64,000 nucleotides of DNA from Candidatus Freyarchaeum deiterrae (GCA_037305845.1 CP147778.1:3296001-3360000), one strand, 5' to 3'. Shown: positions 1-64,000, counted from the first letter of the stretch. The notes: generated by a model from the sequence alone, not told the origin. A program made the numbers and translations.

Positions 1-318
1 CTCCGTTTTTTACGCCATTTCTAAATAACCAAGTTATAAGCAAATTAATATTACCTCTATTTATATTTTTCGTATATTTTTATACTTCAGAGTAATAAAT
101 ATAAGACAATTGAAAAAACCAATCTGATTTTTAGGCCCACTTCAAGCCCCCAACCTCGTATTAACCTCCGAAAAAAAGATAAAAATTGTTTATAGCGAAT
201 CTTTCAGAGATTATGGCTTACCACAAAAAGTTCACGTAAGTTTAGCGTCTTATTTATATCGTAGTTTTTTCTATTTTATTAATGTAGAACAAGCATTCTA
301 AGGGGCTAGAGCGTTTTT

Positions 319-1476
319 ATGGAGAATCTGGAAAAAATAAAAAGAATGTTAGTGGATTTCTTCAGCCTGGTTTCCCGTTACATAATTGAAATTTACCAAG
401 TTATTGAAGGAAAGTCCGAGCTTTCTAAAAGTAAACCTGAGAATTATACTTATGGTCAACTTGTCGAAAAATCTAGAAGCTAGGAAAGGTCGACGTTTGC
501 ATACCTTTACTTCATTGAGGACTTCATAAAGGGAGTTGTCAAGTGGTTTGAGTTCTTTTCCGGTTTGGTTAGTGCGCTAGGCACCAGAGACTATTACCGC
601 ATTTTATACAGAAAAATCAAACTAGAGGAAGTTATCGACAGTTCCAGAATAGATATAACCTTCCTAAAATTTCAAGTAAAAAGCGTTTTTAACATTAGTT
701 TTCAAGATCTGAAATCAATTAACACTTCACTATTGGAGAGTTCAAAAAGCGTAAAGGAAAATATTGCTTATTTAGGCTCCGAGTCATTCGAAAGGTTTAT
801 TGAGGCGGTGGAAAAACAAGCTCGAGGCTGGCTAGACATACATGATGAAATATACCGCTCCCTTCAATCCATCATCGAAGGAACAGACGAACCTAAGAGC
901 ATAGAAACACTTACCATGGTTATTAATAAGTGTATTAATTTCTCTGAAAAAATTATTGATACACAGAAGTTCATAAAAATTCCAGAACAGGTCTGGGAAA
1001 ACTACATGGCGGACGATTTCATGGATCTCTTTGAGAGATTCAGCGAACTCAAAGAGGATGTAATCAAATTCCAAGAATACCGTACAAAAATGTTTGAACA
1101 TGCCGGTAAATGTTTTCTCCAAATTTTAACCATGCTCTGGGGCACTGAAGAGCTAGCTCGAAAAAAGTTAGAATCACTTGTAAACTCCGAAACAAACGTT
1201 AATGATTTAATACCCGAAAATTTCTCTCTTAAAGACTTGGCATTCGGACTAAGCCTCGCACTCATTGAGTGGGACCAGGCATCAATTGCTTCTCGGGAAT
1301 TAGACAGAAAAAAAGGCGCAATTGACACAATAGCCAATTACATCATAACTGATGATAAACCAAACTGGTACACGGAAACCATAAAGAGAATTGAAATAAG
1401 AAATAAATATGGGGGAGAAATTTATGAAAGAATGTTACAAATTCAAAGCGCAGTCCAAGAAATGATGACCCGTTAA
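319..1476 (+). pseudogene. Uncharacterised alpha-helical protein, paralogue of 1822..3048, interrupted by an in-frame TAG at 481-483 (pseudogene or read-through)
   Basis: ATG at 319 is in frame with ORF 565..1476. It translates MENLEKIKRMLVDFFSL...YTYGQLVEKSRS*ERSTFAYLYFIEDF..., which aligns without gaps to MGSPEKITSILNDFFDL...YKYDQLGVRIRKYVEAELTYISFLEEY of the next gene. Shared motifs further on: DITFLKF.VK and P.NFS.KDLAFGL.LA. Confidence 0.75.
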
Positions 1477-1821
1477 AACCTTCAAATCAAATCCTTTTCG
1501 TGTATAATCTTTTGCTCCCGTTTTCTCAATGAAAATAAAACATTAAAACTAAAAGTATGATTCCCGTTATTGGACTGAATAATATATTTTATTTTTGTAC
1601 TTAACCAAGTCGCCATATATGTACTGAAAAACGACTAGTTGTTATTGCATTTTACTAGTATCTTGTACACTAATTATTAGAAAAGCTGAAGAAAATTTGA
1701 CTTTTCTGATTATTTTGATATAAAAAAGTAAATCCACTGTTCAAATGTTAAATATTATTTGGTTTTCATATAAAAACATAACAAATTTATATAACTTTGA
1801 TACATTACTTAATTACCAAAT

Positions 1822-3048
1822 ATGAAGGCTTTTTTTATGGGGAGCCCAGAAAAAATAACTAGCATATTAAATGACTTCTTCGACCTAACTTTTAAATCCA
1901 TAGTTGAGTTACACCAAAAAGATGGAGGAAGATTTGGGCTTCGCGAGAGTGAACTTAAAGAGTATAAGTACGATCAACTTGGTGTAAGAATTAGAAAGTA
2001 TGTTGAAGCGGAGTTAACATACATTTCCTTTCTTGAGGAATACGCGAAGATGGTTTCGAAGTGGCTTGAAACATTTTCGTATTTAGTTGATATGCTAGGC
2101 TCTAGAGAGTACAACAGAATTTTATCGAGAGAAGTCGAACTCTGGGAAGTCATTAACCCTTCAGCTTTAGATATTACCTTTCTAAAATTTATGGTTAAAA
2201 CTTTTTTAAATCCAAACTTTTCAGATCTTGAAACAATATGCGGACTAGTTTTGGAGAAATCAAAAAAAGCTGTAGAAGAGGTCAACCACCATAACCCCGC
2301 GTCGTCTAAAAAGTTTATTGAATTGATAAAAAATCAGAGCAGAGACTGGCTTGTAATAAATGAAGAGGTGCAAATCTGCCTTCAATCTATCCCTCAGGTA
2401 GAGGATAAATCCCAAATCCTTTTCACGCTTACTATGATTGCTCAGAAGTTTATCCTTTTCTTTGAAAAAATAACTGAGACAAAAAAAGCCATAAAGGATT
2501 CAGACGAGAATTGGAAAAATTTTGTAGAAGGCGGTTTCATTGAATTCCTCGAACATTTCAAAAAAATCAAAGATGACATAATTGAATTATTTGAATGCTT
2601 GATAAAAACACATGAACACCTCCTCAGCTGCTCTCTTCACATTTTATCCGCACTCTGGGGAAGAGAAGTTGCTCAATCTAAAATGGAAGATTTTGTAAAA
2701 TCTAAAATACCAGTCGAAGGCCTGATGCCCAAAAATTTTTCCATAAAAGACCTAGCATTCGGACTGGCTTTGGCTCGCTCAGAATTGGGTCAGGCGCATC
2801 TGGCATCTCAGGGATTAGAAGAAAAAAGAATAGCAATTGAGATAGTAGGAAATTATTTACCCAAGAATAAGGGCATCCAAGACTTCCGAAATAGAATCAC
2901 TAGGCTCTTAGAGATGAGAGAAAAATACCTATTCAAAATTAACGACATGATAATAGATGTGCAAAAATTAATCCAGCAAAATGAATCTGAAAAACCTATT
3001 TTTGGAAGAGAACTCTCCTTAAACACTTTTTCTGACTCTGAAAAATAA
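1822..3048 (+). CDS. Hypothetical all-alpha-helical protein (tandem paralogue of 319..1476); start may be ATG 1837
   Basis: 408 aa ORF with a TATA-like tttatata at ~1786. Full-length similarity to the upstream gene; no recognisable catalytic motif. Confidence 0.85.
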   Translation: MKAFFMGSPEKITSILNDFFDLTFKSIVELHQKDGGRFGLRESELKEYKYDQLGVRIRKYVEAELTYISFLEEYAKMVSKWLETFSYLVDMLGSREYNRILSREVELWEVINPSALDITFLKFMVKTFLNPNFSDLETICGLVLEKSKKAVEEVNHHNPASSKKFIELIKNQSRDWLVINEEVQICLQSIPQVEDKSQILFTLTMIAQKFILFFEKITETKKAIKDSDENWKNFVEGGFIEFLEHFKKIKDDIIELFECLIKTHEHLLSCSLHILSALWGREVAQSKMEDFVKSKIPVEGLMPKNFSIKDLAFGLALARSELGQAHLASQGLEEKRIAIEIVGNYLPKNKGIQDFRNRITRLLEMREKYLFKINDMIIDVQKLIQQNESEKPIFGRELSLNTFSDSEK

Positions 3049-3150
3049 AAACATTATCAAAGAATAAAGAATGAGTAACAGTTAAAAAACTGAAAAACAA
3101 GCTGGTTGCATAAGAAGAAGGTTTTCTTAAAATTTGGGAGGTTGATTAAA

Positions 3151-4593
3151 ATGGTTTTGAGAACCGTAGAAGAGTATATAAACGGTTTGAAGGATAACCG
3201 AGAAGTCTGGATACTTGGAGAAAAAGTAGATGATGTAACAACACACCCCATGCTGAAAGTAGGTGTTGAAACCGCGGCCCTAGATTATAAAATGGCTGAA
3301 GATCCAAATTACCGAGACCTCGCAGTAGCAGAACACCCCGAAACCGGTGAACCAATAAGTAGGCACTATCACATTCCTAAAACTGCGGAAGATCTACTAA
3401 AAAGGCACGAGTTAATAATAACCGCAACCAGACTCGGCGACGGCGTAATACCCTTCACTAAAGACATAGGCGGTGACGCTTTAAACGCAGCGATGATAAC
3501 CGCCCAGATGATGGGAAAAGAGGAATACCTTGAGAGAATCACAGAATACTACGAACATGTAAGAAAGAAAGATTTGAGTGTAGTCTGCGGAATGACCGAC
3601 GTTAAAGGAGACCGAAGCCTCCACCCCTCCTCACCGAACCAGACACACCCCGACTTTTACGTCCACGTAGTGGATAAAAACGATGAAGGAATAACCGTTA
3701 GAGGTGCAAAAATACATATAACAGCCGCAGCTTACTCCGACGAAATTCTAGTCCTACCGTGCAGAGTCATGAGGGAAGACGACAAAGATTACGCATTATC
3801 CTTCGCGGTTCCAGCGAACGCCAAGGGGCTAAAACAAATATGCCACCCTATGAGGTACGAATTAAGCTCACTGGAATTCCCTATCGATACGCCAGCAAGA
3901 AATCACACTGAGTCACTAATAATATTTGACGACGTGTTCATACCTTGGGAAAGAGTCTTTCTATGTGGCGAATGGCAATACGCGGGAATTATGGCGTACA
4001 ACTTTGCCTACTCCCATAGGCACACTGCATCCTGCTATAGAATAGCCATGACCGAAATACAACTCGGATTAGCTGTAGCTATAGCCGAATATAACGGAAT
4101 AGACCAAATCTCCCACGTTCGAGAAAAGATAACGGATATGATAATCTATCTGGAAATGCTGAAGTCTCTGGCTAAAGCTTCTTGCAGCGATCCTGTGATA
4201 CACGGTGGAATAGCAATACCCAATCCCGTTATTACCAACTTAGCGAAATATCACTTCGCTGATAATTACCACAACTTTGTGAAATCTGTACAAGACCTAA
4301 GTGGAGGAATACTCACCACCGCACCGACCTACAAAGACTACGAAAACCCAGAGTTAAAGGATTATCTTGATAAGTATCTGGGAGGCAAAAAGGGATTACC
4401 CACAGAGGACAGACTAAAAATACTGCAAGCACTAAGAATCGCGTTTGCTTCAGACCAAGGAGGCCAGATAGAAGTTCTAGCGATACACGCCGAAGGTTCA
4501 CTCCAGGCCCAAAGAATGATAATCTATGGTGAGTATCTAAACCAGCTCCAAGAATACAAAGAAAGAGCCAAAAAAATCGCAGGTGTAAAGTAA
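3151..4593 (+). CDS. 4-hydroxyphenylacetate 3-hydroxylase (HpaB) / 4-hydroxybutyryl-CoA dehydratase family flavoprotein, copy 1
   Basis: Motifs RT.EEY...L.D.REVW..GEKV.DVTTHP, MTDVKGDRS, VRGAK.HIT and FDDVF.PWERVF. GGGAGG RBS 9 nt before ATG 3151. Confidence 0.9.
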   Translation: MVLRTVEEYINGLKDNREVWILGEKVDDVTTHPMLKVGVETAALDYKMAEDPNYRDLAVAEHPETGEPISRHYHIPKTAEDLLKRHELIITATRLGDGVIPFTKDIGGDALNAAMITAQMMGKEEYLERITEYYEHVRKKDLSVVCGMTDVKGDRSLHPSSPNQTHPDFYVHVVDKNDEGITVRGAKIHITAAAYSDEILVLPCRVMREDDKDYALSFAVPANAKGLKQICHPMRYELSSLEFPIDTPARNHTESLIIFDDVFIPWERVFLCGEWQYAGIMAYNFAYSHRHTASCYRIAMTEIQLGLAVAIAEYNGIDQISHVREKITDMIIYLEMLKSLAKASCSDPVIHGGIAIPNPVITNLAKYHFADNYHNFVKSVQDLSGGILTTAPTYKDYENPELKDYLDKYLGGKKGLPTEDRLKILQALRIAFASDQGGQIEVLAIHAEGSLQAQRMIIYGEYLNQLQEYKERAKKIAGVK

Positions 4594-4599
4594 AATGAA

Positions 4600-4800
4600 T
4601 ATGTGTGATACACAGTTCAATGAATGCAAGTGCTAAGCTGGTTAAGTCCGGTTCCCTAGTGATAATTGCAAGGGGAGAAAATCCTGAAACAAGGTAGCCG
4701 AGGGTCTGAGGGACTGGACATTAAATTACCTCAGAAAAAATCGTAATACAAAATAGCTCATAACAACAGTTTCCATCCCACAACCGCCTCTTCAAAAACA
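4600..4800 (+). pseudogene. Degraded 5' fragment of a DUF362 gene, left from the tandem duplication
   Basis: gttccctagtgataattgcaaggggagaaaatcctgaaacaa...gacattaaattacctcagaaaaaa...cccacaaccgcctcttcaaaaac closely matches the start of 6369..7190 (gttccctagtgataatcgtaaggggagaagaccccgaaacaa...gacattaaaatccctcagaaaaaaa...cccacaaccacctcatcgaaaac), but has indels and stops. Confidence 0.85.
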
Positions 4801-4926
4801 TATTTTGGGGTGGAGAACTCTCCCTTACTCTTTTTTGACTCAAAAATTAAAAATGCGTAACAGTTAAAAACCAGAAAACGAAATAATTGCGCAAAGAGGT
4901 TTTTTATTTTTGGGAGGATGATTAAA

Positions 4927-6357
4927 ATGGTTTTAAGAACAGTAGAAGAATATCTAAGAGCCTTAAGGGATGGACGAGAAGTCTGGATAGTTGGAGAAAA
5001 AGTAGAGGATGTAACAACCCACCCCATGATGAAAGTAGGTGTTGAAACCGCTGCCATAGATTATAAAATGGCGGAGGATCCGAAGTACCGAGACCTAGCG
5101 GTGGCAGAAAATCCAGAAACAGGCGAACCGATAAGTAGACACTATCTCATTCCCAGAAACGCGGAAGACTTACTAAAAAGACACGAGTTAATAATAACTG
5201 CAACTAGACTCGGCGACGGAATAATACCCTTCACCAAGGATGTCGCCGGCGACAGCCTAAACGCAGTAACGATTACCAACGAGTTAATGAAAAATGAGGA
5301 ATACATAGAGAGAATCACAGAATACTATGAACATGTTAGAACTAAAGATTTGAGTGTTGCCTGCGCGATGACCGATGTTAAAGGAGACCGAAGCCTCCAC
5401 CCCTCCTCACCGGATCAAACGCACCCTGACTTCTACGTTCACGTAGTGGATAAAAACGATGAGGGAATAACAGTTAGAGGCGCGAAGATTCATATAACGG
5501 GCGCAGCGTACAGCGACGAAATTCTAATCCTGCCATGCAGAGCCATGAGAAAAGACGATTCAGATTACGCCGTAGCCTTCGCTGTTCCCGCGAATGCCAA
5601 GGGATTAAAACAGATATGCCACCCTCTGAGGTATCAGCAAAGCCCGCTGGAGTTCCCTGTTGATATGCCTATAAGAGCGCATACCGAGTCAATGATAGTC
5701 TTCGACGATGTGTTTGTACCTTGGGAAAGAGTCTTTCTCTGCGGCGAATGGCAATACGCAGGTGCAATGGCATACAACTTCTCATACTCCCACAGACACA
5801 CTGCAGCCTGCTACAGGATAGCCATGACCGAAATACTACTCGGATTAGCTGTAGCTATAGCAGAGTATAACGGAATAGACCAAATCTCCCATGTTCGAGA
5901 AAAAATGACGGACTTAATAATCTATCTGGAAACGCTGAATTCTCTGGCAAGAGCTTCTTGCAGCGATCCCGTGATGCACGGCGGATTAGCAATACCCAAC
6001 CCCACTATCAGCAACTTAGCAAAATATCACTTTGCCGAAAATTACCACAAATTCGTGAAAGATATAGAAGACCTATGCGGAGGCATATACACCACGGCAC
6101 CCACCTACCAAGACTACCAAAACCCGGACATAAGAGACTACATAGAAAAATATCTAGGCGGCAAAAAGGGATTACCCACAGAGGATAGATTAAAAATAGT
6201 ACAAGCACTAAGAATCGGGCTAACCTCAGACGTCGAAGTTTTAGCATTACATGCCGAAGGTTCACTCCAGGCCCAGAGAATGGTAATCTACGGTGAGTCT
6301 CTGAACAAGCTCCAAGAATACAAGGAAACAGCTAAAAGAATCGCAGGAATAAAGTAA
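4927..6357 (+). CDS. HpaB / 4-hydroxybutyryl-CoA dehydratase family flavoprotein, copy 2
   Basis: Same motifs as copy 1; GGGAGG RBS before ATG 4927 (alternative start 4918). Confidence 0.9.
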   Translation: MVLRTVEEYLRALRDGREVWIVGEKVEDVTTHPMMKVGVETAAIDYKMAEDPKYRDLAVAENPETGEPISRHYLIPRNAEDLLKRHELIITATRLGDGIIPFTKDVAGDSLNAVTITNELMKNEEYIERITEYYEHVRTKDLSVACAMTDVKGDRSLHPSSPDQTHPDFYVHVVDKNDEGITVRGAKIHITGAAYSDEILILPCRAMRKDDSDYAVAFAVPANAKGLKQICHPLRYQQSPLEFPVDMPIRAHTESMIVFDDVFVPWERVFLCGEWQYAGAMAYNFSYSHRHTAACYRIAMTEILLGLAVAIAEYNGIDQISHVREKMTDLIIYLETLNSLARASCSDPVMHGGLAIPNPTISNLAKYHFAENYHKFVKDIEDLCGGIYTTAPTYQDYQNPDIRDYIEKYLGGKKGLPTEDRLKIVQALRIGLTSDVEVLALHAEGSLQAQRMVIYGESLNKLQEYKETAKRIAGIK

Positions 6358-6368
6358 AACTGATAGTT

Positions 6369-7190
6369 ATGGTTAGCAGCTCAATGAATACCCCAAGCGT
6401 TAAAACAACCCAGTCTAGTTCCCTAGTGATAATCGTAAGGGGAGAAGACCCCGAAACAATGGTAACAAAGGGTCTCGGGGAACTAGACATTAAAATCCCT
6501 CAGAAAAAAATAGTGATAAAACCCAACCTCATAGCCAACAATCCCTACCCCACAACCACCTCATCGAAAACCGTAGAAGCCATCATCAAAAACCTCAAAA
6601 AATTCGAAAAAGAAATCATCATCGCAGAAGGGGCGGGATGGACCGATACCTTCGAAGCATATCGAGACCTAGGATACCAAGAAATCGCCAAAAGGCATGG
6701 AGCAAAACTGGTCGACCTAAACACAGACAAGTACGAAATAGTGAAAAATCCCAAGGCTCTGGTGCTAAACGAATACGAGCTTCCCCTAACACTGAAGGAC
6801 TCCTACCTAGTGTCAGCCGCCGTTCTCAAAGTACACTCCCAAGTTGGTGTTACGCTCTCCATCAAAAACATGCTTGGCGCATCCATCGATGGACACAAGG
6901 GTAGATTTCACCGGCGAGGAATAAACGAAAGCATAGTCGACATAAACCTCTACAAAGCCCCAAACCTAGCCATAATAGACGGCAGAGAAGCAAATGTGAA
7001 AGGAGAACTCGGAGGAGAAGTCCAAACATTCGATTTAATGATATTCTCCCAAGACCCAGTAGCAGCAGACGCGGTTGGAGCAAAAATACTAGGAGTAGAC
7101 CCACTATCCGTGAAATACCTGAGACTAGCACAGGAAAAAGAGTTAGGCACAGCTGACCTAGGAAAAATAGAGGTTAGAGAATTAGAATAA
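6369..7190 (+). CDS. DUF362 domain protein
   Basis: Motifs IVIKPNL, TT, IIAEG, LKVH..VGVTLSIKNMLG, IIDG and DPVAAD; 11 bp after HpaB copy 2. Confidence 0.85.
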   Translation: MVSSSMNTPSVKTTQSSSLVIIVRGEDPETMVTKGLGELDIKIPQKKIVIKPNLIANNPYPTTTSSKTVEAIIKNLKKFEKEIIIAEGAGWTDTFEAYRDLGYQEIAKRHGAKLVDLNTDKYEIVKNPKALVLNEYELPLTLKDSYLVSAAVLKVHSQVGVTLSIKNMLGASIDGHKGRFHRRGINESIVDINLYKAPNLAIIDGREANVKGELGGEVQTFDLMIFSQDPVAADAVGAKILGVDPLSVKYLRLAQEKELGTADLGKIEVRELE

Positions 7191-7452
7191 GTCGCCCCAC
7201 TTTCCCAAAACTAACCTCATCTAAACTTCTCAACTTTTTAAGAGTTTTAAAGTGTAACATGAAGGACATGTATTCCCAAATAAGACTTTGTTAATGACAG
7301 TGAGTTCCCATATAGACCGATTTTTCGAGTTAGTAATAGAAGTCGAAAGGGGAGCCTTAAAAAGAAGATTCTGGTAAATACGCGAACATAAAACATAAAA
7401 ATGGATTTTGTACATCCCATAAATTATACGAACTTCTACATGGTGATGAAGC

Positions 7453-7824
7453 ATGATATACGAGATTCGGGCCTATACCATCAGGCCAGGGAAGATGGAG
7501 GAGTTCCTAGCCTTCTTCAATAGAGAAGGGTCCAGTATAGGAGGAACCATTAAGACTCATGGACAGCTGATTGGTCATTGGCAAACCGTTAGAAGGTTCT
7601 TGGTGGATGTTGTTGGTACAGAATTCAAAGAGGAAGATCAGAAGGAGGCTTCCAACGAAGTTGTATACATGTTAGCCTTCAAAGACATGGCTCAACGCAC
7701 CGAATTCTGGAAGAGCTTTGGGAACGACAAAAGATGGCAAAAGGAAAGACCCACGTTTACCAGCCTAGTCTCAAAAATGGACATCAAAATCCTCAATCCA
7801 ACAAAAGTCTCTCCCCTTAAGTAG
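7453..7824 (+). CDS. NIPSNAP family protein
   Basis: MIYEIRAYTIRPGK N-terminus, G.W, VYMLAF.D...R..FW..F..D..W and IL.PT..SPLK C-terminus; GGTGA RBS. Confidence 0.85.
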   Translation: MIYEIRAYTIRPGKMEEFLAFFNREGSSIGGTIKTHGQLIGHWQTVRRFLVDVVGTEFKEEDQKEASNEVVYMLAFKDMAQRTEFWKSFGNDKRWQKERPTFTSLVSKMDIKILNPTKVSPLK

Positions 7825-7889
7825 AAAGGGGTGATTACTTGAAGGCCGCCCTTCTTTATAACTACAGATAGAAATCAGGAGGGAAAAAA

Positions 7890-8687
7890 ACGAAATTAGA
7901 AGGAAAGGTAGCCCTCATTGCGGGGGCTGGATCCATAAGGGAAGTTTCTGGATTACCAGGGATCGGAAGAGCGACGGCGATCCTTTTTGCCCAGGAAGGT
8001 GCCAAGGTTGTTGCTGCCGATATTAGGCCTAGGGCCGGGGAGAAGACAGTGGACATGATTCGGGAGAAGGGCGGGGAAGCCGTCTTTGTCCAAGGGGATG
8101 TCACGAAGGCGGAGGATGCAAAGCGGATGGTGGAGTCGACGGTTTCCACTTATGGTAAGTTGGACATCCTCCTCAACAATGTCGGCATTGGCCTCGGAGG
8201 CAGTGTTGTGGACACCAGTGAAGAGGATTGGGACCGCGTAATCACCATAAACCTGAAGGGAATTTTCCTCGTATCCAAGTATGCCATCCCCCACATGATA
8301 AAAAACGGAGGCGGATCCATAATTAACACCTCCTCAGTAGCAGGAATGAGGTCCCACCAAATGTCAGCCTATTCCACCTCCAAGGCAGGCGTGATCGCTC
8401 TCACAAGATGCATGGCTCTGGACTTTGCTAGATGTGGAATCAGAGTTAACTGTATTGCTCCCGGAACAATGGACACGCCCATGGTTGCTCCCATCACGGA
8501 TGAAAGGCGCCGAAAAGGCTTATGTGAGATCATTCCCTTGGGGCGTATGGGCCTAGCCCAAGATGTCGCTTATGGAGCCCTTTACCTAGCCTCAGACGAG
8601 GCATCCTACTTAACAGGGACCACTCTGGTGATCGATGGAGGATTAAGTGCCTCCTACCACAGCCGCGCGCCCTCCCCGCGTCCATAG
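7890..8687 (+). CDS. Short-chain dehydrogenase/reductase; apparent ACG start codon (or start-loss allele)
   Basis: The frame of ORF 8049..8687 stays open back to TAG 7869 and encodes (T)KLEGKVALIAGAGS...GIGRATAILFAQEGAKVV. NNVG, YSTSK and VDGG-like motifs follow. AGGAGG RBS at 7877 precedes ACG 7890. Confidence 0.8.
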   Translation, partial: TKLEGKVALIAGAGSIREVSGLPGIGRATAILFAQEGAKVVAADIRPRAGEKTVDMIREKGGEAVFVQGDVTKAEDAKRMVESTVSTYGKLDILLNNVGIGLGGSVVDTSEEDWDRVITINLKGIFLVSKYAIPHMIKNGGGSIINTSSVAGMRSHQMSAYSTSKAGVIALTRCMALDFARCGIRVNCIAPGTMDTPMVAPITDERRRKGLCEIIPLGRMGLAQDVAYGALYLASDEASYLTGTTLVIDGGLSASYHSRAPSPRP

Positions 8688-8920
8688 AAGCACATGCTGT
8701 CTTGTACCTAAATTATGTGTTGAAGCCTTTGGTACTGCAAATATTTAGTTTTTTATTTTTTAAGTTATTCCCTCCTTCCCCCCTTGCGTTCCCCCTTTCT
8801 CCCTTTTGTTTTTTGTTTGTGTTTTTTCTTTTTTGTGAGCTTCAATTTGGGTGTTTGTTTAATTGTGGTTTTAAGGGTGGTGTGGGGCTTGTGTATTTAT
8901 GTTTGGGTTTAATGTTTGTT

Positions 8921-9475
8921 TTAGTTGATTTTTAGTCGTAGTTTGGTTATGTCTTCTTTGAGTTCGTAGTTTATTTTCATGCTGGTGAATAGCTCTGATA
9001 TTAGGTCCTTGATGAAGTTTTTCATGACTTCGTGGTGTGTGAGTAGTAAGTATTCTCCTTTGGTGTTTTTAGTCAGTTTGAATAGGTTGCAGGCTTCGAG
9101 TCTTTCTAGGACTTCTACTGGGTTTAGTCCTTGGAATTGTTCGGCGTGGCTTTTGGCTATGTTTTTGCAGAGTTCCCGGTAGTCTTCTTCTAGGTATGAG
9201 CCGTATATTAGTTCTAGGAGTATGATTAGTCGGTCTATGTCGATTATTACGTGTTCCCCTTCTGCGAGTAGTTTTAAGTAGTATTCGAGTGATTTCCAAC
9301 TTTGGCCGCCTCCTAGGAATTTCTCTAGGCTGGAGTAGAACCTGATGGCTTTTCTAATAATCTCGCTTACTGAGACTTCTTGTTTCTGGCTGAGCTCGCT
9401 TATCAGGTTCTCTGTTTCTTCGTCGACGGCGAATGTGATCCTCTGGGGTATACTCTTTCTGCCTTCATTTTTCAT
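8921..9475 (-). CDS. Ribbon-helix-helix (CopG-like) transcription regulator with a C-terminal putative effector-binding domain
   Basis: N-terminal RITFAVDEE...L..L......VSVSEIIRKAI RHH pattern; divergent from amtB-glnK. Confidence 0.8.
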   Translation of the reverse strand: MKNEGRKSIPQRITFAVDEETENLISELSQKQEVSVSEIIRKAIRFYSSLEKFLGGGQSWKSLEYYLKLLAEGEHVIIDIDRLIILLELIYGSYLEEDYRELCKNIAKSHAEQFQGLNPVEVLERLEACNLFKLTKNTKGEYLLLTHHEVMKNFIKDLISELFTSMKINYELKEDITKLRLKIN

Positions 9476-9541
9476 AAAGTAGTCCTTAGAAACGTCCTAT
9501 ATAAATTGTTTCTAGGTTTTTGGCGGAATAGTCGCTATTTT

Positions 9542-9562
9542 TTTTCATAAGTTTTATGAAAA
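9542..9562. promoter_or_regulatory. Inverted repeat TTTTCATAA-GTT-TTATGAAAA, candidate operator between the RHH gene and amtB
   Basis: Perfect 9-bp arms ~25 bp upstream of the amtB TATA-like tttataag (9586). An identical half-site overlaps the RHH start codon (9469-9477). Confidence 0.5.
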
Positions 9563-9629
9563 GTTGTGAATACTTCTTAACAATATTTATAAGTATTATT
9601 ATTATGATATTTGTTTAAAAAAATATTTA

Positions 9630-11120
9630 ATGGTGATTTTGATGGCTATAATGGATGGAGATACTGCATTCGTACTGGTCTCATCGGCACTAGTAATGTT
9701 AATGACCCCCGGATTAGCCTACTTTTACGGTGGGCTGCTCAGAAAAAAGAATATACTAAGCATGTTACTCTGGTGCATTACTGCACTAGCCGTGGGAAGT
9801 ATACTATGGGTTCTTTATGGTTACAGTTTAGCTTTCAATCCGTTCAGCGATCCCAGTATGCTCGGGTTATCCGCTGCAGGCCTGTTGGGATGGGCTCAAG
9901 CCTCTGGTATTGATTTAACACCCCTTGCATTATACTTAGCTGCCAATCCTTTCAGCTTCACCTTCATGTTTGGGTCAGCACCCTTCATAGGTGGGCTGGG
10001 ATGGGTTCTGTTCAACTACGTTGATTTAACGCCCTTTGTGCTCTACTCAGCAACTATCCCTCACCTGAGCTACGCGATTTTCCAGTGTATGTTCGCCTGC
10101 ATAACCGTAGCTTTAATTTTTGGAGCCTTTGCGGAACGTGTTAAGTTCAGTTCTTTCCTAATCTTCATGGTGGTATGGTTCACAGTGGTTTACTGCCCCG
10201 TCGCCCACTGGGTGTGGTCCACTGGAGGATGGCTTAGAGGTCCAGCATGGCTTGTTGATGGTTATCTCAACACTTGGCTCACCGGAATGATCACGCCATT
10301 GGTTCCGGCCGAATTGAGTTCATTGATACCTCAATTTGTAACCCAAATTATGGGCAATATACCGTTAGGCATCTTAGACTTCGCTGGTGGAACTGTGGTT
10401 CACATAAATGCTGGGTTTGCTGCTCTAGCGGCTGGCATAGTTGCAGGTAAACGTAAAGGCTTTGGAAAGGAATCTATGCTTCCTCACAATACAACCTACG
10501 TCGTTTTAGGAACAGCGTTACTCTGGTTCGGGTGGTTCGGTTTTAACTCGGGAAGCGCTCTTGCAGCAAACGGCCTAGCAGCCAGTGCTTTCGTGGTAAC
10601 AAATACCTCAGCCGCAGCCGCAGCCGTGTCCTGGTTAGCAATATCGTGGATAGCTAGAGGTAGACCAAGTGTTATTGGAATGTGTACCGGAGCTGTCGTG
10701 GGACTCGTAGCAATAACGCCCGCCAGCGGCTTTGTGAACGTTCCAAGCGCTATCATCATAGGTCTAGTGGCTTCACCACTCTCTTACGGAGCAATCAAGC
10801 TCAAAGACAGAGTACACTTGGATGATTCACTTGATGTCTGGGCCTGCCACGGTGTAGGCGGAGTATGGGGCGCTTTAGCCACAGGATTATTCGCCACAAT
10901 AACTGTGAACTCTGGTGGATCTAACGGACTGTTCTTCGGGAACCCAATGCAACTCATGATTCAAGCGTTCAGCGTGGTCGTGGTAGCGAGCTTCTCTTTC
11001 GTGGTTTCGGTGATCATACTGAAAATCATAGACAAAACTATAGGTCTGAGAGTCACGCCTACTGAGGAAGCCATAGGACTGGATATATCGCAACAAATCG
11101 AAGAAGGCTACGGGGGCTAA
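9630..11120 (+). CDS. amtB: Ammonium transporter Amt
   Basis: Motifs LMTPGLA.FYGG, FQCMFA, AER, HWVW, DFAGGTVVH, LWFGWFGFN.GS, GLVAITP, DDSLDV..CHG and EE.IGLD. Confidence 0.97.
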   Translation: MVILMAIMDGDTAFVLVSSALVMLMTPGLAYFYGGLLRKKNILSMLLWCITALAVGSILWVLYGYSLAFNPFSDPSMLGLSAAGLLGWAQASGIDLTPLALYLAANPFSFTFMFGSAPFIGGLGWVLFNYVDLTPFVLYSATIPHLSYAIFQCMFACITVALIFGAFAERVKFSSFLIFMVVWFTVVYCPVAHWVWSTGGWLRGPAWLVDGYLNTWLTGMITPLVPAELSSLIPQFVTQIMGNIPLGILDFAGGTVVHINAGFAALAAGIVAGKRKGFGKESMLPHNTTYVVLGTALLWFGWFGFNSGSALAANGLAASAFVVTNTSAAAAAVSWLAISWIARGRPSVIGMCTGAVVGLVAITPASGFVNVPSAIIIGLVASPLSYGAIKLKDRVHLDDSLDVWACHGVGGVWGALATGLFATITVNSGGSNGLFFGNPMQLMIQAFSVVVVASFSFVVSVIILKIIDKTIGLRVTPTEEAIGLDISQQIEEGYGG

Positions 11121-11123
11121 ACT

Positions 11124-11495
11124 GTGAAGAAAATTGAGGCAATAATAAGACCGGAGAAGCTTAACGACGTGAAAGACGCCTTAGCCGAAGCCGGCTTCGC
11201 AGGATTAACAGTCACAAACGTTAGAGGCAGAGGCAGACAGAAGGGTCTGGAGTTCGACGTTAGAGGCAGAAAGATGAGAGTTGATCTACTGAACAAAGTC
11301 AAGATAGAGGTCGTATGCAAGGACAAACAAGAGGACAAAGTTATTTCAACGATAATTGAGAGTGCTAGGACTGGCGAAATAGGAGACGGAATGATATTCG
11401 TGAGCATAATAGAAGACGTGATAAGAGTAAGGACAGGTGAAAAAGGAGAAAAAGCAATATCCGGAGAAAAAGAAAAAGCAGAAAAGGAAAAATAA
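11124..11495 (+). CDS. glnK: P-II family nitrogen regulatory protein
   Basis: MKKIEAIIRPEKL, GRGRQKG T-loop, ARTGEIGDG.IF and RVRTGE; 3 bp after amtB. Confidence 0.96.
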   Translation: MKKIEAIIRPEKLNDVKDALAEAGFAGLTVTNVRGRGRQKGLEFDVRGRKMRVDLLNKVKIEVVCKDKQEDKVISTIIESARTGEIGDGMIFVSIIEDVIRVRTGEKGEKAISGEKEKAEKEK

Positions 11496-11811
11496 TACCT
11501 TTCACCTTTAACCACCAAAAATGCATCCCACCTCCCTTTTTATTTATACACCTTTAGTATATGAGTTAAGAAAAATACAAGTTTTGTTGTCAAAAAAATT
11601 TAAGAATGTATTGAAATTTGTCTAGTTGGTTTCTTGTTGTCACTATCTTCAAAAATAATGATAATCACTATTTTTTTCCACCATAGGATTGACAATTTAA
11701 TTTATAAGAATTTCACTCTGAATATCTAGTTAATAACTTGGAAATTTTGTAAAATAATAATCTCATCAAAACATTTGGAATAGGAAATTTGGTAATAGTG
11801 AGGTATGAAAA

Positions 11812-12630
11812 ATGATATTGGAGCACAAGGTAATTGTTATTACAGGTTCAACCCGGGGCATAGGTCTAGCCGTTGCTGAAGCATGTGCTAAGGAGGGTGC
11901 CCAAATAGTAATCTGTTCGCGTCACGAATCGGCTGTCAAACAAACAATCAAAGCGTTCAAACAACAGGGCTACAGCGTGTCTGGAATCAAAGTTGATGTA
12001 TCCGTTCCGGGCGACATTGAAAAGCTACTTCAACACGCTGTCGAAACTTGGGGGCGGGTAGACGTTTGGGTAAACAATGCTGGATTATCGGGCGGCATCC
12101 AGACTCTTGATGCTATGAGCGAGGAGGAAATCACTTCTATTGTTAACGTGAATCTCACAGCTATGCTACAAGCGTGCCGGATCATCATTCCCTATTTCAT
12201 CCAGCATGATGGAGGTACAATAATCAATTTGAGTGGTAGGGGCGGACGCCTTGAGGAATCTCCATATATGGTCGTCTACGCAGCCACTAAAGCCGCAGTT
12301 TCCAGTCTCACCAAAAGCCTGGCGAAAGAGAATAAAGGCAAACCGATTTCGATTCACGCGGTCATACCCGGGATGGTGGAAACGGACTTTTACAAAGACA
12401 TAAAGGTCAGCTCCAATCTAGAAGAAATGGCTGAGGGCACCCCTTACGCGTTAAAGGCCTTCTCCGTGCCCTCAAACGTCGTAGGAAACTTCTTTGTAAA
12501 GATTGCGGCGCAAAAACCAGGAGAAGTGACCGGCAAGATTTACAGAATACTGGGCGGTCGACGTTTGATGAGAGGCATTGGTTTAATGATGTATTACCGG
12601 TCAACGGGCAAGGTCAAGGGTAGAATGTGA
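11812..12630 (+). CDS. Short-chain dehydrogenase/reductase
   Basis: TGSTRGIG, NNAG, YAATK and PGMVET motifs. Confidence 0.92.
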   Translation: MILEHKVIVITGSTRGIGLAVAEACAKEGAQIVICSRHESAVKQTIKAFKQQGYSVSGIKVDVSVPGDIEKLLQHAVETWGRVDVWVNNAGLSGGIQTLDAMSEEEITSIVNVNLTAMLQACRIIIPYFIQHDGGTIINLSGRGGRLEESPYMVVYAATKAAVSSLTKSLAKENKGKPISIHAVIPGMVETDFYKDIKVSSNLEEMAEGTPYALKAFSVPSNVVGNFFVKIAAQKPGEVTGKIYRILGGRRLMRGIGLMMYYRSTGKVKGRM

Positions 12631-12668
12631 TGAGCTAAATTGTATTTCCAAGCTTGATTCTCAAAAAT

Positions 12669-12697
12669 AAAAAAGAGAGGCGCGGATAGCGCCGCTC
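12669..12697 (-). terminator. Hairpin plus U-tract downstream of 12761..15601
   Basis: Minus strand reads gagcggcgctatccgcgcctctctttttt (GGCGC/GCGCC stem followed by a T-run), between convergent genes. Confidence 0.5.
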
Positions 12698-12760
12698 ACC
12701 AGAATATTTAGGAAGCTTTTAATTTGCTTTGCGTTCTATTGCTGGCGATATGTGTGTGTT

Positions 12761-15601
12761 TTAGCTGCTACCAATGAAGAGGGCTCCTTTTCCAATGGCA
12801 AGAGCAATTGATGAGTTTCCTCTCTGGATAGTTAGAGTGACTCTTCCGAGTGCACCCTCACCAACGTATACATCCAGATTCCCTGTCTTCAAGTGTTTTA
12901 CAATGTTCCATGATGCTGACTGGCCGCTTATCTCTATTTTGATAGTGTTCTCGGAGAGGTGTAGGTCACCTTTTCCGATGAATAATTGTCCACTGATTTG
13001 CAGTGCTCCCATGCCAGTAAATACTTCTTCAACTGGTACCTTTGCTCCCAGCATAAAGTAGGAGAATCCCGAAACCTCTACCGTAACGGTTTTCGACGCT
13101 GTGTTCACCACACTGGGTAATTCAACCCACTTCATGTTTTGTTCGTCCCATTGGAAAACTGTAAGGTTCTGCTCACTGACACCAGCCGGAACCTCGTCAT
13201 CGGTGTAATGGAATACCAAAGTTGCATTGATGGACTCGTTTGATTCAGCCCTAATGTAGTTCAGTGGAATGACTCCTTTTGGAAGAGTGGCACTTGGAGG
13301 CGGTGAGTTTCCCCAAGTATTCAAGGTTGTTGGAACGGGTGTTGTTCCCGAAATCTCAACACCAGCCTCCTCAACTGCATTTACTAGAAAGTTTCCGTCG
13401 ACATATGCGGTATTATGAGTAGTGCTGTTCAATGGTGTTCCTAAGAGGTTTCCTCCAAAGAGAATTGGTGACCAGTATGCAACTAGAGTCGGCGGTGGTA
13501 ATGCTAAGTTGGCAGTGGTTATAGCTCTGAGTGTGTAGGTCATTGTCACAGAACTACCGCTTGCGATATCCATTTTCATAAAGTTTGAGCCACTAACTAG
13601 TTCAAACGCGTCTTGTGGATACCAGTCAAAGGCATAAATTGTCTGATCGGTTAAACCAAGATTCTTCACTTTAACGCTGACAGAGACCTCGTCTCCAGGA
13701 TTGACATTGACTGTCTCAGGAGTCTTTTCAAACTCGATGTAAATGGCGTTAGATGGACGAACACCGGGCATAAGCACTGGACTTGGTTGAGGCATCAAAG
13801 AAGCTACTCCATTATTGTAGAATATTTGAGAGCTGGCGATACTTTCAGGACCGAGTCCTGTGTGTACTGAGCCAAGTAATGGTAAATCGTATCTCATTGT
13901 CTGATTCCCTACAATAGAAGATCCTGCTGGAATATCTCCTAAGAACATTTGAAATTGACTAGAAAGAGATGTGGTAATAGTAGGTATAGTAATATTTGAA
14001 TCAATAATTCCTCCAGCTAGTGGAATGATAGGAGGACTGGATGCAGTTACATTTGTTGCAGTCTGTGTGCCCACGTTTCTGATAGTATAGATGCCTGAAA
14101 AAACATCGTTGGGATTCAGAACCCATTTTGAATAGTCTACGGAAACGATAATATTAGGCCCGGGTATACCTACGTTATAAGAGAACTGCGAAATTATACC
14201 AAAGTTTACTAGTCCATTCGAAGCTCTACGCCAATTATACACCGACGAAAACTGTGTCGTACCTATGGAATTTGCAACAACATTGAACGCTAGTGTCTCA
14301 TTTTGTCCCACGTCTATCTCATCGAAATAGAAGGACACCCCGCTGCTAGGATAAGGCAATCCACTTGAGAAATACATAATATTCGTGTTATAACAGTAGA
14401 CATTGCCGCTGATGTTAAAAGCGTTGGAGGTTCCCACGTTTCTTATGGTGAGATAAAGTGTGCCGTTGTCCCCCGGGTTCATGTTCCAGTTTGACATATC
14501 GTAGTATACAACTATGTATGGAACACCGGTCTCCAAAGTATATGTAATGTTGAAATTATCGGCGTTCACGTCGGAATATGCATTGTAGCTGAATAATGGT
14601 TGGGTATAACCTCCCATTATTGAACCAGGGTAAAATCCGGTGAGGCTTGTAACATTGCTGTTTACTGGGGGATACAGGTTGATTGTTACTGGGCTTTTTA
14701 TTGTCTCGTTACTTGGCGCAAAGAGTGAGCCTAGAGTGTAACTATATGTATTTCCGTTCACGCTTGTCTGATTTTCAAGAACCGAGCCAACCTGTACCAG
14801 TGCATTCCAAGTCAGTTGTGGTGGGTATACATTGAAATTGTAAGCCATGGTATCAAATAGTGCGATGTATTTTTCGTTAGATGATTCTTGGGCAATGCTT
14901 TGAGCTAGAGTGCCTTCCGGAAGAAGTGATTCAAGATAATTATATGTAGTTACTGAATCATTTAGAGAAGTCATCAATAAGTAACCAATGGTTATGTTAC
15001 CTCCCATAGGAGCAGGATATGGAATGCTTGTGAACTGTGCAGTTAACTCTCTGAAACTCAATCCGAGGGATGCAAGCTTCTCTATTAATGCCTGAGATAT
15101 TTGTTGCGCTGTCTGGTTACAAGCAGTAATATTTGAACCAACCATCTCAACCATCACTAAGCCTACTGTCTCATTAATCACAGATATACCAAATGGTCCA
15201 GAAACTAGGCTTCCTGTCATTGGCGCGAAGAGATACGAGGTGTGAGGAGCAGTAGCATTAACACCCTCCTCCTGAACTTGTACTTGTATACCTGCATAAG
15301 CGTATACTACACCTGGAAAGCTCGAGAGGTCTGGAAGACCGAAGAATGATCCGTTAAATGTGGAGGCTGCTGCGACGTCTGCGGAGTTATCAATGGCAGA
15401 TAAGTAAACCGTCAATTGCTGTGATACTAGATTTCCAAACACTGGCTGATCAAGGGCTGTCTGTAGTGTTGTTGATGTTGTTGAATCATTTGTTGGGGCT
15501 ACTGGTAGTGCGAGAGTGTTAGCATTGTGGAATAGAGGTATGAGTGTTACCAGCAATAAAACAGTCATCACTGCGATTGCAATTTTTTTCCTTCCCGTCA
15601 A
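12761..15601 (-). CDS. Secreted cell-surface glycoprotein with repeated CARDB/Ig-like beta-sandwich domains
   Basis: Signal peptide (RKK + hydrophobic stretch), repeated ..PGD...V.L.I.NVG...A units, many N-x-S/T sequons, and a late L.VF.WDE...KW.ELPS.VNT....VT..V.GFS domain typical of archaeal surface proteins. Confidence 0.8.
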   Translation of the reverse strand: MTGRKKIAIAVMTVLLLVTLIPLFHNANTLALPVAPTNDSTTSTTLQTALDQPVFGNLVSQQLTVYLSAIDNSADVAAASTFNGSFFGLPDLSSFPGVVYAYAGIQVQVQEEGVNATAPHTSYLFAPMTGSLVSGPFGISVINETVGLVMVEMVGSNITACNQTAQQISQALIEKLASLGLSFRELTAQFTSIPYPAPMGGNITIGYLLMTSLNDSVTTYNYLESLLPEGTLAQSIAQESSNEKYIALFDTMAYNFNVYPPQLTWNALVQVGSVLENQTSVNGNTYSYTLGSLFAPSNETIKSPVTINLYPPVNSNVTSLTGFYPGSIMGGYTQPLFSYNAYSDVNADNFNITYTLETGVPYIVVYYDMSNWNMNPGDNGTLYLTIRNVGTSNAFNISGNVYCYNTNIMYFSSGLPYPSSGVSFYFDEIDVGQNETLAFNVVANSIGTTQFSSVYNWRRASNGLVNFGIISQFSYNVGIPGPNIIVSVDYSKWVLNPNDVFSGIYTIRNVGTQTATNVTASSPPIIPLAGGIIDSNITIPTITTSLSSQFQMFLGDIPAGSSIVGNQTMRYDLPLLGSVHTGLGPESIASSQIFYNNGVASLMPQPSPVLMPGVRPSNAIYIEFEKTPETVNVNPGDEVSVSVKVKNLGLTDQTIYAFDWYPQDAFELVSGSNFMKMDIASGSSVTMTYTLRAITTANLALPPPTLVAYWSPILFGGNLLGTPLNSTTHNTAYVDGNFLVNAVEEAGVEISGTTPVPTTLNTWGNSPPPSATLPKGVIPLNYIRAESNESINATLVFHYTDDEVPAGVSEQNLTVFQWDEQNMKWVELPSVVNTASKTVTVEVSGFSYFMLGAKVPVEEVFTGMGALQISGQLFIGKGDLHLSENTIKIEISGQSASWNIVKHLKTGNLDVYVGEGALGRVTLTIQRGNSSIALAIGKGALFIGSS

Positions 15602-16142
15602 AAGTATTTTCCCTTCTCATGGTTTTTTTAGGCGACTAACTCGCCGAGCATAACTCATTTAAAGCTTATATAAATGAGATGATTGCGGCAAAAACTGAGC
15701 CCTCTAAAACTAATCTAGAAGAATAAAATCAGTTATAATGGCGCGTTAAGTATTAATGTTAAAAGAAGGCAGTTTATTTTTGCTACGTTTTTTTCGTTAC
15801 GCCCTTAGCTACTTTACTGATTCTCTTTTTTCGAAGTTAATACGATATAGAGGTCTTCATCTCCACCAGTAAATAATGGATTTTGTTAGAGACCAGAAAA
15901 CGTCAGCTGCGGAAATTCATGAATACGAAAACATAACTCGAAAATCCTTAAAGAATTAACGAGAATCAGAGAGCTAATAGAAAAATCTGGAAAATTGAAA
16001 AGCATAAAAGTTAAATTGTTTTCAAAATATTTTTTGTAATGATGATCGCTTTTTTGTCGCGTAAATAGTCGCTGTTTTCTAATTGCCCCGCTCGATGTGC
16101 TTCCAAACTACCGAGTTTCTGCGTTTTCAGCTAAAAGCGATT

Positions 16143-16703
16143 CTATTTTAGTTTTCCGAGGAGTTCTTTTAGTTGCTCTTGCACATTTTCTTGTTCTGCT
16201 CTCTGGTTCAGATACTTGAAGTCAATTTTATTTCTAAGACTAAGCATTATGGACATTGCGTCCTCGATGTCCTGTGGGGAGCCATAAATTAGCTTGGCAA
16301 TAATCGTATCCTCCGGCGAGGCTGCCCACCCGTTTAAGCCCAGCAGTTTCGTCTTCCTGCGATTTTCCAGTGCCTTTGAATCAAGACGAGTGTAAACTCC
16401 TTTCGCATCTACTCTGAGCGGGGATTTCGTATCAAACACAGAAAAATGGCTCCTCTCTTTTAGCGAGGAAACGATTTCATTTTCTAACACATCCAAGCCG
16501 TGCTTCTTAAAAGCTGAAACTAGCTTGGCTATGGATTCCTTCTCGGAGGGTTTAATGTTAATCACGACGTCTAGGTCAGCAGTTGATCTAAGCCTACCAT
16601 AGGCTATCACTACGAAACCGCCGATGATAACATATTCCAAGCCTGCATCACTCAGCGCCAAAAGGGCTCTTTTCACAAAATTCTCAAAGCTCATTTCGAT
16701 CAC
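16143..16703 (-). CDS. Nucleotidyltransferase-fold protein (DUF6036-like), probable toxin/antitoxin component
   Basis: YVIIGG...IAYGRLRST.DLDVV, SPED.II.KL and QDIEDA motifs; overlaps its small upstream partner. Confidence 0.8.
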   Translation of the reverse strand: MIEMSFENFVKRALLALSDAGLEYVIIGGFVVIAYGRLRSTADLDVVINIKPSEKESIAKLVSAFKKHGLDVLENEIVSSLKERSHFSVFDTKSPLRVDAKGVYTRLDSKALENRRKTKLLGLNGWAASPEDTIIAKLIYGSPQDIEDAMSIMLSLRNKIDFKYLNQRAEQENVQEQLKELLGKLK

Positions 16704-16905
16704 GCTCTAATAGAATATGCCTAAGAATCTCTACAAGCTCCTCATGCGTTTTGTCTGGATACTCTTCTTTTAGACGTTCAAGCTGAACCTTGATAATAAA
16801 ATCTGTAAGCCAACCGGCTATTCTTACCGGATCCGCACCCAACTCTTTGGTTCTCTTTATATCCATTTTAATCTTCTTAAGCCGACGCTCATCAGGAAAC
16901 CACAT
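16684..16905 (-). CDS. Small helical partner protein of the nucleotidyltransferase
   Basis: 73 aa ORF overlapping the next gene, with LKEEYPDKTHEEL pattern and GGTG RBS. Confidence 0.65.
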   Translation of the reverse strand: MWFPDERRLKKIKMDIKRTKELGADPVRIAGWLTDFIIKVQLERLKEEYPDKTHEELVEILRHILLERDRNEL

Positions 16906-17118
16906 TCTACAACACCCTTATCTGCAGCTTATTATTATCTAAATAGACAATCCAAAGTTTTTATACTTTTCAACTCACTTGATAGTCTTGTCTTGTTGTG
17001 TTTCTCGATTTAGTTATCTTCTTTCACCGCTCTGTGATTTGCGTTAACTTTATTAGTTTTTCGAATAAGCTAATATGTATAATTATTGCGAATAGATAAC
17101 TTTAAGGAGGGATTTTTC

Positions 17119-17874
17119 GTGATTAGGGTAGATGGATTAAAGGATAAGGTTGCTATAGTTACTGGAGCTAGTCAGGGGATTGGTAGAGAGATTGCTTTGC
17201 ATCTAGCAAAGAACGGTGTAAAAGTTGTTGTAGCCGACATTACAGATAAAATGTCAGATGTCGTAAATGAAATAAAGACAGCAAAGAGTCAAGGATTAGC
17301 TGTTAAATGTGATGTCTCAAAAAAAGAAGAAGTAGAAGACATGGTGGATAAAACCGTAAAGAAATTCGGCAGAGTTGACATCCTAGTCAACAACGCGGGA
17401 ATATACCCGTCCAAACCATTTGTGGAAATGACAGAACAAGACTGGGACAGAGTTATAAATATAAACCTGAAAGGAGATTTCAACTGCGCAAAAGCCGTTG
17501 TTCCAAAGATGATCAGCCAGAAATATGGGAAAATAATAAACATAGCCTCCATCGCTGGCTCCACGGTTGGCTTTCAGAATCTCGCACACTACTCCGCGAG
17601 TAAAGCAGGAATAGCCGGTTTCACCAAAGCACTAGCACTCGAATTAGCCCAATACGGAATAAACGTTAACGCCATCGCCCCAGGGCCCATTGAAACACCT
17701 GGAACTAAAACTGAGGATAAAGTACTTTATGAGCAGACAAGAATGGGAATACCGATGGGCAGATGGGGGCAACCCGAAGACATTGCAAACCTAGTATTAT
17801 ACTTAGCTAGCAACGAGTCAAGCTTCATAACTGGACAATGCATCGTTATAGACGGTGGTTTCACGGTGCAATAA
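17119..17874 (+). CDS. SDR, FabG-like 3-oxoacyl reductase family
   Basis: TGASQGIG, NNAG, YSASK, PG.IETP and IDGG motifs; AGGAGG RBS before GTG 17119. Confidence 0.92.
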   Translation: MIRVDGLKDKVAIVTGASQGIGREIALHLAKNGVKVVVADITDKMSDVVNEIKTAKSQGLAVKCDVSKKEEVEDMVDKTVKKFGRVDILVNNAGIYPSKPFVEMTEQDWDRVININLKGDFNCAKAVVPKMISQKYGKIINIASIAGSTVGFQNLAHYSASKAGIAGFTKALALELAQYGINVNAIAPGPIETPGTKTEDKVLYEQTRMGIPMGRWGQPEDIANLVLYLASNESSFITGQCIVIDGGFTVQ

Positions 17875-18141
17875 TTACTCCAAAATAGTAATCACCATTT
17901 TCAATTAGCGGAACACGGATACCTCAGTTAAGAGTTAAATTAGGCAGTTTATTTAGGAGTACTAAATTTATCAAGCCGCCTCAAGCCATTTTTTATACGA
18001 CTTAATCATTCTAAACAGCGGCTTTAATCGGCTTTCATCAAATACCATTACTTGTGAAGTGAATAGATTTTCTTTTCCTGACCATTTTCAACTCTTACTA
18101 AAAGTCCAACAATTCCCTCTAAAATTCAATTCTCAATTAAT

Positions 18142-18330
18142 CTATTCTGATTCAACGGTTACTGTGTAAATTGTACCTTTCTTACCGCAATTAGGACAAA
18201 CCGCATTCTTTATGTCAGTTATCACCATCAAATATCTTCTGCCACACCATCTGCAGTAAACTTTACTTGTCACCAAACCTGACACCTCCGCTATCAGAAT
18301 AGATAAGCCAAATTTCTTCCTCATCCGCAT
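18142..18330 (-). CDS. Small Zn-ribbon protein
   Basis: CRWC...CPNCG knuckles in a 62 aa ORF. Confidence 0.5.
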   Translation of the reverse strand: MRMRKKFGLSILIAEVSGLVTSKVYCRWCGRRYLMVITDIKNAVCPNCGKKGTIYTVTVESE

Positions 18331-18516
18331 TTTCAGGTTTTTAAGCCCAACTTACAAAACAGTTTAAGAGTTAAAACTCTCTTCCATTCTATAAACCTAT
18401 TCCACAATTTAGGGTAGAGCCATCCCACATTTAAATTGTACACTAATTTTTGGGGAAATCCTCATTTTTTTATCTTGAGAGAATACATTCGTTTGCCCGT
18501 TATGCTCTAATTGTAA

Positions 18517-18762
18517 TTATTCAGATGACAAGTTTTCCAGCTCCTTTTCTAATGCCTTTTTATTGAACCCCAATATTATCTTTCCATTTATTTCAGTCTG
18601 GGGAACATCCAAACGCCCCGTCTTTTGGAACAGTTCTTTCGCCGCTTCCTCGTCGCATGACAGGTCCACATCCTCAAACTCGACACCCTTCTGTCTCAGT
18701 AACTCCTTCACCATCTTACAGTAGGGACACGCCGGCGTCGAATAAACTTTGACTTTTGCCAT
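18517..18762 (-). CDS. Glutaredoxin (NrdH/YruB-like)
   Basis: VYSTPACPYC, VP cis-Pro motif, GF. Confidence 0.93.
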   Translation of the reverse strand: MAKVKVYSTPACPYCKMVKELLRQKGVEFEDVDLSCDEEAAKELFQKTGRLDVPQTEINGKIILGFNKKALEKELENLSSE

Positions 18763-18918
18763 ACTATCAAATCCTACATTCCTCTAGAAATAATTTTCCA
18801 AAATGATAACCTTTAAATGTTTTTACATTATGCCTCAATAAGAATTAATTAATAAACCGTTAACCTAGAAATATTATAAAACCCTATTTAAGTAAGAAGA
18901 ATCTGGAACGTTTTAAAA

Positions 18919-19626
18919 ATGTCACTCATAAGCAAGAGCCGGATTAGAGATGCGAGTAGAGCCGCAATTGTTGCAGGGGTGGCGATGTTTCTTGGCTTTT
19001 TCGTTTATTATTATTTTCTTTTCACCTGGAGTTATAGCCAGTTATCCCTTTTTATAATTGTATTTTCTCGTATTTTTCCTTCTTTTCCGCCCTTTGTTAG
19101 CTATGGCTATACTCTATTTTTGGCAAATATAGATAATAATGCAGTTTCCTTCGCGACGACTCACATGTTTACTGTAACTGCATACTCGTTACTCATCTCT
19201 CTTCCTTTCATTTTCGCCACAATGATATTGGCAGTTGGAACCAATATGCTGAGGAAAAAGGAGAACGTGAGGAGGTTCGCATGGATTTTGGGGATTCTAG
19301 ATGTTCTTGCCGTACTTACCTTTTCTCTAACTGGAATGTACCCAACTTTTGTAAATCTAAAACCACCAATCTTTCTTGGGCTTTTGTTTTTAGTAATCAT
19401 TTCAGCGGGAGGAGTTTTAATAGCCAGTTCTGCAATATTGTTTCCCAGACGTTCGCTAGAAAAGTATAATCGGGAAAAAGACTCTATGAGTTGGGAGGAG
19501 CGTACGCTTGCGCAAAACCACCCATATTATCCTAGCGATACTACAGTTACTGTGGCTCTTCTACTTTTCGTGGCTCTTGTGATTTTAATAATTATCTATT
19601 TTGGCACTTACGCAATGGGAGGATAA
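18919..19626 (+). CDS. Hypothetical multi-pass membrane protein
   Basis: 235 aa with about five hydrophobic segments; TATA-like ttataaaa upstream. Confidence 0.7.
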   Translation: MSLISKSRIRDASRAAIVAGVAMFLGFFVYYYFLFTWSYSQLSLFIIVFSRIFPSFPPFVSYGYTLFLANIDNNAVSFATTHMFTVTAYSLLISLPFIFATMILAVGTNMLRKKENVRRFAWILGILDVLAVLTFSLTGMYPTFVNLKPPIFLGLLFLVIISAGGVLIASSAILFPRRSLEKYNREKDSMSWEERTLAQNHPYYPSDTTVTVALLLFVALVILIIIYFGTYAMGG

Positions 19627-19843
19627 CCCGCGTACGTGAAATTCTTAATTCTATATTCAAGCTAAAATTGTACTGGCACTCTCAAATCTAGAACTCTTAC
19701 TCCACAGGAATCGCAAGGCTGTCCCGGCACCTGCTTCCAACACACCTTTCCGCATATTAAATAATTTCAATAATTTAATCCACATTTTGGCGGGAATATC
19801 ACGATAGAGAAAAAAAAGAAAATAAGAGAAGGAAGGGAGAGGG

Positions 19844-20623
19844 TTACACGATTTGTTCTCCGCAGTTCCAGCAGAACTTCGCCTTTCCTTCAACTTTTTT
19901 CCCGCAGTTAGGACACCTTTTTTTACTCTGAAACTTCTCCGGCGCAATAATGATGAACCCTGACATTACGACTGCCAGAATACCTCCGATTAGTGCAACC
20001 ATGCTTGTCAAACTGAATCCACCTATAGCTTGAAGAGCGTTAAAGCTGTTAAGCAAAAGCAGCTCAGCTATGAATGTTGAATCAAAGCTACCAATCAGTA
20101 AACCTCTTGATACAACGAGATCCAGAATGCTTGTCGATCCCATAACTGGGAAGGCAATGTAAAGCCCGAGCAGGAATAACTCTGCTACAAGAATAATGTA
20201 GACCAGCCAGAGACCGACGACATTTATTCTTCTGTTCTCGAATCTTGGTTCTATAGTATGTGTCCAGAGTTCTACTATTCCTAAGGTGGAGAATTCCCAC
20301 ACAAATGCTAGAACTGTGAAGGTGTATCCATGTCCCGCTACCGTTTCAAAGATAAAAAAAAGCAAACAAACTATGGTTACAATGATCCAGGGGGCTAATT
20401 TTTGGGCAAGACTCTTCTTTTTAGGTGTTCCGAGGTCCTTTATTGTGTTTTTGACAATTCTGGCTTCAGGTATTCTCCCCTTCTGGTCCTCAAGGGCGTC
20501 CATTATGTGCGACTTGAGAGTTTTGAGTACTTCCTGTCTACGCGTCTTGCTTACGTCGGTCATGCTCTTATCGACTTTTTTCAGGTAATTCTCTATCATG
20601 GTTTCGGCTTCTTTGCTCGCCAC
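19844..20623 (-). CDS. HAAS-like N-terminal domain membrane protein with C-terminal zinc ribbon
   Basis: IENYLKKV..........EVLKTLKSHI.D.........IKDLGTP (HAAS/DUF1700 pattern), TM helices and CPNCG...AKFCWNCG. Directly after padR. Confidence 0.8.
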   Translation of the reverse strand: MASKEAETMIENYLKKVDKSMTDVSKTRRQEVLKTLKSHIMDALEDQKGRIPEARIVKNTIKDLGTPKKKSLAQKLAPWIIVTIVCLLFFIFETVAGHGYTFTVLAFVWEFSTLGIVELWTHTIEPRFENRRINVVGLWLVYIILVAELFLLGLYIAFPVMGSTSILDLVVSRGLLIGSFDSTFIAELLLLNSFNALQAIGGFSLTSMVALIGGILAVVMSGFIIIAPEKFQSKKRCPNCGKKVEGKAKFCWNCGEQIV

Positions 20624-20989
20624 TTATTTCACCTCTTTCTCTTTCAAGATTAGAGAATTTATCAGGGTCGTAAAGTTTCTCCATTCTTCCCTCAGCCCTG
20701 CGAGCACCTGTCTTCCGGTATCAGTGATTGCATAGTATTTTCTGGGATGCCCCTGTTCGAACTCCGCCCATCTTGACTCTATCAGATTGTTATACGCAAG
20801 TCTCTGCAGTATGGGATATATGGTACTTGAGCTGACAGGAATGCTGCCCTCTTTGAGGCGATTTATCAGAGCGTAGCCATGGACTTCATTTTCCTCAACA
20901 CTGGCTAGAACAGCGAGTTCAAGAATTCCCTTCCTCAGTTGCCTTTTCCAGTTCTCAACTAGGTCCTGAGGGATAGATTTTTTAGACAT
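20624..20989 (-). CDS. PadR family transcriptional regulator
   Basis: QLRKGILEL.VL, HGY, TIYPILQRL and RKYYAITD.G motifs. Confidence 0.95.
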   Translation of the reverse strand: MSKKSIPQDLVENWKRQLRKGILELAVLASVEENEVHGYALINRLKEGSIPVSSSTIYPILQRLAYNNLIESRWAEFEQGHPRKYYAITDTGRQVLAGLREEWRNFTTLINSLILKEKEVK

Positions 20990-21008
20990 TTTTAAACACC
21001 TAACGACA

Positions 21009-21055
21009 TATTATGTATTACGATATATTATAAGAATATGTCGCATTACGATGTA
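21009..21055. promoter_or_regulatory. Two imperfect palindromes, candidate PadR autoregulatory operators
   Basis: tattatgtattacgatata and tatgtcgcattacgatgta share ATTACGAT(A/G)TA. They lie between the padR start and its TATA-like tttaaa (~21056). Confidence 0.55.
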
Positions 21056-21279
21056 TTTAAATCTTTTCACCAAAACCCACACCCTTCAGAACCATAATTC
21101 AAAGACTTCAGAAAAAAGAGCAACTCAATAGAAAAAAATGCATAGCAAAACCCACTTCCCCTACTTGCATCTATTTTAAACTCTAATGATTTATGGAAAG
21201 TTTAAGTTAACATAAAAATTTATAAATTTTAAAGATAACATTATTATACTCTCTTATATCGAACTTGAGGTAAACTCAA

Positions 21280-22770
21280 ATGAGTAAATCCAAATCCAAA
21301 ACTAAAGTTGAAGGCGAATACCATGTTTACAGACGGCGCTGGGCGGTTTTAGCCTCTTATTGTCTAGTCTTCTTCACAGCACAACTTCTATGGATTGAAT
21401 TTACTGCAATAACACAAACAGTGAGTTTCGCTTACGGGCCTTTCGCAGACCAGAGTTTAATCTCGCTCTTAACCATAGAAGGTCCCCTAGTGTCATTCGT
21501 GCTTTCCTTCCCGTTCGGAGCAGCCATTGATAAGTGGGGGTGGAAGAACCCCCTAGGAGTGACAGCAGTATCCCTCGCGGTGATAGGGATTTTGAGGTCT
21601 TTCGCACCAACCCTCTTAATTCTCCTAATTAGCCAAATAGCAATAACAACCGTGGGTCTTTTCGCGTTTAACGGTATATCAAAACTCACAACTCAGTGGT
21701 TTCCGTTCCATGAAGGGGCAACAGCTCAAGGAATAGGGACGCTATCCCAATTTGTCGGTCTAATGGTTCCCCTAGCTCTTTCACCTGTACTAGTAAACAT
21801 GTTAGGTAATCCACTACTGAATCCCTTTGAAAGCCTAAGAGAAACTAGTCTAATTTACGGCTTTATCGCGGTCGCGGTCGCTGTAATATTCTTTGCAGTT
21901 GCCAGAGAGAGGCCCCCAAAGCCACCAGAACAGAGAGTGGAGGAAGAGACGGTATCCCTGAGGAAGGGTTTCTCACGAATACTAAGAGTAGGGCAATTCT
22001 GGGTGCTATCCGCAGTTTTCTTATGCGGGTTCGCAATTTACTTGGGTTTAACAACCTGGATAACGAATATAATTTCCTCGAATGAACCCACCTTCCAGAA
22101 ATTCTTAGAGCTATACTCCGCACAAACAAACCCTTATGCTGTACCGTTCCTACTTTCCCAATCACAGGTTCAGGGTGGATTAGTAGCGGCTCTAATCACT
22201 CTCGGCGGAATCCTCGGCTGCTTGGTTCTACCTGCCATATCCGATAGGATAAACAGAAGGAAAATCTTTATGGCAATCGCAGCAATCCCCGCATTTATCC
22301 TTGTTTACATTATAGGAATGACCAATACCAGTGTAATGTTGACAATACCCGGGGTAAATATATCAATTTCAGTCGTAATGATAGCAGCGTTCCTTCTCGG
22401 ATTCTTCCTACTCTCCGCTTTACCAGTCGCTTTCCAGATGGCTATGGAAACAAAGGCAATCGGCCCCATGTTAGCCGGTCTAGCCGTAGGAGGACTGTTC
22501 ACCTTCGGAAACCTAGGCGGCACTATAGGTCCCCTCGTCATGCAATTCTTCCAAACCTCTTCTCTAACCAATACTTTGTCACAGTTACTCTACTGGCAAA
22601 ACTACATAACAATAATCAGCCAAGCCTGGTGGTTTACTCTAATCCCCAGTACCCCCATTGTTCTACCAGGATCCTTCTACATGGCTATACTCTTCATAGT
22701 GATAGTAGGACTGGCAGCAATTGCAGCGGTTGCACTTCTCAAAGATACTCACGCCGAAACAAAAACCTAA
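21280..22770 (+). CDS. MFS transporter
   Basis: YRRRW N-terminus, G.AIDKWG.K and SDRINRRK loop motifs, WFP..E.ATA.G; about 12 TM segments. Confidence 0.92.
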   Translation: MSKSKSKTKVEGEYHVYRRRWAVLASYCLVFFTAQLLWIEFTAITQTVSFAYGPFADQSLISLLTIEGPLVSFVLSFPFGAAIDKWGWKNPLGVTAVSLAVIGILRSFAPTLLILLISQIAITTVGLFAFNGISKLTTQWFPFHEGATAQGIGTLSQFVGLMVPLALSPVLVNMLGNPLLNPFESLRETSLIYGFIAVAVAVIFFAVARERPPKPPEQRVEEETVSLRKGFSRILRVGQFWVLSAVFLCGFAIYLGLTTWITNIISSNEPTFQKFLELYSAQTNPYAVPFLLSQSQVQGGLVAALITLGGILGCLVLPAISDRINRRKIFMAIAAIPAFILVYIIGMTNTSVMLTIPGVNISISVVMIAAFLLGFFLLSALPVAFQMAMETKAIGPMLAGLAVGGLFTFGNLGGTIGPLVMQFFQTSSLTNTLSQLLYWQNYITIISQAWWFTLIPSTPIVLPGSFYMAILFIVIVGLAAIAAVALLKDTHAETKT

Positions 22771-22846
22771 ACCCCCCCAGCAACAAAAAACATCTCCTCC
22801 CTTTTTTTTATTCTAAAGCCAATAAAACTAGTTCCTTCACACATTT

Positions 22847-23515
22847 TCATGCGTTACTCTGTTTTTTTCTACCCACAATCGTGTACATTATTCCTCCCCT
22901 GACATCTTCGATGCTGAAATGCTCTTTTTCTAACAATTGTTTCATCTCGCTGAGGGAACGCCATTTACGCGTTTGGAAATGTCCTCTTGCGTGCTTTAAT
23001 CCAGCCCTAAGAGCAAAAGAAACAAAAAACAAATTGGTTTTCCATTTTGGATATTCACTGTTCGAGTCTCTAACTATAAAAATACCCTCTTCTTTCAACA
23101 CTCGGTGTATCTCTTTGATGCCTTTTTTCAAGTCTCCCCACTCATGCACGCTGTCCAGACTCACTATAACATCCACATTTTCATCAGCTAGAGGAATTTT
23201 CTCAGCAGACCCAATTTTTACGCCGAAATCTTTAATTCCCCACTCCGCAGCCTTGTTTTTCGCGATTTCCAACATGCTATCAGAAGGATCCATACAAATA
23301 ATTTTGTAACGATTCTTTATCTTCTTAATTTCGAAGGAGAGCAGTCCTGGCCCGCTACCTAAATCTAAAACAGTCAATTTATCATTAGGTTTGTATTTCT
23401 CAACGTATTCAACTATCTCACGTGCGAATGGTTCGTATACTCTTTTAGTAACTTTGCTTCTTCTCTTAAAGTAGAGTTCTGCTCTTTCTTTTGTCCATTG
23501 GTGTTCTTCTCCCAT
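22847..23515 (-). CDS. Class I SAM-dependent methyltransferase (UbiE-like)
   Basis: VLDLGSGPG, D.S..ML, AEKIPL.D..VD and EIHRVLK.EG motifs. Confidence 0.92.
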   Translation of the reverse strand: MGEEHQWTKERAELYFKRRSKVTKRVYEPFAREIVEYVEKYKPNDKLTVLDLGSGPGLLSFEIKKIKNRYKIICMDPSDSMLEIAKNKAAEWGIKDFGVKIGSAEKIPLADENVDVIVSLDSVHEWGDLKKGIKEIHRVLKEEGIFIVRDSNSEYPKWKTNLFFVSFALRAGLKHARGHFQTRKWRSLSEMKQLLEKEHFSIEDVRGGIMYTIVGRKKQSNA

Positions 23516-24052
23516 TATTAATCCTCCTCAGGGGTAGGCGAAGGCAATCAATTAATTTTTGTTATCGAAGTTTCTTGTGGTATATGAAAATAATGTGAAA
23601 AGGTTATATTTATTATGTTATGCAATGGTAAGGATGATTCGTTTTCAAAAAATGGGCTGGAAACTTGGGTATAGGTAGTTCATTTAAAGGATGAGTTTTT
23701 ACCGGTTTTGATTTCCCTAATATTTGCCAACTTTTATATTAACTAACTTCGAGAGCGTACGCTCTGCCATTTTTGCCACTTATAAAGTTCTTTACTAAAA
23801 ATATGTGAATATAGTGCAGTTGCAATTAACTCTTATAATTTATAACATAATTCAGCGGAAAAATAATAAAAAATAATAACAAGTTTTATTAAATAGATAA
23901 ACAACAAACAAAACAATAAAGGAAAATACACGACAAAATCAACAAATATGGTAAAAACATTTTTAAATAAAAAAGGCGCCAAATCTCTCAGGAAGGGTTC
24001 CAATTATATAAACTATGGAGGGCTAAGAAAAACAGTCAGCAGGAGATAGTTT

Positions 24053-27000
24053 ATGAAAAAGAGGGGAATACTAGTAATCATAATGATTCTTCTTCTAACA
24101 ATTTCGACACTTGTTGTACTTTCCGCATCAAACTCGAACTTTTCACCAATATTCCTAAACTCCCCCCAAAATAACATAGGAATAAGCACAAAATCATACA
24201 GCGGAAGCGGAACCCAGTTAAACGCAACACTCTACATAACAAACACTTACAATAATACACCGAATGCCACAAACACAATCTCCAATATATATGTTCCATC
24301 CCCTAGCGGTTGGGAAATCCTCAGGTCAAATCTGACTCTTTCTAATATTACTGCCCCAAATACAACCCTAGCATCGAATTACACCACTACTAACGCTACT
24401 TTGGATCTTAGCAATTTAACTGCGATGTCATTCCAACTGACAAACAATGCCTATCTGGACAATATCAGCGCTCAATTGAATGCAACTAATCCACCACCCA
24501 CTGCGAACTTTTATGTTTACAGTGCAGCCAATAACGGTGGGAAACCAATACCACTGCTTTTGATTGCATCCAACACTAGTGGTATTTCAATTCCAAGTGG
24601 AAATACTTGGGTTAATGCTAGCTTCGGACATCAATTTTTGAATATTTCGACAACATATAACAACACCTTTTTCATAGGCATTTGGCAGAGTTCGGGCCCT
24701 AAGGCTCCTCTGTGGAATGCTGTACAAGAATCTTCACCCCCTGGGAATGGATATGTTTACAATAATACTGGCTCAAGTTGGGTAGAAGTCCAAAATTATG
24801 ACTGTCAACTCGTAGTTAACGTTAGTGCAAGTAATAATACGCCAGCTGATAGTGCCTTCCCCTCAGAGATAGGATTAACCATTAACGGTTCACCGGTTCA
24901 GAATAGCAGTAAGGGTAACGGAGTATGGATTAATAGTACCGCAACTTCTGGCACAAATGGGTACGTTTTTTATGATGTGAATTCAACTTGGATGTCTACT
25001 GTGAGTTTCTCTTACATTTGGAATATTACTATGAGCAGGAATGCATCTGTTAGTGCACTCACTAATTTTTATGTTAGCCTTAATACTGGTGCTTCTTGGA
25101 ATATTACTGTGAATGCTGCTGGTAGTGACGGCTTCCCGCTGACCAATGGTGCTAATCACATAAACATCACAGGGACTCCCTCAGACTGGAATTTTACAAA
25201 TTCGATGGTTTATAACGTGTCTGGCAGCCAGTGGATTAATCTTGATTCTCGCCCACCTGATAATATCAGTTTCACTGCCGGTAATGGTACTTGGATTGTG
25301 AACTGCACAGCTCCTAACTATGTTTCCAGCATAGGCTTTTGGGTTGGTGGGGTTCCGGTTGCAAACGCGACCCTATACGACAACCTTAATATTACGGTGA
25401 ACTTTGCTGCCTTGGTTAACGGTTCCGCTAACCTAAGCATCTACGATTCATTTCAGATTCTGAATCATACGGAGGTAAAAACTGTAACTTCTTCTTCAAG
25501 CACTTGGTTTACTTGGAATGTTAGTAATAATGCCACTTCCACTGGACCATATAATGTAACCATCAGTTTTAAGGATGGATCGGTAGTCGGATACAATGAA
25601 ACATCTCTTTTGATTGTGCCTCTAACGAATACTTCTCTCGCCGTGACCAGTTATCCGCCCAACGTTGAGTACCCTGGCCCTGTTCCCATAACTCTTTACT
25701 ATAACAATACGGATAACAATAGCGGTGTAGCGGGGGCAACTATCACTGCCTATTTCACAAACTCAACATCCGCAACGATTCAGGGGCTTATCACTGATTA
25801 TGGAAACGGCACTTACAGTCTTAATTTAAATTTCAGTACAGACATTGGCATCCTTAGCGTGAAGTTCAATGCTAGCAATGTAAGACTCTTCAACTCGAGT
25901 GTTTCCAGTCCAATCCAGGTTAACTATACGCAGGCATTGGTTAGTATTCAGCAGTTGAGTACACCTTCAAGTGTTCCACTTGGTACCAGCTTGGTGGTTG
26001 AGGCTCAGCTATTGTATAATTCCAGCGGTCTTCCTGTTGCTGTTGGTGAGACTGTTTATTTCAATTTTTCAGTGAGATTTGGTGACAATTCAAGCACAAT
26101 TCTTCCAAGTAGTGGCCCAACTAATAGTACGGGTTGGGCAAAAGGTACTATTCAGGTGCCAAGTAATGCTGTTGAGCTAAATGTCACTGCTTATTACATC
26201 GGTAAAACTACCGTTTCTGGAGCAACAAGTTCTACGAACTCCGTTACTTTAACAAGTGCTCCGGTTAACCCCCCGGATACTGGTTTAGCTGCGTTGATGT
26301 TTCTTATTCTGACGCAGCAGAATCAGAACTCTCTGCTTTATCCTATTCTGGGGGTTGTAATCGGCTCTGTAGTAGCGGTTTTCGTGATAACTGATAGAGC
26401 GCGTAGGAAACACGAGGTTCCTCTAAAGGCTTTGGCTAGTCTTGAGAATATTATTGTGGATCACATTCTCAGCGGCGTCACAATTTGGGCTTTTGACTTC
26501 TTAAAGATGGAACAGGACGCAGTTCTGGTTTCTGGTTTCATGTCAGCGGTCAAGTCCTTCTTGGGAGAGATGAAGAAGGGCGGTCTGAGGAAATTGGAGA
26601 CAGAGTTTGGAACATTCATTAGAGAGGATGGAGAACTTCTGACCGTTACTTGTATCACAAGTGGTAGCACTCAAGAGGAAGAGAAATGGATCAGAGAAAA
26701 GCTGCACAGCTTCGTGGCAACTGCCGAGCAGCAAAACTGGGACAGACTCGTGAACTGGAGTGGCGAAGTTTCACACTTCAGATCGAAATTCTTGAAGACC
26801 CTGTCATCGTTGATCGATTTAGAGAAGGCGGAGCAGCTTCAGAGAGAGAAGGTTCTAAAAATACTTAAGGAAAGAGAGCGTCTTCAGGCGGAGCTCAATA
26901 ATCTGGGTTCAAAGCTGGAAACTCTTAACCAGCAACTCTCCGGAGGGATAATTGGCGAAGGGGAGTTTGAAGCTCGGAGGACCGAGATAGAACCGAAGTA

Positions 27001-27268
27001 CGACAAAATTCAGATGGACTACGTCCGTGCCAGTATCCTTCTATCAAAGATACCCTACACACTAGAAACTGTGTGGGAGACACCGAAAACCCATGAGGAA
27101 ATAGAAAAGATAAGGGACAAATTCATTGAAATCACCATGGAGATAGATTCGCTGCAAAGGAAAGAGCAAATAGGCCGCATAAGTTCCAAAGAATTAAAAC
27201 ATAAAGAAAATCTTAGGAAGGAGCTAACGGCTCTCATAGAAAAACTGGATAAAAGGCAAGCAGAATAA
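24053..27268 (+). CDS. Receptor-like membrane protein: signal peptide, sequon-rich beta ectodomain, TM region, cytoplasmic longin-like domain, coiled coil with two SHOCT-like motifs
   Basis: MKKRG + hydrophobic leader; dense N-x-S/T; TM LLYPILGVVIGSVVAVFVI; IIVDH..SGVTIW.FDF...LVSGFMSAVKSF..EM longin-like pattern; G.I.EGEFEARR and GRISSKE. Confidence 0.8.
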   Translation: MKKRGILVIIMILLLTISTLVVLSASNSNFSPIFLNSPQNNIGISTKSYSGSGTQLNATLYITNTYNNTPNATNTISNIYVPSPSGWEILRSNLTLSNITAPNTTLASNYTTTNATLDLSNLTAMSFQLTNNAYLDNISAQLNATNPPPTANFYVYSAANNGGKPIPLLLIASNTSGISIPSGNTWVNASFGHQFLNISTTYNNTFFIGIWQSSGPKAPLWNAVQESSPPGNGYVYNNTGSSWVEVQNYDCQLVVNVSASNNTPADSAFPSEIGLTINGSPVQNSSKGNGVWINSTATSGTNGYVFYDVNSTWMSTVSFSYIWNITMSRNASVSALTNFYVSLNTGASWNITVNAAGSDGFPLTNGANHINITGTPSDWNFTNSMVYNVSGSQWINLDSRPPDNISFTAGNGTWIVNCTAPNYVSSIGFWVGGVPVANATLYDNLNITVNFAALVNGSANLSIYDSFQILNHTEVKTVTSSSSTWFTWNVSNNATSTGPYNVTISFKDGSVVGYNETSLLIVPLTNTSLAVTSYPPNVEYPGPVPITLYYNNTDNNSGVAGATITAYFTNSTSATIQGLITDYGNGTYSLNLNFSTDIGILSVKFNASNVRLFNSSVSSPIQVNYTQALVSIQQLSTPSSVPLGTSLVVEAQLLYNSSGLPVAVGETVYFNFSVRFGDNSSTILPSSGPTNSTGWAKGTIQVPSNAVELNVTAYYIGKTTVSGATSSTNSVTLTSAPVNPPDTGLAALMFLILTQQNQNSLLYPILGVVIGSVVAVFVITDRARRKHEVPLKALASLENIIVDHILSGVTIWAFDFLKMEQDAVLVSGFMSAVKSFLGEMKKGGLRKLETEFGTFIREDGELLTVTCITSGSTQEEEKWIREKLHSFVATAEQQNWDRLVNWSGEVSHFRSKFLKTLSSLIDLEKAEQLQREKVLKILKERERLQAELNNLGSKLETLNQQLSGGIIGEGEFEARRTEIEPKYDKIQMDYVRASILLSKIPYTLETVWETPKTHEEIEKIRDKFIEITMEIDSLQRKEQIGRISSKELKHKENLRKELTALIEKLDKRQAE

Positions 27269-27348
27269 TTAAGCCTTTTCTAACTTAATTTCTAATTTTT
27301 CTTCTTTTTTGAGAATGTATCTTCTTGTATTAAAGCTAGTAGTTATTT

Positions 27349-28779
27349 TCAGGTATTCATTATTTTCGGGCCGAATGGGCAGGAAACATCAGGTCCCAGC
27401 CAGTCTCCACCAGTTATGTACGCAGTGTATCTGCAACCGCCGCATATACTCTTGTATGTGCATTTTTTACAAGCACCTTTTAGCTCCTTTCGGTTTCTTA
27501 TGTAATTTAGTACTTCGTTGTGCATCCAGATCTCTTCCAAGCTCTGTTCAAGAAGGTTTCCCAATTTTATTGGGGCGGGGACACAGGGAAGCAGGTCTCC
27601 AGAAGCGGTGAGCCCCGCGTAGGTTAAGCCGGTCGAGCATCCACTAAAGCCTGCTGCAAGCTTTCTCACAATTTTGGAAACTTCAAGTCCAAATTTATCT
27701 TGAAACATTTTTTCGTGTCCTGATAAAGCTTCACTCACTGTGAGGATTTCACCATTTGAACGCTCGTGACATAGACGAGCATAGTAGGTCATTCCCCGAG
27801 CATAACACTGAATACCAAACCCGTTAACCACGCTTTCATGAAATTTTTTGTATATCGCTTCAAGTGCTCTTATCTTCTCCTTAGGCTTCACGTCAAGGTA
27901 CATTGCGTCGCATCCACGACCAGCAGGTATAAGCCGATTCAAATAGAATCTGGTCACACCAAGTTTCTCCGCCAAATCCATGGTCTCTTCCACCTCGTTA
28001 ACATTCTCACTGTACAGAGTCATGGTGGTGGCCAGCTCGTCAAAGCCCACAGAGGCGCAATTTCTTATTCCCTGAATCGTGGCTTCAAAGCTCCCGGGCC
28101 TGTTTCTCAGGAAATCATGAGTCGCAGGTCTCGCGCCGTCTAAACCTATTTCTACCCGTTTAATACCTGTCTCAGCCAGTCTTTTCGCTGTCTCAGGAGT
28201 CATCATGGTACCATTGGATGCTATTGTGCAAAGCATGCCGCAGTCGTATGCTCTTTTAATCACGTCGAAGATGTCCTTGCGTAGTAGCGGTTCTCCTCCA
28301 GAAAAGGTGAGTATAGCTACTCCTGCGTCGCTCATGTTGTCTACAACCTTGAAGGCTTGAGAAGTAGTTAATTCAGGATGTGAGGAAGCTGGTGAGGAGT
28401 CTTGATGGCAGTGAAGGCAGTTGAGGTTGCATCTATTAGTGAAATTCCAAACAATAGTTATTGGGGCACCGCAGGGCTGTGGATCCCTTAATCCAAAATT
28501 CGCAACACCCTTCACCACGCTGAGCATACACTTACGGATTAGCGAATCTTCCAGCAACCGTTTCACGGTGTTACTATCAATTCCCAGACGGAAGAATATT
28601 AGGCGAATTAGGGGCCTTAGAGCCGTTGATGTTAACAAGCAACTTTCACAGACTGAGTGCCCATTTTTTGAATATTCGTCAAAGACTGAAAGTAATCGTT
28701 CCTGCCCACATTTCTCACAATTACCTGTCAAATAGTGTGAAAGAGCTTTCCAAACAGGGTTAAAAACACTATATTTCAT
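27349..28779 (-). CDS. Radical SAM/SPASM domain protein (NirJ/AhbC/PqqE-like)
   Basis: WNFTNRCNLNCLHC, FSGGEP, and SPASM cysteines GC.TG...PC...CKKC....ICGGC...C; additional N-terminal CxxC pairs. Confidence 0.92.
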   Translation of the reverse strand: MKYSVFNPVWKALSHYLTGNCEKCGQERLLSVFDEYSKNGHSVCESCLLTSTALRPLIRLIFFRLGIDSNTVKRLLEDSLIRKCMLSVVKGVANFGLRDPQPCGAPITIVWNFTNRCNLNCLHCHQDSSPASSHPELTTSQAFKVVDNMSDAGVAILTFSGGEPLLRKDIFDVIKRAYDCGMLCTIASNGTMMTPETAKRLAETGIKRVEIGLDGARPATHDFLRNRPGSFEATIQGIRNCASVGFDELATTMTLYSENVNEVEETMDLAEKLGVTRFYLNRLIPAGRGCDAMYLDVKPKEKIRALEAIYKKFHESVVNGFGIQCYARGMTYYARLCHERSNGEILTVSEALSGHEKMFQDKFGLEVSKIVRKLAAGFSGCSTGLTYAGLTASGDLLPCVPAPIKLGNLLEQSLEEIWMHNEVLNYIRNRKELKGACKKCTYKSICGGCRYTAYITGGDWLGPDVSCPFGPKIMNT

Positions 28780-29032
28780 GTTTATTTCTGTCCCCTTAAA
28801 TTAAGCCTTTGAGGGCGTGAAAATGATTCCAGGTAGACTTGTTACAATTTTTTAGGAGAATTAAAACATTTCTATTACGGCTGGACCGCTATCCTTGTAA
28901 CGCTAGCTCTTTCTCTGCAATCCGTAGAATCTATATTTTCCAATTAATCTTCTTAGAATCAGAAATTTTAGGGACTGCAATCACAAATCAGTATTCGATA
29001 TGGGAATAGTTGGCCTGTTACTGCAATAGAAT

Positions 29033-29980
29033 TTATGTGCTTAAGTCGAGAGATAGGGTTTGTAAACATTTTGCTTCTACTAGATCCGATATCGCATTTT
29101 TGAGGATTCCCAACATTTTTTCTCTATTTTTCGGGTCGGTGGCAACTAATCCATATGCTTTTATTCCTATTTGTTTCTCGATTGCCTCTGGAGGGACTGC
29201 GTCTGGTAAATCCTGCTTGTTCGCTACTAATATGACGATTACATCTGGTTTCTCAGTTTTAACCATTTGTAATATTCCTTTAGTTTCCGTTAGGCTTTCA
29301 GCTTTTGAGTCGGTAACAAGTATTGCCACGTCGGCTCCCTCAAGAAAGGGTTGCCAGAGTTTCCTGTAACGAGGCTGGCCCGAAAAGTCCCAAAAAACAA
29401 GTCTCGTGTCCTTGGGTTCAAAATCGAACTCTTTGACATCCACTCCGACCGTTGGAACATAGGCGAAATTCGGTTCTTCTCCTATAATGAGTTTTAGGAG
29501 TGAAGTTTTTCCAACTCCCCCCCGACCGAGGATCGCCATTTTAAAGAAGGGAAACAAAATCTCATCCACCGTCTGTCCAAATTGCTCAAAAATATTTTCT
29601 ACGACTTTTTCCTCTGTCTCTTTATCTGTCTCCTTCTGTTCCACCGCATTCTCTACTTTCTCCACTTTTGAAGCCTTCTTAAGGAGTTTGAATTCTTTCT
29701 GTAATTTTATGAGTTTGTTTGAGACGTACATTTCGTCTTCGTTTTTGTCTGTACACAATAAGAAGATTACATCCTCAAAGAGGGAGTAAGCATATTTCAG
29801 GTTTTCAATACTTATACATTCGATTCTTTCGGTCTGGTCAATGTTTTGTATAAAGGCTGCTAACTCTTTAATAAAATGGGATACGAGTTCATGGTCAAGT
29901 TTAAGTTCTCCGTAAAACTTTTTGAAGAGCTCCGTTCCAGACTTTTCGAGAATGAATACTCCATATATCACTTTCCTCAC
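29033..29980 (-). CDS. Longin-domain / Arf-like small GTPase fusion, copy 1 (true start may be the GTG 9 nt downstream)
   Basis: N-terminal VIYGVFILEKSG..LF.KFY (adaptin-sigma/SRX-like longin); G1 GRGGVGKTS, G2 PTVG, G3 WDFSGQ, G4 ANKQDLPDA. Confidence 0.88.
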   Translation of the reverse strand: MRKVIYGVFILEKSGTELFKKFYGELKLDHELVSHFIKELAAFIQNIDQTERIECISIENLKYAYSLFEDVIFLLCTDKNEDEMYVSNKLIKLQKEFKLLKKASKVEKVENAVEQKETDKETEEKVVENIFEQFGQTVDEILFPFFKMAILGRGGVGKTSLLKLIIGEEPNFAYVPTVGVDVKEFDFEPKDTRLVFWDFSGQPRYRKLWQPFLEGADVAILVTDSKAESLTETKGILQMVKTEKPDVIVILVANKQDLPDAVPPEAIEKQIGIKAYGLVATDPKNREKMLGILKNAISDLVEAKCLQTLSLDLST

Positions 29981-30066
29981 TTCCGAAAATTTTTAACATT
30001 TATTTGTAAGAGTTCCCTCTTTAGGGGCGGGGTAGTTGACCTGTTAGTGGCAATATAATTTATGTA

Positions 30067-31005
30067 TTAATGTTGGGCGGTTGTTGTTTTAGTTCTAGAT
30101 TCTATTATTTTGTTTATCGTTTCTTTGAGGATTTTCATCATTTTTTCAATGTAGTTTAGGTCGGTTGCAACTAATCCGTGCGCCTTTAGTCCTAAGTATT
30201 TTCCAACTTTTTCCGGAGGAATAGCGTCTGGTAAATCTTGCTTGTTCGCAATTAGTATGATGTTTACCTTCGGTTCTTCTTTCTTAATCAGTTGGTATAT
30301 TCTTTTGGTTTCCTCCAAGTTTTCCACAGTCGAATCGGTGACCAGCACGACAATGTCGGCTCCTTCGAGTAGGGGCTTCCAGAGTTTCCTGTAACGTTGC
30401 TGACCGGAAAAGTCCCAAAAAACAAGTCTCATGTTCTTTGATTCAAAGCCGAACTCTTTAACGTCCACTCCAACTGTTGGGATGTATGTGGGATCCTGCT
30501 CTTCGCCCATGATGAGTTTTCGGATAGTAGTTTTTCCAACCCCTCCCTGTCCCAGGATCACTATTTTAAGGTAGGGGAACAAAATCGCATCCATCTTATC
30601 CTCAAATCCTACTGAAGAATCCTCAGCCGGTATCACTGCATCTGGGTTGATTCCTTCTTTTTCCATGGCAGCCCTGACTGCAGCTGATCTCGGCATGCCC
30701 TTGTGAAGTTTAAGAAATTCCACTTGAACTTTTACTATTTTGTCAGTGAGATATATTTCGTCTTCCTTTTGATCCGAGCATATTACAGAAATCATATCCT
30801 CAAATATAGAGTAAACAAATTTCAGCTTTTCAAGATTCAGAGTACCGATTCTTTCGGTCTGGTCCATGTCTTGTACAAATGATGTTAATTCTGTTACAAA
30901 ACGGAATAAGCGATCTTGGTCAAAGTTGATATTTCCATAAAATTTTTGGTAAAAGTTTCTTCCAAACCTGTCGAATGTGAATACTCCATATATCACTTTT
31001 CTCAC
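30067..31005 (-). CDS. Longin-domain / Arf-like small GTPase fusion, copy 2
   Basis: Same architecture; GQGGVGKTT, YIPTVG, WDFSGQ, ANKQDL. Confidence 0.88.
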   Translation of the reverse strand: MRKVIYGVFTFDRFGRNFYQKFYGNINFDQDRLFRFVTELTSFVQDMDQTERIGTLNLEKLKFVYSIFEDMISVICSDQKEDEIYLTDKIVKVQVEFLKLHKGMPRSAAVRAAMEKEGINPDAVIPAEDSSVGFEDKMDAILFPYLKIVILGQGGVGKTTIRKLIMGEEQDPTYIPTVGVDVKEFGFESKNMRLVFWDFSGQQRYRKLWKPLLEGADIVVLVTDSTVENLEETKRIYQLIKKEEPKVNIILIANKQDLPDAIPPEKVGKYLGLKAHGLVATDLNYIEKMMKILKETINKIIESRTKTTTAQH

Positions 31006-31044
31006 CTTCGAAAACTTTTAACATTTATTTATGAGCCCCCCTCT

Positions 31045-32034
31045 TTAGGGGTGAGTAGGTAACTTGTAGTCGGCAATTAATTCTTTTAGGTTCTGCTTTT
31101 TTGGAGCTTTGACTTTTTGGGATTTTGCTTCTGTTATGTCTTGTATCGTTTTTTTGAGAAGTTCTAGTATTTTTTTTCTGTTTTTTGGGTCGGTGGCGAC
31201 AAATCCGTGTGCTTTCATTCCCAAGTAATTTTCTATTGTCTCTGGAGGAGTTGCGTCCGGCAAATCCTGCTTGTTAGCTACTAATAAGATTTTTATGTCT
31301 GGTTTCTCCGCCTTAATCAGGTCTAATATCCCTTTAGTTTCCGCTAGGTTTTGAATTTTTGAGTCGGTGACTAGTATTGCTATGTCGGCTCCTTCAAGGA
31401 AGGGTTGCCAGAGTTTCCTGTAACGTTGCTGACCGGAAAAGTCCCAAAATACAAGCTTCATTTTCTTGGGTTCAAAATCGAATTCTTTAACGTCCACTCC
31501 AACCGTGGGACTATAAGTTGAATCCTGGTCTTCGCCCATAACTAGTTTTAGTAGCGAAGTTTTTCCAACTCCCCCCTGGCCGAGAATAGCCATTTTAAAG
31601 AAGGGGAATAAAATCTCATCCACGATAAGTTCAAATCTCCCGTAAGAATTCTCTCCGACTCTCTGCGCGATATCTTCATCTTCATCCTCCTGTTCTGTTT
31701 CATCCTCAGCCTTCCCTGCTTTCAATACGTTATCAATGGGTATGAATTCTTTCTGCAATTTTATGAGTTTGTTCGCTATGTACATTTCGTCATCGCTTTT
31801 ATCTATGCATAGCGCGAAGAGCTTAACATCATGAATGGAGTAGACAATTTTCAGGTCTTCAAAACTTAGAGTTTCAATTCTTTCACTGTGGTCAATTTTT
31901 TGTATATAGGCTGCAAAATCTCTCAGCAAACGGAGCGTTAGCTCGTTATCAAATTTAAGATCTTTGTAAAACTTCTGGAAGAGCACTTTTCCAGACCAAT
32001 CGAATATGAATAGTCCATATATCACTTTTCTCAC
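31045..32034 (-). CDS. Longin-domain / Arf-like small GTPase fusion, copy 3
   Basis: Same architecture; GQGGVGKTS, YSPTVG, WDFSGQ, ANKQDL; acidic linker EDETEQEDEDED. Confidence 0.88.
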   Translation of the reverse strand: MRKVIYGLFIFDWSGKVLFQKFYKDLKFDNELTLRLLRDFAAYIQKIDHSERIETLSFEDLKIVYSIHDVKLFALCIDKSDDEMYIANKLIKLQKEFIPIDNVLKAGKAEDETEQEDEDEDIAQRVGENSYGRFELIVDEILFPFFKMAILGQGGVGKTSLLKLVMGEDQDSTYSPTVGVDVKEFDFEPKKMKLVFWDFSGQQRYRKLWQPFLEGADIAILVTDSKIQNLAETKGILDLIKAEKPDIKILLVANKQDLPDATPPETIENYLGMKAHGFVATDPKNRKKILELLKKTIQDITEAKSQKVKAPKKQNLKELIADYKLPTHP

Positions 32035-32263
32035 CTCATAAACTTTTAACGAGTGATCATCAAAACTTTATCTAATGCATTGTCGTCGATTTTTCACAAT
32101 CATTCCATATCAGGAATGTTTAGGATTATACTTATCATAATTATTAAGTTGGAATTGAATTTCTACAACTATTTTGCCAGTGACTATTTTAATCAGGATC
32201 TACATACAGCTTAACATTTTTCCTTTAGAGATTAGGTTTCTACTTGTTGAGCTGATGGTTTGT

Positions 32264-33172
32264 TCACTGAACATCCATGATGGATATAGCGTCCTCTTCT
32301 TTTCTGATTATTTTCATGATTTCAAGTTCTTTTAGAAGGGTATTTAATTTCTTTAAGGGTATGCATAGGTCTTCGCTAAGTTTAGAAACATCGGATTTCC
32401 TTACTCGCTTCAAGAAGAACATTATCCTGTATTTCGGATCTCTTTCCAGAATTGGTGTAATTCTCCTCATGAATTCCCTAAAGCTTTGCATTTGGTCTAG
32501 AATCTGACTCTCTTCTTCGTAATCAGGAGTGGGGGTATATACGAAAGGAGAGTCTCTTTGTTTCTCTGAGAGGCTTAATGAATTTTGCAGCTTTTCTATG
32601 TCTTTCTTTTGATCCAGAATTTTTCTATCCCTAGCCTTTACAGCCAGCATTAATTCGTCTATTCTTTTTTGATATTCTTTAACAACTTTTGCATTGATGT
32701 TCTCATCTTTCTCTGTTTCAATTTTGGTATCGGGAGCAGCCCCTGGGATTTTTAAATCGTTCCCAGGGGGCTCAACTTTTCTACTTCCTTTAGTCTTCGT
32801 CTGAGAGGGAATCATGTCATTAAAATCAAAATTTTGGGCATGACCAGTGACCGAGGAATGCGCTTTCCTTGACCTACTATGCATCGGTGATGACTGTTCA
32901 AGCTCAGAACCAAAAATACTCAATATGTTGTCTATACTTTCCTGTAAAGCATTATCGAATGCTTGTCTAACAACCATATCCAGACCCTTAATAGGAAATC
33001 TTAGCGTTATCCCTCGCACCAATTCGTCCCTAATTTTAACCATGCACCCAATTAACTCTGTCTCAATTGTATCTGAGGATTCTACTTGGGAAACCGCCTC
33101 ACTGCTGCTAGTGACATATGTATACCTTTTTTTCGCACTTTGACTAACTTCAATTTGGGACTCCGTTATCAT
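32264..33172 (-). CDS. Hypothetical protein with disordered linker, coiled coil and C-terminal winged-helix-like domain
   Basis: Heptad stretch YQKRIDELMLAVKARDRKILDQKKDIEKLQ; C-terminal DPKYRI.FFL......VSKLSEDL.IP.KKL..LLKELE..KII wHTH pattern. Confidence 0.7.
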   Translation of the reverse strand: MITESQIEVSQSAKKRYTYVTSSSEAVSQVESSDTIETELIGCMVKIRDELVRGITLRFPIKGLDMVVRQAFDNALQESIDNILSIFGSELEQSSPMHSRSRKAHSSVTGHAQNFDFNDMIPSQTKTKGSRKVEPPGNDLKIPGAAPDTKIETEKDENINAKVVKEYQKRIDELMLAVKARDRKILDQKKDIEKLQNSLSLSEKQRDSPFVYTPTPDYEEESQILDQMQSFREFMRRITPILERDPKYRIMFFLKRVRKSDVSKLSEDLCIPLKKLNTLLKELEIMKIIRKEEDAISIMDVQ

Positions 33173-33512
33173 TAGCGATCCTCTCTTCTAATTACACTTA
33201 ATAGAATCCATTAGTGGGTCTTACAACCAATTCTTTTGTTCAATTCTTATTTACTAATATATACATGGCACTTCTGAAAAGCTTAGTAAACTTTTTAAAA
33301 ATTGGACCTACGGAGAAAAGCGCACGCCTTTTTAACAAAAACCAGAAAGTTTATCCACGCAACTAGTAATAATTTGACACCTTAACTACGCGTTTAGCCA
33401 ACTTAACATTAAATGAATAAAATCAGCGAGGTAATGGATGGGCTTATAAATTTTTTTAAAAAAGGTACCAGTTATGAAACTTGAAGTCGGTCTGTTCATA
33501 AAAAGATATGAA

Positions 33513-34631
33513 CTAAGTACTACTAGGTTGCGAAGATGCGTTTAATTGTGTCATGGATGGTTGGAGGATTTCTTTGATTTTATTTGTAGTTTTGTTAATC
33601 ACGTCTATGGCGTATCCCAGTTGAACTTCAGTTTCTATAGGTAGAACGATTAGTAATGAGTGGTCTTCTGTGATATTCACCAGCATTTCGTTCTTTTCTT
33701 CGCCTCTTATGATAACTAGGTTTAACACTTTTTCTCCCAGGTCTTTGAGAACCTTGCTTGAGTTTAGGATTATGAAACCCATCATGGACTGCGTTATGTC
33801 GTCTTTTTCCAGTGTTGAAGCAACTGGTAGTCCGCTGGATTTGTCTATAAGCATGCTTCCCGGAGCTCCAACTTCTTTGTTAAGGTTCGTAAGGATTTTT
33901 CTGATAAGTTGATCGCTGGAACTTTTCTGGGTGTCTGGTTTACGAGTTGTTTTTGAATGTTTCTGTATGAATTTTGAATAGAGTTGCAAGGTCTCCTGAA
34001 ATGCCTCATCAGCTTTCATCCAGTGGTTACCACTCTCCCCTTCCCTCGATTGGGTCTCTTCTATAGAAGTTCCTAAGCAGACTGTTCTTTTTGCAATTTT
34101 TTCAATCTTTTTAAACGAGCTGGGATCAGAGTCAGTTTTTTTGGAGCTAATTTCTGGGGGTGGTAATAGTAGGAGCTCCGCCACTTCTTCGAATGGGAGG
34201 GCTTCGGGTAAATCCTGTTTGTGAGCAAAAATAACTGAGAAAGCATTTGGGGAGTATTTGGCTAATTTGGTTATTGCTCGCCAGAATTCTTTGCGGGCAA
34301 AAGCAAACAATTGTTCCTTATCAGAATCTACAACAAATACGAAGATGCTAACTTTACTAAAGATGTTCTTTTCATTCTCCGGTTGGTGGTAATCTTCAAA
34401 AAACCTTTCCTGCCCACCAAAGTCGTAGAATTGACAAATGTATTTGCTTTTCCTTTTATCCGGATGCACATCTACAAACTCTGTGGGCTGCAGATTTCTT
34501 AGCTGGTCTGCACCAAATCCGTAAATCGTCTGCCTGAGAATCGCGGTTTTTCCAGCGTCCTGAGGTCCCATCAATAAAACCTTTATTCTCTCATTGTGGC
34601 CTTCTAATTCTGTAAAATTTTGTTTCGTCAT
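33513..34631 (-). CDS. Rag/Gtr-like GTPase with C-terminal roadblock domain
   Basis: KVLLMGPQDAGKT, L.PT, YDFGGQERFFEDY...NIFSKVSIFVFVVD, and G4 as HKQD (a Rag-type His). C-terminal ~120 aa L..LNKEVGAPGSMLID..GLPVAS roadblock pattern. Confidence 0.82.
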   Translation of the reverse strand: MTKQNFTELEGHNERIKVLLMGPQDAGKTAILRQTIYGFGADQLRNLQPTEFVDVHPDKRKSKYICQFYDFGGQERFFEDYHQPENEKNIFSKVSIFVFVVDSDKEQLFAFARKEFWRAITKLAKYSPNAFSVIFAHKQDLPEALPFEEVAELLLLPPPEISSKKTDSDPSSFKKIEKIAKRTVCLGTSIEETQSREGESGNHWMKADEAFQETLQLYSKFIQKHSKTTRKPDTQKSSSDQLIRKILTNLNKEVGAPGSMLIDKSSGLPVASTLEKDDITQSMMGFIILNSSKVLKDLGEKVLNLVIIRGEEKNEMLVNITEDHSLLIVLPIETEVQLGYAIDVINKTTNKIKEILQPSMTQLNASSQPSST

Positions 34632-34865
34632 ATCTCAGAGCCTCCTAATCCTAAATCAGTAAATGAAAGGTTATGCGAAACGGTAACTAAAAGCGGCTCA
34701 TTTCACATTTAATGTATATTATTTCTCACTAATCACTCAATTTAGAAACTATTGAATGGAAATTACTGTAATATAACTTGTTTCGAATCTATAAAAAACT
34801 TATGCGTTCAAGTTCAATTATTAATTGGGATTTGCTGTTGTTATGAAGTTTTGCGAAGGATGAGT

Positions 34866-35969
34866 TTATAGTGATAATTTTAGGTCTTTTTTCTCGAAGT
34901 TTGTGACATTTAGGATTTGTATTATTTTTGTTGCAGGTAATGTGCTGATTTTTTGGTCTGTAAATTCTTTTAATTTTGCTCTGTTTTCCGAGAAGACCAT
35001 AATTAGTGCGTTTTCTTTGCCTGCGGTTTCGCAGACGAATTTTACGTCAGACATTTCTTTAAGCGTGGATAAAACCCTGGTTAGTTCTGAGGGTCCAACT
35101 TCTAGAATAATGAAGGATATTTCTTCTTTTCCTACTTTATGCGGGTTCACAATTGCTGTGATTTCCTCTATTATTCCGCTTTTAAGCAGTTTGTCAACCC
35201 GATCCCTGATGGTTGCGTCGCTAACTTTCATTTTTCTGCTAATCTCGCGGAAAGAGGTGCGTCCATCATTCTGGAGAATATTTATCAAGTGAATGTTTAA
35301 GGGGTCTAATTCCACTTCTCTCTTTCGGGAGGGCTTAATCTCAGTAAGCATGGGTCTATAGGCCAGTAGATTTACTATACTGGGACGCATTCCTTTATTG
35401 AACCTGAAGGAGTATAATTCCTGCCTCAAGGCTTCATCTACTTTAAATTCATAATCACAGTTAAAACAATGCATCCGCCTCACGGGCTGGGCAAAAAATG
35501 CTCCGCACGCTTCACACATATTGGTTTCGGTAACCTTATAGTCCTCCGCCTCAGACCGCAGCTTCTTATTACATTTCGGGCAAATAAGCATGGTAGCTTT
35601 TCCAAATTTTTCCTTAAGATCAATACGCCCACACTCAAAATGTTCTATTACCGTCTTTTGACTAATGTTCCCACTTTCACACTTCGGGCAGGTCAACCTC
35701 AAATGAATATCGAAGCTCTTGCACTCCGGGCAGACAAGCATTACGTCAACAGCATTTTTCTGGAGAACATTCAATTCGCTGAGTCTGTTCAGTATTTCAA
35801 AGGTTTCCAAACTGTTCATCTCCATAATTTTTTCCGCTTCAGGGTATCGAAATCCCAGATTAGCTGAACGCGAAAACTGGGGAGAAAACTCCAAATCCGG
35901 CTCACTCAAAAATCTTTCAATAAGTAACCAGACCCGCTGATCAGACAAAAACGAGACTAATTCTTCCAC
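34866..35969 (-). CDS. TackOD1-like multi-Zn-finger domain fused to an Lrp/AsnC transcription regulator
   Basis: GFRYP...L..L...NVL then CPEC, CPKC, HFEC, CPKC, CEAC, CFNC. C-terminal LD..N..LINILQNDGR.SF.EIS.....S..TIRDRVDKL...GII HTH plus RAM-like domain. Confidence 0.85.
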   Translation of the reverse strand: MEELVSFLSDQRVWLLIERFLSEPDLEFSPQFSRSANLGFRYPEAEKIMEMNSLETFEILNRLSELNVLQKNAVDVMLVCPECKSFDIHLRLTCPKCESGNISQKTVIEHFECGRIDLKEKFGKATMLICPKCNKKLRSEAEDYKVTETNMCEACGAFFAQPVRRMHCFNCDYEFKVDEALRQELYSFRFNKGMRPSIVNLLAYRPMLTEIKPSRKREVELDPLNIHLINILQNDGRTSFREISRKMKVSDATIRDRVDKLLKSGIIEEITAIVNPHKVGKEEISFIILEVGPSELTRVLSTLKEMSDVKFVCETAGKENALIMVFSENRAKLKEFTDQKISTLPATKIIQILNVTNFEKKDLKLSL

Positions 35970-36398
35970 GGCTTTAACCCTCTGACCTTTGCATCTGAAA
36001 GACTCTTTAACTATAAAGACATTCTAAACAAATATGTTTTTTGTCAGAAAGAAGCTCCCAAAAGAAGTAGAGCTAAAAGGAAGCGATCCACATTCAGCTC
36101 TACTAAATCCTCCTTGAAGAACCCTAGTCCAAGCAGAGGGTGAAAACCACACGGGAGAAAGAGAAAACAATTATCCAACTTAACATTGGGTTTTAAAAAA
36201 ATTTATAAATTCTCCAACACTCATCTCATTTCTTTCTCTTCAGGTGATTTATTACCCAATGCGTGGTTAAGGTGTTAAACAATTATTAATTAAGCAGATA
36301 AGCCTTACATTTTTCACGAAAAAAGAGCATGCTTCGATTCTAAGAACTGTTTTCGGAGGCTCTACCTCATTTTTAGAACACCTGAATATTATTATGAA

Positions 36399-37853
36399 GT
36401 GGAACATTTACCGAAATATTTGGTGGGTAGAGCTTTGTTAAGTATTGAAAAAGGGGTTCCTATTGAGATATCAAATCTTTTGGAAAAGGGAGGATACTCT
36501 CTCCATATCAAGGGCTCTGCGGGAACCGGTAAGACTACCCTCGCATTAGAAATAGCTAAGAATTTGTCTCCTAAGGCGAGTGCTATTTATCTTTCCACTC
36601 GGGTTTCACCAGAGAGGATCCTAACTCAATTTCCATGGGTAAGGAGCTGTCTAGAGGAGCAGGACATTATAGACGCCAAGCGAGCTTACATATCTTCAGA
36701 CGTTCAAAGAAATGTGGCGGAGTACACAGATCAACCTGAATTCCTGAGATCCTTAAAAGAAAGGATTCAAAAATCGGAACGCCGCCCAGTAACTGTTATT
36801 ATTGACAGTCTAGACGCCCTGAAATCGAATCTTAACCTTGAAGATATGGATATCACCATGGAAACCATTCTTTTAGAAATTGGTGAAAAAACAGACACAA
36901 ACATGTTGTTCGTTACGGAAAAAAGCGGTGAAAACAGATTAGACTATTTAACAGATGGAGTGGTAAGACTAGAACGAGAAATCCTAAACGGAAGACTCGT
37001 AAGAAGAATATACTTGGAAAAGATACGAGGAGAAAAAATTCGGCAACCATATTATCTTTTCACGCTTAATGAAGGCAGATTCACCTCCTTTAGTCCAAAA
37101 ATTCTCCCAAGTCTCATATACGATATGGATAAATTGGTAGCAAAACAGGAAAACCTTATCCCCACAGGTATAAAAATGCTGGATACTCGTGGTGGAATAC
37201 CTAAAGGATCATTTAACCTCCTTGAAAATATGAATGGTATGGGAATGGAATATGCCTATATCTTGTTTCCCATAATTTTAAGTTTTATTCAAAGAGGTTG
37301 CCCCGTATTTGTAACTCATCCGTATAGCAGTTCCATTCAATCATCTTACATGTCCATTATCTCTCAAATGGGAATCAAAGATGAAAATATTGTTTCCATA
37401 TCCCGAGAATATCTTTACTATTTCGAATTCACACAATTGAAGGAAACCCCCATACTAACTCCAATTCGTGTTTCAAAAGACAGTAGTATAGATGATTTTA
37501 ACGAATTACTCAAGGAATCGGTAACTAAAACTCTCGAGAAACTTGGTGCTGACACCTTTTTATGGCTCGTTGGAGTGGACACTATGGAGCGAATTTATGG
37601 AGGAACAAACTTTAGAAAGGCTATAGGAACCCTAGCTTATGAAACAAATAATCTTAATGGAATTATTATTGCGTTTGCTAAACAGGGTGTCAAATCTATG
37701 GATTCTCTAATTCACCTCTCGACATCCCACTTCGTACTAGATAATGTGGGGGCGCCGGTAATATATGGTGTGACTCCTAAAACTGGAATGTTCGCCATAG
37801 CCACCGAAACAATGAATGGGCATGATAGAATAGCCCTTGTACCAATCGAATAA
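36399..37853 (+). CDS. GvpD-like / KaiC-family double RecA-domain ATPase (second domain degenerate)
   Basis: SLHIKGSAGTGKTTLALE, YLSTRVS, IIDS, LDYL.DGVV.L, LEKIRG, FTL..GRF. The second domain begins PTGI..LD..GG.PKGS and lacks GKT. Confidence 0.82.
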   Translation: MEHLPKYLVGRALLSIEKGVPIEISNLLEKGGYSLHIKGSAGTGKTTLALEIAKNLSPKASAIYLSTRVSPERILTQFPWVRSCLEEQDIIDAKRAYISSDVQRNVAEYTDQPEFLRSLKERIQKSERRPVTVIIDSLDALKSNLNLEDMDITMETILLEIGEKTDTNMLFVTEKSGENRLDYLTDGVVRLEREILNGRLVRRIYLEKIRGEKIRQPYYLFTLNEGRFTSFSPKILPSLIYDMDKLVAKQENLIPTGIKMLDTRGGIPKGSFNLLENMNGMGMEYAYILFPIILSFIQRGCPVFVTHPYSSSIQSSYMSIISQMGIKDENIVSISREYLYYFEFTQLKETPILTPIRVSKDSSIDDFNELLKESVTKTLEKLGADTFLWLVGVDTMERIYGGTNFRKAIGTLAYETNNLNGIIIAFAKQGVKSMDSLIHLSTSHFVLDNVGAPVIYGVTPKTGMFAIATETMNGHDRIALVPIE

Positions 37854-38002
37854 AAGAAAAAAACAATTTAAAAATAGAATTATAACTTTGAAAAGTTAAG
37901 ATAAGGAAGAGATATATACCAAAGTTAATCATTTTTATTACAGAAACTTGAAAAATTCTAAAAAAAGGATAAAAAATATTATAAATAGTGAGGGATGCGA
38001 AA

Positions 38003-38794
38003 ATGAGTTTAGTTGAAACTATACCATCCGGTATTCCCGGCCTAGATGAACTGCTGAACGGCGGGTTACCAAAAGGTAGAGCAATCTTAGTCTCAGGCGG
38101 ACCAGGAACTGGAAAAAGTATTCTATCTGCACAATTCATATACAACGGTGCCAAAGAATACGGTATCCCCGGAATCATAGTGAGCTTGGAAGAACCCGCA
38201 ACAACAATAAAAGAAAACCTAAGCGCCTTCGGATGGGACTTGGACAAACTCGTAGATGAGAATCTGCTGGTGATAATAGATGCAGCACCTATTCAGAGAA
38301 GCACGGATGCCGGAGATCGCGTTTATGAGATTTCCGGTGAGAGCCATCCGATTCTGGGTGAAAGGTCTTTCAATATTGAGAACCTCGTGTCAGTTATACA
38401 TGAGAAGAGAAGAGAGCTAAACGCAACAAGAATAATAGTGGACTCCATAACGAACCTTACACTTCAGCACAAGGACCTCTTCCAGCTCAGACAAGATGTC
38501 CTCACTCTTGTGCGTTCACTTAAAGCAACTGGAGTAACCTCACTCCTTACGGCTGAAAGCCTAAACGTGCACGAGATGGGGCGCTACGGTCTGGAACCCT
38601 TCATAGCGGAAGGAGTAATCCTGCTCTACATGCTGAGGCAGGGAAATACAAAAATAAGAGCACTGGAAATCATGAAAATGCGAGGAATAAATCACAGCAT
38701 GGACGCAGCCTTCTTCAGAATAACAAATAAAGGCGTAGTTCTGTACCCCGAGGAACGTGTTTTCAAAGAAGATTCGCGAGGAATCATCTGGTAA
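38003..38794 (+). CDS. KaiC-like single-domain ATPase (RAD55 family)
   Basis: SGIPGLDELL.GGLP.G, GGPGTGKS, SLEE, IIVDS, LEIMKMRG..H and F.IT..G motifs (alternative start GTG 37988). Confidence 0.93.
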   Translation: MSLVETIPSGIPGLDELLNGGLPKGRAILVSGGPGTGKSILSAQFIYNGAKEYGIPGIIVSLEEPATTIKENLSAFGWDLDKLVDENLLVIIDAAPIQRSTDAGDRVYEISGESHPILGERSFNIENLVSVIHEKRRELNATRIIVDSITNLTLQHKDLFQLRQDVLTLVRSLKATGVTSLLTAESLNVHEMGRYGLEPFIAEGVILLYMLRQGNTKIRALEIMKMRGINHSMDAAFFRITNKGVVLYPEERVFKEDSRGIIW

Positions 38795-39118
38795 CTAAAC
38801 AATCGAAAAAAATAAAATAGGTCTACCCACTCAATAAAGTGAACAGAAAAATTATCCAATTATGCAAAAGATATCTGAGACAAAAAAAGTTTTTAAGACT
38901 ATACAAAAACTCATCTTTTCGGAATGAAATTTCAGCAGCATGATTAACCGCGTAGTTAATACATTTTAATTCTGCTATTTGCGTAGAAATTAACAATTGC
39001 ATCAAGACAAAAATTATGCGCCCTATACTCTCCAATATTATTTATTATTTAACTAAAATTTTTACTGGTCAACGATTATTACATAGACTTTGGTGGAAAA
39101 AGAAAGGTGTGACGTACT

Positions 39119-39646
39119 ATGTCTAAAATGAAAGATTTCGACTATTCGGTAAAGGTTCTAATTGTAGGGGACGGTGGAGTCGGTAAAACGAGCCTGACAC
39201 GCAGATTCGCAACCGGGCAGTTCACACAAGAATATATTCAAACCATAGGTGTGAACCTTTTCACCAAAATCATCGAAGTGAAGGGTCAGAAAATGAAGAT
39301 GCACCTCTGGGATACAGGCGGTCAAGAGAAGTTTAGAAATTTATTACCAAAATATTATGAAGGGGGTAGCTGCGGACTTGTGGTTTACGATGTGACAAAA
39401 CCCCTAACTCTCAAAAAGTGTGGTTGGTGGGTAAGCGAGATAACCAAGAATCGTGGTAAAATTCCCCTGATACTAATAGGTAACAAAACCGATCTTGATA
39501 GACAGATCTCTACAGAGGAAGGCCAAGCTATTGCAGACAAACTAGGCATACCTCTTATCGAAACCTCTGCTAAAGACCAAATCAACGTTGAAAATGCCTT
39601 CTCCCTCCTGGGAGAAATGATTTTAGAAAACGCAGAGAAGCAATAG
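39119..39646 (+). CDS. Rab-like small GTPase
   Basis: DY.VKVLIVGDGGVGKTSL, TIGV, WDTGGQEKFR, YY.G, GNKTDL and ETSAK motifs; no C-terminal Cys. Confidence 0.93.
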   Translation: MSKMKDFDYSVKVLIVGDGGVGKTSLTRRFATGQFTQEYIQTIGVNLFTKIIEVKGQKMKMHLWDTGGQEKFRNLLPKYYEGGSCGLVVYDVTKPLTLKKCGWWVSEITKNRGKIPLILIGNKTDLDRQISTEEGQAIADKLGIPLIETSAKDQINVENAFSLLGEMILENAEKQ

Positions 39647-39828
39647 CCCCTCTAGGAATTTTAAGCAGTATAAAATGAATCGAAGGAAAAAAAACTAATT
39701 ACCATTCTATAAGTCGTATTCTTTTTCTCTTTCTTCTACTCTTCTATGTTATCTGCCACACTTTTTGGAAGCTTCAGTGTTTCAGTCTATATAACTCAAC
39801 AAGTTTGGAGTATTGAAAACGATTGATT

Positions 39829-40632
39829 TTAAACCTTCTCTTTTGCTCTTTTGCTCCCTTTCGGAGTTAATTGGCAACTCGAATCTTGAACGCTTTTTAC
39901 CATGCTGTTAAGGAAAGGAGTTGAGAAAACTATTTCTGGTCTTGCACCGTTACGTTTTGCTATAGAGTATTGCTTTTCTTCAGCGTAAGGTATTCCCGAA
40001 GCATGCTTCACTATCTGTATGTAGTTTTGTCTTCTATGTTCCCTAAACTCGGTTCTTGTTTTGATCACGGTGTTTGCCAGTGCCTGTATTCTTTTCTCTA
40101 CGCTGTTTTCGGTAACTCCTTGAGATAACATGTAGTATTCTATTGTTTTACACCTCATTGCTTCCTTAATGTTTTTATTAAAGAACTGAATCACCTCATT
40201 TGTTTCAAAGTTTATGAAGAGGGAGCTAAGAGAGTAGAGACAAACTAAAGGGCCCGGAGCATTCTCGTCCGATTTTTGGAACTGTTTGTCTCTCGCCGTC
40301 TTCATGGTAAGAAATATATCAAAGACCTTTGAGCAATTTTCGAGGTAGTATTCGGTTTCATAAACGTTTTTTGGCGAAATACTGTCTATAACCGTAAAAT
40401 TCTCAGAGTGAATAATATCCTCGATCATTTTTGCAAATTGAAGGGAGTCAGGCGATGTTATTACAAGAATGACACTCCCTCCTTGATTGTAGTGGTTTCG
40501 AATTATTTCTGAGAGAATAAAATCATTGCCCGACCCAATATCATCTATAAAAAGAACAACGTCACCTCTACCTATCCCACTATCAAGCATTTGGTCTAAA
40601 TCTTTTAATCCAGTAAACTCATTCGCACCCAT
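39829..40632 (-). CDS. Inactivated KaiC/RAD55-like ATPase-fold protein
   Basis: TGLKDLDQML..GI.RG lead-in; Walker A replaced by DDIGSGND; Walker B region reads LYSLSSL. Confidence 0.7.
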   Translation of the reverse strand: MGANEFTGLKDLDQMLDSGIGRGDVVLFIDDIGSGNDFILSEIIRNHYNQGGSVILVITSPDSLQFAKMIEDIIHSENFTVIDSISPKNVYETEYYLENCSKVFDIFLTMKTARDKQFQKSDENAPGPLVCLYSLSSLFINFETNEVIQFFNKNIKEAMRCKTIEYYMLSQGVTENSVEKRIQALANTVIKTRTEFREHRRQNYIQIVKHASGIPYAEEKQYSIAKRNGARPEIVFSTPFLNSMVKSVQDSSCQLTPKGSKRAKEKV

Positions 40633-41430
40633 TTAATATAACCTTCATTGTAGGTTATTTCCCACTTGCATTGATTAGCATTAATGAGGATAGGTATATT
40701 TTGAAGGGGTTTGGTCTCTAAATCCCCAAAAATAATAAGCTTATTATTTTGAAATTCGAATACTCTCAAGTTATTTGAGTAGAATTATCACATTTATAGA
40801 TGTATATTAAATATTATATATACATTTTGGGTCTTTTGCAACTTTAGTTCCCATTAATGGTGATTATCTGAACTTAACTTGAACATTATGTAAAAAGAAG
40901 GTCTTCTTTTTAAGAAGATTATGTGAATTTAAGCATTAGTCTGCGATTTTATGCGAAGAGTATTCAAAAATGCTATTTGGTAACTAACAAAATTTTTTGG
41001 GATTGCAGAGATGCTTGGAAAAATGTATGTTTTACCGATTTTTCAAGAACATTTGTTCACTATCTTATTTTATATTTTATTTATTGTTCAATTTATGTGC
41101 ATGCTTGTATGAAACAAAACAGCTTTTAAAATTTTGAACTAGTCTAAATATTTGGCTCTAAATTCTCAAACAAACCAAAACAGAATTATTTTCCTCGTAT
41201 TATCTGGTTTTTTTGGAAAATCTTTATAAATGATATTCCAAAATTTTCAAATTTTTGAAGTGCTTTTGGGGTCTATGTTTTTGCGTAGTTTATGGCTCTG
41301 TGTAGGGTATATTTGCGTGGTATTTTGTTCTTATTTTTCTTGGAAAAGGGTTTTGTAAGATTAGTATAGGTAGTTTTTCTTCGCATTTTTTGGCTTTTTC
41401 GTAGTGTCGGTTACATTATATGGTGATAGT

Positions 41431-42840
41431 ATGCCCAAGGGAATCGTTGTTATTAAGTGGGACGATAGAGTTGGTCCTGTGATTCTGGCCAAGCATCCTG
41501 AGAAAATTGGATTTGACATGGATCTAGCTATGAAGGTGTACACTACTCACTTTGCTGGTTCCACTCCACCCTTCTCGGTTTTAGATATTGGAGACTGGCA
41601 CATTGCGAGTTATTATCTTCCAAAAGACAAGTATCTCTTCGCTCTGGTTCTTGATCCCGAAGAACGCGGAGACAAGTATGAGGATAAGCTTTTCGCAGTT
41701 GCAGGTAAGTCCAAGAAACTTATGAAGAAAAAGAGAGGCATTATCGACGATTTACCCAAGCTATACGCCGAGTTGAAGACTGCAGGAGTCACCTTTAAGA
41801 GAAGTGAACTGTACGAAAAACCAGAGATTAAGAAGCTCTTGGAAAAGTTTATGGATAACACTTTGTCTGAGCTTGAACCTACTTTTAACTGGGATGAAGG
41901 ATTTAGATACACTAATGTAGAGAAAATTACAGGTCTCGACCCCATTGACACCAAAGTTTTGCTTGAAACTCTTAGCAGATATAAACTCCTTAACCGGAAA
42001 GCTTTCGATTCCGCTTTAGCCTGCCCTAATTGTGGTTCCTTTAGGATTCGGGTTCGTTACCGTTGCCCTTACTGCTCCTCGTTTAGTATTCAAAAGAGCA
42101 ACTTTATTGAGTGTTTCCTCTGCGGCACAGTCGACACTGAGGAGTTTTTTTCAGGAGTCTACTACGGCGAGCCTGACAAGTACTTCTGTCCAAAATGTGA
42201 GAAAGAGCTTAAGGGCCTGAGTTTGGATTACCGAAAAATACAGGCACAGAACAGGTGCGAAAACTGCAAAAAAATATTCACAGAAGTTAATGTCGCGGTT
42301 CAGTGCACCGAATGCAACCACACCGTTAAACTTGCTTTCACTAAAATAGTTGAAGCACCATTTTACACTCTAAACACGGAATACACTAAAGAAATCAAGA
42401 GACAAATATCAAGCATACAATTAAGACAGATGATCTCCAGCCTCTACAAGAAGAAGGGTTGGAAAGTGGAAGCACCAGGAACAATTGTGGGCAGCGACAA
42501 TGTTACCTACGATTTTCAAGTCGTAGCCGAAATGCCTGACACTCTGGGCAAGGAATTAATTAAAAACATTCTCCCAGGAGGAAAAATCGCGATTGACATT
42601 GTTGAGGACACAGAGGAAGTCAAAAAGGAAAAGATCATGGAATTCGTAGGAAAAAATACGAGCATAGTCCCAGTCCAGTACCTAATAGTAGCTATACCCA
42701 AACTATCAGAAGAGGCGAAACAACTCCTGAAAAAACAGGAAATAATGTTCTGCGAAAAGGAAAGGGCACAAAACGAGGTACCAGCACTAGTTGAAAACAT
42801 AGCATGTATAGATGTTTCAGAACTCGTGCCAGAGAAATAA
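41431..42840 (+). CDS. uDENN/longin-like domain + TackOD1-like six-knuckle Zn domain + C-terminal restriction-endonuclease-fold domain
   Basis: MPKGIVVIKWDDRVGPVILAKHP; GFRY..; CPNC, CPYC, CFLC, CPKC, CENC, CTEC; GWKVEAPG.IVG.D.V.Y.F...KIAIDI. GGTGA RBS before ATG 41431. Confidence 0.78.
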   Translation: MPKGIVVIKWDDRVGPVILAKHPEKIGFDMDLAMKVYTTHFAGSTPPFSVLDIGDWHIASYYLPKDKYLFALVLDPEERGDKYEDKLFAVAGKSKKLMKKKRGIIDDLPKLYAELKTAGVTFKRSELYEKPEIKKLLEKFMDNTLSELEPTFNWDEGFRYTNVEKITGLDPIDTKVLLETLSRYKLLNRKAFDSALACPNCGSFRIRVRYRCPYCSSFSIQKSNFIECFLCGTVDTEEFFSGVYYGEPDKYFCPKCEKELKGLSLDYRKIQAQNRCENCKKIFTEVNVAVQCTECNHTVKLAFTKIVEAPFYTLNTEYTKEIKRQISSIQLRQMISSLYKKKGWKVEAPGTIVGSDNVTYDFQVVAEMPDTLGKELIKNILPGGKIAIDIVEDTEEVKKEKIMEFVGKNTSIVPVQYLIVAIPKLSEEAKQLLKKQEIMFCEKERAQNEVPALVENIACIDVSELVPEK

Positions 42841-43243
42841 AATAAATAAAATGATTATCCAGGAAAACTCCAGCACCAAAAATTCGTGAAAAAAACACCC
42901 CGGCGGTGCAGATTCACCAATCCTTGGTTGAAAAGAGGCCTATTATGACCTCTTTTGAGGAAGACCACCCAATCTGCGTTCCCGTCGGGGTGCAAATGTT
43001 TACTTTTAAATCTCATTTGGAGAGGCCTACTATCGGGGTGGTTAGTAAAAGCATAGGGGGTATAAGAAGAATGGATGGTTGGAAGTGTGTGTGGTGGAAT
43101 AGTGTATCGGTTGTTTTTGTTCACTTGATACTATTTAAGACCAAACCTTCTTCCTCTTTTTCGGTGTGGGTTGCACTGGAGGCTTTTACGTTCAAATTTT
43201 ATGAAGCTAAAATAAAACAAAGTATTAGGGGGAGAAATCGACA

Positions 43244-44224
43244 ATGAAAAAAAGAGGATTCTTAGAGGTCTTGACAATACTACTGCTAACCCCCACATTA
43301 CTTGCGATGACACAACAAGATAAGGGCTTTACGCTTTATCTTTTGCTGGGAGTGGCGATTTGTTCCGTGGTTGTGGCTATAATAGCCGCTAATAGGTTGC
43401 GTATAAAACATGTGATTCCAACTAAAGTTTTGGCTAGTCTTGAAAACATCATTATAGACCATACTCTCAGCGGCGTCACTCTATGGGCGTTTGACTTTCT
43501 AAGAATGAATCAGGACGTAGGACTTCTTTCCGGATTCATGTCCGCCGTGAGATCATTTCTGGACGAGATGAAAGAGGGTGGCCTAAGAAAACTGGAAACT
43601 GAGTCTAGAATGCTTATCAGAGAGAATGGTGATTTTCTGACAGCAACCTGTATCGCCCGTATCAAGACTCCTCAGGAAGAGGAATGGATTAGACAAAGGC
43701 TGCGTAAATTTTTGTTAAACGCTGAACAACAACACCGAAAAAGGCTGGAAAATTGGATGGGCTGTGTCAGGCCTTTCAAAGCCTCATTTATGAGGATCCT
43801 GGCTTCAGTGATTAATCTCGATAAGGCTGAGAAGCTTCAAACGGAGAGGCTTTCCAAGATCCGGAGAGACAAAGAGAGACTCCAAGAGGAGCTTAGAACC
43901 CTGAATTTCCAGCTGGAGAAGCTAAACCAGCAGTTAGGCGTTGAAGAAATAAATGAAAAGGAGTTTGAAGCTAGGAAAAACGAAATAGAACTGAACTATG
44001 AAGACATTCAGAATAATTACGATGAAACTAGTCTCCTCCTATCAAGGGTGCCCTCCACACCAAGGAAAAAACTAATTACAACAGTAGTCACGAGGGAGAC
44101 TAGAAATTATGCAAATCAGACTCCTCTAAACCAAAATGAAAAAAGAAAAATTACAAGTGAAAGAGCGTGGAGGCACCACAAAAACCGGAAACAAAAAAAT
44201 ATTAAAAGTATTTATAACATATAG
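43244..44224 (+). CDS. Ectodomain-less paralogue of the longin-tailed receptor-like proteins
   Basis: MKKRG leader joined directly to MTQQDKGFTLYLLLG TM. The cytoplasmic domain is highly similar to 44274..47156 (LASLENIIIDHT.SGVT.W.FDF..M.QDVGLLSGFMSAV.SFLDEMKEGGLRKLETE). Confidence 0.82.
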   Translation: MKKRGFLEVLTILLLTPTLLAMTQQDKGFTLYLLLGVAICSVVVAIIAANRLRIKHVIPTKVLASLENIIIDHTLSGVTLWAFDFLRMNQDVGLLSGFMSAVRSFLDEMKEGGLRKLETESRMLIRENGDFLTATCIARIKTPQEEEWIRQRLRKFLLNAEQQHRKRLENWMGCVRPFKASFMRILASVINLDKAEKLQTERLSKIRRDKERLQEELRTLNFQLEKLNQQLGVEEINEKEFEARKNEIELNYEDIQNNYDETSLLLSRVPSTPRKKLITTVVTRETRNYANQTPLNQNEKRKITSERAWRHHKNRKQKNIKSIYNI

Positions 44225-44273
44225 TTATACAGGAAAGCATTAAAAATTATCGTGAAATGCGAGACGACCAACA

Positions 44274-47156
44274 ATGAAGAAAAGGGGAATCCTAACAATA
44301 GCAGTGGTCTTTTTTCTAATAATCCTAGCAGTCGGGATGCTTTCAACGTCAAATCCTCCAGCAATATTTCAAAACTATCCCCAAAATAATCCGAAAGCAA
44401 CCATAAAATCATACATCGGAAGCGGCGACCAGTTAAACGCTCTGCTCTACATAGTGAACAACTACAACAGCACTGCGAATGCTACAAGCACAACCTCTAA
44501 CATATACCTTCCCTGCCCTGCCGGTTGGAAAATCGTCTGGACGAACCTGACCCTATCAAACATTTTTGCTCCCAACAGTACCATTGTACCCAACAATGAT
44601 GTTGATAACGCTAGTTTTACACTCGCCACAGGTTCCCCTTACGCGATGTCATTTCAATTAACAAATAACGCATGGCTGGATAACATTAGTGTTCTGCTGA
44701 ACACCGCAAGTTCAAGTGCTAAAGCAAACTTTTACGTTTACAATGCGACAAACAATAGTGGAATACCTCAACCATATTATCGAATTGCTAGCATATTAGG
44801 AGTTTCACTCACAGTTGGAACTATCTGGAAAAATGTTACTTTTCCGCATATATTTTTGGATACTTCAAAAACGTTTGGTAACACCTTCTTTATCGGTGTT
44901 GAACGAAGCAACTCTTATGCTCAGTACTGGAGAGCTGTTAACTATACGACATCACCTTTTCTGGGCTACGGATACGTGTATCAAAACATCTACGGAGTTT
45001 GGGCGTATTTATCGCATTATGATTGCAAACTCAAAGTTAATGTGAGTGCAAGCACAACACCAAACCCTGAGAGTGCCCTGCCCTCAGAAATAGGCTTAAC
45101 CATTAATGGTTCACTAGTTTCAGACATAAGTAAGGGCAGTGGAGTATGGATTAATAGTACAGCAGCTTATGGAATAAATGACTACGTCTTCCAAGATGCG
45201 AATTCAACTTGGATGTCCACCGTACGTTTCTCTTACGTTTGGAACGTCACCTACAACAGAGAAACCAATGCTAGTACTAATTTTGTCGTTAATACTGGTA
45301 GTAACGCTTTTTGGAATATTACAGTTAATGCAACTGGCAATGACGCTTTCCCGTTGACTGCCCATGGCATTAATCACATAAATATCACAGGGATTCCCAT
45401 CTTTTGGGGAGATGAGAGTTCTATGGCGTATAATATGACAGGCGGCAGTTGGATTCCGCTGGATTCTTATCCCCCTGATACTATTAGTTTTCCCGCCGGT
45501 AACGGAACCTGGATCGTGAACTGCACATCTCCTAACCATCAACCTGATATAGACTTCAATGTTGGTGGGGCGCAGGTTGAAAACGCAACCCTTGATGATG
45601 TTCTTAACATTACCGTAAACTTTTACACTCCTGTTGGGGGTACTGCTAATCTTAGTGTATATGACCCTTCTCAAATTCTGAATTATTCAGCTGAAAACAT
45701 TTTAAACTTGGGTACAAGTACTTGGTTTACTTGGAATGTTAGCAATAGTGCTGCATCCACTGGAACGTATAACGTAACCATCCGGTTCAAGTACGGATTA
45801 ATTGTCGGGTATAATGAAACAACTCTCAATATTGTGCCTTTTATAAACGCTACCATCGGTATCAACAGTTTTTCACCAGATATTGAGTATCCTAATAACG
45901 CTTCTGTAATTCTCTACTATAATGACGGAACAGGACAGGGAATAATAGGAGCATTAATTACCGCTCATGATGACACCAAACAATTAAACATTAGTTGGGA
46001 TGATAACAGTGATGGCACCTACAACGTTACAATATACTTCGGTACAGACTTCGGTACCCACCAAGTTTATCTCACCACCAGTAAACGACTTTATGAATCA
46101 AGCACTTCTGACCCAATCTCAATCAATTACGTACCTTCAAACCCAGAACCAATAAACCCTCTATACGCTGCTCTAATTGGATTAATGTCCAATACCATGA
46201 CGGAACAGAATCAAAGCATTACTCTTTATCTCTTAATCGGAACCATTGCGGGATCTGTGATTACGGCGGCAGTGGGAACTGATAGGCTGCGTAGGAAACG
46301 CGAGGTACCAATAAAGGCTTTAGCAAGCCTCGAAAGTATTATTATAGACCACACAATCAGCGGCGTCACAATGTGGGTGTTTGACTTTATAAAAATGGAT
46401 CAGGACGTAGGTCTTCTCTCAGGATTTATGTCCGCGGTCAAATCATTCTTGGATGAAATGAAAGAGGGCGGACTAAGAAAGCTGGAAACGGAATTTAGAA
46501 CCTTCATCAGAGAGAACGGCGAGTTTCTAACAATTACCTGCATCGCTAGCATTGACACTCTACAAGAAGAGGAATGGATTAGACAAAGACTACGCAAATT
46601 TTTACAAGACGCAGAGCAACAGCACCGGGATACGCTCGAAAACTGGATGGGCAATCTCAAACCTTTCAAAACCTCATTCATGGAGATACTGGCTTCAGTA
46701 ATCGATCTCGATAAGGCGGAGAAACTCAAGATGGAAAGAATCACCAAGATACAGAGAGATAGAGAGAGCCTCCAAGCGGAGCTAAACAATTTGAATTCTC
46801 AGATGAAGAATCTAAACAAGCAGTCAAAAGCAGGAGAAATCAGCAAAGAAGAATTTGAAGTCAAAAAAACCGAAATAGAGCTGGAGCACCAAAGTGTTCA
46901 GAGACAATACGAAGAGGTCGACCTCCTTCTATCAAGATTGCCGACCACCCCCGAACAGAAAAAGGCTACAATAGCACCCAATAAGAAGATCGCAAAACAA
47001 ACAGGACAGGCTCCTCTAAATAATAATGGAAACATGGGAATTACAAAAGAAAGAGCTGGAAAACTCGATAAACAACAGAAACAAAAAACGCGTAGAAAAA
47101 TTTCGAAAATAACTAATGATTCTTCTCGGAAAAAACCGAAGAAACTACAAAAATAA
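44274..47156 (+). CDS. Receptor-like membrane protein with cytoplasmic longin-like domain and coiled coil (paralogue of 24053..27268)
   Basis: Shared blocks AMSFQLTNNA.LDNIS, PSEIGLTING, NSTWMSTV.FSY.WN, NHINITG and AGNGTWIVNCT; TM; longin-like domain; GEISKEEFE SHOCT-like motif. Confidence 0.82.
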   Translation: MKKRGILTIAVVFFLIILAVGMLSTSNPPAIFQNYPQNNPKATIKSYIGSGDQLNALLYIVNNYNSTANATSTTSNIYLPCPAGWKIVWTNLTLSNIFAPNSTIVPNNDVDNASFTLATGSPYAMSFQLTNNAWLDNISVLLNTASSSAKANFYVYNATNNSGIPQPYYRIASILGVSLTVGTIWKNVTFPHIFLDTSKTFGNTFFIGVERSNSYAQYWRAVNYTTSPFLGYGYVYQNIYGVWAYLSHYDCKLKVNVSASTTPNPESALPSEIGLTINGSLVSDISKGSGVWINSTAAYGINDYVFQDANSTWMSTVRFSYVWNVTYNRETNASTNFVVNTGSNAFWNITVNATGNDAFPLTAHGINHINITGIPIFWGDESSMAYNMTGGSWIPLDSYPPDTISFPAGNGTWIVNCTSPNHQPDIDFNVGGAQVENATLDDVLNITVNFYTPVGGTANLSVYDPSQILNYSAENILNLGTSTWFTWNVSNSAASTGTYNVTIRFKYGLIVGYNETTLNIVPFINATIGINSFSPDIEYPNNASVILYYNDGTGQGIIGALITAHDDTKQLNISWDDNSDGTYNVTIYFGTDFGTHQVYLTTSKRLYESSTSDPISINYVPSNPEPINPLYAALIGLMSNTMTEQNQSITLYLLIGTIAGSVITAAVGTDRLRRKREVPIKALASLESIIIDHTISGVTMWVFDFIKMDQDVGLLSGFMSAVKSFLDEMKEGGLRKLETEFRTFIRENGEFLTITCIASIDTLQEEEWIRQRLRKFLQDAEQQHRDTLENWMGNLKPFKTSFMEILASVIDLDKAEKLKMERITKIQRDRESLQAELNNLNSQMKNLNKQSKAGEISKEEFEVKKTEIELEHQSVQRQYEEVDLLLSRLPTTPEQKKATIAPNKKIAKQTGQAPLNNNGNMGITKERAGKLDKQQKQKTRRKISKITNDSSRKKPKKLQK

Positions 47157-47269
47157 TAAGCCATCCAAGAATTCAAAAATCCCTTATTTTTAAAATTTTA
47201 CTCACCACTAAAAAGGGGCACAAGCTGGGAAGAGAGAAACAATCATGTAACAAGTAATTTATAATGTAA

Positions 47270-47761
47270 TCATAATTTTACGAATATAAAAGTTACATCA
47301 AATGGCAAGTGGTTAAAATGAACCGTTTCTTTCACGGAAAATCCTAGTTTCTCGTACCATTCTTTAAGTTCTGTATGCTTGGCGATGATGCCAATCTCAA
47401 CACGGTGAGCTTTTTTCTTTAAAGCCTCTTCTAAGACATGCCTTACCAAAGCCTCTCCAAAACCTTTCCTTCGGTATTCTGGCAAAACGGCGAGTCGCTC
47501 AAGATAACTAACTTCAGGCTGAGCTTGTTCCAATGCTACACAGCCACAAGGCTTACCATTGCTTTCCAGTATGTAATATGTGACTCCTTTATCCTGCTCC
47601 TTGCTAATCCATTCTTCTGTACAGTTTGAAGGATGGGTGGGGGAATTTTCGGGTGTGAGGTTGAACCTTTCAGCAACATCTCGAAACGAATTGCGAATAA
47701 TAGTCGTTAAAAGAGAAACATCATCTCTCGTAGCTCCTCTTATTAGCATATTGAAGATCAC
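47270..47761 (-). CDS. GNAT family N-acetyltransferase
   Basis: IR.AT.DD, LERLAVLPEYRRKGFG and WYEKLGF motifs. Confidence 0.92.
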   Translation of the reverse strand: MIFNMLIRGATRDDVSLLTTIIRNSFRDVAERFNLTPENSPTHPSNCTEEWISKEQDKGVTYYILESNGKPCGCVALEQAQPEVSYLERLAVLPEYRRKGFGEALVRHVLEEALKKKAHRVEIGIIAKHTELKEWYEKLGFSVKETVHFNHLPFDVTFIFVKL

Positions 47762-48013
47762 TTTTAGTCGAGTCTTTTCACTAAATTATATCTATAGATG
47801 GGGCAAAAATATGATATGTTTTCCGCAACATATTATCATTTAGCCTTTTTTCTTAATCTCGAATCCTTGAATCAGCACCTAGTCCTAATATTAATGTAAT
47901 AAAGAAAGGTATTAAGGCTCGACTGAACTCTTAATTATTGATGCCTATAAACTATTCTTGTTTCGATACCGTGAGTTAGAGATTCTCTGATTATTTTAAG
48001 GAGGCGAATAAGT

Positions 48014-48454
48014 ATGGCTGAAGAGAAAACGCGTTTGGTTAAAGCGACTGCGAGTTGGAAAGGTGGAGGTCTTCAGGGCAAGATAGACTATCTTAACGGC
48101 GTAAAACTGGATTTTGTTGCCCCAGCCCCATTAGGGCCCCGAACGGATATGATAACACCGGAGGGAAGCCTCGTGGCTGCTCTCTGCATGTGTTATGAAC
48201 TTACTCTAGTATTCTTCCTCCAGAGCATGAAAATCGAAGTATCCGAATTGGAGGTCAGAGGCGTGGGAGATGCACCGGGAGATGTAGGCCCGGGAAAGGG
48301 ATTCAAGAAAATCGAGCTAAAACCAGTATTTAAGGTTAAGAAAGCGGATAAAGATAAGGCACTCAAGGCAGTGAATCAGGCAAAAGACTATTGCCTAGTA
48401 GCTAACTCCTTAAAAGCACCCATCACGCTCGCACCAGAAATTAATACCATATAG
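48014..48454 (+). CDS. OsmC/Ohr family protein
   Basis: TPE..LVAALCMCY and AKDYCLVANSL motifs (two conserved Cys regions). Confidence 0.88.
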   Translation: MAEEKTRLVKATASWKGGGLQGKIDYLNGVKLDFVAPAPLGPRTDMITPEGSLVAALCMCYELTLVFFLQSMKIEVSELEVRGVGDAPGDVGPGKGFKKIELKPVFKVKKADKDKALKAVNQAKDYCLVANSLKAPITLAPEINTI

Positions 48455-48595
48455 CCAGGTGAACAAAAAATTCCCGAGTAACTTCTTCTCTCATACTTTC
48501 TTTTTCAAAGAAAAAAAATAATTTAAACAGCTAAATGTCTTATTCTTCTTCTTTTTAAGAGCATTCCCAAAATATAAAAAAGAAAGGAAGATTTT

Positions 48596-51112
48596 TTAGA
48601 GGCTTCCGAATTCTGCACGGGCTATTATGTCGTCCTGTATGGGTTTTCCAAGGTCTGTGAAGTAGGCGCAGTAGCCGGACACTCTTACCACTAGGTCTCG
48701 GTATTTCTCGGGGTTTTTCTGGGCGTCTCTCAGGGTTTGGCTGTCCACTATGTTGAACTGGACTTGGCTTCCTCCCAGCTTGAAGTAGGCTCTGATAAGA
48801 CTGGCTAGCTTCTGTCTTCGTTCCTCGTCTCTGAGGAGTGCGGGGAGCATTTTGATGTTCAGTGAGCAGCCGTTGGCGATTTTTGTGTGGTCGATTTTTG
48901 AGCATGATTTCAGGACGGCAGTAGGTCCGTTATTCTCCATCCCGTTGCTCGGGGATAAGCTGTTTGACGTGGGTTCTCCGGCTTTTCTACCGTTGGGCGT
49001 TGCTCCCAGTAAGTTTCCGTCTAGAACGTGTAGTCCATAAGAGAAGAATGAGGCTCTGTAGGGTCCTCCTCTCCAAGCCTTTTTGCTCATGACCATGTTG
49101 CAGAAGGTTTCGGCTATTTCTCTGGCTATCAAATCGGCGTAGTCGTCGTCGTTACCATATTTTGGAGCCTTGTTTATCAGTATCTGGCGTAGTCGTTCTC
49201 CCTTCTTTCCTCTAAAATTGGTTTCGAGGGCGTCTATCACTTCGCCCATCGTTGCGGTTTTGTCTTCGAAAACCACCTTTTTTAATGCTGCCAGGGAGTC
49301 AACTGTTGTGCCTATTCCCCGTCCACTTATGGAGTTGAAATTGTACCTCGCTCCTCCACTGGTCATATCCATAGCGTTTTCCACACAGCCCTCCAGAGTA
49401 GCTGAGATGTAAGGATTTTGGAACCACTTGTCATAAACCTCGTCCTTAATTTCCACCAGCTGAGATATCACATCGACGCTCTGTTGAAGCTGTTTCTTGA
49501 AGGCATCCATCAACTGTTCAAACGTCGTGAATTTCCTCGGATCCCCGGTGTCCAGTCCGGTTCTGCGTCCGAGCATCCTGATCATTCCGTTTGTGAGCAC
49601 CATTTCCAGAATACCCACCAGCGATATGTCGTTCCCACTGGTGCACCCGAAGGTGTTTCCGGCACTCGTGGGCTCTACACACCCGATTACAGCGTAGTCT
49701 CGAGCATCTCCAAACCCTGTCCCATTATTAATCAGGGCTGGGATGGTAACATCATCATTGTATAACGCGGGTCCCGAGGTTACACTGTAAACTTCAGCAA
49801 TTTTTTGAAGCCACTCCTCGCTGGACTTACTTGAAACACGCACGGAGAAGGTGTTGGTGAGATTCTTCATGTTTTTACAGGCATCCATCCAGATATAGGA
49901 GAGTTCATTCGTGGCATCCTCTCCATCTCCACCAACTCCCCCAATGGTCAGAGCGTCCTCGTCTGCTCCGAGTTCTGAGGCGGTGTGCTTTCCGAAGCTG
50001 GGAAGCAGAAGCAGATTGTAGCTGAACTTGATTAGAAGCTCTTCCACCAGCTCCAAAGCCTGCTCACGGGTGATTTTACCCTCTTCGATATCTTTCTTAT
50101 ATTGGGGGTAAAGATATTGGTCAACCCTACCCACGGCTCCAATCAAACCTACACCATAGCTTATTGACGCCATGACCTGGGTGAACCATAAGAATTGACA
50201 GGCTTCATAAAAACTTCGAGGCGGATTCCAGGGCACCCATCTACAGCTTTCAGCCATCCGGAAAAGTTCAGCTTTCCTTGTGGAGTCATTTTCTCTTTGA
50301 GCCATTTCTTCTGCTAGTGTTGCAAAGCGTTGAGCAAACATTTTTGCGGCGTCGCAGCAGACCATAACGGCGTCTAGGAAACTCTTTTTTTCAGAGTCCC
50401 TAACGGCTTTCTTTACTTCCCGTGCCTTTTCTTTTACTCCCTTGAACCCAGTTTTGATTACAGTGTTGATACCGATGACCAAGTGACCCTGAACATCAAA
50501 AACGTTCATCACCAGGTTAGGATTGTTGAGCGATACCTCGTTTAAACTGCTTGAAATGTAGCGCAGTCTTCCCCCAGCGTATATCTTCATGATTTTCAGA
50601 ATATTTTTTAAGCCGAAGTTCCTAAGCCTCCTCCAGTTGGCTCCTGGACCGAGGCTGATTTTGAAGTGCAGTCCTCTCTCCTTCATAATTTTGGTTCGGT
50701 GGTCCCTTACGGTTTTGCCCTTCCAGTACTTGAACATCTTCCCCAGTTCTTCCTCTTCCTCTCCTGATATGTGATAGGGGTGATCCTTCCTATTTTTGAG
50801 GTTTTTCAGGTCTATTTTTAGGACGTAGTTTAATTCGCCGCGTTCAATTGGGATAATGGTCGCCACGAGTTTGCTGGAGCGGTTTCCCACTATTTGTTCT
50901 TCGGGAATTATGTAGAGCGTCATTTTTTGCAGAGTGTTTTCCAGAGCCTTCGCGGCACGGATGGCTGGGTGCATACCCTCGGTTTCCTCGTAGGATTCGG
51001 TGTAGTACCGGGCACGCTCGATGCATATTTCGTAGGGTGCTTCCAGAATCTTTCTTCTATAGATTTGCGTTCTGGAAGGACTTGATGTTTGGGCTTCCGT
51101 AATTTGAACCAT
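48596..51112 (-). CDS. Glycyl radical enzyme (PFL2/eliminase-like, substrate unknown)
   Basis: ICIERA, GRVDQYL.P.Y, Cys loop IGCVEP, KYGNDD, GATPNGR, Gly loop LVVRVSGY. Confidence 0.93.
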   Translation of the reverse strand: MVQITEAQTSSPSRTQIYRRKILEAPYEICIERARYYTESYEETEGMHPAIRAAKALENTLQKMTLYIIPEEQIVGNRSSKLVATIIPIERGELNYVLKIDLKNLKNRKDHPYHISGEEEEELGKMFKYWKGKTVRDHRTKIMKERGLHFKISLGPGANWRRLRNFGLKNILKIMKIYAGGRLRYISSSLNEVSLNNPNLVMNVFDVQGHLVIGINTVIKTGFKGVKEKAREVKKAVRDSEKKSFLDAVMVCCDAAKMFAQRFATLAEEMAQRENDSTRKAELFRMAESCRWVPWNPPRSFYEACQFLWFTQVMASISYGVGLIGAVGRVDQYLYPQYKKDIEEGKITREQALELVEELLIKFSYNLLLLPSFGKHTASELGADEDALTIGGVGGDGEDATNELSYIWMDACKNMKNLTNTFSVRVSSKSSEEWLQKIAEVYSVTSGPALYNDDVTIPALINNGTGFGDARDYAVIGCVEPTSAGNTFGCTSGNDISLVGILEMVLTNGMIRMLGRRTGLDTGDPRKFTTFEQLMDAFKKQLQQSVDVISQLVEIKDEVYDKWFQNPYISATLEGCVENAMDMTSGGARYNFNSISGRGIGTTVDSLAALKKVVFEDKTATMGEVIDALETNFRGKKGERLRQILINKAPKYGNDDDYADLIAREIAETFCNMVMSKKAWRGGPYRASFFSYGLHVLDGNLLGATPNGRKAGEPTSNSLSPSNGMENNGPTAVLKSCSKIDHTKIANGCSLNIKMLPALLRDEERRQKLASLIRAYFKLGGSQVQFNIVDSQTLRDAQKNPEKYRDLVVRVSGYCAYFTDLGKPIQDDIIARAEFGSL

Positions 51113-51170
51113 GTTTAATCTCCCCTTGAACCTTTATTAAGTTACTAACCTTTTTTTAAGAATATGAGCT

Positions 51171-51186
51171 TTTTGCATATGCAAAA
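51171..51186. promoter_or_regulatory. Perfect 16-bp palindrome TTTTGCATATGCAAAA upstream of the glycyl radical enzyme gene
   Basis: Self-complementary; ~60 bp upstream of the GRE start. Confidence 0.45.
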
Positions 51187-51425
51187 GTACTGTAAACTGT
51201 CACTATCTCAGGAAGTGTTAAACTATGCCTTCAGTTGGAGAGAATCTTCCAAACTGAAGATAGAACTAAAGCAAATTTAGAGAATATTTATAATTTTCAC
51301 TCCGAATGAATAAAAAACAAACCAGACGGAAGCCAACTACCCAAAAAAACTTTCAGAAAAAATTTCGAAGACTTTATTAACTTTCAGGATAAGATTTAAA
51401 TACAATAACAAGATTATAATCTAAA

Positions 51426-51534
51426 GATTTCCCAGCCGTTTTCCATAGTCCAAAGTTTTGGACCGCAGTCATTAAACGGTTGGTGTAAGCGTAAAGCGAG
51501 TGGAGTAACCTCATTAGAAATTGGGTGGGAAGTC
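51426..51534 (+). other. Candidate structured RNA / 5' leader upstream of the receiver gene
   Basis: Nested complementary segments GATTTCCCA/TGGGAAGTC, GCCGTTT/AAACGGT and GTCCAA/TTGGAC, starting ~25 nt after TATA-like tttaaata (~51394). Confidence 0.35.
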
Positions 51535-51579
51535 CTCTAAACTCAGGCAAAACAAATTCATAGAGGAAGCCGATTAGAT

Positions 51580-51960
51580 TTGGAAAGAGGAAAGAAGAAA
51601 ATCCTAGTAATAGACGACGACAAATCCATACTCGAAATCTTCAAACTCATCCTACAGAAAGAAGGATACAACACCGACACGGCAGAAACAGGAAAAGAAG
51701 CTTTAAACAAAATAGCTAAGGAACCATACGCCTTGGCATTAATAGATGTAAAGCTCCCAGATATGGACGGTACAGATTTATTACATACGATGAATGAAAC
51801 CAGGCCCAAAATGATAAAGATCATGGTAACAGGTTTTCCATCAGAAGAGAGCCAAATCAAAGCCTTAAACGGGGGAGCAGACGCCTACCTAGTGAAACCT
51901 GTAAACCCAAGGGATTTAATCAAAACCGTGAAAGAGAAACTGAAGGAACAGAAAGCTTAA
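51580..51960 (+). CDS. Stand-alone response regulator receiver (CheY-like)
   Basis: ILVIDDD, phosphoacceptor LIDVKLPDMDG, MVTG and YLVKP motifs. Confidence 0.93.
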   Translation: MERGKKKILVIDDDKSILEIFKLILQKEGYNTDTAETGKEALNKIAKEPYALALIDVKLPDMDGTDLLHTMNETRPKMIKIMVTGFPSEESQIKALNGGADAYLVKPVNPRDLIKTVKEKLKEQKA

Positions 51961-52066
51961 TCATCTCCAACAGATTTTAGCTTAGTTTCAACAATCGAAC
52001 TAGATGAAAACCTCAAACAATATCCGTTTTTTGAGTCTTAATCAGTGGTTAAGACGACCATAAGAG

Positions 52067-53059
52067 TTACGTAGTCAATCTGAATTGGAGAACAATATGG
52101 CCCCCATTTCTTTTGTGTTTGATTATGAATGTATTTAGTTCCGGAAGTTCGTTTAGCAGCATATCTTTAATTTTTTCTGTTTGCGGATTCGATTTTAGAA
52201 TAAGATTGAAGCTTTTCTCCGATATTTGAGGGTAATTGGAACTATGGGGATTTCCTTCGCTATGGACTTCAGCCATTATCCTTAATCTTGGTCTTATTGA
52301 TGCCCCTTCTACATCTCTTGAAGATGCTATTATTGTTTGGTCTGTGATTTCAGATAAGACTTTTTCAATCTGTTCTAAGGTTTTGCTGTCTATTTTCAAT
52401 TTTTTCTTTTTTATGTGGTTGTGGAAAATCTGATGAAATACTTGGTAAAGCAGATGATCTTTGGGGATAGTTTCAAAAAAGGAGCCATCAATAATTGAGA
52501 TCTTTGTTTTATTCTGGTTTTCGTTGTGGGTTCTTACCAAGTAGAAGCATCGCCTTTCGAACCTGTAGTATTTCCCTTCGGGGGATTTTCGATCTATGAT
52601 GCTGCTGATTCTTGAGACAAGGTTGCGTCCGTTAATTACATCTATCTCTTCAAGAGTCTTTGATTGAGTTGGTATGGTTGAATTGAATGACGCGATGCTT
52701 CCCCCTTTGGAATCCTTTAACTCGAGAATACAACCGCAAGTGAACTCGCTACCTGCCTCTTTGACTTTAAATATAAAATCTGGGAATTGCTGAGATTCTG
52801 AATATTTAAGATTCAAATCTACTTTTCTTTTTTTAAGAAGTTGATCGAGTTCCTCTTCCCCCAGTTCATCTCTTAATTCTTTCCAGAGATCAAAGCCATA
52901 CTTATTCAGGGCGTCCTTTCGATTATCAACATAAGCTAGGTTGCTTCCCTCAGACTTTAGAACTATTTCTTCAAGAGGGGAGCTGAGGTTAAATTCACCA
53001 TTTTTGAGGTTGCTTACTACCTGCATAAAGAAATCGGTTACGTCAGTAAATTCAATCAT
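52067..53059 (-). CDS. Putative type II restriction endonuclease (PD-(D/E)xK)
   Basis: FPDFIFK...LELKDSK motif. ATG 53059 overlaps the stop of the upstream DNA methyltransferase (the ORF track starts it at 53098). Confidence 0.7.
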   Translation of the reverse strand: MIEFTDVTDFFMQVVSNLKNGEFNLSSPLEEIVLKSEGSNLAYVDNRKDALNKYGFDLWKELRDELGEEELDQLLKKRKVDLNLKYSESQQFPDFIFKVKEAGSEFTCGCILELKDSKGGSIASFNSTIPTQSKTLEEIDVINGRNLVSRISSIIDRKSPEGKYYRFERRCFYLVRTHNENQNKTKISIIDGSFFETIPKDHLLYQVFHQIFHNHIKKKKLKIDSKTLEQIEKVLSEITDQTIIASSRDVEGASIRPRLRIMAEVHSEGNPHSSNYPQISEKSFNLILKSNPQTEKIKDMLLNELPELNTFIIKHKRNGGHIVLQFRLTT

Positions 53060-53909
53060 CGATGTATCTCTCCAAACCCTCAGTAAGCCATACTTCATCT
53101 AGGTTTGGTGTAAACCTATAATAGTTTCTATATTTCAGAATGTCGTCAGCGGAACTTTTTGTTTTTAACCTTTTCTTTACGACTTCAACATAGCTCGGGT
53201 CTATTTCAATACCTATTGACTTTCTCTTCAACTGGTGAGCAACAACTAGGGTAGTTCCACTTCCGGCAAACGGGTCAAAAACGGTGTCTCCTACACTTGT
53301 AGATGACAGGGTTATCCTTAACAACAACTCTATAGGGGACTGTTGTTCATGTACGCGTTTACCCTCTTCATCTCTTAAGGCTTCGTCCCCTGCAAAATAT
53401 CCTGACGTGAGCTCTCTAACATCATCCCAAACGTCAGTAAGGTAGATTCCATTAGGTCTCTTATGTTTGTGGTTTGGGCGGAGCGGGTAATCTATACGTA
53501 ACCTATTGAAAACTCTGGGTCTTTCTCCCTTAGTAGCAAAAATTATCACCTGGTAATGTTTTCCAAACCTGAAATTACCAGGTATAGCTGAGGTGAACTT
53601 CTTCCATATGATTAGGTTTTGATAATTCCATCCCGTTTCTTTTAAAACCTTCATCATCCAATCTACGTTCTTCTCCCTCTGCATAAAATAAATGGCTCCC
53701 CCATCCACTGTCGTTTCGTATATATGCTGTATAATCTCCTTCAACCAGCCCCAATAAACTTCTGGGTTTTGTTCATCATCAAAATACTTGTACTCTTTGC
53801 CTTGATTGAAGGGGGGGTCTAAGAATGTTAGACTAACATTTGGCACATTTCCCTGTTTAAGGTATGAAAGACAGTCTCCACAAATCACATCGTAATCTAG
53901 TGAATTCAT
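53052..53909 (-). CDS. Site-specific DNA amino-methyltransferase (beta class, N4C/N6A)
   Basis: GDC, DPPF motif IV near the N-terminus, DPFAGSGTT motif I and GIEID near the C-terminus. Confidence 0.93.
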   Translation of the reverse strand: MNSLDYDVICGDCLSYLKQGNVPNVSLTFLDPPFNQGKEYKYFDDEQNPEVYWGWLKEIIQHIYETTVDGGAIYFMQREKNVDWMMKVLKETGWNYQNLIIWKKFTSAIPGNFRFGKHYQVIIFATKGERPRVFNRLRIDYPLRPNHKHKRPNGIYLTDVWDDVRELTSGYFAGDEALRDEEGKRVHEQQSPIELLLRITLSSTSVGDTVFDPFAGSGTTLVVAHQLKRKSIGIEIDPSYVEVVKKRLKTKSSADDILKYRNYYRFTPNLDEVWLTEGLERYIDD

Positions 53910-54295
53910 TTTAAACCCCTTAAACCTTTAATGCGTCCCAACTTTTCATATGTTTATACTTCTTGAATATCTTTTAAATCATCCCTTATTTATTTTGCTT
54001 CCTTAAGCACGCACTCAGGTATCTCACGTAAGGAAGTTGTGGATTTCATCCTCTTTGATTCTTAAGATTCGATTCCAAGAACTTGTTTCACCACCATTCT
54101 TTCAAAAAAGTATTAAAACCCTATTTTTTCAACCTTTTTGCTTCAATATGCAGAGTTGAATTAGTAAGAAGCCGGTAAATAATAAGAGAACTGTTAATAT
54201 TCGAGTAAAATAGTGGGCTCATTTAGTATATGTTTAAATTCATTGGTAGGAAAGTTTAGGTTTGATGAGAAACTTTTGATAGAGAGAGGAGATTA

Positions 54296-55179
54296 ATGGG
54301 TAAAAAATTTCTTGGAAGAATAAACTTGTTTTCGGTGATTGTCAAAACATGAAGGAATTAGAGGCGAATAGTATTCATTTGGTGGTAACTTCTCCTCCCT
54401 ATTTTAATGCTCCTTTCGATTATCCGGGTCTTTTTGAAAGTTATCAGAAATTTTTAGAATTGATTCGTAATTTGGCAAAGGAATTGAAACGGGTTCTTGA
54501 CGATGCGCGTGTAGCTGCTTTTGTAGTTGATGACACACTGATAGATAGAGTAAAATATCCTGTTGTTGCGGACATCACAAAAATACTCGCAGGAGAAGGA
54601 TTCAAGTACCTGTATCAAATTATCTGGGTTAAGCCGGAAGGATACATTCGCATAAGCAAGAGGAGCGGCGTTTTGCTACAACATCCTTATCCGATGTACT
54701 ACTACCCGGACAACCTTCAAGAGTCCATCCTCATTTTTCAGAACGGCGAATTCGACTACAAATCCATTCCAAGAGGCGTGAAAACAAAATCCAGAATAGA
54801 TACAGAAGAATTTAAAAAAAATAAATGGTATTTGAGCGTGTGGAAAATAACGAATGTCCTACCGATAAGGAACAGATTGGAGAAGGGTATAGCAGCTTTT
54901 CCCCAAGAAATCCCGTATCGCTTAATAAAACTATTCTCCTATAGAGATGAAGTTGTTTTGGATTCGTTTATAGGTTCGGGAACAACATTAAAAGTTGCCT
55001 ATGAACTTGGAAGAAGATGCATGTGCTACGAGATTGATTTAGAACTATCAGAGGTAATTAAGGAAAAGTTGGGTTTTAATCAGCCCAATCTTTTCGGTCA
55101 AAAGCTCTCCGATTTTTTCGAGATAATAGTAAGAGAAGACACCAAACATTTAAGAACTAAGCCTTCAGGCCTCAGTTAA
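54296..55179 (+). pseudogene. DNA amino-methyltransferase (beta class, SPPY) with a frameshift in an A-tract just after the start codon
   Basis: VVTSPPY and LDSFIGSGTT motifs. The conserved-looking KNKLVFGDC lies upstream of ATG 54349 in frame, but the RBS-linked ATG 54296 is out of frame across A6 at 54302-54307. Confidence 0.7.
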
Positions 55180-55204
55180 AAAAAGCCTACGAGATGAATG
55201 AAAG

Positions 55205-56272
55205 TTGCTGGACATTTATGCTAACACTACAGGGTTATCATATACGCCATTTCTTTGCAGAGAATTAGATTCCTTCAATTTTGATCAGTTAGGTATAGCA
55301 TTATCGGGAACCGCAACATTTAAACTTTTAAAAGAATGCCACAAAATCGTGGTTAGCTGGTGGGATTCTACAAAAAGAACTGGTTCCTATCCTTACGCAA
55401 GAGTTTACGATTCGCTAAATTTTGCGGGGAAACGAGTAACAATTATACCCATACTTAAGGATGAGGGCAAAAATGGGAATAGGTACCATCTGAAATGGGA
55501 CACGATTTCCTTGATGGGTTTACTGGGAGTTTATGTAATTATATCCTACTACAAAAGTGCCTCTAAAAATCCAAGGTTTAGAGATAAAATAATTAGACAA
55601 AGTTTTGATATTGAGCACATTAAATCAGAAATAGGTAAACTTCTTTTCTATCAATCTGATGCACTGCGTTGGAATCTATCACAAGTAGATAAGGTTGGAG
55701 AGCTTAGTAAAAGAGCTTTAAACTCTTATAATGAGATTTCGAGAAAGCTCGGTGTTGAAATACACTCATCTGCTTCTGCTTTAAAGAGGATCGAATTGCT
55801 CAGTGAAGGCAAAGAAGCTTTCATGAACCTTTCAAGGAATCTAGCCAAGGAAGCCCAGATGAGTGAAAGTTCCACCATTCAACCCAAAGAAAAATTGGAG
55901 GAAGCCAAAGCTAAACTCACAATCAAAAATTACATCGGAGGCTACTACTATCTCACCTGTGATGAAGTTGAAATACACGGAAAAACAGTCTATCTTATAG
56001 AGGGAAAACATACTAGAGTTGCTAGACTTCCCTCTCTCGGTGCCATAAAGGATGGGCTTTTGAGAATGATGCTTTACACAAATTTAAAGAACGTAACAAT
56101 TAACGAAAAAAAGTACAACCATATACCAATTTTAAAACTCACGACGGAAGAGGGCTTCAATATCGAGTCGCTAAGCGAGAGGCAAAGAGAAACATTAGAA
56201 ATACTAGTGAAAGAGGCAAATGCTAACGGATTTCGCGTTTTAATAAATAATCACGATTTTGTTACATTTTGA
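55205..56272 (+). CDS. Putative type II restriction endonuclease
   Basis: Immediately downstream of a methyltransferase; late TCDEV......YLIEGKH resembles a (P)D...ExK site. Confidence 0.6.
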   Translation: MLDIYANTTGLSYTPFLCRELDSFNFDQLGIALSGTATFKLLKECHKIVVSWWDSTKRTGSYPYARVYDSLNFAGKRVTIIPILKDEGKNGNRYHLKWDTISLMGLLGVYVIISYYKSASKNPRFRDKIIRQSFDIEHIKSEIGKLLFYQSDALRWNLSQVDKVGELSKRALNSYNEISRKLGVEIHSSASALKRIELLSEGKEAFMNLSRNLAKEAQMSESSTIQPKEKLEEAKAKLTIKNYIGGYYYLTCDEVEIHGKTVYLIEGKHTRVARLPSLGAIKDGLLRMMLYTNLKNVTINEKKYNHIPILKLTTEEGFNIESLSERQRETLEILVKEANANGFRVLINNHDFVTF

Positions 56273-56385
56273 TATATATCATAATATCACAATTTCTCTA
56301 ATTAGGAACATATTCCCTTTATAACGGAGAAAGTATACCATCACATAACTCGGGTTTAAAGAAATCAATTAATGAAGAGGGTTTT

Positions 56386-56568
56386 TTAGCTTCTTACCAT
56401 CTTAGCTTCGCACTTGGGGCATTTAACCTCGCCGGGTGACTCACCCTCTTCGAGTGGCACCGTTTCCCCACAGCACATACACACAGCTAACCCTCCCGGA
56501 CCTACAACGCGGGTGGGTCCCCTAGGGCAACTTACTTTGGTTTCCTTACTCTTTCCTTTTCGGCTCAT
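56386..56568 (-). CDS. Small Cys-rich Zn-ribbon protein
   Basis: GPGG..VC.CCGETVP...G.....KCPKC..KM.R pattern; GAGGAG RBS. Confidence 0.7.
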   Translation of the reverse strand: MSRKGKSKETKVSCPRGPTRVVGPGGLAVCMCCGETVPLEEGESPGEVKCPKCEAKMVRS

Positions 56569-56827
56569 GAACTTTATCTCCTCAAGATTCTTTATCTTCC
56601 CTTTACCTCTTTATTCATTATTCATATTATTGGTTTGAACTTAAACCGAACTCAACATGTTTAATAACATTGCTGTTAATATCAGAGATTGGTATAAAAT
56701 AAATATTCCCCTTATATCTCTTTGATGGAATTGGTGGTCTATTGACGCTTTTAGTGCTTGGAGATGGGTGATGGATAGGGCGTGTTCTTTTAAAAGAATT
56801 CAAAAAAATTTGTGGGAGAGAGTATAG

Positions 56828-57409
56828 ATGGCTGTTTTTGAAGTAGTGATCAGGGACTTCGCTGATAGGATTAAACTTTTTTTAAAGTATTTCGACTACA
56901 TAATAAACCATTCAGATCTAGAAGTTATTAAGATAGGGATGTCAGAATGGGTTCTGAATGGAGACGTGGGCTATTCGAGAGGTAGAGTATCTGTTACTCC
57001 AATGGGGAATAACGTTGTTTGTAGGGTGACAACATGGGAAAATTACGCTTTTCCGACTGTAGAAAAGGCTGTAAGAAATGCTATAGATAATGCGAAAAGA
57101 GTAATCATAGCCGAAACTCCCGAACCCATTACGCCGAGCACAAGTATGACGAAACTCATGGACTGCCCGGCATGCGGCAGAGCCTTATACCGGGAGGTGA
57201 CTTTCTGTCCTTTCTGCGGTTCAAAAATGGAGAAGTGTACAGTCTGCAAACTTATCATCGAAAAAGACCAGGAAATCGTCAGATGTCCTTATTGCAACGG
57301 ATTAGCGCACAAAGACCACATTCTAGAATATGTTAAAGTAAAGGGACGATGTCCCAGCTGTAGAAACGCTTTAAGAAAAGAAATATTGCTATTCGCTAAG
57401 AGAACCTGA
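56828..57409 (+). CDS. Zinc-ribbon plus RING-like finger protein
   Basis: CPAC..CPFC ribbon, then C-x2-C-x12-C-x2-C-x4-H-x2-H-x10-C-x2-C. Confidence 0.8.
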   Translation: MAVFEVVIRDFADRIKLFLKYFDYIINHSDLEVIKIGMSEWVLNGDVGYSRGRVSVTPMGNNVVCRVTTWENYAFPTVEKAVRNAIDNAKRVIIAETPEPITPSTSMTKLMDCPACGRALYREVTFCPFCGSKMEKCTVCKLIIEKDQEIVRCPYCNGLAHKDHILEYVKVKGRCPSCRNALRKEILLFAKRT

Positions 57410-57623
57410 GATTCATCCTTTTTATTAGTTCTACGCATTTTATATCCGACGAAGACTTTATACTTTTTATAATTGAATAATGATAAGTCGAATCTCGATC
57501 TCTTATGGAACAAGGAGTAAGAATGTCTAAGCTGGGAAAAACAGTTAAAACCTTTAAAGCAGTACTATTTCAAAGAAACCTTTATGAGGAAAAAGAACTC
57601 TGTATGGCGGAAGGGGATCTTAA

Positions 57624-58046
57624 GTGCTTTCCGAATCGGAAACGTTTAGTATTGTAAAAGCTTTCAGAGAAGAGTTTAAGGACAGTTTGATTTCTCTTGT
57701 GCTCTTCGGCTCTTTTGCACAGGGTAGAGCAAGACCCACGAGTGACGTAGACGTCCTAGCAGTTATCCAAGAGGACTATTCCTATATGGAGAAGAGAGTT
57801 ATTGAGGTTGATACCGATTTAACGTGGCTTCTAAAGCGTTCGGTTCGTTGCTTGCCCTTCACACCCGACGACTTCACATTCATGATTGAGGAGAGATTCC
57901 CGCTGATTCTTGGAGTAGCCTCAGGCTACAAGGTTCTCTTTGATACTTCAGAATTTTTTGAGAAGCAAATTCAAGAAATATTTAAAGATGTAGAAACGGG
58001 GAAAATTAAGTACTATCAGAGAAGCGGCATATGGGTGGTGAAATGA
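57624..58046 (+). CDS. Minimal nucleotidyltransferase (MNT) antitoxin
   Basis: LFGSFAQG.A...SDVDVL motif; stop overlaps the HEPN start. Confidence 0.9.
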   Translation: MLSESETFSIVKAFREEFKDSLISLVLFGSFAQGRARPTSDVDVLAVIQEDYSYMEKRVIEVDTDLTWLLKRSVRCLPFTPDDFTFMIEERFPLILGVASGYKVLFDTSEFFEKQIQEIFKDVETGKIKYYQRSGIWVVK

Positions 58047-58498
58047 CTTCTGACTTAACAATCAAATTAGCGAATGAGCTAATCGAAGAAGCTAAAATTG
58101 ACTTGCTAGCAGCTAGGGAACTACTTAAACAAGAGTTCTTCCACAAGGTGGTTTTCGAAGCACAACAGTGCGTTGAGAAGGCTATGAAGGCGGCACTCGC
58201 CTACGAGGGCCTAACTCAGGTATTTGAACATGATGTAGCAGCCCTTTTTGCCGCTGAAGTAATAACCCACGCTCCTCAAAGTTGGATGGAAGAACTCAGA
58301 AACGTTTTCCGTGAAACGTCTTGGCTTATGGAGCAGTACACAGCAACCCGATACCCCGCAATCAGGGCTAGAACAGTAGTTTCTCCCCGAAAATCGTACA
58401 AAGAGGACGAGGCGAAAGACGCTATTAAATACGCCGAGTCGACTCTAAACAGAATAGAAAACTACATACAACAAGTGACTAGCAAAAGAAACCAATGA
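58043..58498 (+). CDS. HEPN domain protein
   Basis: A..DL..A, F.AQQ.VEKAMKA, HD, Y...RYP motifs; ATGA overlap at 58043-58046 (the track starts it at 58031). Confidence 0.9.
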   Translation: MTSDLTIKLANELIEEAKIDLLAARELLKQEFFHKVVFEAQQCVEKAMKAALAYEGLTQVFEHDVAALFAAEVITHAPQSWMEELRNVFRETSWLMEQYTATRYPAIRARTVVSPRKSYKEDEAKDAIKYAESTLNRIENYIQQVTSKRNQ

Positions 58499-58683
58499 CT
58501 ACCTCCAACAACTTTAACCGAAGTAAACTCATCCTACCATTAATCCTTTCTCTTGGCAGTTATTGAGACTTGCGAAATTCCTTACTAACCTTTAAGAAAC
58601 AATTATTGTTAGTTGAAAAGGTTTAATGAGTAATCTATACTCTATTAGTTTGGTATTGATTGTTTTTATGGCGGGGTTAGTTA

Positions 58684-59529
58684 ATGGAATCGGGTTTTGA
58701 GTTCCTTCCCTCTGGGGTCAGAACTTATCTGGAGAAGATTTTTTCTCTGCTTTTTTCCTACTTGGGAAAGAATAATGTTGCGGCTTTCTACGTTTTTGGA
58801 AGTGTTATTAGTGAGGAATACTGTGAGAGCAGCGATTGTGATTTGTTAATTGTGCTAGATGATGCGGTCACTTCGAAGCAGATTAGGTATGTCAAAGGTT
58901 TATTAAAGAGCCTCGAGGTTAAGTACGGACTTTGCTCGATGGATTCTTCAATTCTGGGAAGAATTCTGAAGGCAGTAGAGAGAAGTACGGGCATGTTTGA
59001 GTCTCATTTTGTTTGCAGGAAAAGCGATTTATTAAAAGCCAGTTTCACCCGGGTCTTTTCCACGAACCGTTTAATGTCGAAACTATTGGCACCCTCCTCC
59101 ATAGTGTTCGGAAGTGTTCTCAGTAGTGTGAGGAAAGTATACGGACAAGATGTCTTGAAAGAAGCTGTGGTACCGAAACCTACCCTGTTCACAGTGCTCA
59201 AAAGCCTAGCTATGAATTTATTCCTAAGCCTCTCCACTCTCATCCTTTACCCCTTTACTTCAAAAGCGAACAAATACGAAATGGAGGCTGCTAAGTGGAG
59301 TATACTAGCATCTAACTATTACCTGAAGAAAAGTAGCCCCGGACTAATTGAAGCCCTAAAATTTATAAAAAGCCTAGGCGTGTCGGAATCCTACTTCAAA
59401 CATTTCCTTCGGCTGAGAAATAATTACCAGAACGATATAAAATTCGGACTAGCCACACCAATATATGTTTTGAAAATACATGCCAAAGCACTTGGCTACA
59501 GTAAGAACATAATCAGAAAGTTTATCTAA
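58684..59529 (+). CDS. Nucleotidyltransferase-domain protein
   Basis: YVFGS........SDCDLLIV motif with a helical C-terminal half. Confidence 0.75.
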   Translation: MESGFEFLPSGVRTYLEKIFSLLFSYLGKNNVAAFYVFGSVISEEYCESSDCDLLIVLDDAVTSKQIRYVKGLLKSLEVKYGLCSMDSSILGRILKAVERSTGMFESHFVCRKSDLLKASFTRVFSTNRLMSKLLAPSSIVFGSVLSSVRKVYGQDVLKEAVVPKPTLFTVLKSLAMNLFLSLSTLILYPFTSKANKYEMEAAKWSILASNYYLKKSSPGLIEALKFIKSLGVSESYFKHFLRLRNNYQNDIKFGLATPIYVLKIHAKALGYSKNIIRKFI

Positions 59530-59558
59530 CAGAAAATTTTATAGAAAAAGTCATTTGC

Positions 59559-59576
59559 TCCTCCTAAAAAGGAGGA
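59559..59576. terminator. Hairpin between convergent genes
   Basis: TCCTCCT-AAAA-AGGAGGA perfect 7-bp stem. Confidence 0.35.
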
Positions 59577-59616
59577 ATGCTTGATCAGTATACGCATCTC
59601 ATAGCGCAGGTAGAAT

Positions 59617-60348
59617 TTATAGTTCTAGAATTTCTCTCATATTTTGTCCGAGTATCTTTTTCTTCGTTTCTCGGGTTATTCCTGGTATAAAGTCAAATTT
59701 CTCAATTTCAAGTTTCTGAGGTGTGTAGGGAGAATCTGAGCCTGCGACCAATTTTTCTGCTCCCAGCTTCTGGAGTGCTTCTTCTAGTAAGTTAATTTTA
59801 AACATTCCAGCAGTACCGAGATGGACATTGTCAAATCTTTTCGCCACTTCTAGGTAATTATCGCCTCTCATATGACCTAAGATAATTTTTGCTTTTGGAA
59901 CTTGCTCTGCAAGTTTTCCAATTTTCTCAGGTGGTGAAAGTTCTTTTCCAGAATCAAAGATTACTGGTATCTCTAGTTCAGAAGCTCTTTTGATAATCCG
60001 TAAAACATAAGGATTATCCAAGGAAAAGTTTTGGCTAGTGGGATGCAGCTTTACTCCCCTCAGCCCTAATTTATTTACAGCCCGATCCAGCTCTTGGACT
60101 GCTCTATCTCCATAGTTGGGGTCAAGCCTAGCGAACCCAATGAGTCTTTCAGGGTATTTTTTCACCGCCGCTGCAATGTAATCGTTCGCTAGCGAAAAGG
60201 AGACTCCCGGATTGATTTCGTTGAAGGGAAAGATAACCGATTGGTCTATACCTACTTTGTGCATATTCGCTACGATTTCTTCGGGTGATTGCTTCATTTT
60301 ATCTCCCTTGTCTGGTCCTCCGACATGATTATGGGCATCAATAACCAT
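59617..60348 (-). CDS. Amidohydrolase family protein (TIM barrel, Amidohydro_2-like)
   Basis: IDAHNH, GVKLHP, ILGHM and GSDSP motifs. Confidence 0.9.
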   Translation of the reverse strand: MVIDAHNHVGGPDKGDKMKQSPEEIVANMHKVGIDQSVIFPFNEINPGVSFSLANDYIAAAVKKYPERLIGFARLDPNYGDRAVQELDRAVNKLGLRGVKLHPTSQNFSLDNPYVLRIIKRASELEIPVIFDSGKELSPPEKIGKLAEQVPKAKIILGHMRGDNYLEVAKRFDNVHLGTAGMFKINLLEEALQKLGAEKLVAGSDSPYTPQKLEIEKFDFIPGITRETKKKILGQNMREILEL

Positions 60349-60443
60349 CCCTACTGCCCCCTTCTAGATTCTAATTAATTAAAAGTAGTTGGTATGTAAA
60401 TACCTTTCCTTCTAAACGCTGGATGCCCAATCAGCATTTAGGT

Positions 60444-61808
60444 TTAAACATTGGAATGGTCTAATTCTAATCCCATGTCTTGAAGGATCTTTACGAATTC
60501 TTCCTCTTTTAGGGAGGCTTTCCTGCCTTCTTCGTAGATTTCTTTAATCCTTTGCACCACTGCATCGACTTGTTCTTCGTTTAATGTTCTTCCCAGAATC
60601 ATCTTTATCTTGTGACCAATTATCGCTTTTCCGGATTGTTTGCCGATAGTGAGTCTTCTTGTACATCCTACCAGTTCCGGAGGGAACGGTTCATAGGTGA
60701 CTGGATTTTTTAGGACCCCGTGTGTGTGAATTCCGGATTCGTGAGCGAAAGCATAGTCACCCACAATCGCCTTATTCGGGGGAATCACCGCACCTGAGGC
60801 GTAACTGATGAAGTCTGCGATTTCCTTAAGCATCCCCAGCGACGCTTCGTATTTCTTAACGCCGTAATGCATATATAGATTCATTATGATTTTTTCAGTT
60901 TCGGCGTTCCCAGATCTTTCGCCAATTCCTAGGAAGGTTGTGCTAACGTAGAATCTTTCGAAAAGACCTGAGGCAGCCCTAAGGGCGGCTAAAGTGTTTT
61001 CCACAGCGTTTCCCAAGTCGTCATGGGCGTGGATTTCGACCTCATTAATCTTCGTCTCTTCTTTTATCTTCCTTATCTTAAGGGGAATTCCATTAGGTAG
61101 AGATGCTTCTGGGCTGGATAATCCGATGCCAACTGTGTCGCAGATTCTGTAGACCTCTGCTCCAGCATCAGCTACCGCGTTTATGAAACTTCTCTCAAAT
61201 TCCCAACTTGCCCGGGTGCTGTCCTCTCCGTGAACGAATACCTTAAGCCCGTGATCTTTGGATGCGTACTCCACGGTGTCCACAACTCTTGCTAGAATCT
61301 CTTCTTCGGCTAATTCTGGCCATTTGGTTTTTAAGTGGATGTGGGATACTGGGTGAGAGATCCCCACCTCGTTGAAGTCGCATTTCAACGCGTTGTCTAT
61401 ATCCTCTTTTACAGCTCTGCACCAGCCAGCAAGTCTGGCGTTTAAGCCCATGTCTTGAATTAACTTTACAGCCTTCTGATCCTGTTTTTGAAAGTGGTGT
61501 AGCTCTAGTCTTTCAACTCCAAAGTTGTCTAGTAGACGAGCGATGTGGGCGGTGTGTTCCGGAGACACTGCTATTCCAGGCATCTGAACTCCGTCTCTGA
61601 GGGTTGTATCGTCGATGATGGGCTCTACTTTCAAGGATAATTTAGGAAAACAAAATTCAGTTTCACCATTACTATAACTTCGGGATTTTATGCCCGTGTT
61701 CTCATTAACACCGAGAGATTCTTCCACGGATGTAACAGAATCTACTCGTTTGATGCCGGTGTTGTACCTGCTTTCAGGCTTTAAATCGGGCATTTCTTTG
61801 TCCACCAT
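60444..61808 (-). CDS. Homocitrate synthase / 2-isopropylmalate synthase family (DRE-TIM) enzyme without a C-terminal regulatory domain
   Basis: DTTLRDG.Q.PG, EDSTRA, CDTVG, HAHDDLG.A, GIGERSGN, HESGIH and YEPF.PE.VG motifs; GGTGA RBS before ATG 61808. Confidence 0.88.
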   Translation of the reverse strand: MVDKEMPDLKPESRYNTGIKRVDSVTSVEESLGVNENTGIKSRSYSNGETEFCFPKLSLKVEPIIDDTTLRDGVQMPGIAVSPEHTAHIARLLDNFGVERLELHHFQKQDQKAVKLIQDMGLNARLAGWCRAVKEDIDNALKCDFNEVGISHPVSHIHLKTKWPELAEEEILARVVDTVEYASKDHGLKVFVHGEDSTRASWEFERSFINAVADAGAEVYRICDTVGIGLSSPEASLPNGIPLKIRKIKEETKINEVEIHAHDDLGNAVENTLAALRAASGLFERFYVSTTFLGIGERSGNAETEKIIMNLYMHYGVKKYEASLGMLKEIADFISYASGAVIPPNKAIVGDYAFAHESGIHTHGVLKNPVTYEPFPPELVGCTRRLTIGKQSGKAIIGHKIKMILGRTLNEEQVDAVVQRIKEIYEEGRKASLKEEEFVKILQDMGLELDHSNV

Positions 61809-62146
61809 ATCACCTATACCCAGTTTTGTTCCGTTATTTTCTTTTTTATCACGAGAATGATGCTTTTTCACACATCGATTTTATATAATTTGTTTAATTA
61901 ATCACATGAATATGGTACTTTTATTTATAAATCTTTTCATAAATTAGACAATCAATCAACCAAAAAGAAAAAATGTGAACAAATGTCTAACTAAAAAATC
62001 TTTAAATTAAGCCGCTCCACTGAAAAATCAGCTACCATTAAAAAGTTTTGCCCCTTTTTTAGAAAGGGTTTTGAATATTTTCTTCTTGGGTTCCCACATT
62101 AATTTTTATATTTCCATTTTTTAGTTTTGGAGGCTGCTGTGGTTTT

Positions 62147-62422
62147 TTAGACTAGGTTTATGTATATTTTTTGCACCGCGGTTTCGCAGACCTTTCTCAC
62201 ACCATGTTCTCCGGGTTCATAGTGGGATTTTAGTAATCCTACTTTTTCTAGGATTTTAATTTGGGCAGAAATGTTTGCTTCGGTTTGATTTAGTTTTGCC
62301 GCTATTCGGCTTACGTCCATTTTCTGCTCTGAGAGTATTTTTAGAAGTTGCAGTCTGGTCTCCGACGCCAAGGCTTTAGCTACCTTCGCCACTTCATCCC
62401 CTTTAACACTCAATTCCGCCAT
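62147..62422 (-). CDS. ArsR/SmtB family HTH regulator
   Basis: KALASETRLQLL..L, IA..L......IS..I.ILE..GL and G.RK.C motifs. Confidence 0.85.
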   Translation of the reverse strand: MAELSVKGDEVAKVAKALASETRLQLLKILSEQKMDVSRIAAKLNQTEANISAQIKILEKVGLLKSHYEPGEHGVRKVCETAVQKIYINLV

Positions 62423-62706
62423 CCTAAAACACTTCCCTTTCCTTTCTCTACTTTTAGTGAGCCTAAGGCATTCAATCGGTTTAAAATTTTAACTAATTAT
62501 AAATACGTAAGAAATATATTCAAATATTCCTTATCCCAACTTGTATAACTAAACCTTTTCCCATTTAAAAATATTTCTATAAGAACACTCCCGAATAGAA
62601 ACAATAGAAGAATAAAAATACCAACACTAAAAATCACCAATTAGTAAATCCTCAATTCAAGTCGAATAATAAGGAGGTCCTTCAAAAAATAATTCTAAAA
62701 GCCAAG

Positions 62707-64000
62707 TCAATGATTACGTTTATTTTCTATCTTTGAGACTCTATCTTCTAAACTGTCCAGTCTTTGCATGATCCTTTTTAACACCTCTTTTCCAGCCACC
62801 TCACTTTTTAGCGTGTAGCTTTTATCCGCTTGTGGTATAATGATTTCAGAGTCCTTCAGTATCTTATCCTTCTGAAATATTTGGCTCAGAGATTCCACAT
62901 CCGGCGGTTCACCATGTACCAGAAATATTTTCTCCGGCTTACAACTTCTGGCGAAAGTTCGAAGATCATCAGCCGCAGCATGAGCACTCAAACCCTCAAC
63001 CTTAGCCACCTTAATCTCCACTTCCAACTCCACCTCACTCCACTCATACTCATCATTCAGCAGAGTAATCTTAACCTTCTTCTCACCATCCAGTATTCTA
63101 CGGCCAGGAGTATCCTCAGCCTCGTAGCTTACAAAGAGCAACAGGTTCTCCGGACTGTTTAGTTTGGAGAGATAGAAGGGAGACCAACCACCATGTAGCA
63201 TCCCGCTGGGTGAAAGAATTATCGCCGGCTTTTTACTCCGAATCACCTCCAATCTCTGCTCCATAGAATCCAAGGGCGTAAAGTTCCCTAGAAACGGGTT
63301 CTGCCTAGTCTGGTAGAACTGGTTCTTAACCTCTTCATTCATGTAGGCAACATGCGCATCGTATACTTTCTGAGTCTCCTTAATCATACCATCGTAATAC
63401 AGAGGATAAGGAAGATTGCGGAGACTAAACAGACGCATAATTTCCTGACTCCGGGCGAAAGCAAACGCAGGTATCAAAATTTTGCCATGAGGATGCGCCT
63501 CAAAATAGTTTCTGACTATTTCAGTCAAACTACTGTACACCTGCTTAATGGAAGGATGCTGAAGCGTCGCACCATAAGTTGACTCCATTACCAGCCAGTC
63601 ACACCGCACACCGGTTTCAGCGGGATTGAGGTGATTGCTCCTATAAAATCCCCCAATATCCCCTGCGCAGATAAGAGTACCATAATCAGACTCGATTTTG
63701 AGAAAACCGCTGCCCAGCACATGACCCGACTCAAAAAAAGTAATAGTAAAATCACCAACATCGAAAGAGGAGTGATAATTAACAGTTTTACAACTACTCA
63801 GAGCTTCGACGAGATCCTGATACGTGTAAAGCGGCGTTACTCCAAGCTTCTCCCACTCAATCTGCTGCAGCTTCAAAGAGTCCCTCAGCATTATGTGACT
63901 GAGAGCAAGAGTGGGCGGAGTGCAAAAAACGCCCTTAAAATTCGGAGAAAGCTTTTTCAGAGCGAAAAGCAGTGGCAAGGCACCAGTGTGGTCTATATGA
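62707..64000 (-). CDS. Metallo-beta-lactamase / beta-CASP ribonuclease (aCPSF-like), 5' end beyond the window
   Basis: The frame continues to the window edge as HIDHTGALP; GHVLGS, GD, MESTYG, PAFA..RSQE, SGML.GG, SAHA and LVHGE motifs. Confidence 0.9.
   Translation of the reverse strand, partial: HIDHTGALPLLFALKKLSPNFKGVFCTPPTLALSHIMLRDSLKLQQIEWEKLGVTPLYTYQDLVEALSSCKTVNYHSSFDVGDFTITFFESGHVLGSGFLKIESDYGTLICAGDIGGFYRSNHLNPAETGVRCDWLVMESTYGATLQHPSIKQVYSSLTEIVRNYFEAHPHGKILIPAFAFARSQEIMRLFSLRNLPYPLYYDGMIKETQKVYDAHVAYMNEEVKNQFYQTRQNPFLGNFTPLDSMEQRLEVIRSKKPAIILSPSGMLHGGWSPFYLSKLNSPENLLLFVSYEAEDTPGRRILDGEKKVKITLLNDEYEWSEVELEVEIKVAKVEGLSAHAAADDLRTFARSCKPEKIFLVHGEPPDVESLSQIFQKDKILKDSEIIIPQADKSYTLKSEVAGKEVLKRIMQRLDSLEDRVSKIENKRNH

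Follow-up and report, generated by a model that had tools for sequence, protein, structure and literature searches.

Gene content of the locus

The window analysed here is a stretch of 64,000 nucleotides (C1:3296001-3360000) from the complete, single-contig genome (3,576,204 bp) of Candidatus Freyarchaeum deiterrae, a curated Freyarchaeia genome originating from California wetland soil (PMC11291895). Positions 24053-47156 contain 15 genes, all of them intact ORFs (Table 1), which encode 3 receptor-like paralogues, 5 small GTPases (3 longin-fused, 1 Rag-roadblock and 1 Rab-like), 3 KaiC-fold proteins, 2 TackOD1 proteins, 1 radical SAM/SPASM enzyme and 1 coiled-coil/winged-helix (wHTH) protein. 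The GTPase, KaiC/GvpD, TackOD1, Lrp and radical SAM domains were confirmed by Pfam, and the gene types counted in an earlier note on this DNA were thereby borne out; none of the 15 proteins matched a DENN domain in Pfam.

Table 1. Genes and promoter elements of the cluster, in window positions
Feature	Position	Strand	Size or score	Remarks	Class
R1, receptor-like	24053..27268	+	1071 aa	one of 8 genome paralogues	peripheral
Radical SAM/SPASM enzyme	27349..28779	-	476 aa		peripheral
Three tandem longin-GTPase fusions	29033..32034	-	315, 312, 329 aa		core
Coiled-coil/winged-helix protein	32264..33172	-	302 aa		core
Element before coiled-coil gene	33354..33392	-	36.0 bits
Rag-like GTPase with C-terminal roadblock	33513..34631	-	372 aa		peripheral
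TackOD1-Lrp/AsnC transcription factor	34866..35969	-	367 aa		core
Element between divergent TackOD1-Lrp and GvpD-like genes	36260..36298	+	24.0 bits	second box degenerate
GvpD-like double KaiC-fold protein	36399..37853	+	484 aa		core
Single-domain KaiC-like ATPase	37988..38794	+	263 aa	probable start 38003	core
Element before Rab	38949..38987	+	34.0 bits
Rab-like GTPase	39119..39646	+	175 aa		core
Inactive KaiC-fold protein (dead KaiC)	39829..40632	-	267 aa	Walker A and B lost	core
Element before longin-TackOD1	41282..41321	+	40.3 bits	genome's best site
Longin-TackOD1-nuclease-fold protein	41404..42840	+	469 aa	probable start 41431	core
R2	43244..44224	+	326 aa	signal peptide and TM helix adjacent	peripheral
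R3, receptor-like paralogue	44274..47156	+	960 aa		peripheral

Thirteen genes for longin, GTPase, roadblock, KaiC or TackOD1 proteins lie in 16 consecutive ORFs, a count that includes one 113-aa ORF not taken as a gene. The best other region of the genome holds 5 such genes and the maximum in 5000 permutations was 8; with local paralogues collapsed, the figure was 9 of 11 against a permutation maximum of 6. Although these families are common genome-wide (about 42 longin-like, 34 GTPase, 34 KaiC-like and 18 roadblock-like genes, as counted with profiles built from the window proteins), the density of the cluster far exceeds chance, and the possibility raised earlier, that abundant families alone give such clusters, is not borne out. 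A horizontally acquired island was considered and rejected, since the GC content (35-44% per 2 kb) resembles the 40.7% of the genome.

Domain architecture of the proteins

The three longin-GTPases share 51-62% identity with one another, are present in 2-3 copies in relatives, and have an Arf/Rag-related G domain. The earlier note had counted five small GTPases of three types; the number and the Rab- and Rag-like assignments stand, but the three 'Arfs' do not. The Arf family (AArf) is characterized by a Leu-Asp pair in G1 (positions 2-3), a Gly as third residue of G3 and an N-terminal amphipathic helix (PMC11914678), whereas these proteins have GRGG or GQGG at G1, DFSG at G3 and a longin domain in place of the helix, and their assignment to the Arf family was therefore rejected. 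The Rab-like GTPase has complete G1-G5 motifs, with Ras/Rab as best profile (PF00071, E 4e-52), and, unlike eukaryotic Rab, does not have the C-terminal prenylation cysteines, which are likewise absent from other Asgard Rabs (PMC10933270). In the Rag-like GTPase, the G domain is of Gtr1/RagA type (PF04670, E 3e-20), and the roadblock (Pfam E 0.079, under the cut-off) groups by profile with 19 roadblock-like proteins of the genome.

The genome contains two TackOD1 genes, both in this cluster. Their TackOD1 domains (PF18551; 130 and 111 bits against a cut-off of 32; E 8e-38 and 5e-32) each have six Cys/His knuckles, as the common six-knuckle Zn domain noted earlier would have it, with the single HxxC knuckle that the family has beside five CxxC replaced by CxxC in longin-TackOD1. 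TackOD1-Lrp contains an AsnC-type HTH (PF13404, E 2e-11) and a ligand-binding domain (PF22482, E 4e-9). The model of longin-TackOD1 (pLDDT 94.5) has three parts. Its NPRL2-like longin domain is nearest to the GATOR1 chain 8fw5_B (Z 12.5, rmsd 2.6, 122 residues aligned) and has a Gly-Pro motif (G15-P16) at the beta1-beta2 turn, a motif that marks GAP-type longins (PMC12290439). A conserved arginine finger was not found in the beta4-beta5 loop, a position taken from the secondary structure of the model and not from a residue-level alignment to NPRL2: the residue is Lys here and Arg in some relatives in Freyarchaeia and family f28, and is absent in Hermodarchaeia and family f7. Searches with the longin profiles gave no match among solved-structure sequences or in Pfam. 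The TackOD1 domain of the model matches winged helices of the ArsR type (Z 8.6-9.5), the alignment spanning a long Zn-knuckle insert; as modelled, TackOD1 is a winged helix whose wing is interrupted by the Zn ribbons, a feature absent from the published description. The last domain has a restriction-endonuclease-like fold that resembles the nuclease-like AF1548 (Z 10.7); its catalytic motif is degenerate. Proteins combining TackOD1 with the nuclease-like fold form a large family, with 2794 clusters (50% identity) matching the profile versus the 12 proteins first described.

The Walker and Glu-Glu motifs agree with the reading of the three KaiC-fold proteins as active, half-active and dead. Walker A, Walker B and the catalytic Glu-Glu are intact in the KaiC-like ATPase (PF06745, E 5e-69), which is about 90% identical throughout the genus; the GvpD-like protein (PF07088, 54 bits against a cut-off of 24, with relatives also matching PF20440) has Walker A/B without the catalytic Glu-Glu in its first domain and a degenerate second domain. 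A circadian KaiC clock was rejected, since the ATPase has a single domain instead of two active ones and no Ser-Thr at the place of the autophosphorylation site, and no KaiB was found among the 15 genes.

R1 consists of a signal peptide, an Asn-rich beta/Ig-like ectodomain, a TM helix (761-779), a longin-like domain and a coiled coil. The R2 gene region shares 72% DNA identity with its neighbour R3; R2 is a recent duplicate of R3 without the ectodomain, so that three receptor-like paralogues are indeed present but one has its signal peptide and TM helix side by side. Five more receptor paralogues are found elsewhere in the genome. The earlier proposal of seven longin-fold proteins and one roadblock holds in part: structure supports longin-TackOD1 alone, the longin part of the GTPase fusions is weak by Pfam, the roadblock falls below the cut-off as given above, and the receptor tails are linked to the five-strand, three-helix longin fold only transitively, by a profile match to the GTPase-fused longins (E 4e-8); their model is of low confidence, and an Atlas score of 0.83 is a lead only. 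Outside the cluster, the window contains another gene for a large secreted/surface protein (12761-15601, 946 aa), unmatched by the receptor profiles, and a PadR and HAAS/zinc-ribbon membrane protein gene pair (19844-20989) that adjoins a receptor paralogue in the genomes G007 and G010.

Conservation in Freyarchaeum

On the contigs available, ten core genes (those of the longin-GTPases, the coiled-coil protein, TackOD1-Lrp, the GvpD-like protein, KaiC, the Rab-like GTPase, dead KaiC and longin-TackOD1) remain clustered in Freyarchaeum species. Several other assemblies carry the core on one contig each; three gene orders occur among them, and one assembly has that of the window nearly complete. 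Four same-genus drafts have one block of longin-GTPase, TackOD1-Lrp, coiled-coil, longin-GTPase and GvpD-like genes and another of KaiC, longin, Rab, dead KaiC and longin-TackOD1 genes. On longer contigs, in GCA_038825615.1 and GCA_030587405.2, these blocks are joined in one reshuffled cluster with extra GvpD-like, longin and small genes. Between TackOD1-Lrp and longin-TackOD1, JGI 3300005098/99 and GCA_052745115.1 agree with the window in gene order, apart from insertions or a single loss. In the close sister species JGI 3300031877 the cluster is almost complete and ordered as in the window, with R1 and R2 absent and the Rag-roadblock gene beyond R3. Thus, the linkage asked about in the earlier note is kept within the genus for the core, while gene order is reshuffled and the periphery varies. 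The coiled-coil/wHTH gene, earlier set aside as an unassigned outsider, instead belongs to this core, and it probably heads a transcription unit with the longin-GTPases.

The peripheral genes are distributed differently. Two close sister species have no R2; R3 comes after longin-TackOD1 in two close species and not in four more distant ones; and in G007-G010 the receptors are about 14 kb away or unlinked. The Rag-roadblock gene is at the opposite edge of the cluster in the sister species and elsewhere in the genome in G006, and no orthologue was found in G007-G010. Within the genus, the radical SAM gene usually adjoins a receptor paralogue, even without the core. In G006 (99% complete by markers, but a 540-contig draft) neither the promoter element described below nor an orthologue of the coiled-coil, TackOD1-Lrp, KaiC, Rab, dead-KaiC or longin-TackOD1 gene was found, whereas a receptor, the radical SAM gene and a Rag orthologue are retained. 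Since G006 keeps the periphery without these core genes, core and periphery appear to be separate, and the receptors, radical SAM enzyme and Rag-roadblock look like interchangeable neighbours that come and go.

Two other gene groups of this genome (G000) were noted. A conserved operon at C1 3369266-3372784 (also in loci L046 and L047) encodes a membrane protein, a Rag-roadblock paralogue and a longin protein of the same family as the N-terminus of longin-TackOD1; it is better conserved in the genus than the Rag of the window. A cassette of KaiC, receiver, PAS kinase and a small gene lies at C1 3256323-3261694, outside the window and about 60 kb upstream; in JGI 3300031877 it is inside the cluster, between the longin-GTPases and the radical SAM gene.

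A two-box promoter element

Two boxes were first seen in aligned DNA upstream of longin-TackOD1, after the TATA box. The element consists of two copies of GCGYRG, always 31 or 32 bp apart, with the first about 60 bp after TATA; the boxes lie about 30 and 60 bp downstream of the expected transcription start. Since the motif was first spotted by eye, it was tested with a matrix trained on relatives only, this genome excluded. In a scan of the 3.58 Mb, the top four sites were the four cluster promoters (Table 1), for three of which, but not for the GvpD site, the training set held orthologous promoters; the next site (19.5 bits) is in coding DNA. The pattern GCGYRG at 30-33 bp has four intergenic matches genome-wide, three of them in the cluster (Rab, longin-TackOD1 and coiled-coil). 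The promoters of the receptor, Rag, radical SAM, KaiC and dead-KaiC genes scored below zero on the matrix and have no element. Likewise without it are the OsmC and glycyl-radical (PFL-like) genes at window positions 48014-51112, which follow the cluster in most relatives.

A box was found before longin-TackOD1 at 11 of 11 loci tested, a few of which overlap, and in relatives the element also precedes one longin-GTPase and a longin gene heading a longin-Rab unit; in three relatives this longin gene stands between the Rab-side element and Rab, and it is missing here. All Freyarchaeia sites are in sense orientation. The element had no match in Rfam, a GTDB-wide scan for its palindromic form gave mostly unrelated bacterial matches, and a sigma-70 promoter/terminator scan, the wrong promoter type for an archaeon, remained at chance level.

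Full-length TackOD1-Lrp was found only in Freyarchaeaceae and Hermodarchaeia among the 301 genomes searched, and the relatives-only matrix detected the element upstream of TackOD1-Lrp in Hermodarchaeia as well. In one Hermodarchaeia genus, 10 of 10 genes whose upstream DNA could be inspected have it; it is more complete there and includes an inverted repeat, and the recognition helix is SDATIR, as in Freyarchaeum. In a second genus, with the helix GDATVR, it is absent in 4 of 4, a correlation of helix and element that rests on three lineages. In two lineages, candidate sites lie 200-500 bp upstream of TackOD1-Lrp. The strict pattern matched in 12 of the 25 genomes of these two groups versus 8 of 276 others, the latter near the reversed-pattern control; it had no match in G006. 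A strict version with A/T flanks proved too narrow. Hermodarchaeia genus g21 (L157, L158, L161, L166) has a different conserved inverted repeat (GCTAATC...GATTAGC) upstream of a TackOD1-Lrp with a differing recognition helix, possibly an operator change. At the Hermodarchaeia loci examined, the element was not found before the TackOD1-Rab or KaiC cassettes, and the wide regulon may therefore be specific to Freyarchaeia. Archaeal Lrp-family factors typically autoregulate via regularly spaced sites (PMC4046817), and TackOD1-Lrp is the probable binder of the two-box element.

Recurrence in other Asgard archaea

Of 301 Asgard genomes, 96 have a TackOD1 match that passes the Pfam cut-off. In 5 of the 8 other families examined (f3, which we take to be Odinarchaeia, f6, Hermodarchaeia, Atabeyarchaeia and f28), a TackOD1 gene and a Rab-like gene are immediate neighbours, and in 3 of the 8 a TackOD1 gene is within three genes of a KaiC; the TackOD1 genes of f7, presumably Thorarchaeia, and f18 have neither a GTPase nor a KaiC neighbour. 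In f7 (L064-L067, L094-L102), longin-TackOD1 has a conserved context of two longin fusions and a MinD/ParA-like gene, with no GTPases. A first tree grouped these Rabs and KaiCs with those of the window, but the groups dissolved with more sequences; deep one-to-one orthology did not hold, and a recurring association is claimed here, not shared descent.

Loci picked as best matches to the window KaiC are repeatedly flanked by GvpD-like, dead-KaiC, Rab-like, receiver and PAS-kinase genes, which were not seen beside the housekeeping KaiC paralogue. The PAS-histidine kinase/receiver genes beside such cassettes were overlooked in the first reading of this locus. The window also has a stand-alone receiver gene (51580-51960), 4.4 kb beyond the cluster, which is the best genomic match to the receivers of the Hermodarchaeia KaiC cassettes; in a close species (L126 14705-15487) a kinase ATPase fragment, lost here, stands before the receiver gene. 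In Atabeyarchaeia-1, a gene that converges on a KaiC gene (L115 2538-6518) encodes a 1326-aa fusion of a signal peptide, Ig repeats, a TM helix, a longin and a KaiC fold, and at Odinarchaeia loci a TM-longin protein is found three genes from TackOD1.

Proposed circuit and alternatives

Taken together, the locus probably represents a co-regulated signalling core with accreted neighbours. TackOD1-Lrp oligomers would bind the boxes and repress, from downstream of the transcription start, the coiled-coil/longin-GTPase, GvpD-KaiC, Rab and longin-TackOD1 units. Less firmly, KaiC, the GvpD-like protein and dead KaiC may together make up a nucleotide-state hub that receives signals from cytoplasmic PAS kinase/receiver systems, whose genes are likelier input than the receptors; haloarchaeal GvpD acts on the regulator GvpE, and the KaiC trio is by analogy taken as an integrator of kinase and receiver signals. 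We tentatively suggest that the Rab-like GTPase is controlled or read by longin-TackOD1, a pairing for or against which the complex prediction (Rab with GTP and Mg plus longin-TackOD1, score 0.00) does not weigh. Through the common TackOD1 domain, the regulator would be coupled to the states of the hub and of the GTPase, and the circuit would feed back on its own components. That the whole is an Asgard-specific feedback circuit is a possible but somewhat doubtful reading; in it, the Rab-like GTPase, the NPRL2-like longin and the KaiC/GvpD hub would act via the common TackOD1 on an Lrp-type factor, which would repress their genes through a defined operator.

The earlier note had suggested one surface-to-transcription pathway; in such a pathway, the longin tails of the receptors would recruit GTPases that act through KaiC on TackOD1-Lrp. 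The position of R3 after longin-TackOD1 in two close species, the Atabeyarchaeia-1 fusion of Ig, TM, longin and KaiC parts adjoining a KaiC gene, and the TM-longin protein near TackOD1 in Odinarchaeia speak for such a link. However, the sister cluster has neither R1 nor R2, the receptors of G007-G010 are distant or unlinked, the Rag gene changes place or is not found, G006 keeps a receptor and the radical SAM gene where the core was not found, the receptor, Rag and radical SAM promoters are without the element, and five receptor paralogues lie elsewhere; the single pathway is not supported and is improbable. We also regard as unlikely, to the same degree, a signalling island without joint function, in which two or three small modules (TackOD1-Rab, KaiC-GvpD-dead KaiC and longin-GTPase repeats) were gathered by local duplication and the element is a relic of promoter duplication. 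Gene order and copy number do vary, tandem paralogy inflates the gene count, the coiled-coil and GvpD promoters are alike beyond the boxes, and islands formed through preferential attachment have been described (PMC6393860). Against a relic, between species with about 70% protein identity the boxes are kept while the DNA separating them has changed, the genes behind them are unrelated to one another, neither six of the core genes nor the element was found in G006, and the element recurs at the regulator gene in Hermodarchaeia.

Least probable is a co-regulated core in which the element works at the RNA level, as a leader motif or through alternative hairpins, or serves as a binding site for the coiled-coil/wHTH protein or longin-TackOD1. 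The sites are in predicted 5' leaders and always sense, although a duplicated promoter cassette would look alike; the Hermodarchaeia form has an inverted repeat, and TackOD1 is itself modelled as a winged helix. The inverted arm is degenerate in Freyarchaeia, however, the Hermodarchaeia variants are not compensatory, Rfam gave no match, and 31-32 bp corresponds to three DNA helical turns; as for the coiled-coil protein, G064, the only Hermodarchaeia genome searched for it, has the element and no coiled-coil homologue.

Relation to known systems

Longin-GTPase fusions, a roadblock-Rab-DENN operon and NPRL2-like fusions are already known in Asgard archaea (10.1101/2020.10.19.343400, PMC10933270). 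The cluster resembles that operon in pairing a Rab-like GTPase with a longin-type regulator, and the NPRL2-like fusions in joining a longin to a prokaryotic signalling output domain (10.1101/2020.10.19.343400); it differs from the operon in that there is no DENN, the longin is fused to TackOD1, and KaiC, a transcription factor and a promoter element are added. The archaeal KaiC-like ATPase hubs of Makarova, Galperin and Koonin (2017), as summarised in PMC5847659 and PMC4858521, similarly combine active, GvpD-like and inactive KaiC folds with receiver/kinase genes and a transcription regulator; compared with these hubs and with haloarchaeal GvpD-GvpE, the partners here are Rab-like and longin-fused GTPases, and there are no KaiB, pilus or gas-vesicle genes. 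With GATOR1, folliculin, C9orf72-SMCR8 and Asgard GP-motif longins, longin-TackOD1 shares the longin fold and the Gly-Pro at the beta1-beta2 turn (PMC12290439), but unlike the GATOR1-type GAP longins it has no conserved arginine finger, known partner subunit or sequence-level match, and it carries a C-terminal Zn-ribbon winged helix and nuclease-like fold. TackOD1-Lrp is similar to Ss-LrpB and BarR in its AsnC HTH, ligand-binding domain and candidate regularly spaced sites near its own gene and local targets (PMC4046817, PMC4977709), and differs in its N-terminal TackOD1, in predicted targets that are GTPase/KaiC signalling genes rather than metabolic ones, and in candidate Freyarchaeia sites that are direct repeats of a half-site. 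The six Cys/His knuckles are those of TackOD1 in TACK archaea (PF18551; PMC5847659), where the domain occurs with receiver domains, whereas here it is fused to Lrp and to longin. A literature search, in which few subscription papers were covered, yielded none on a KaiC-GTPase-TackOD1 cluster or an Asgard GTPase regulon, as the earlier note had supposed for the combined locus.

Tran et al. reported that Asgard gene layout rarely pairs GTPases with longin/roadblock partners and suggested control by transcription factors (PMC10933270). Asgard genomes carry dozens of small GTPases and longin/roadblock proteins in search of partners and control; for these, the locus offers, in a curated genome, a candidate factor together with four sites as its targets and a handful of co-regulated partners. 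If the proposal is true, eukaryotic-signature genes would here form a predicted regulon, and longin-GTPase nutrient signalling would have a forerunner in prokaryotes with a transcriptional output.
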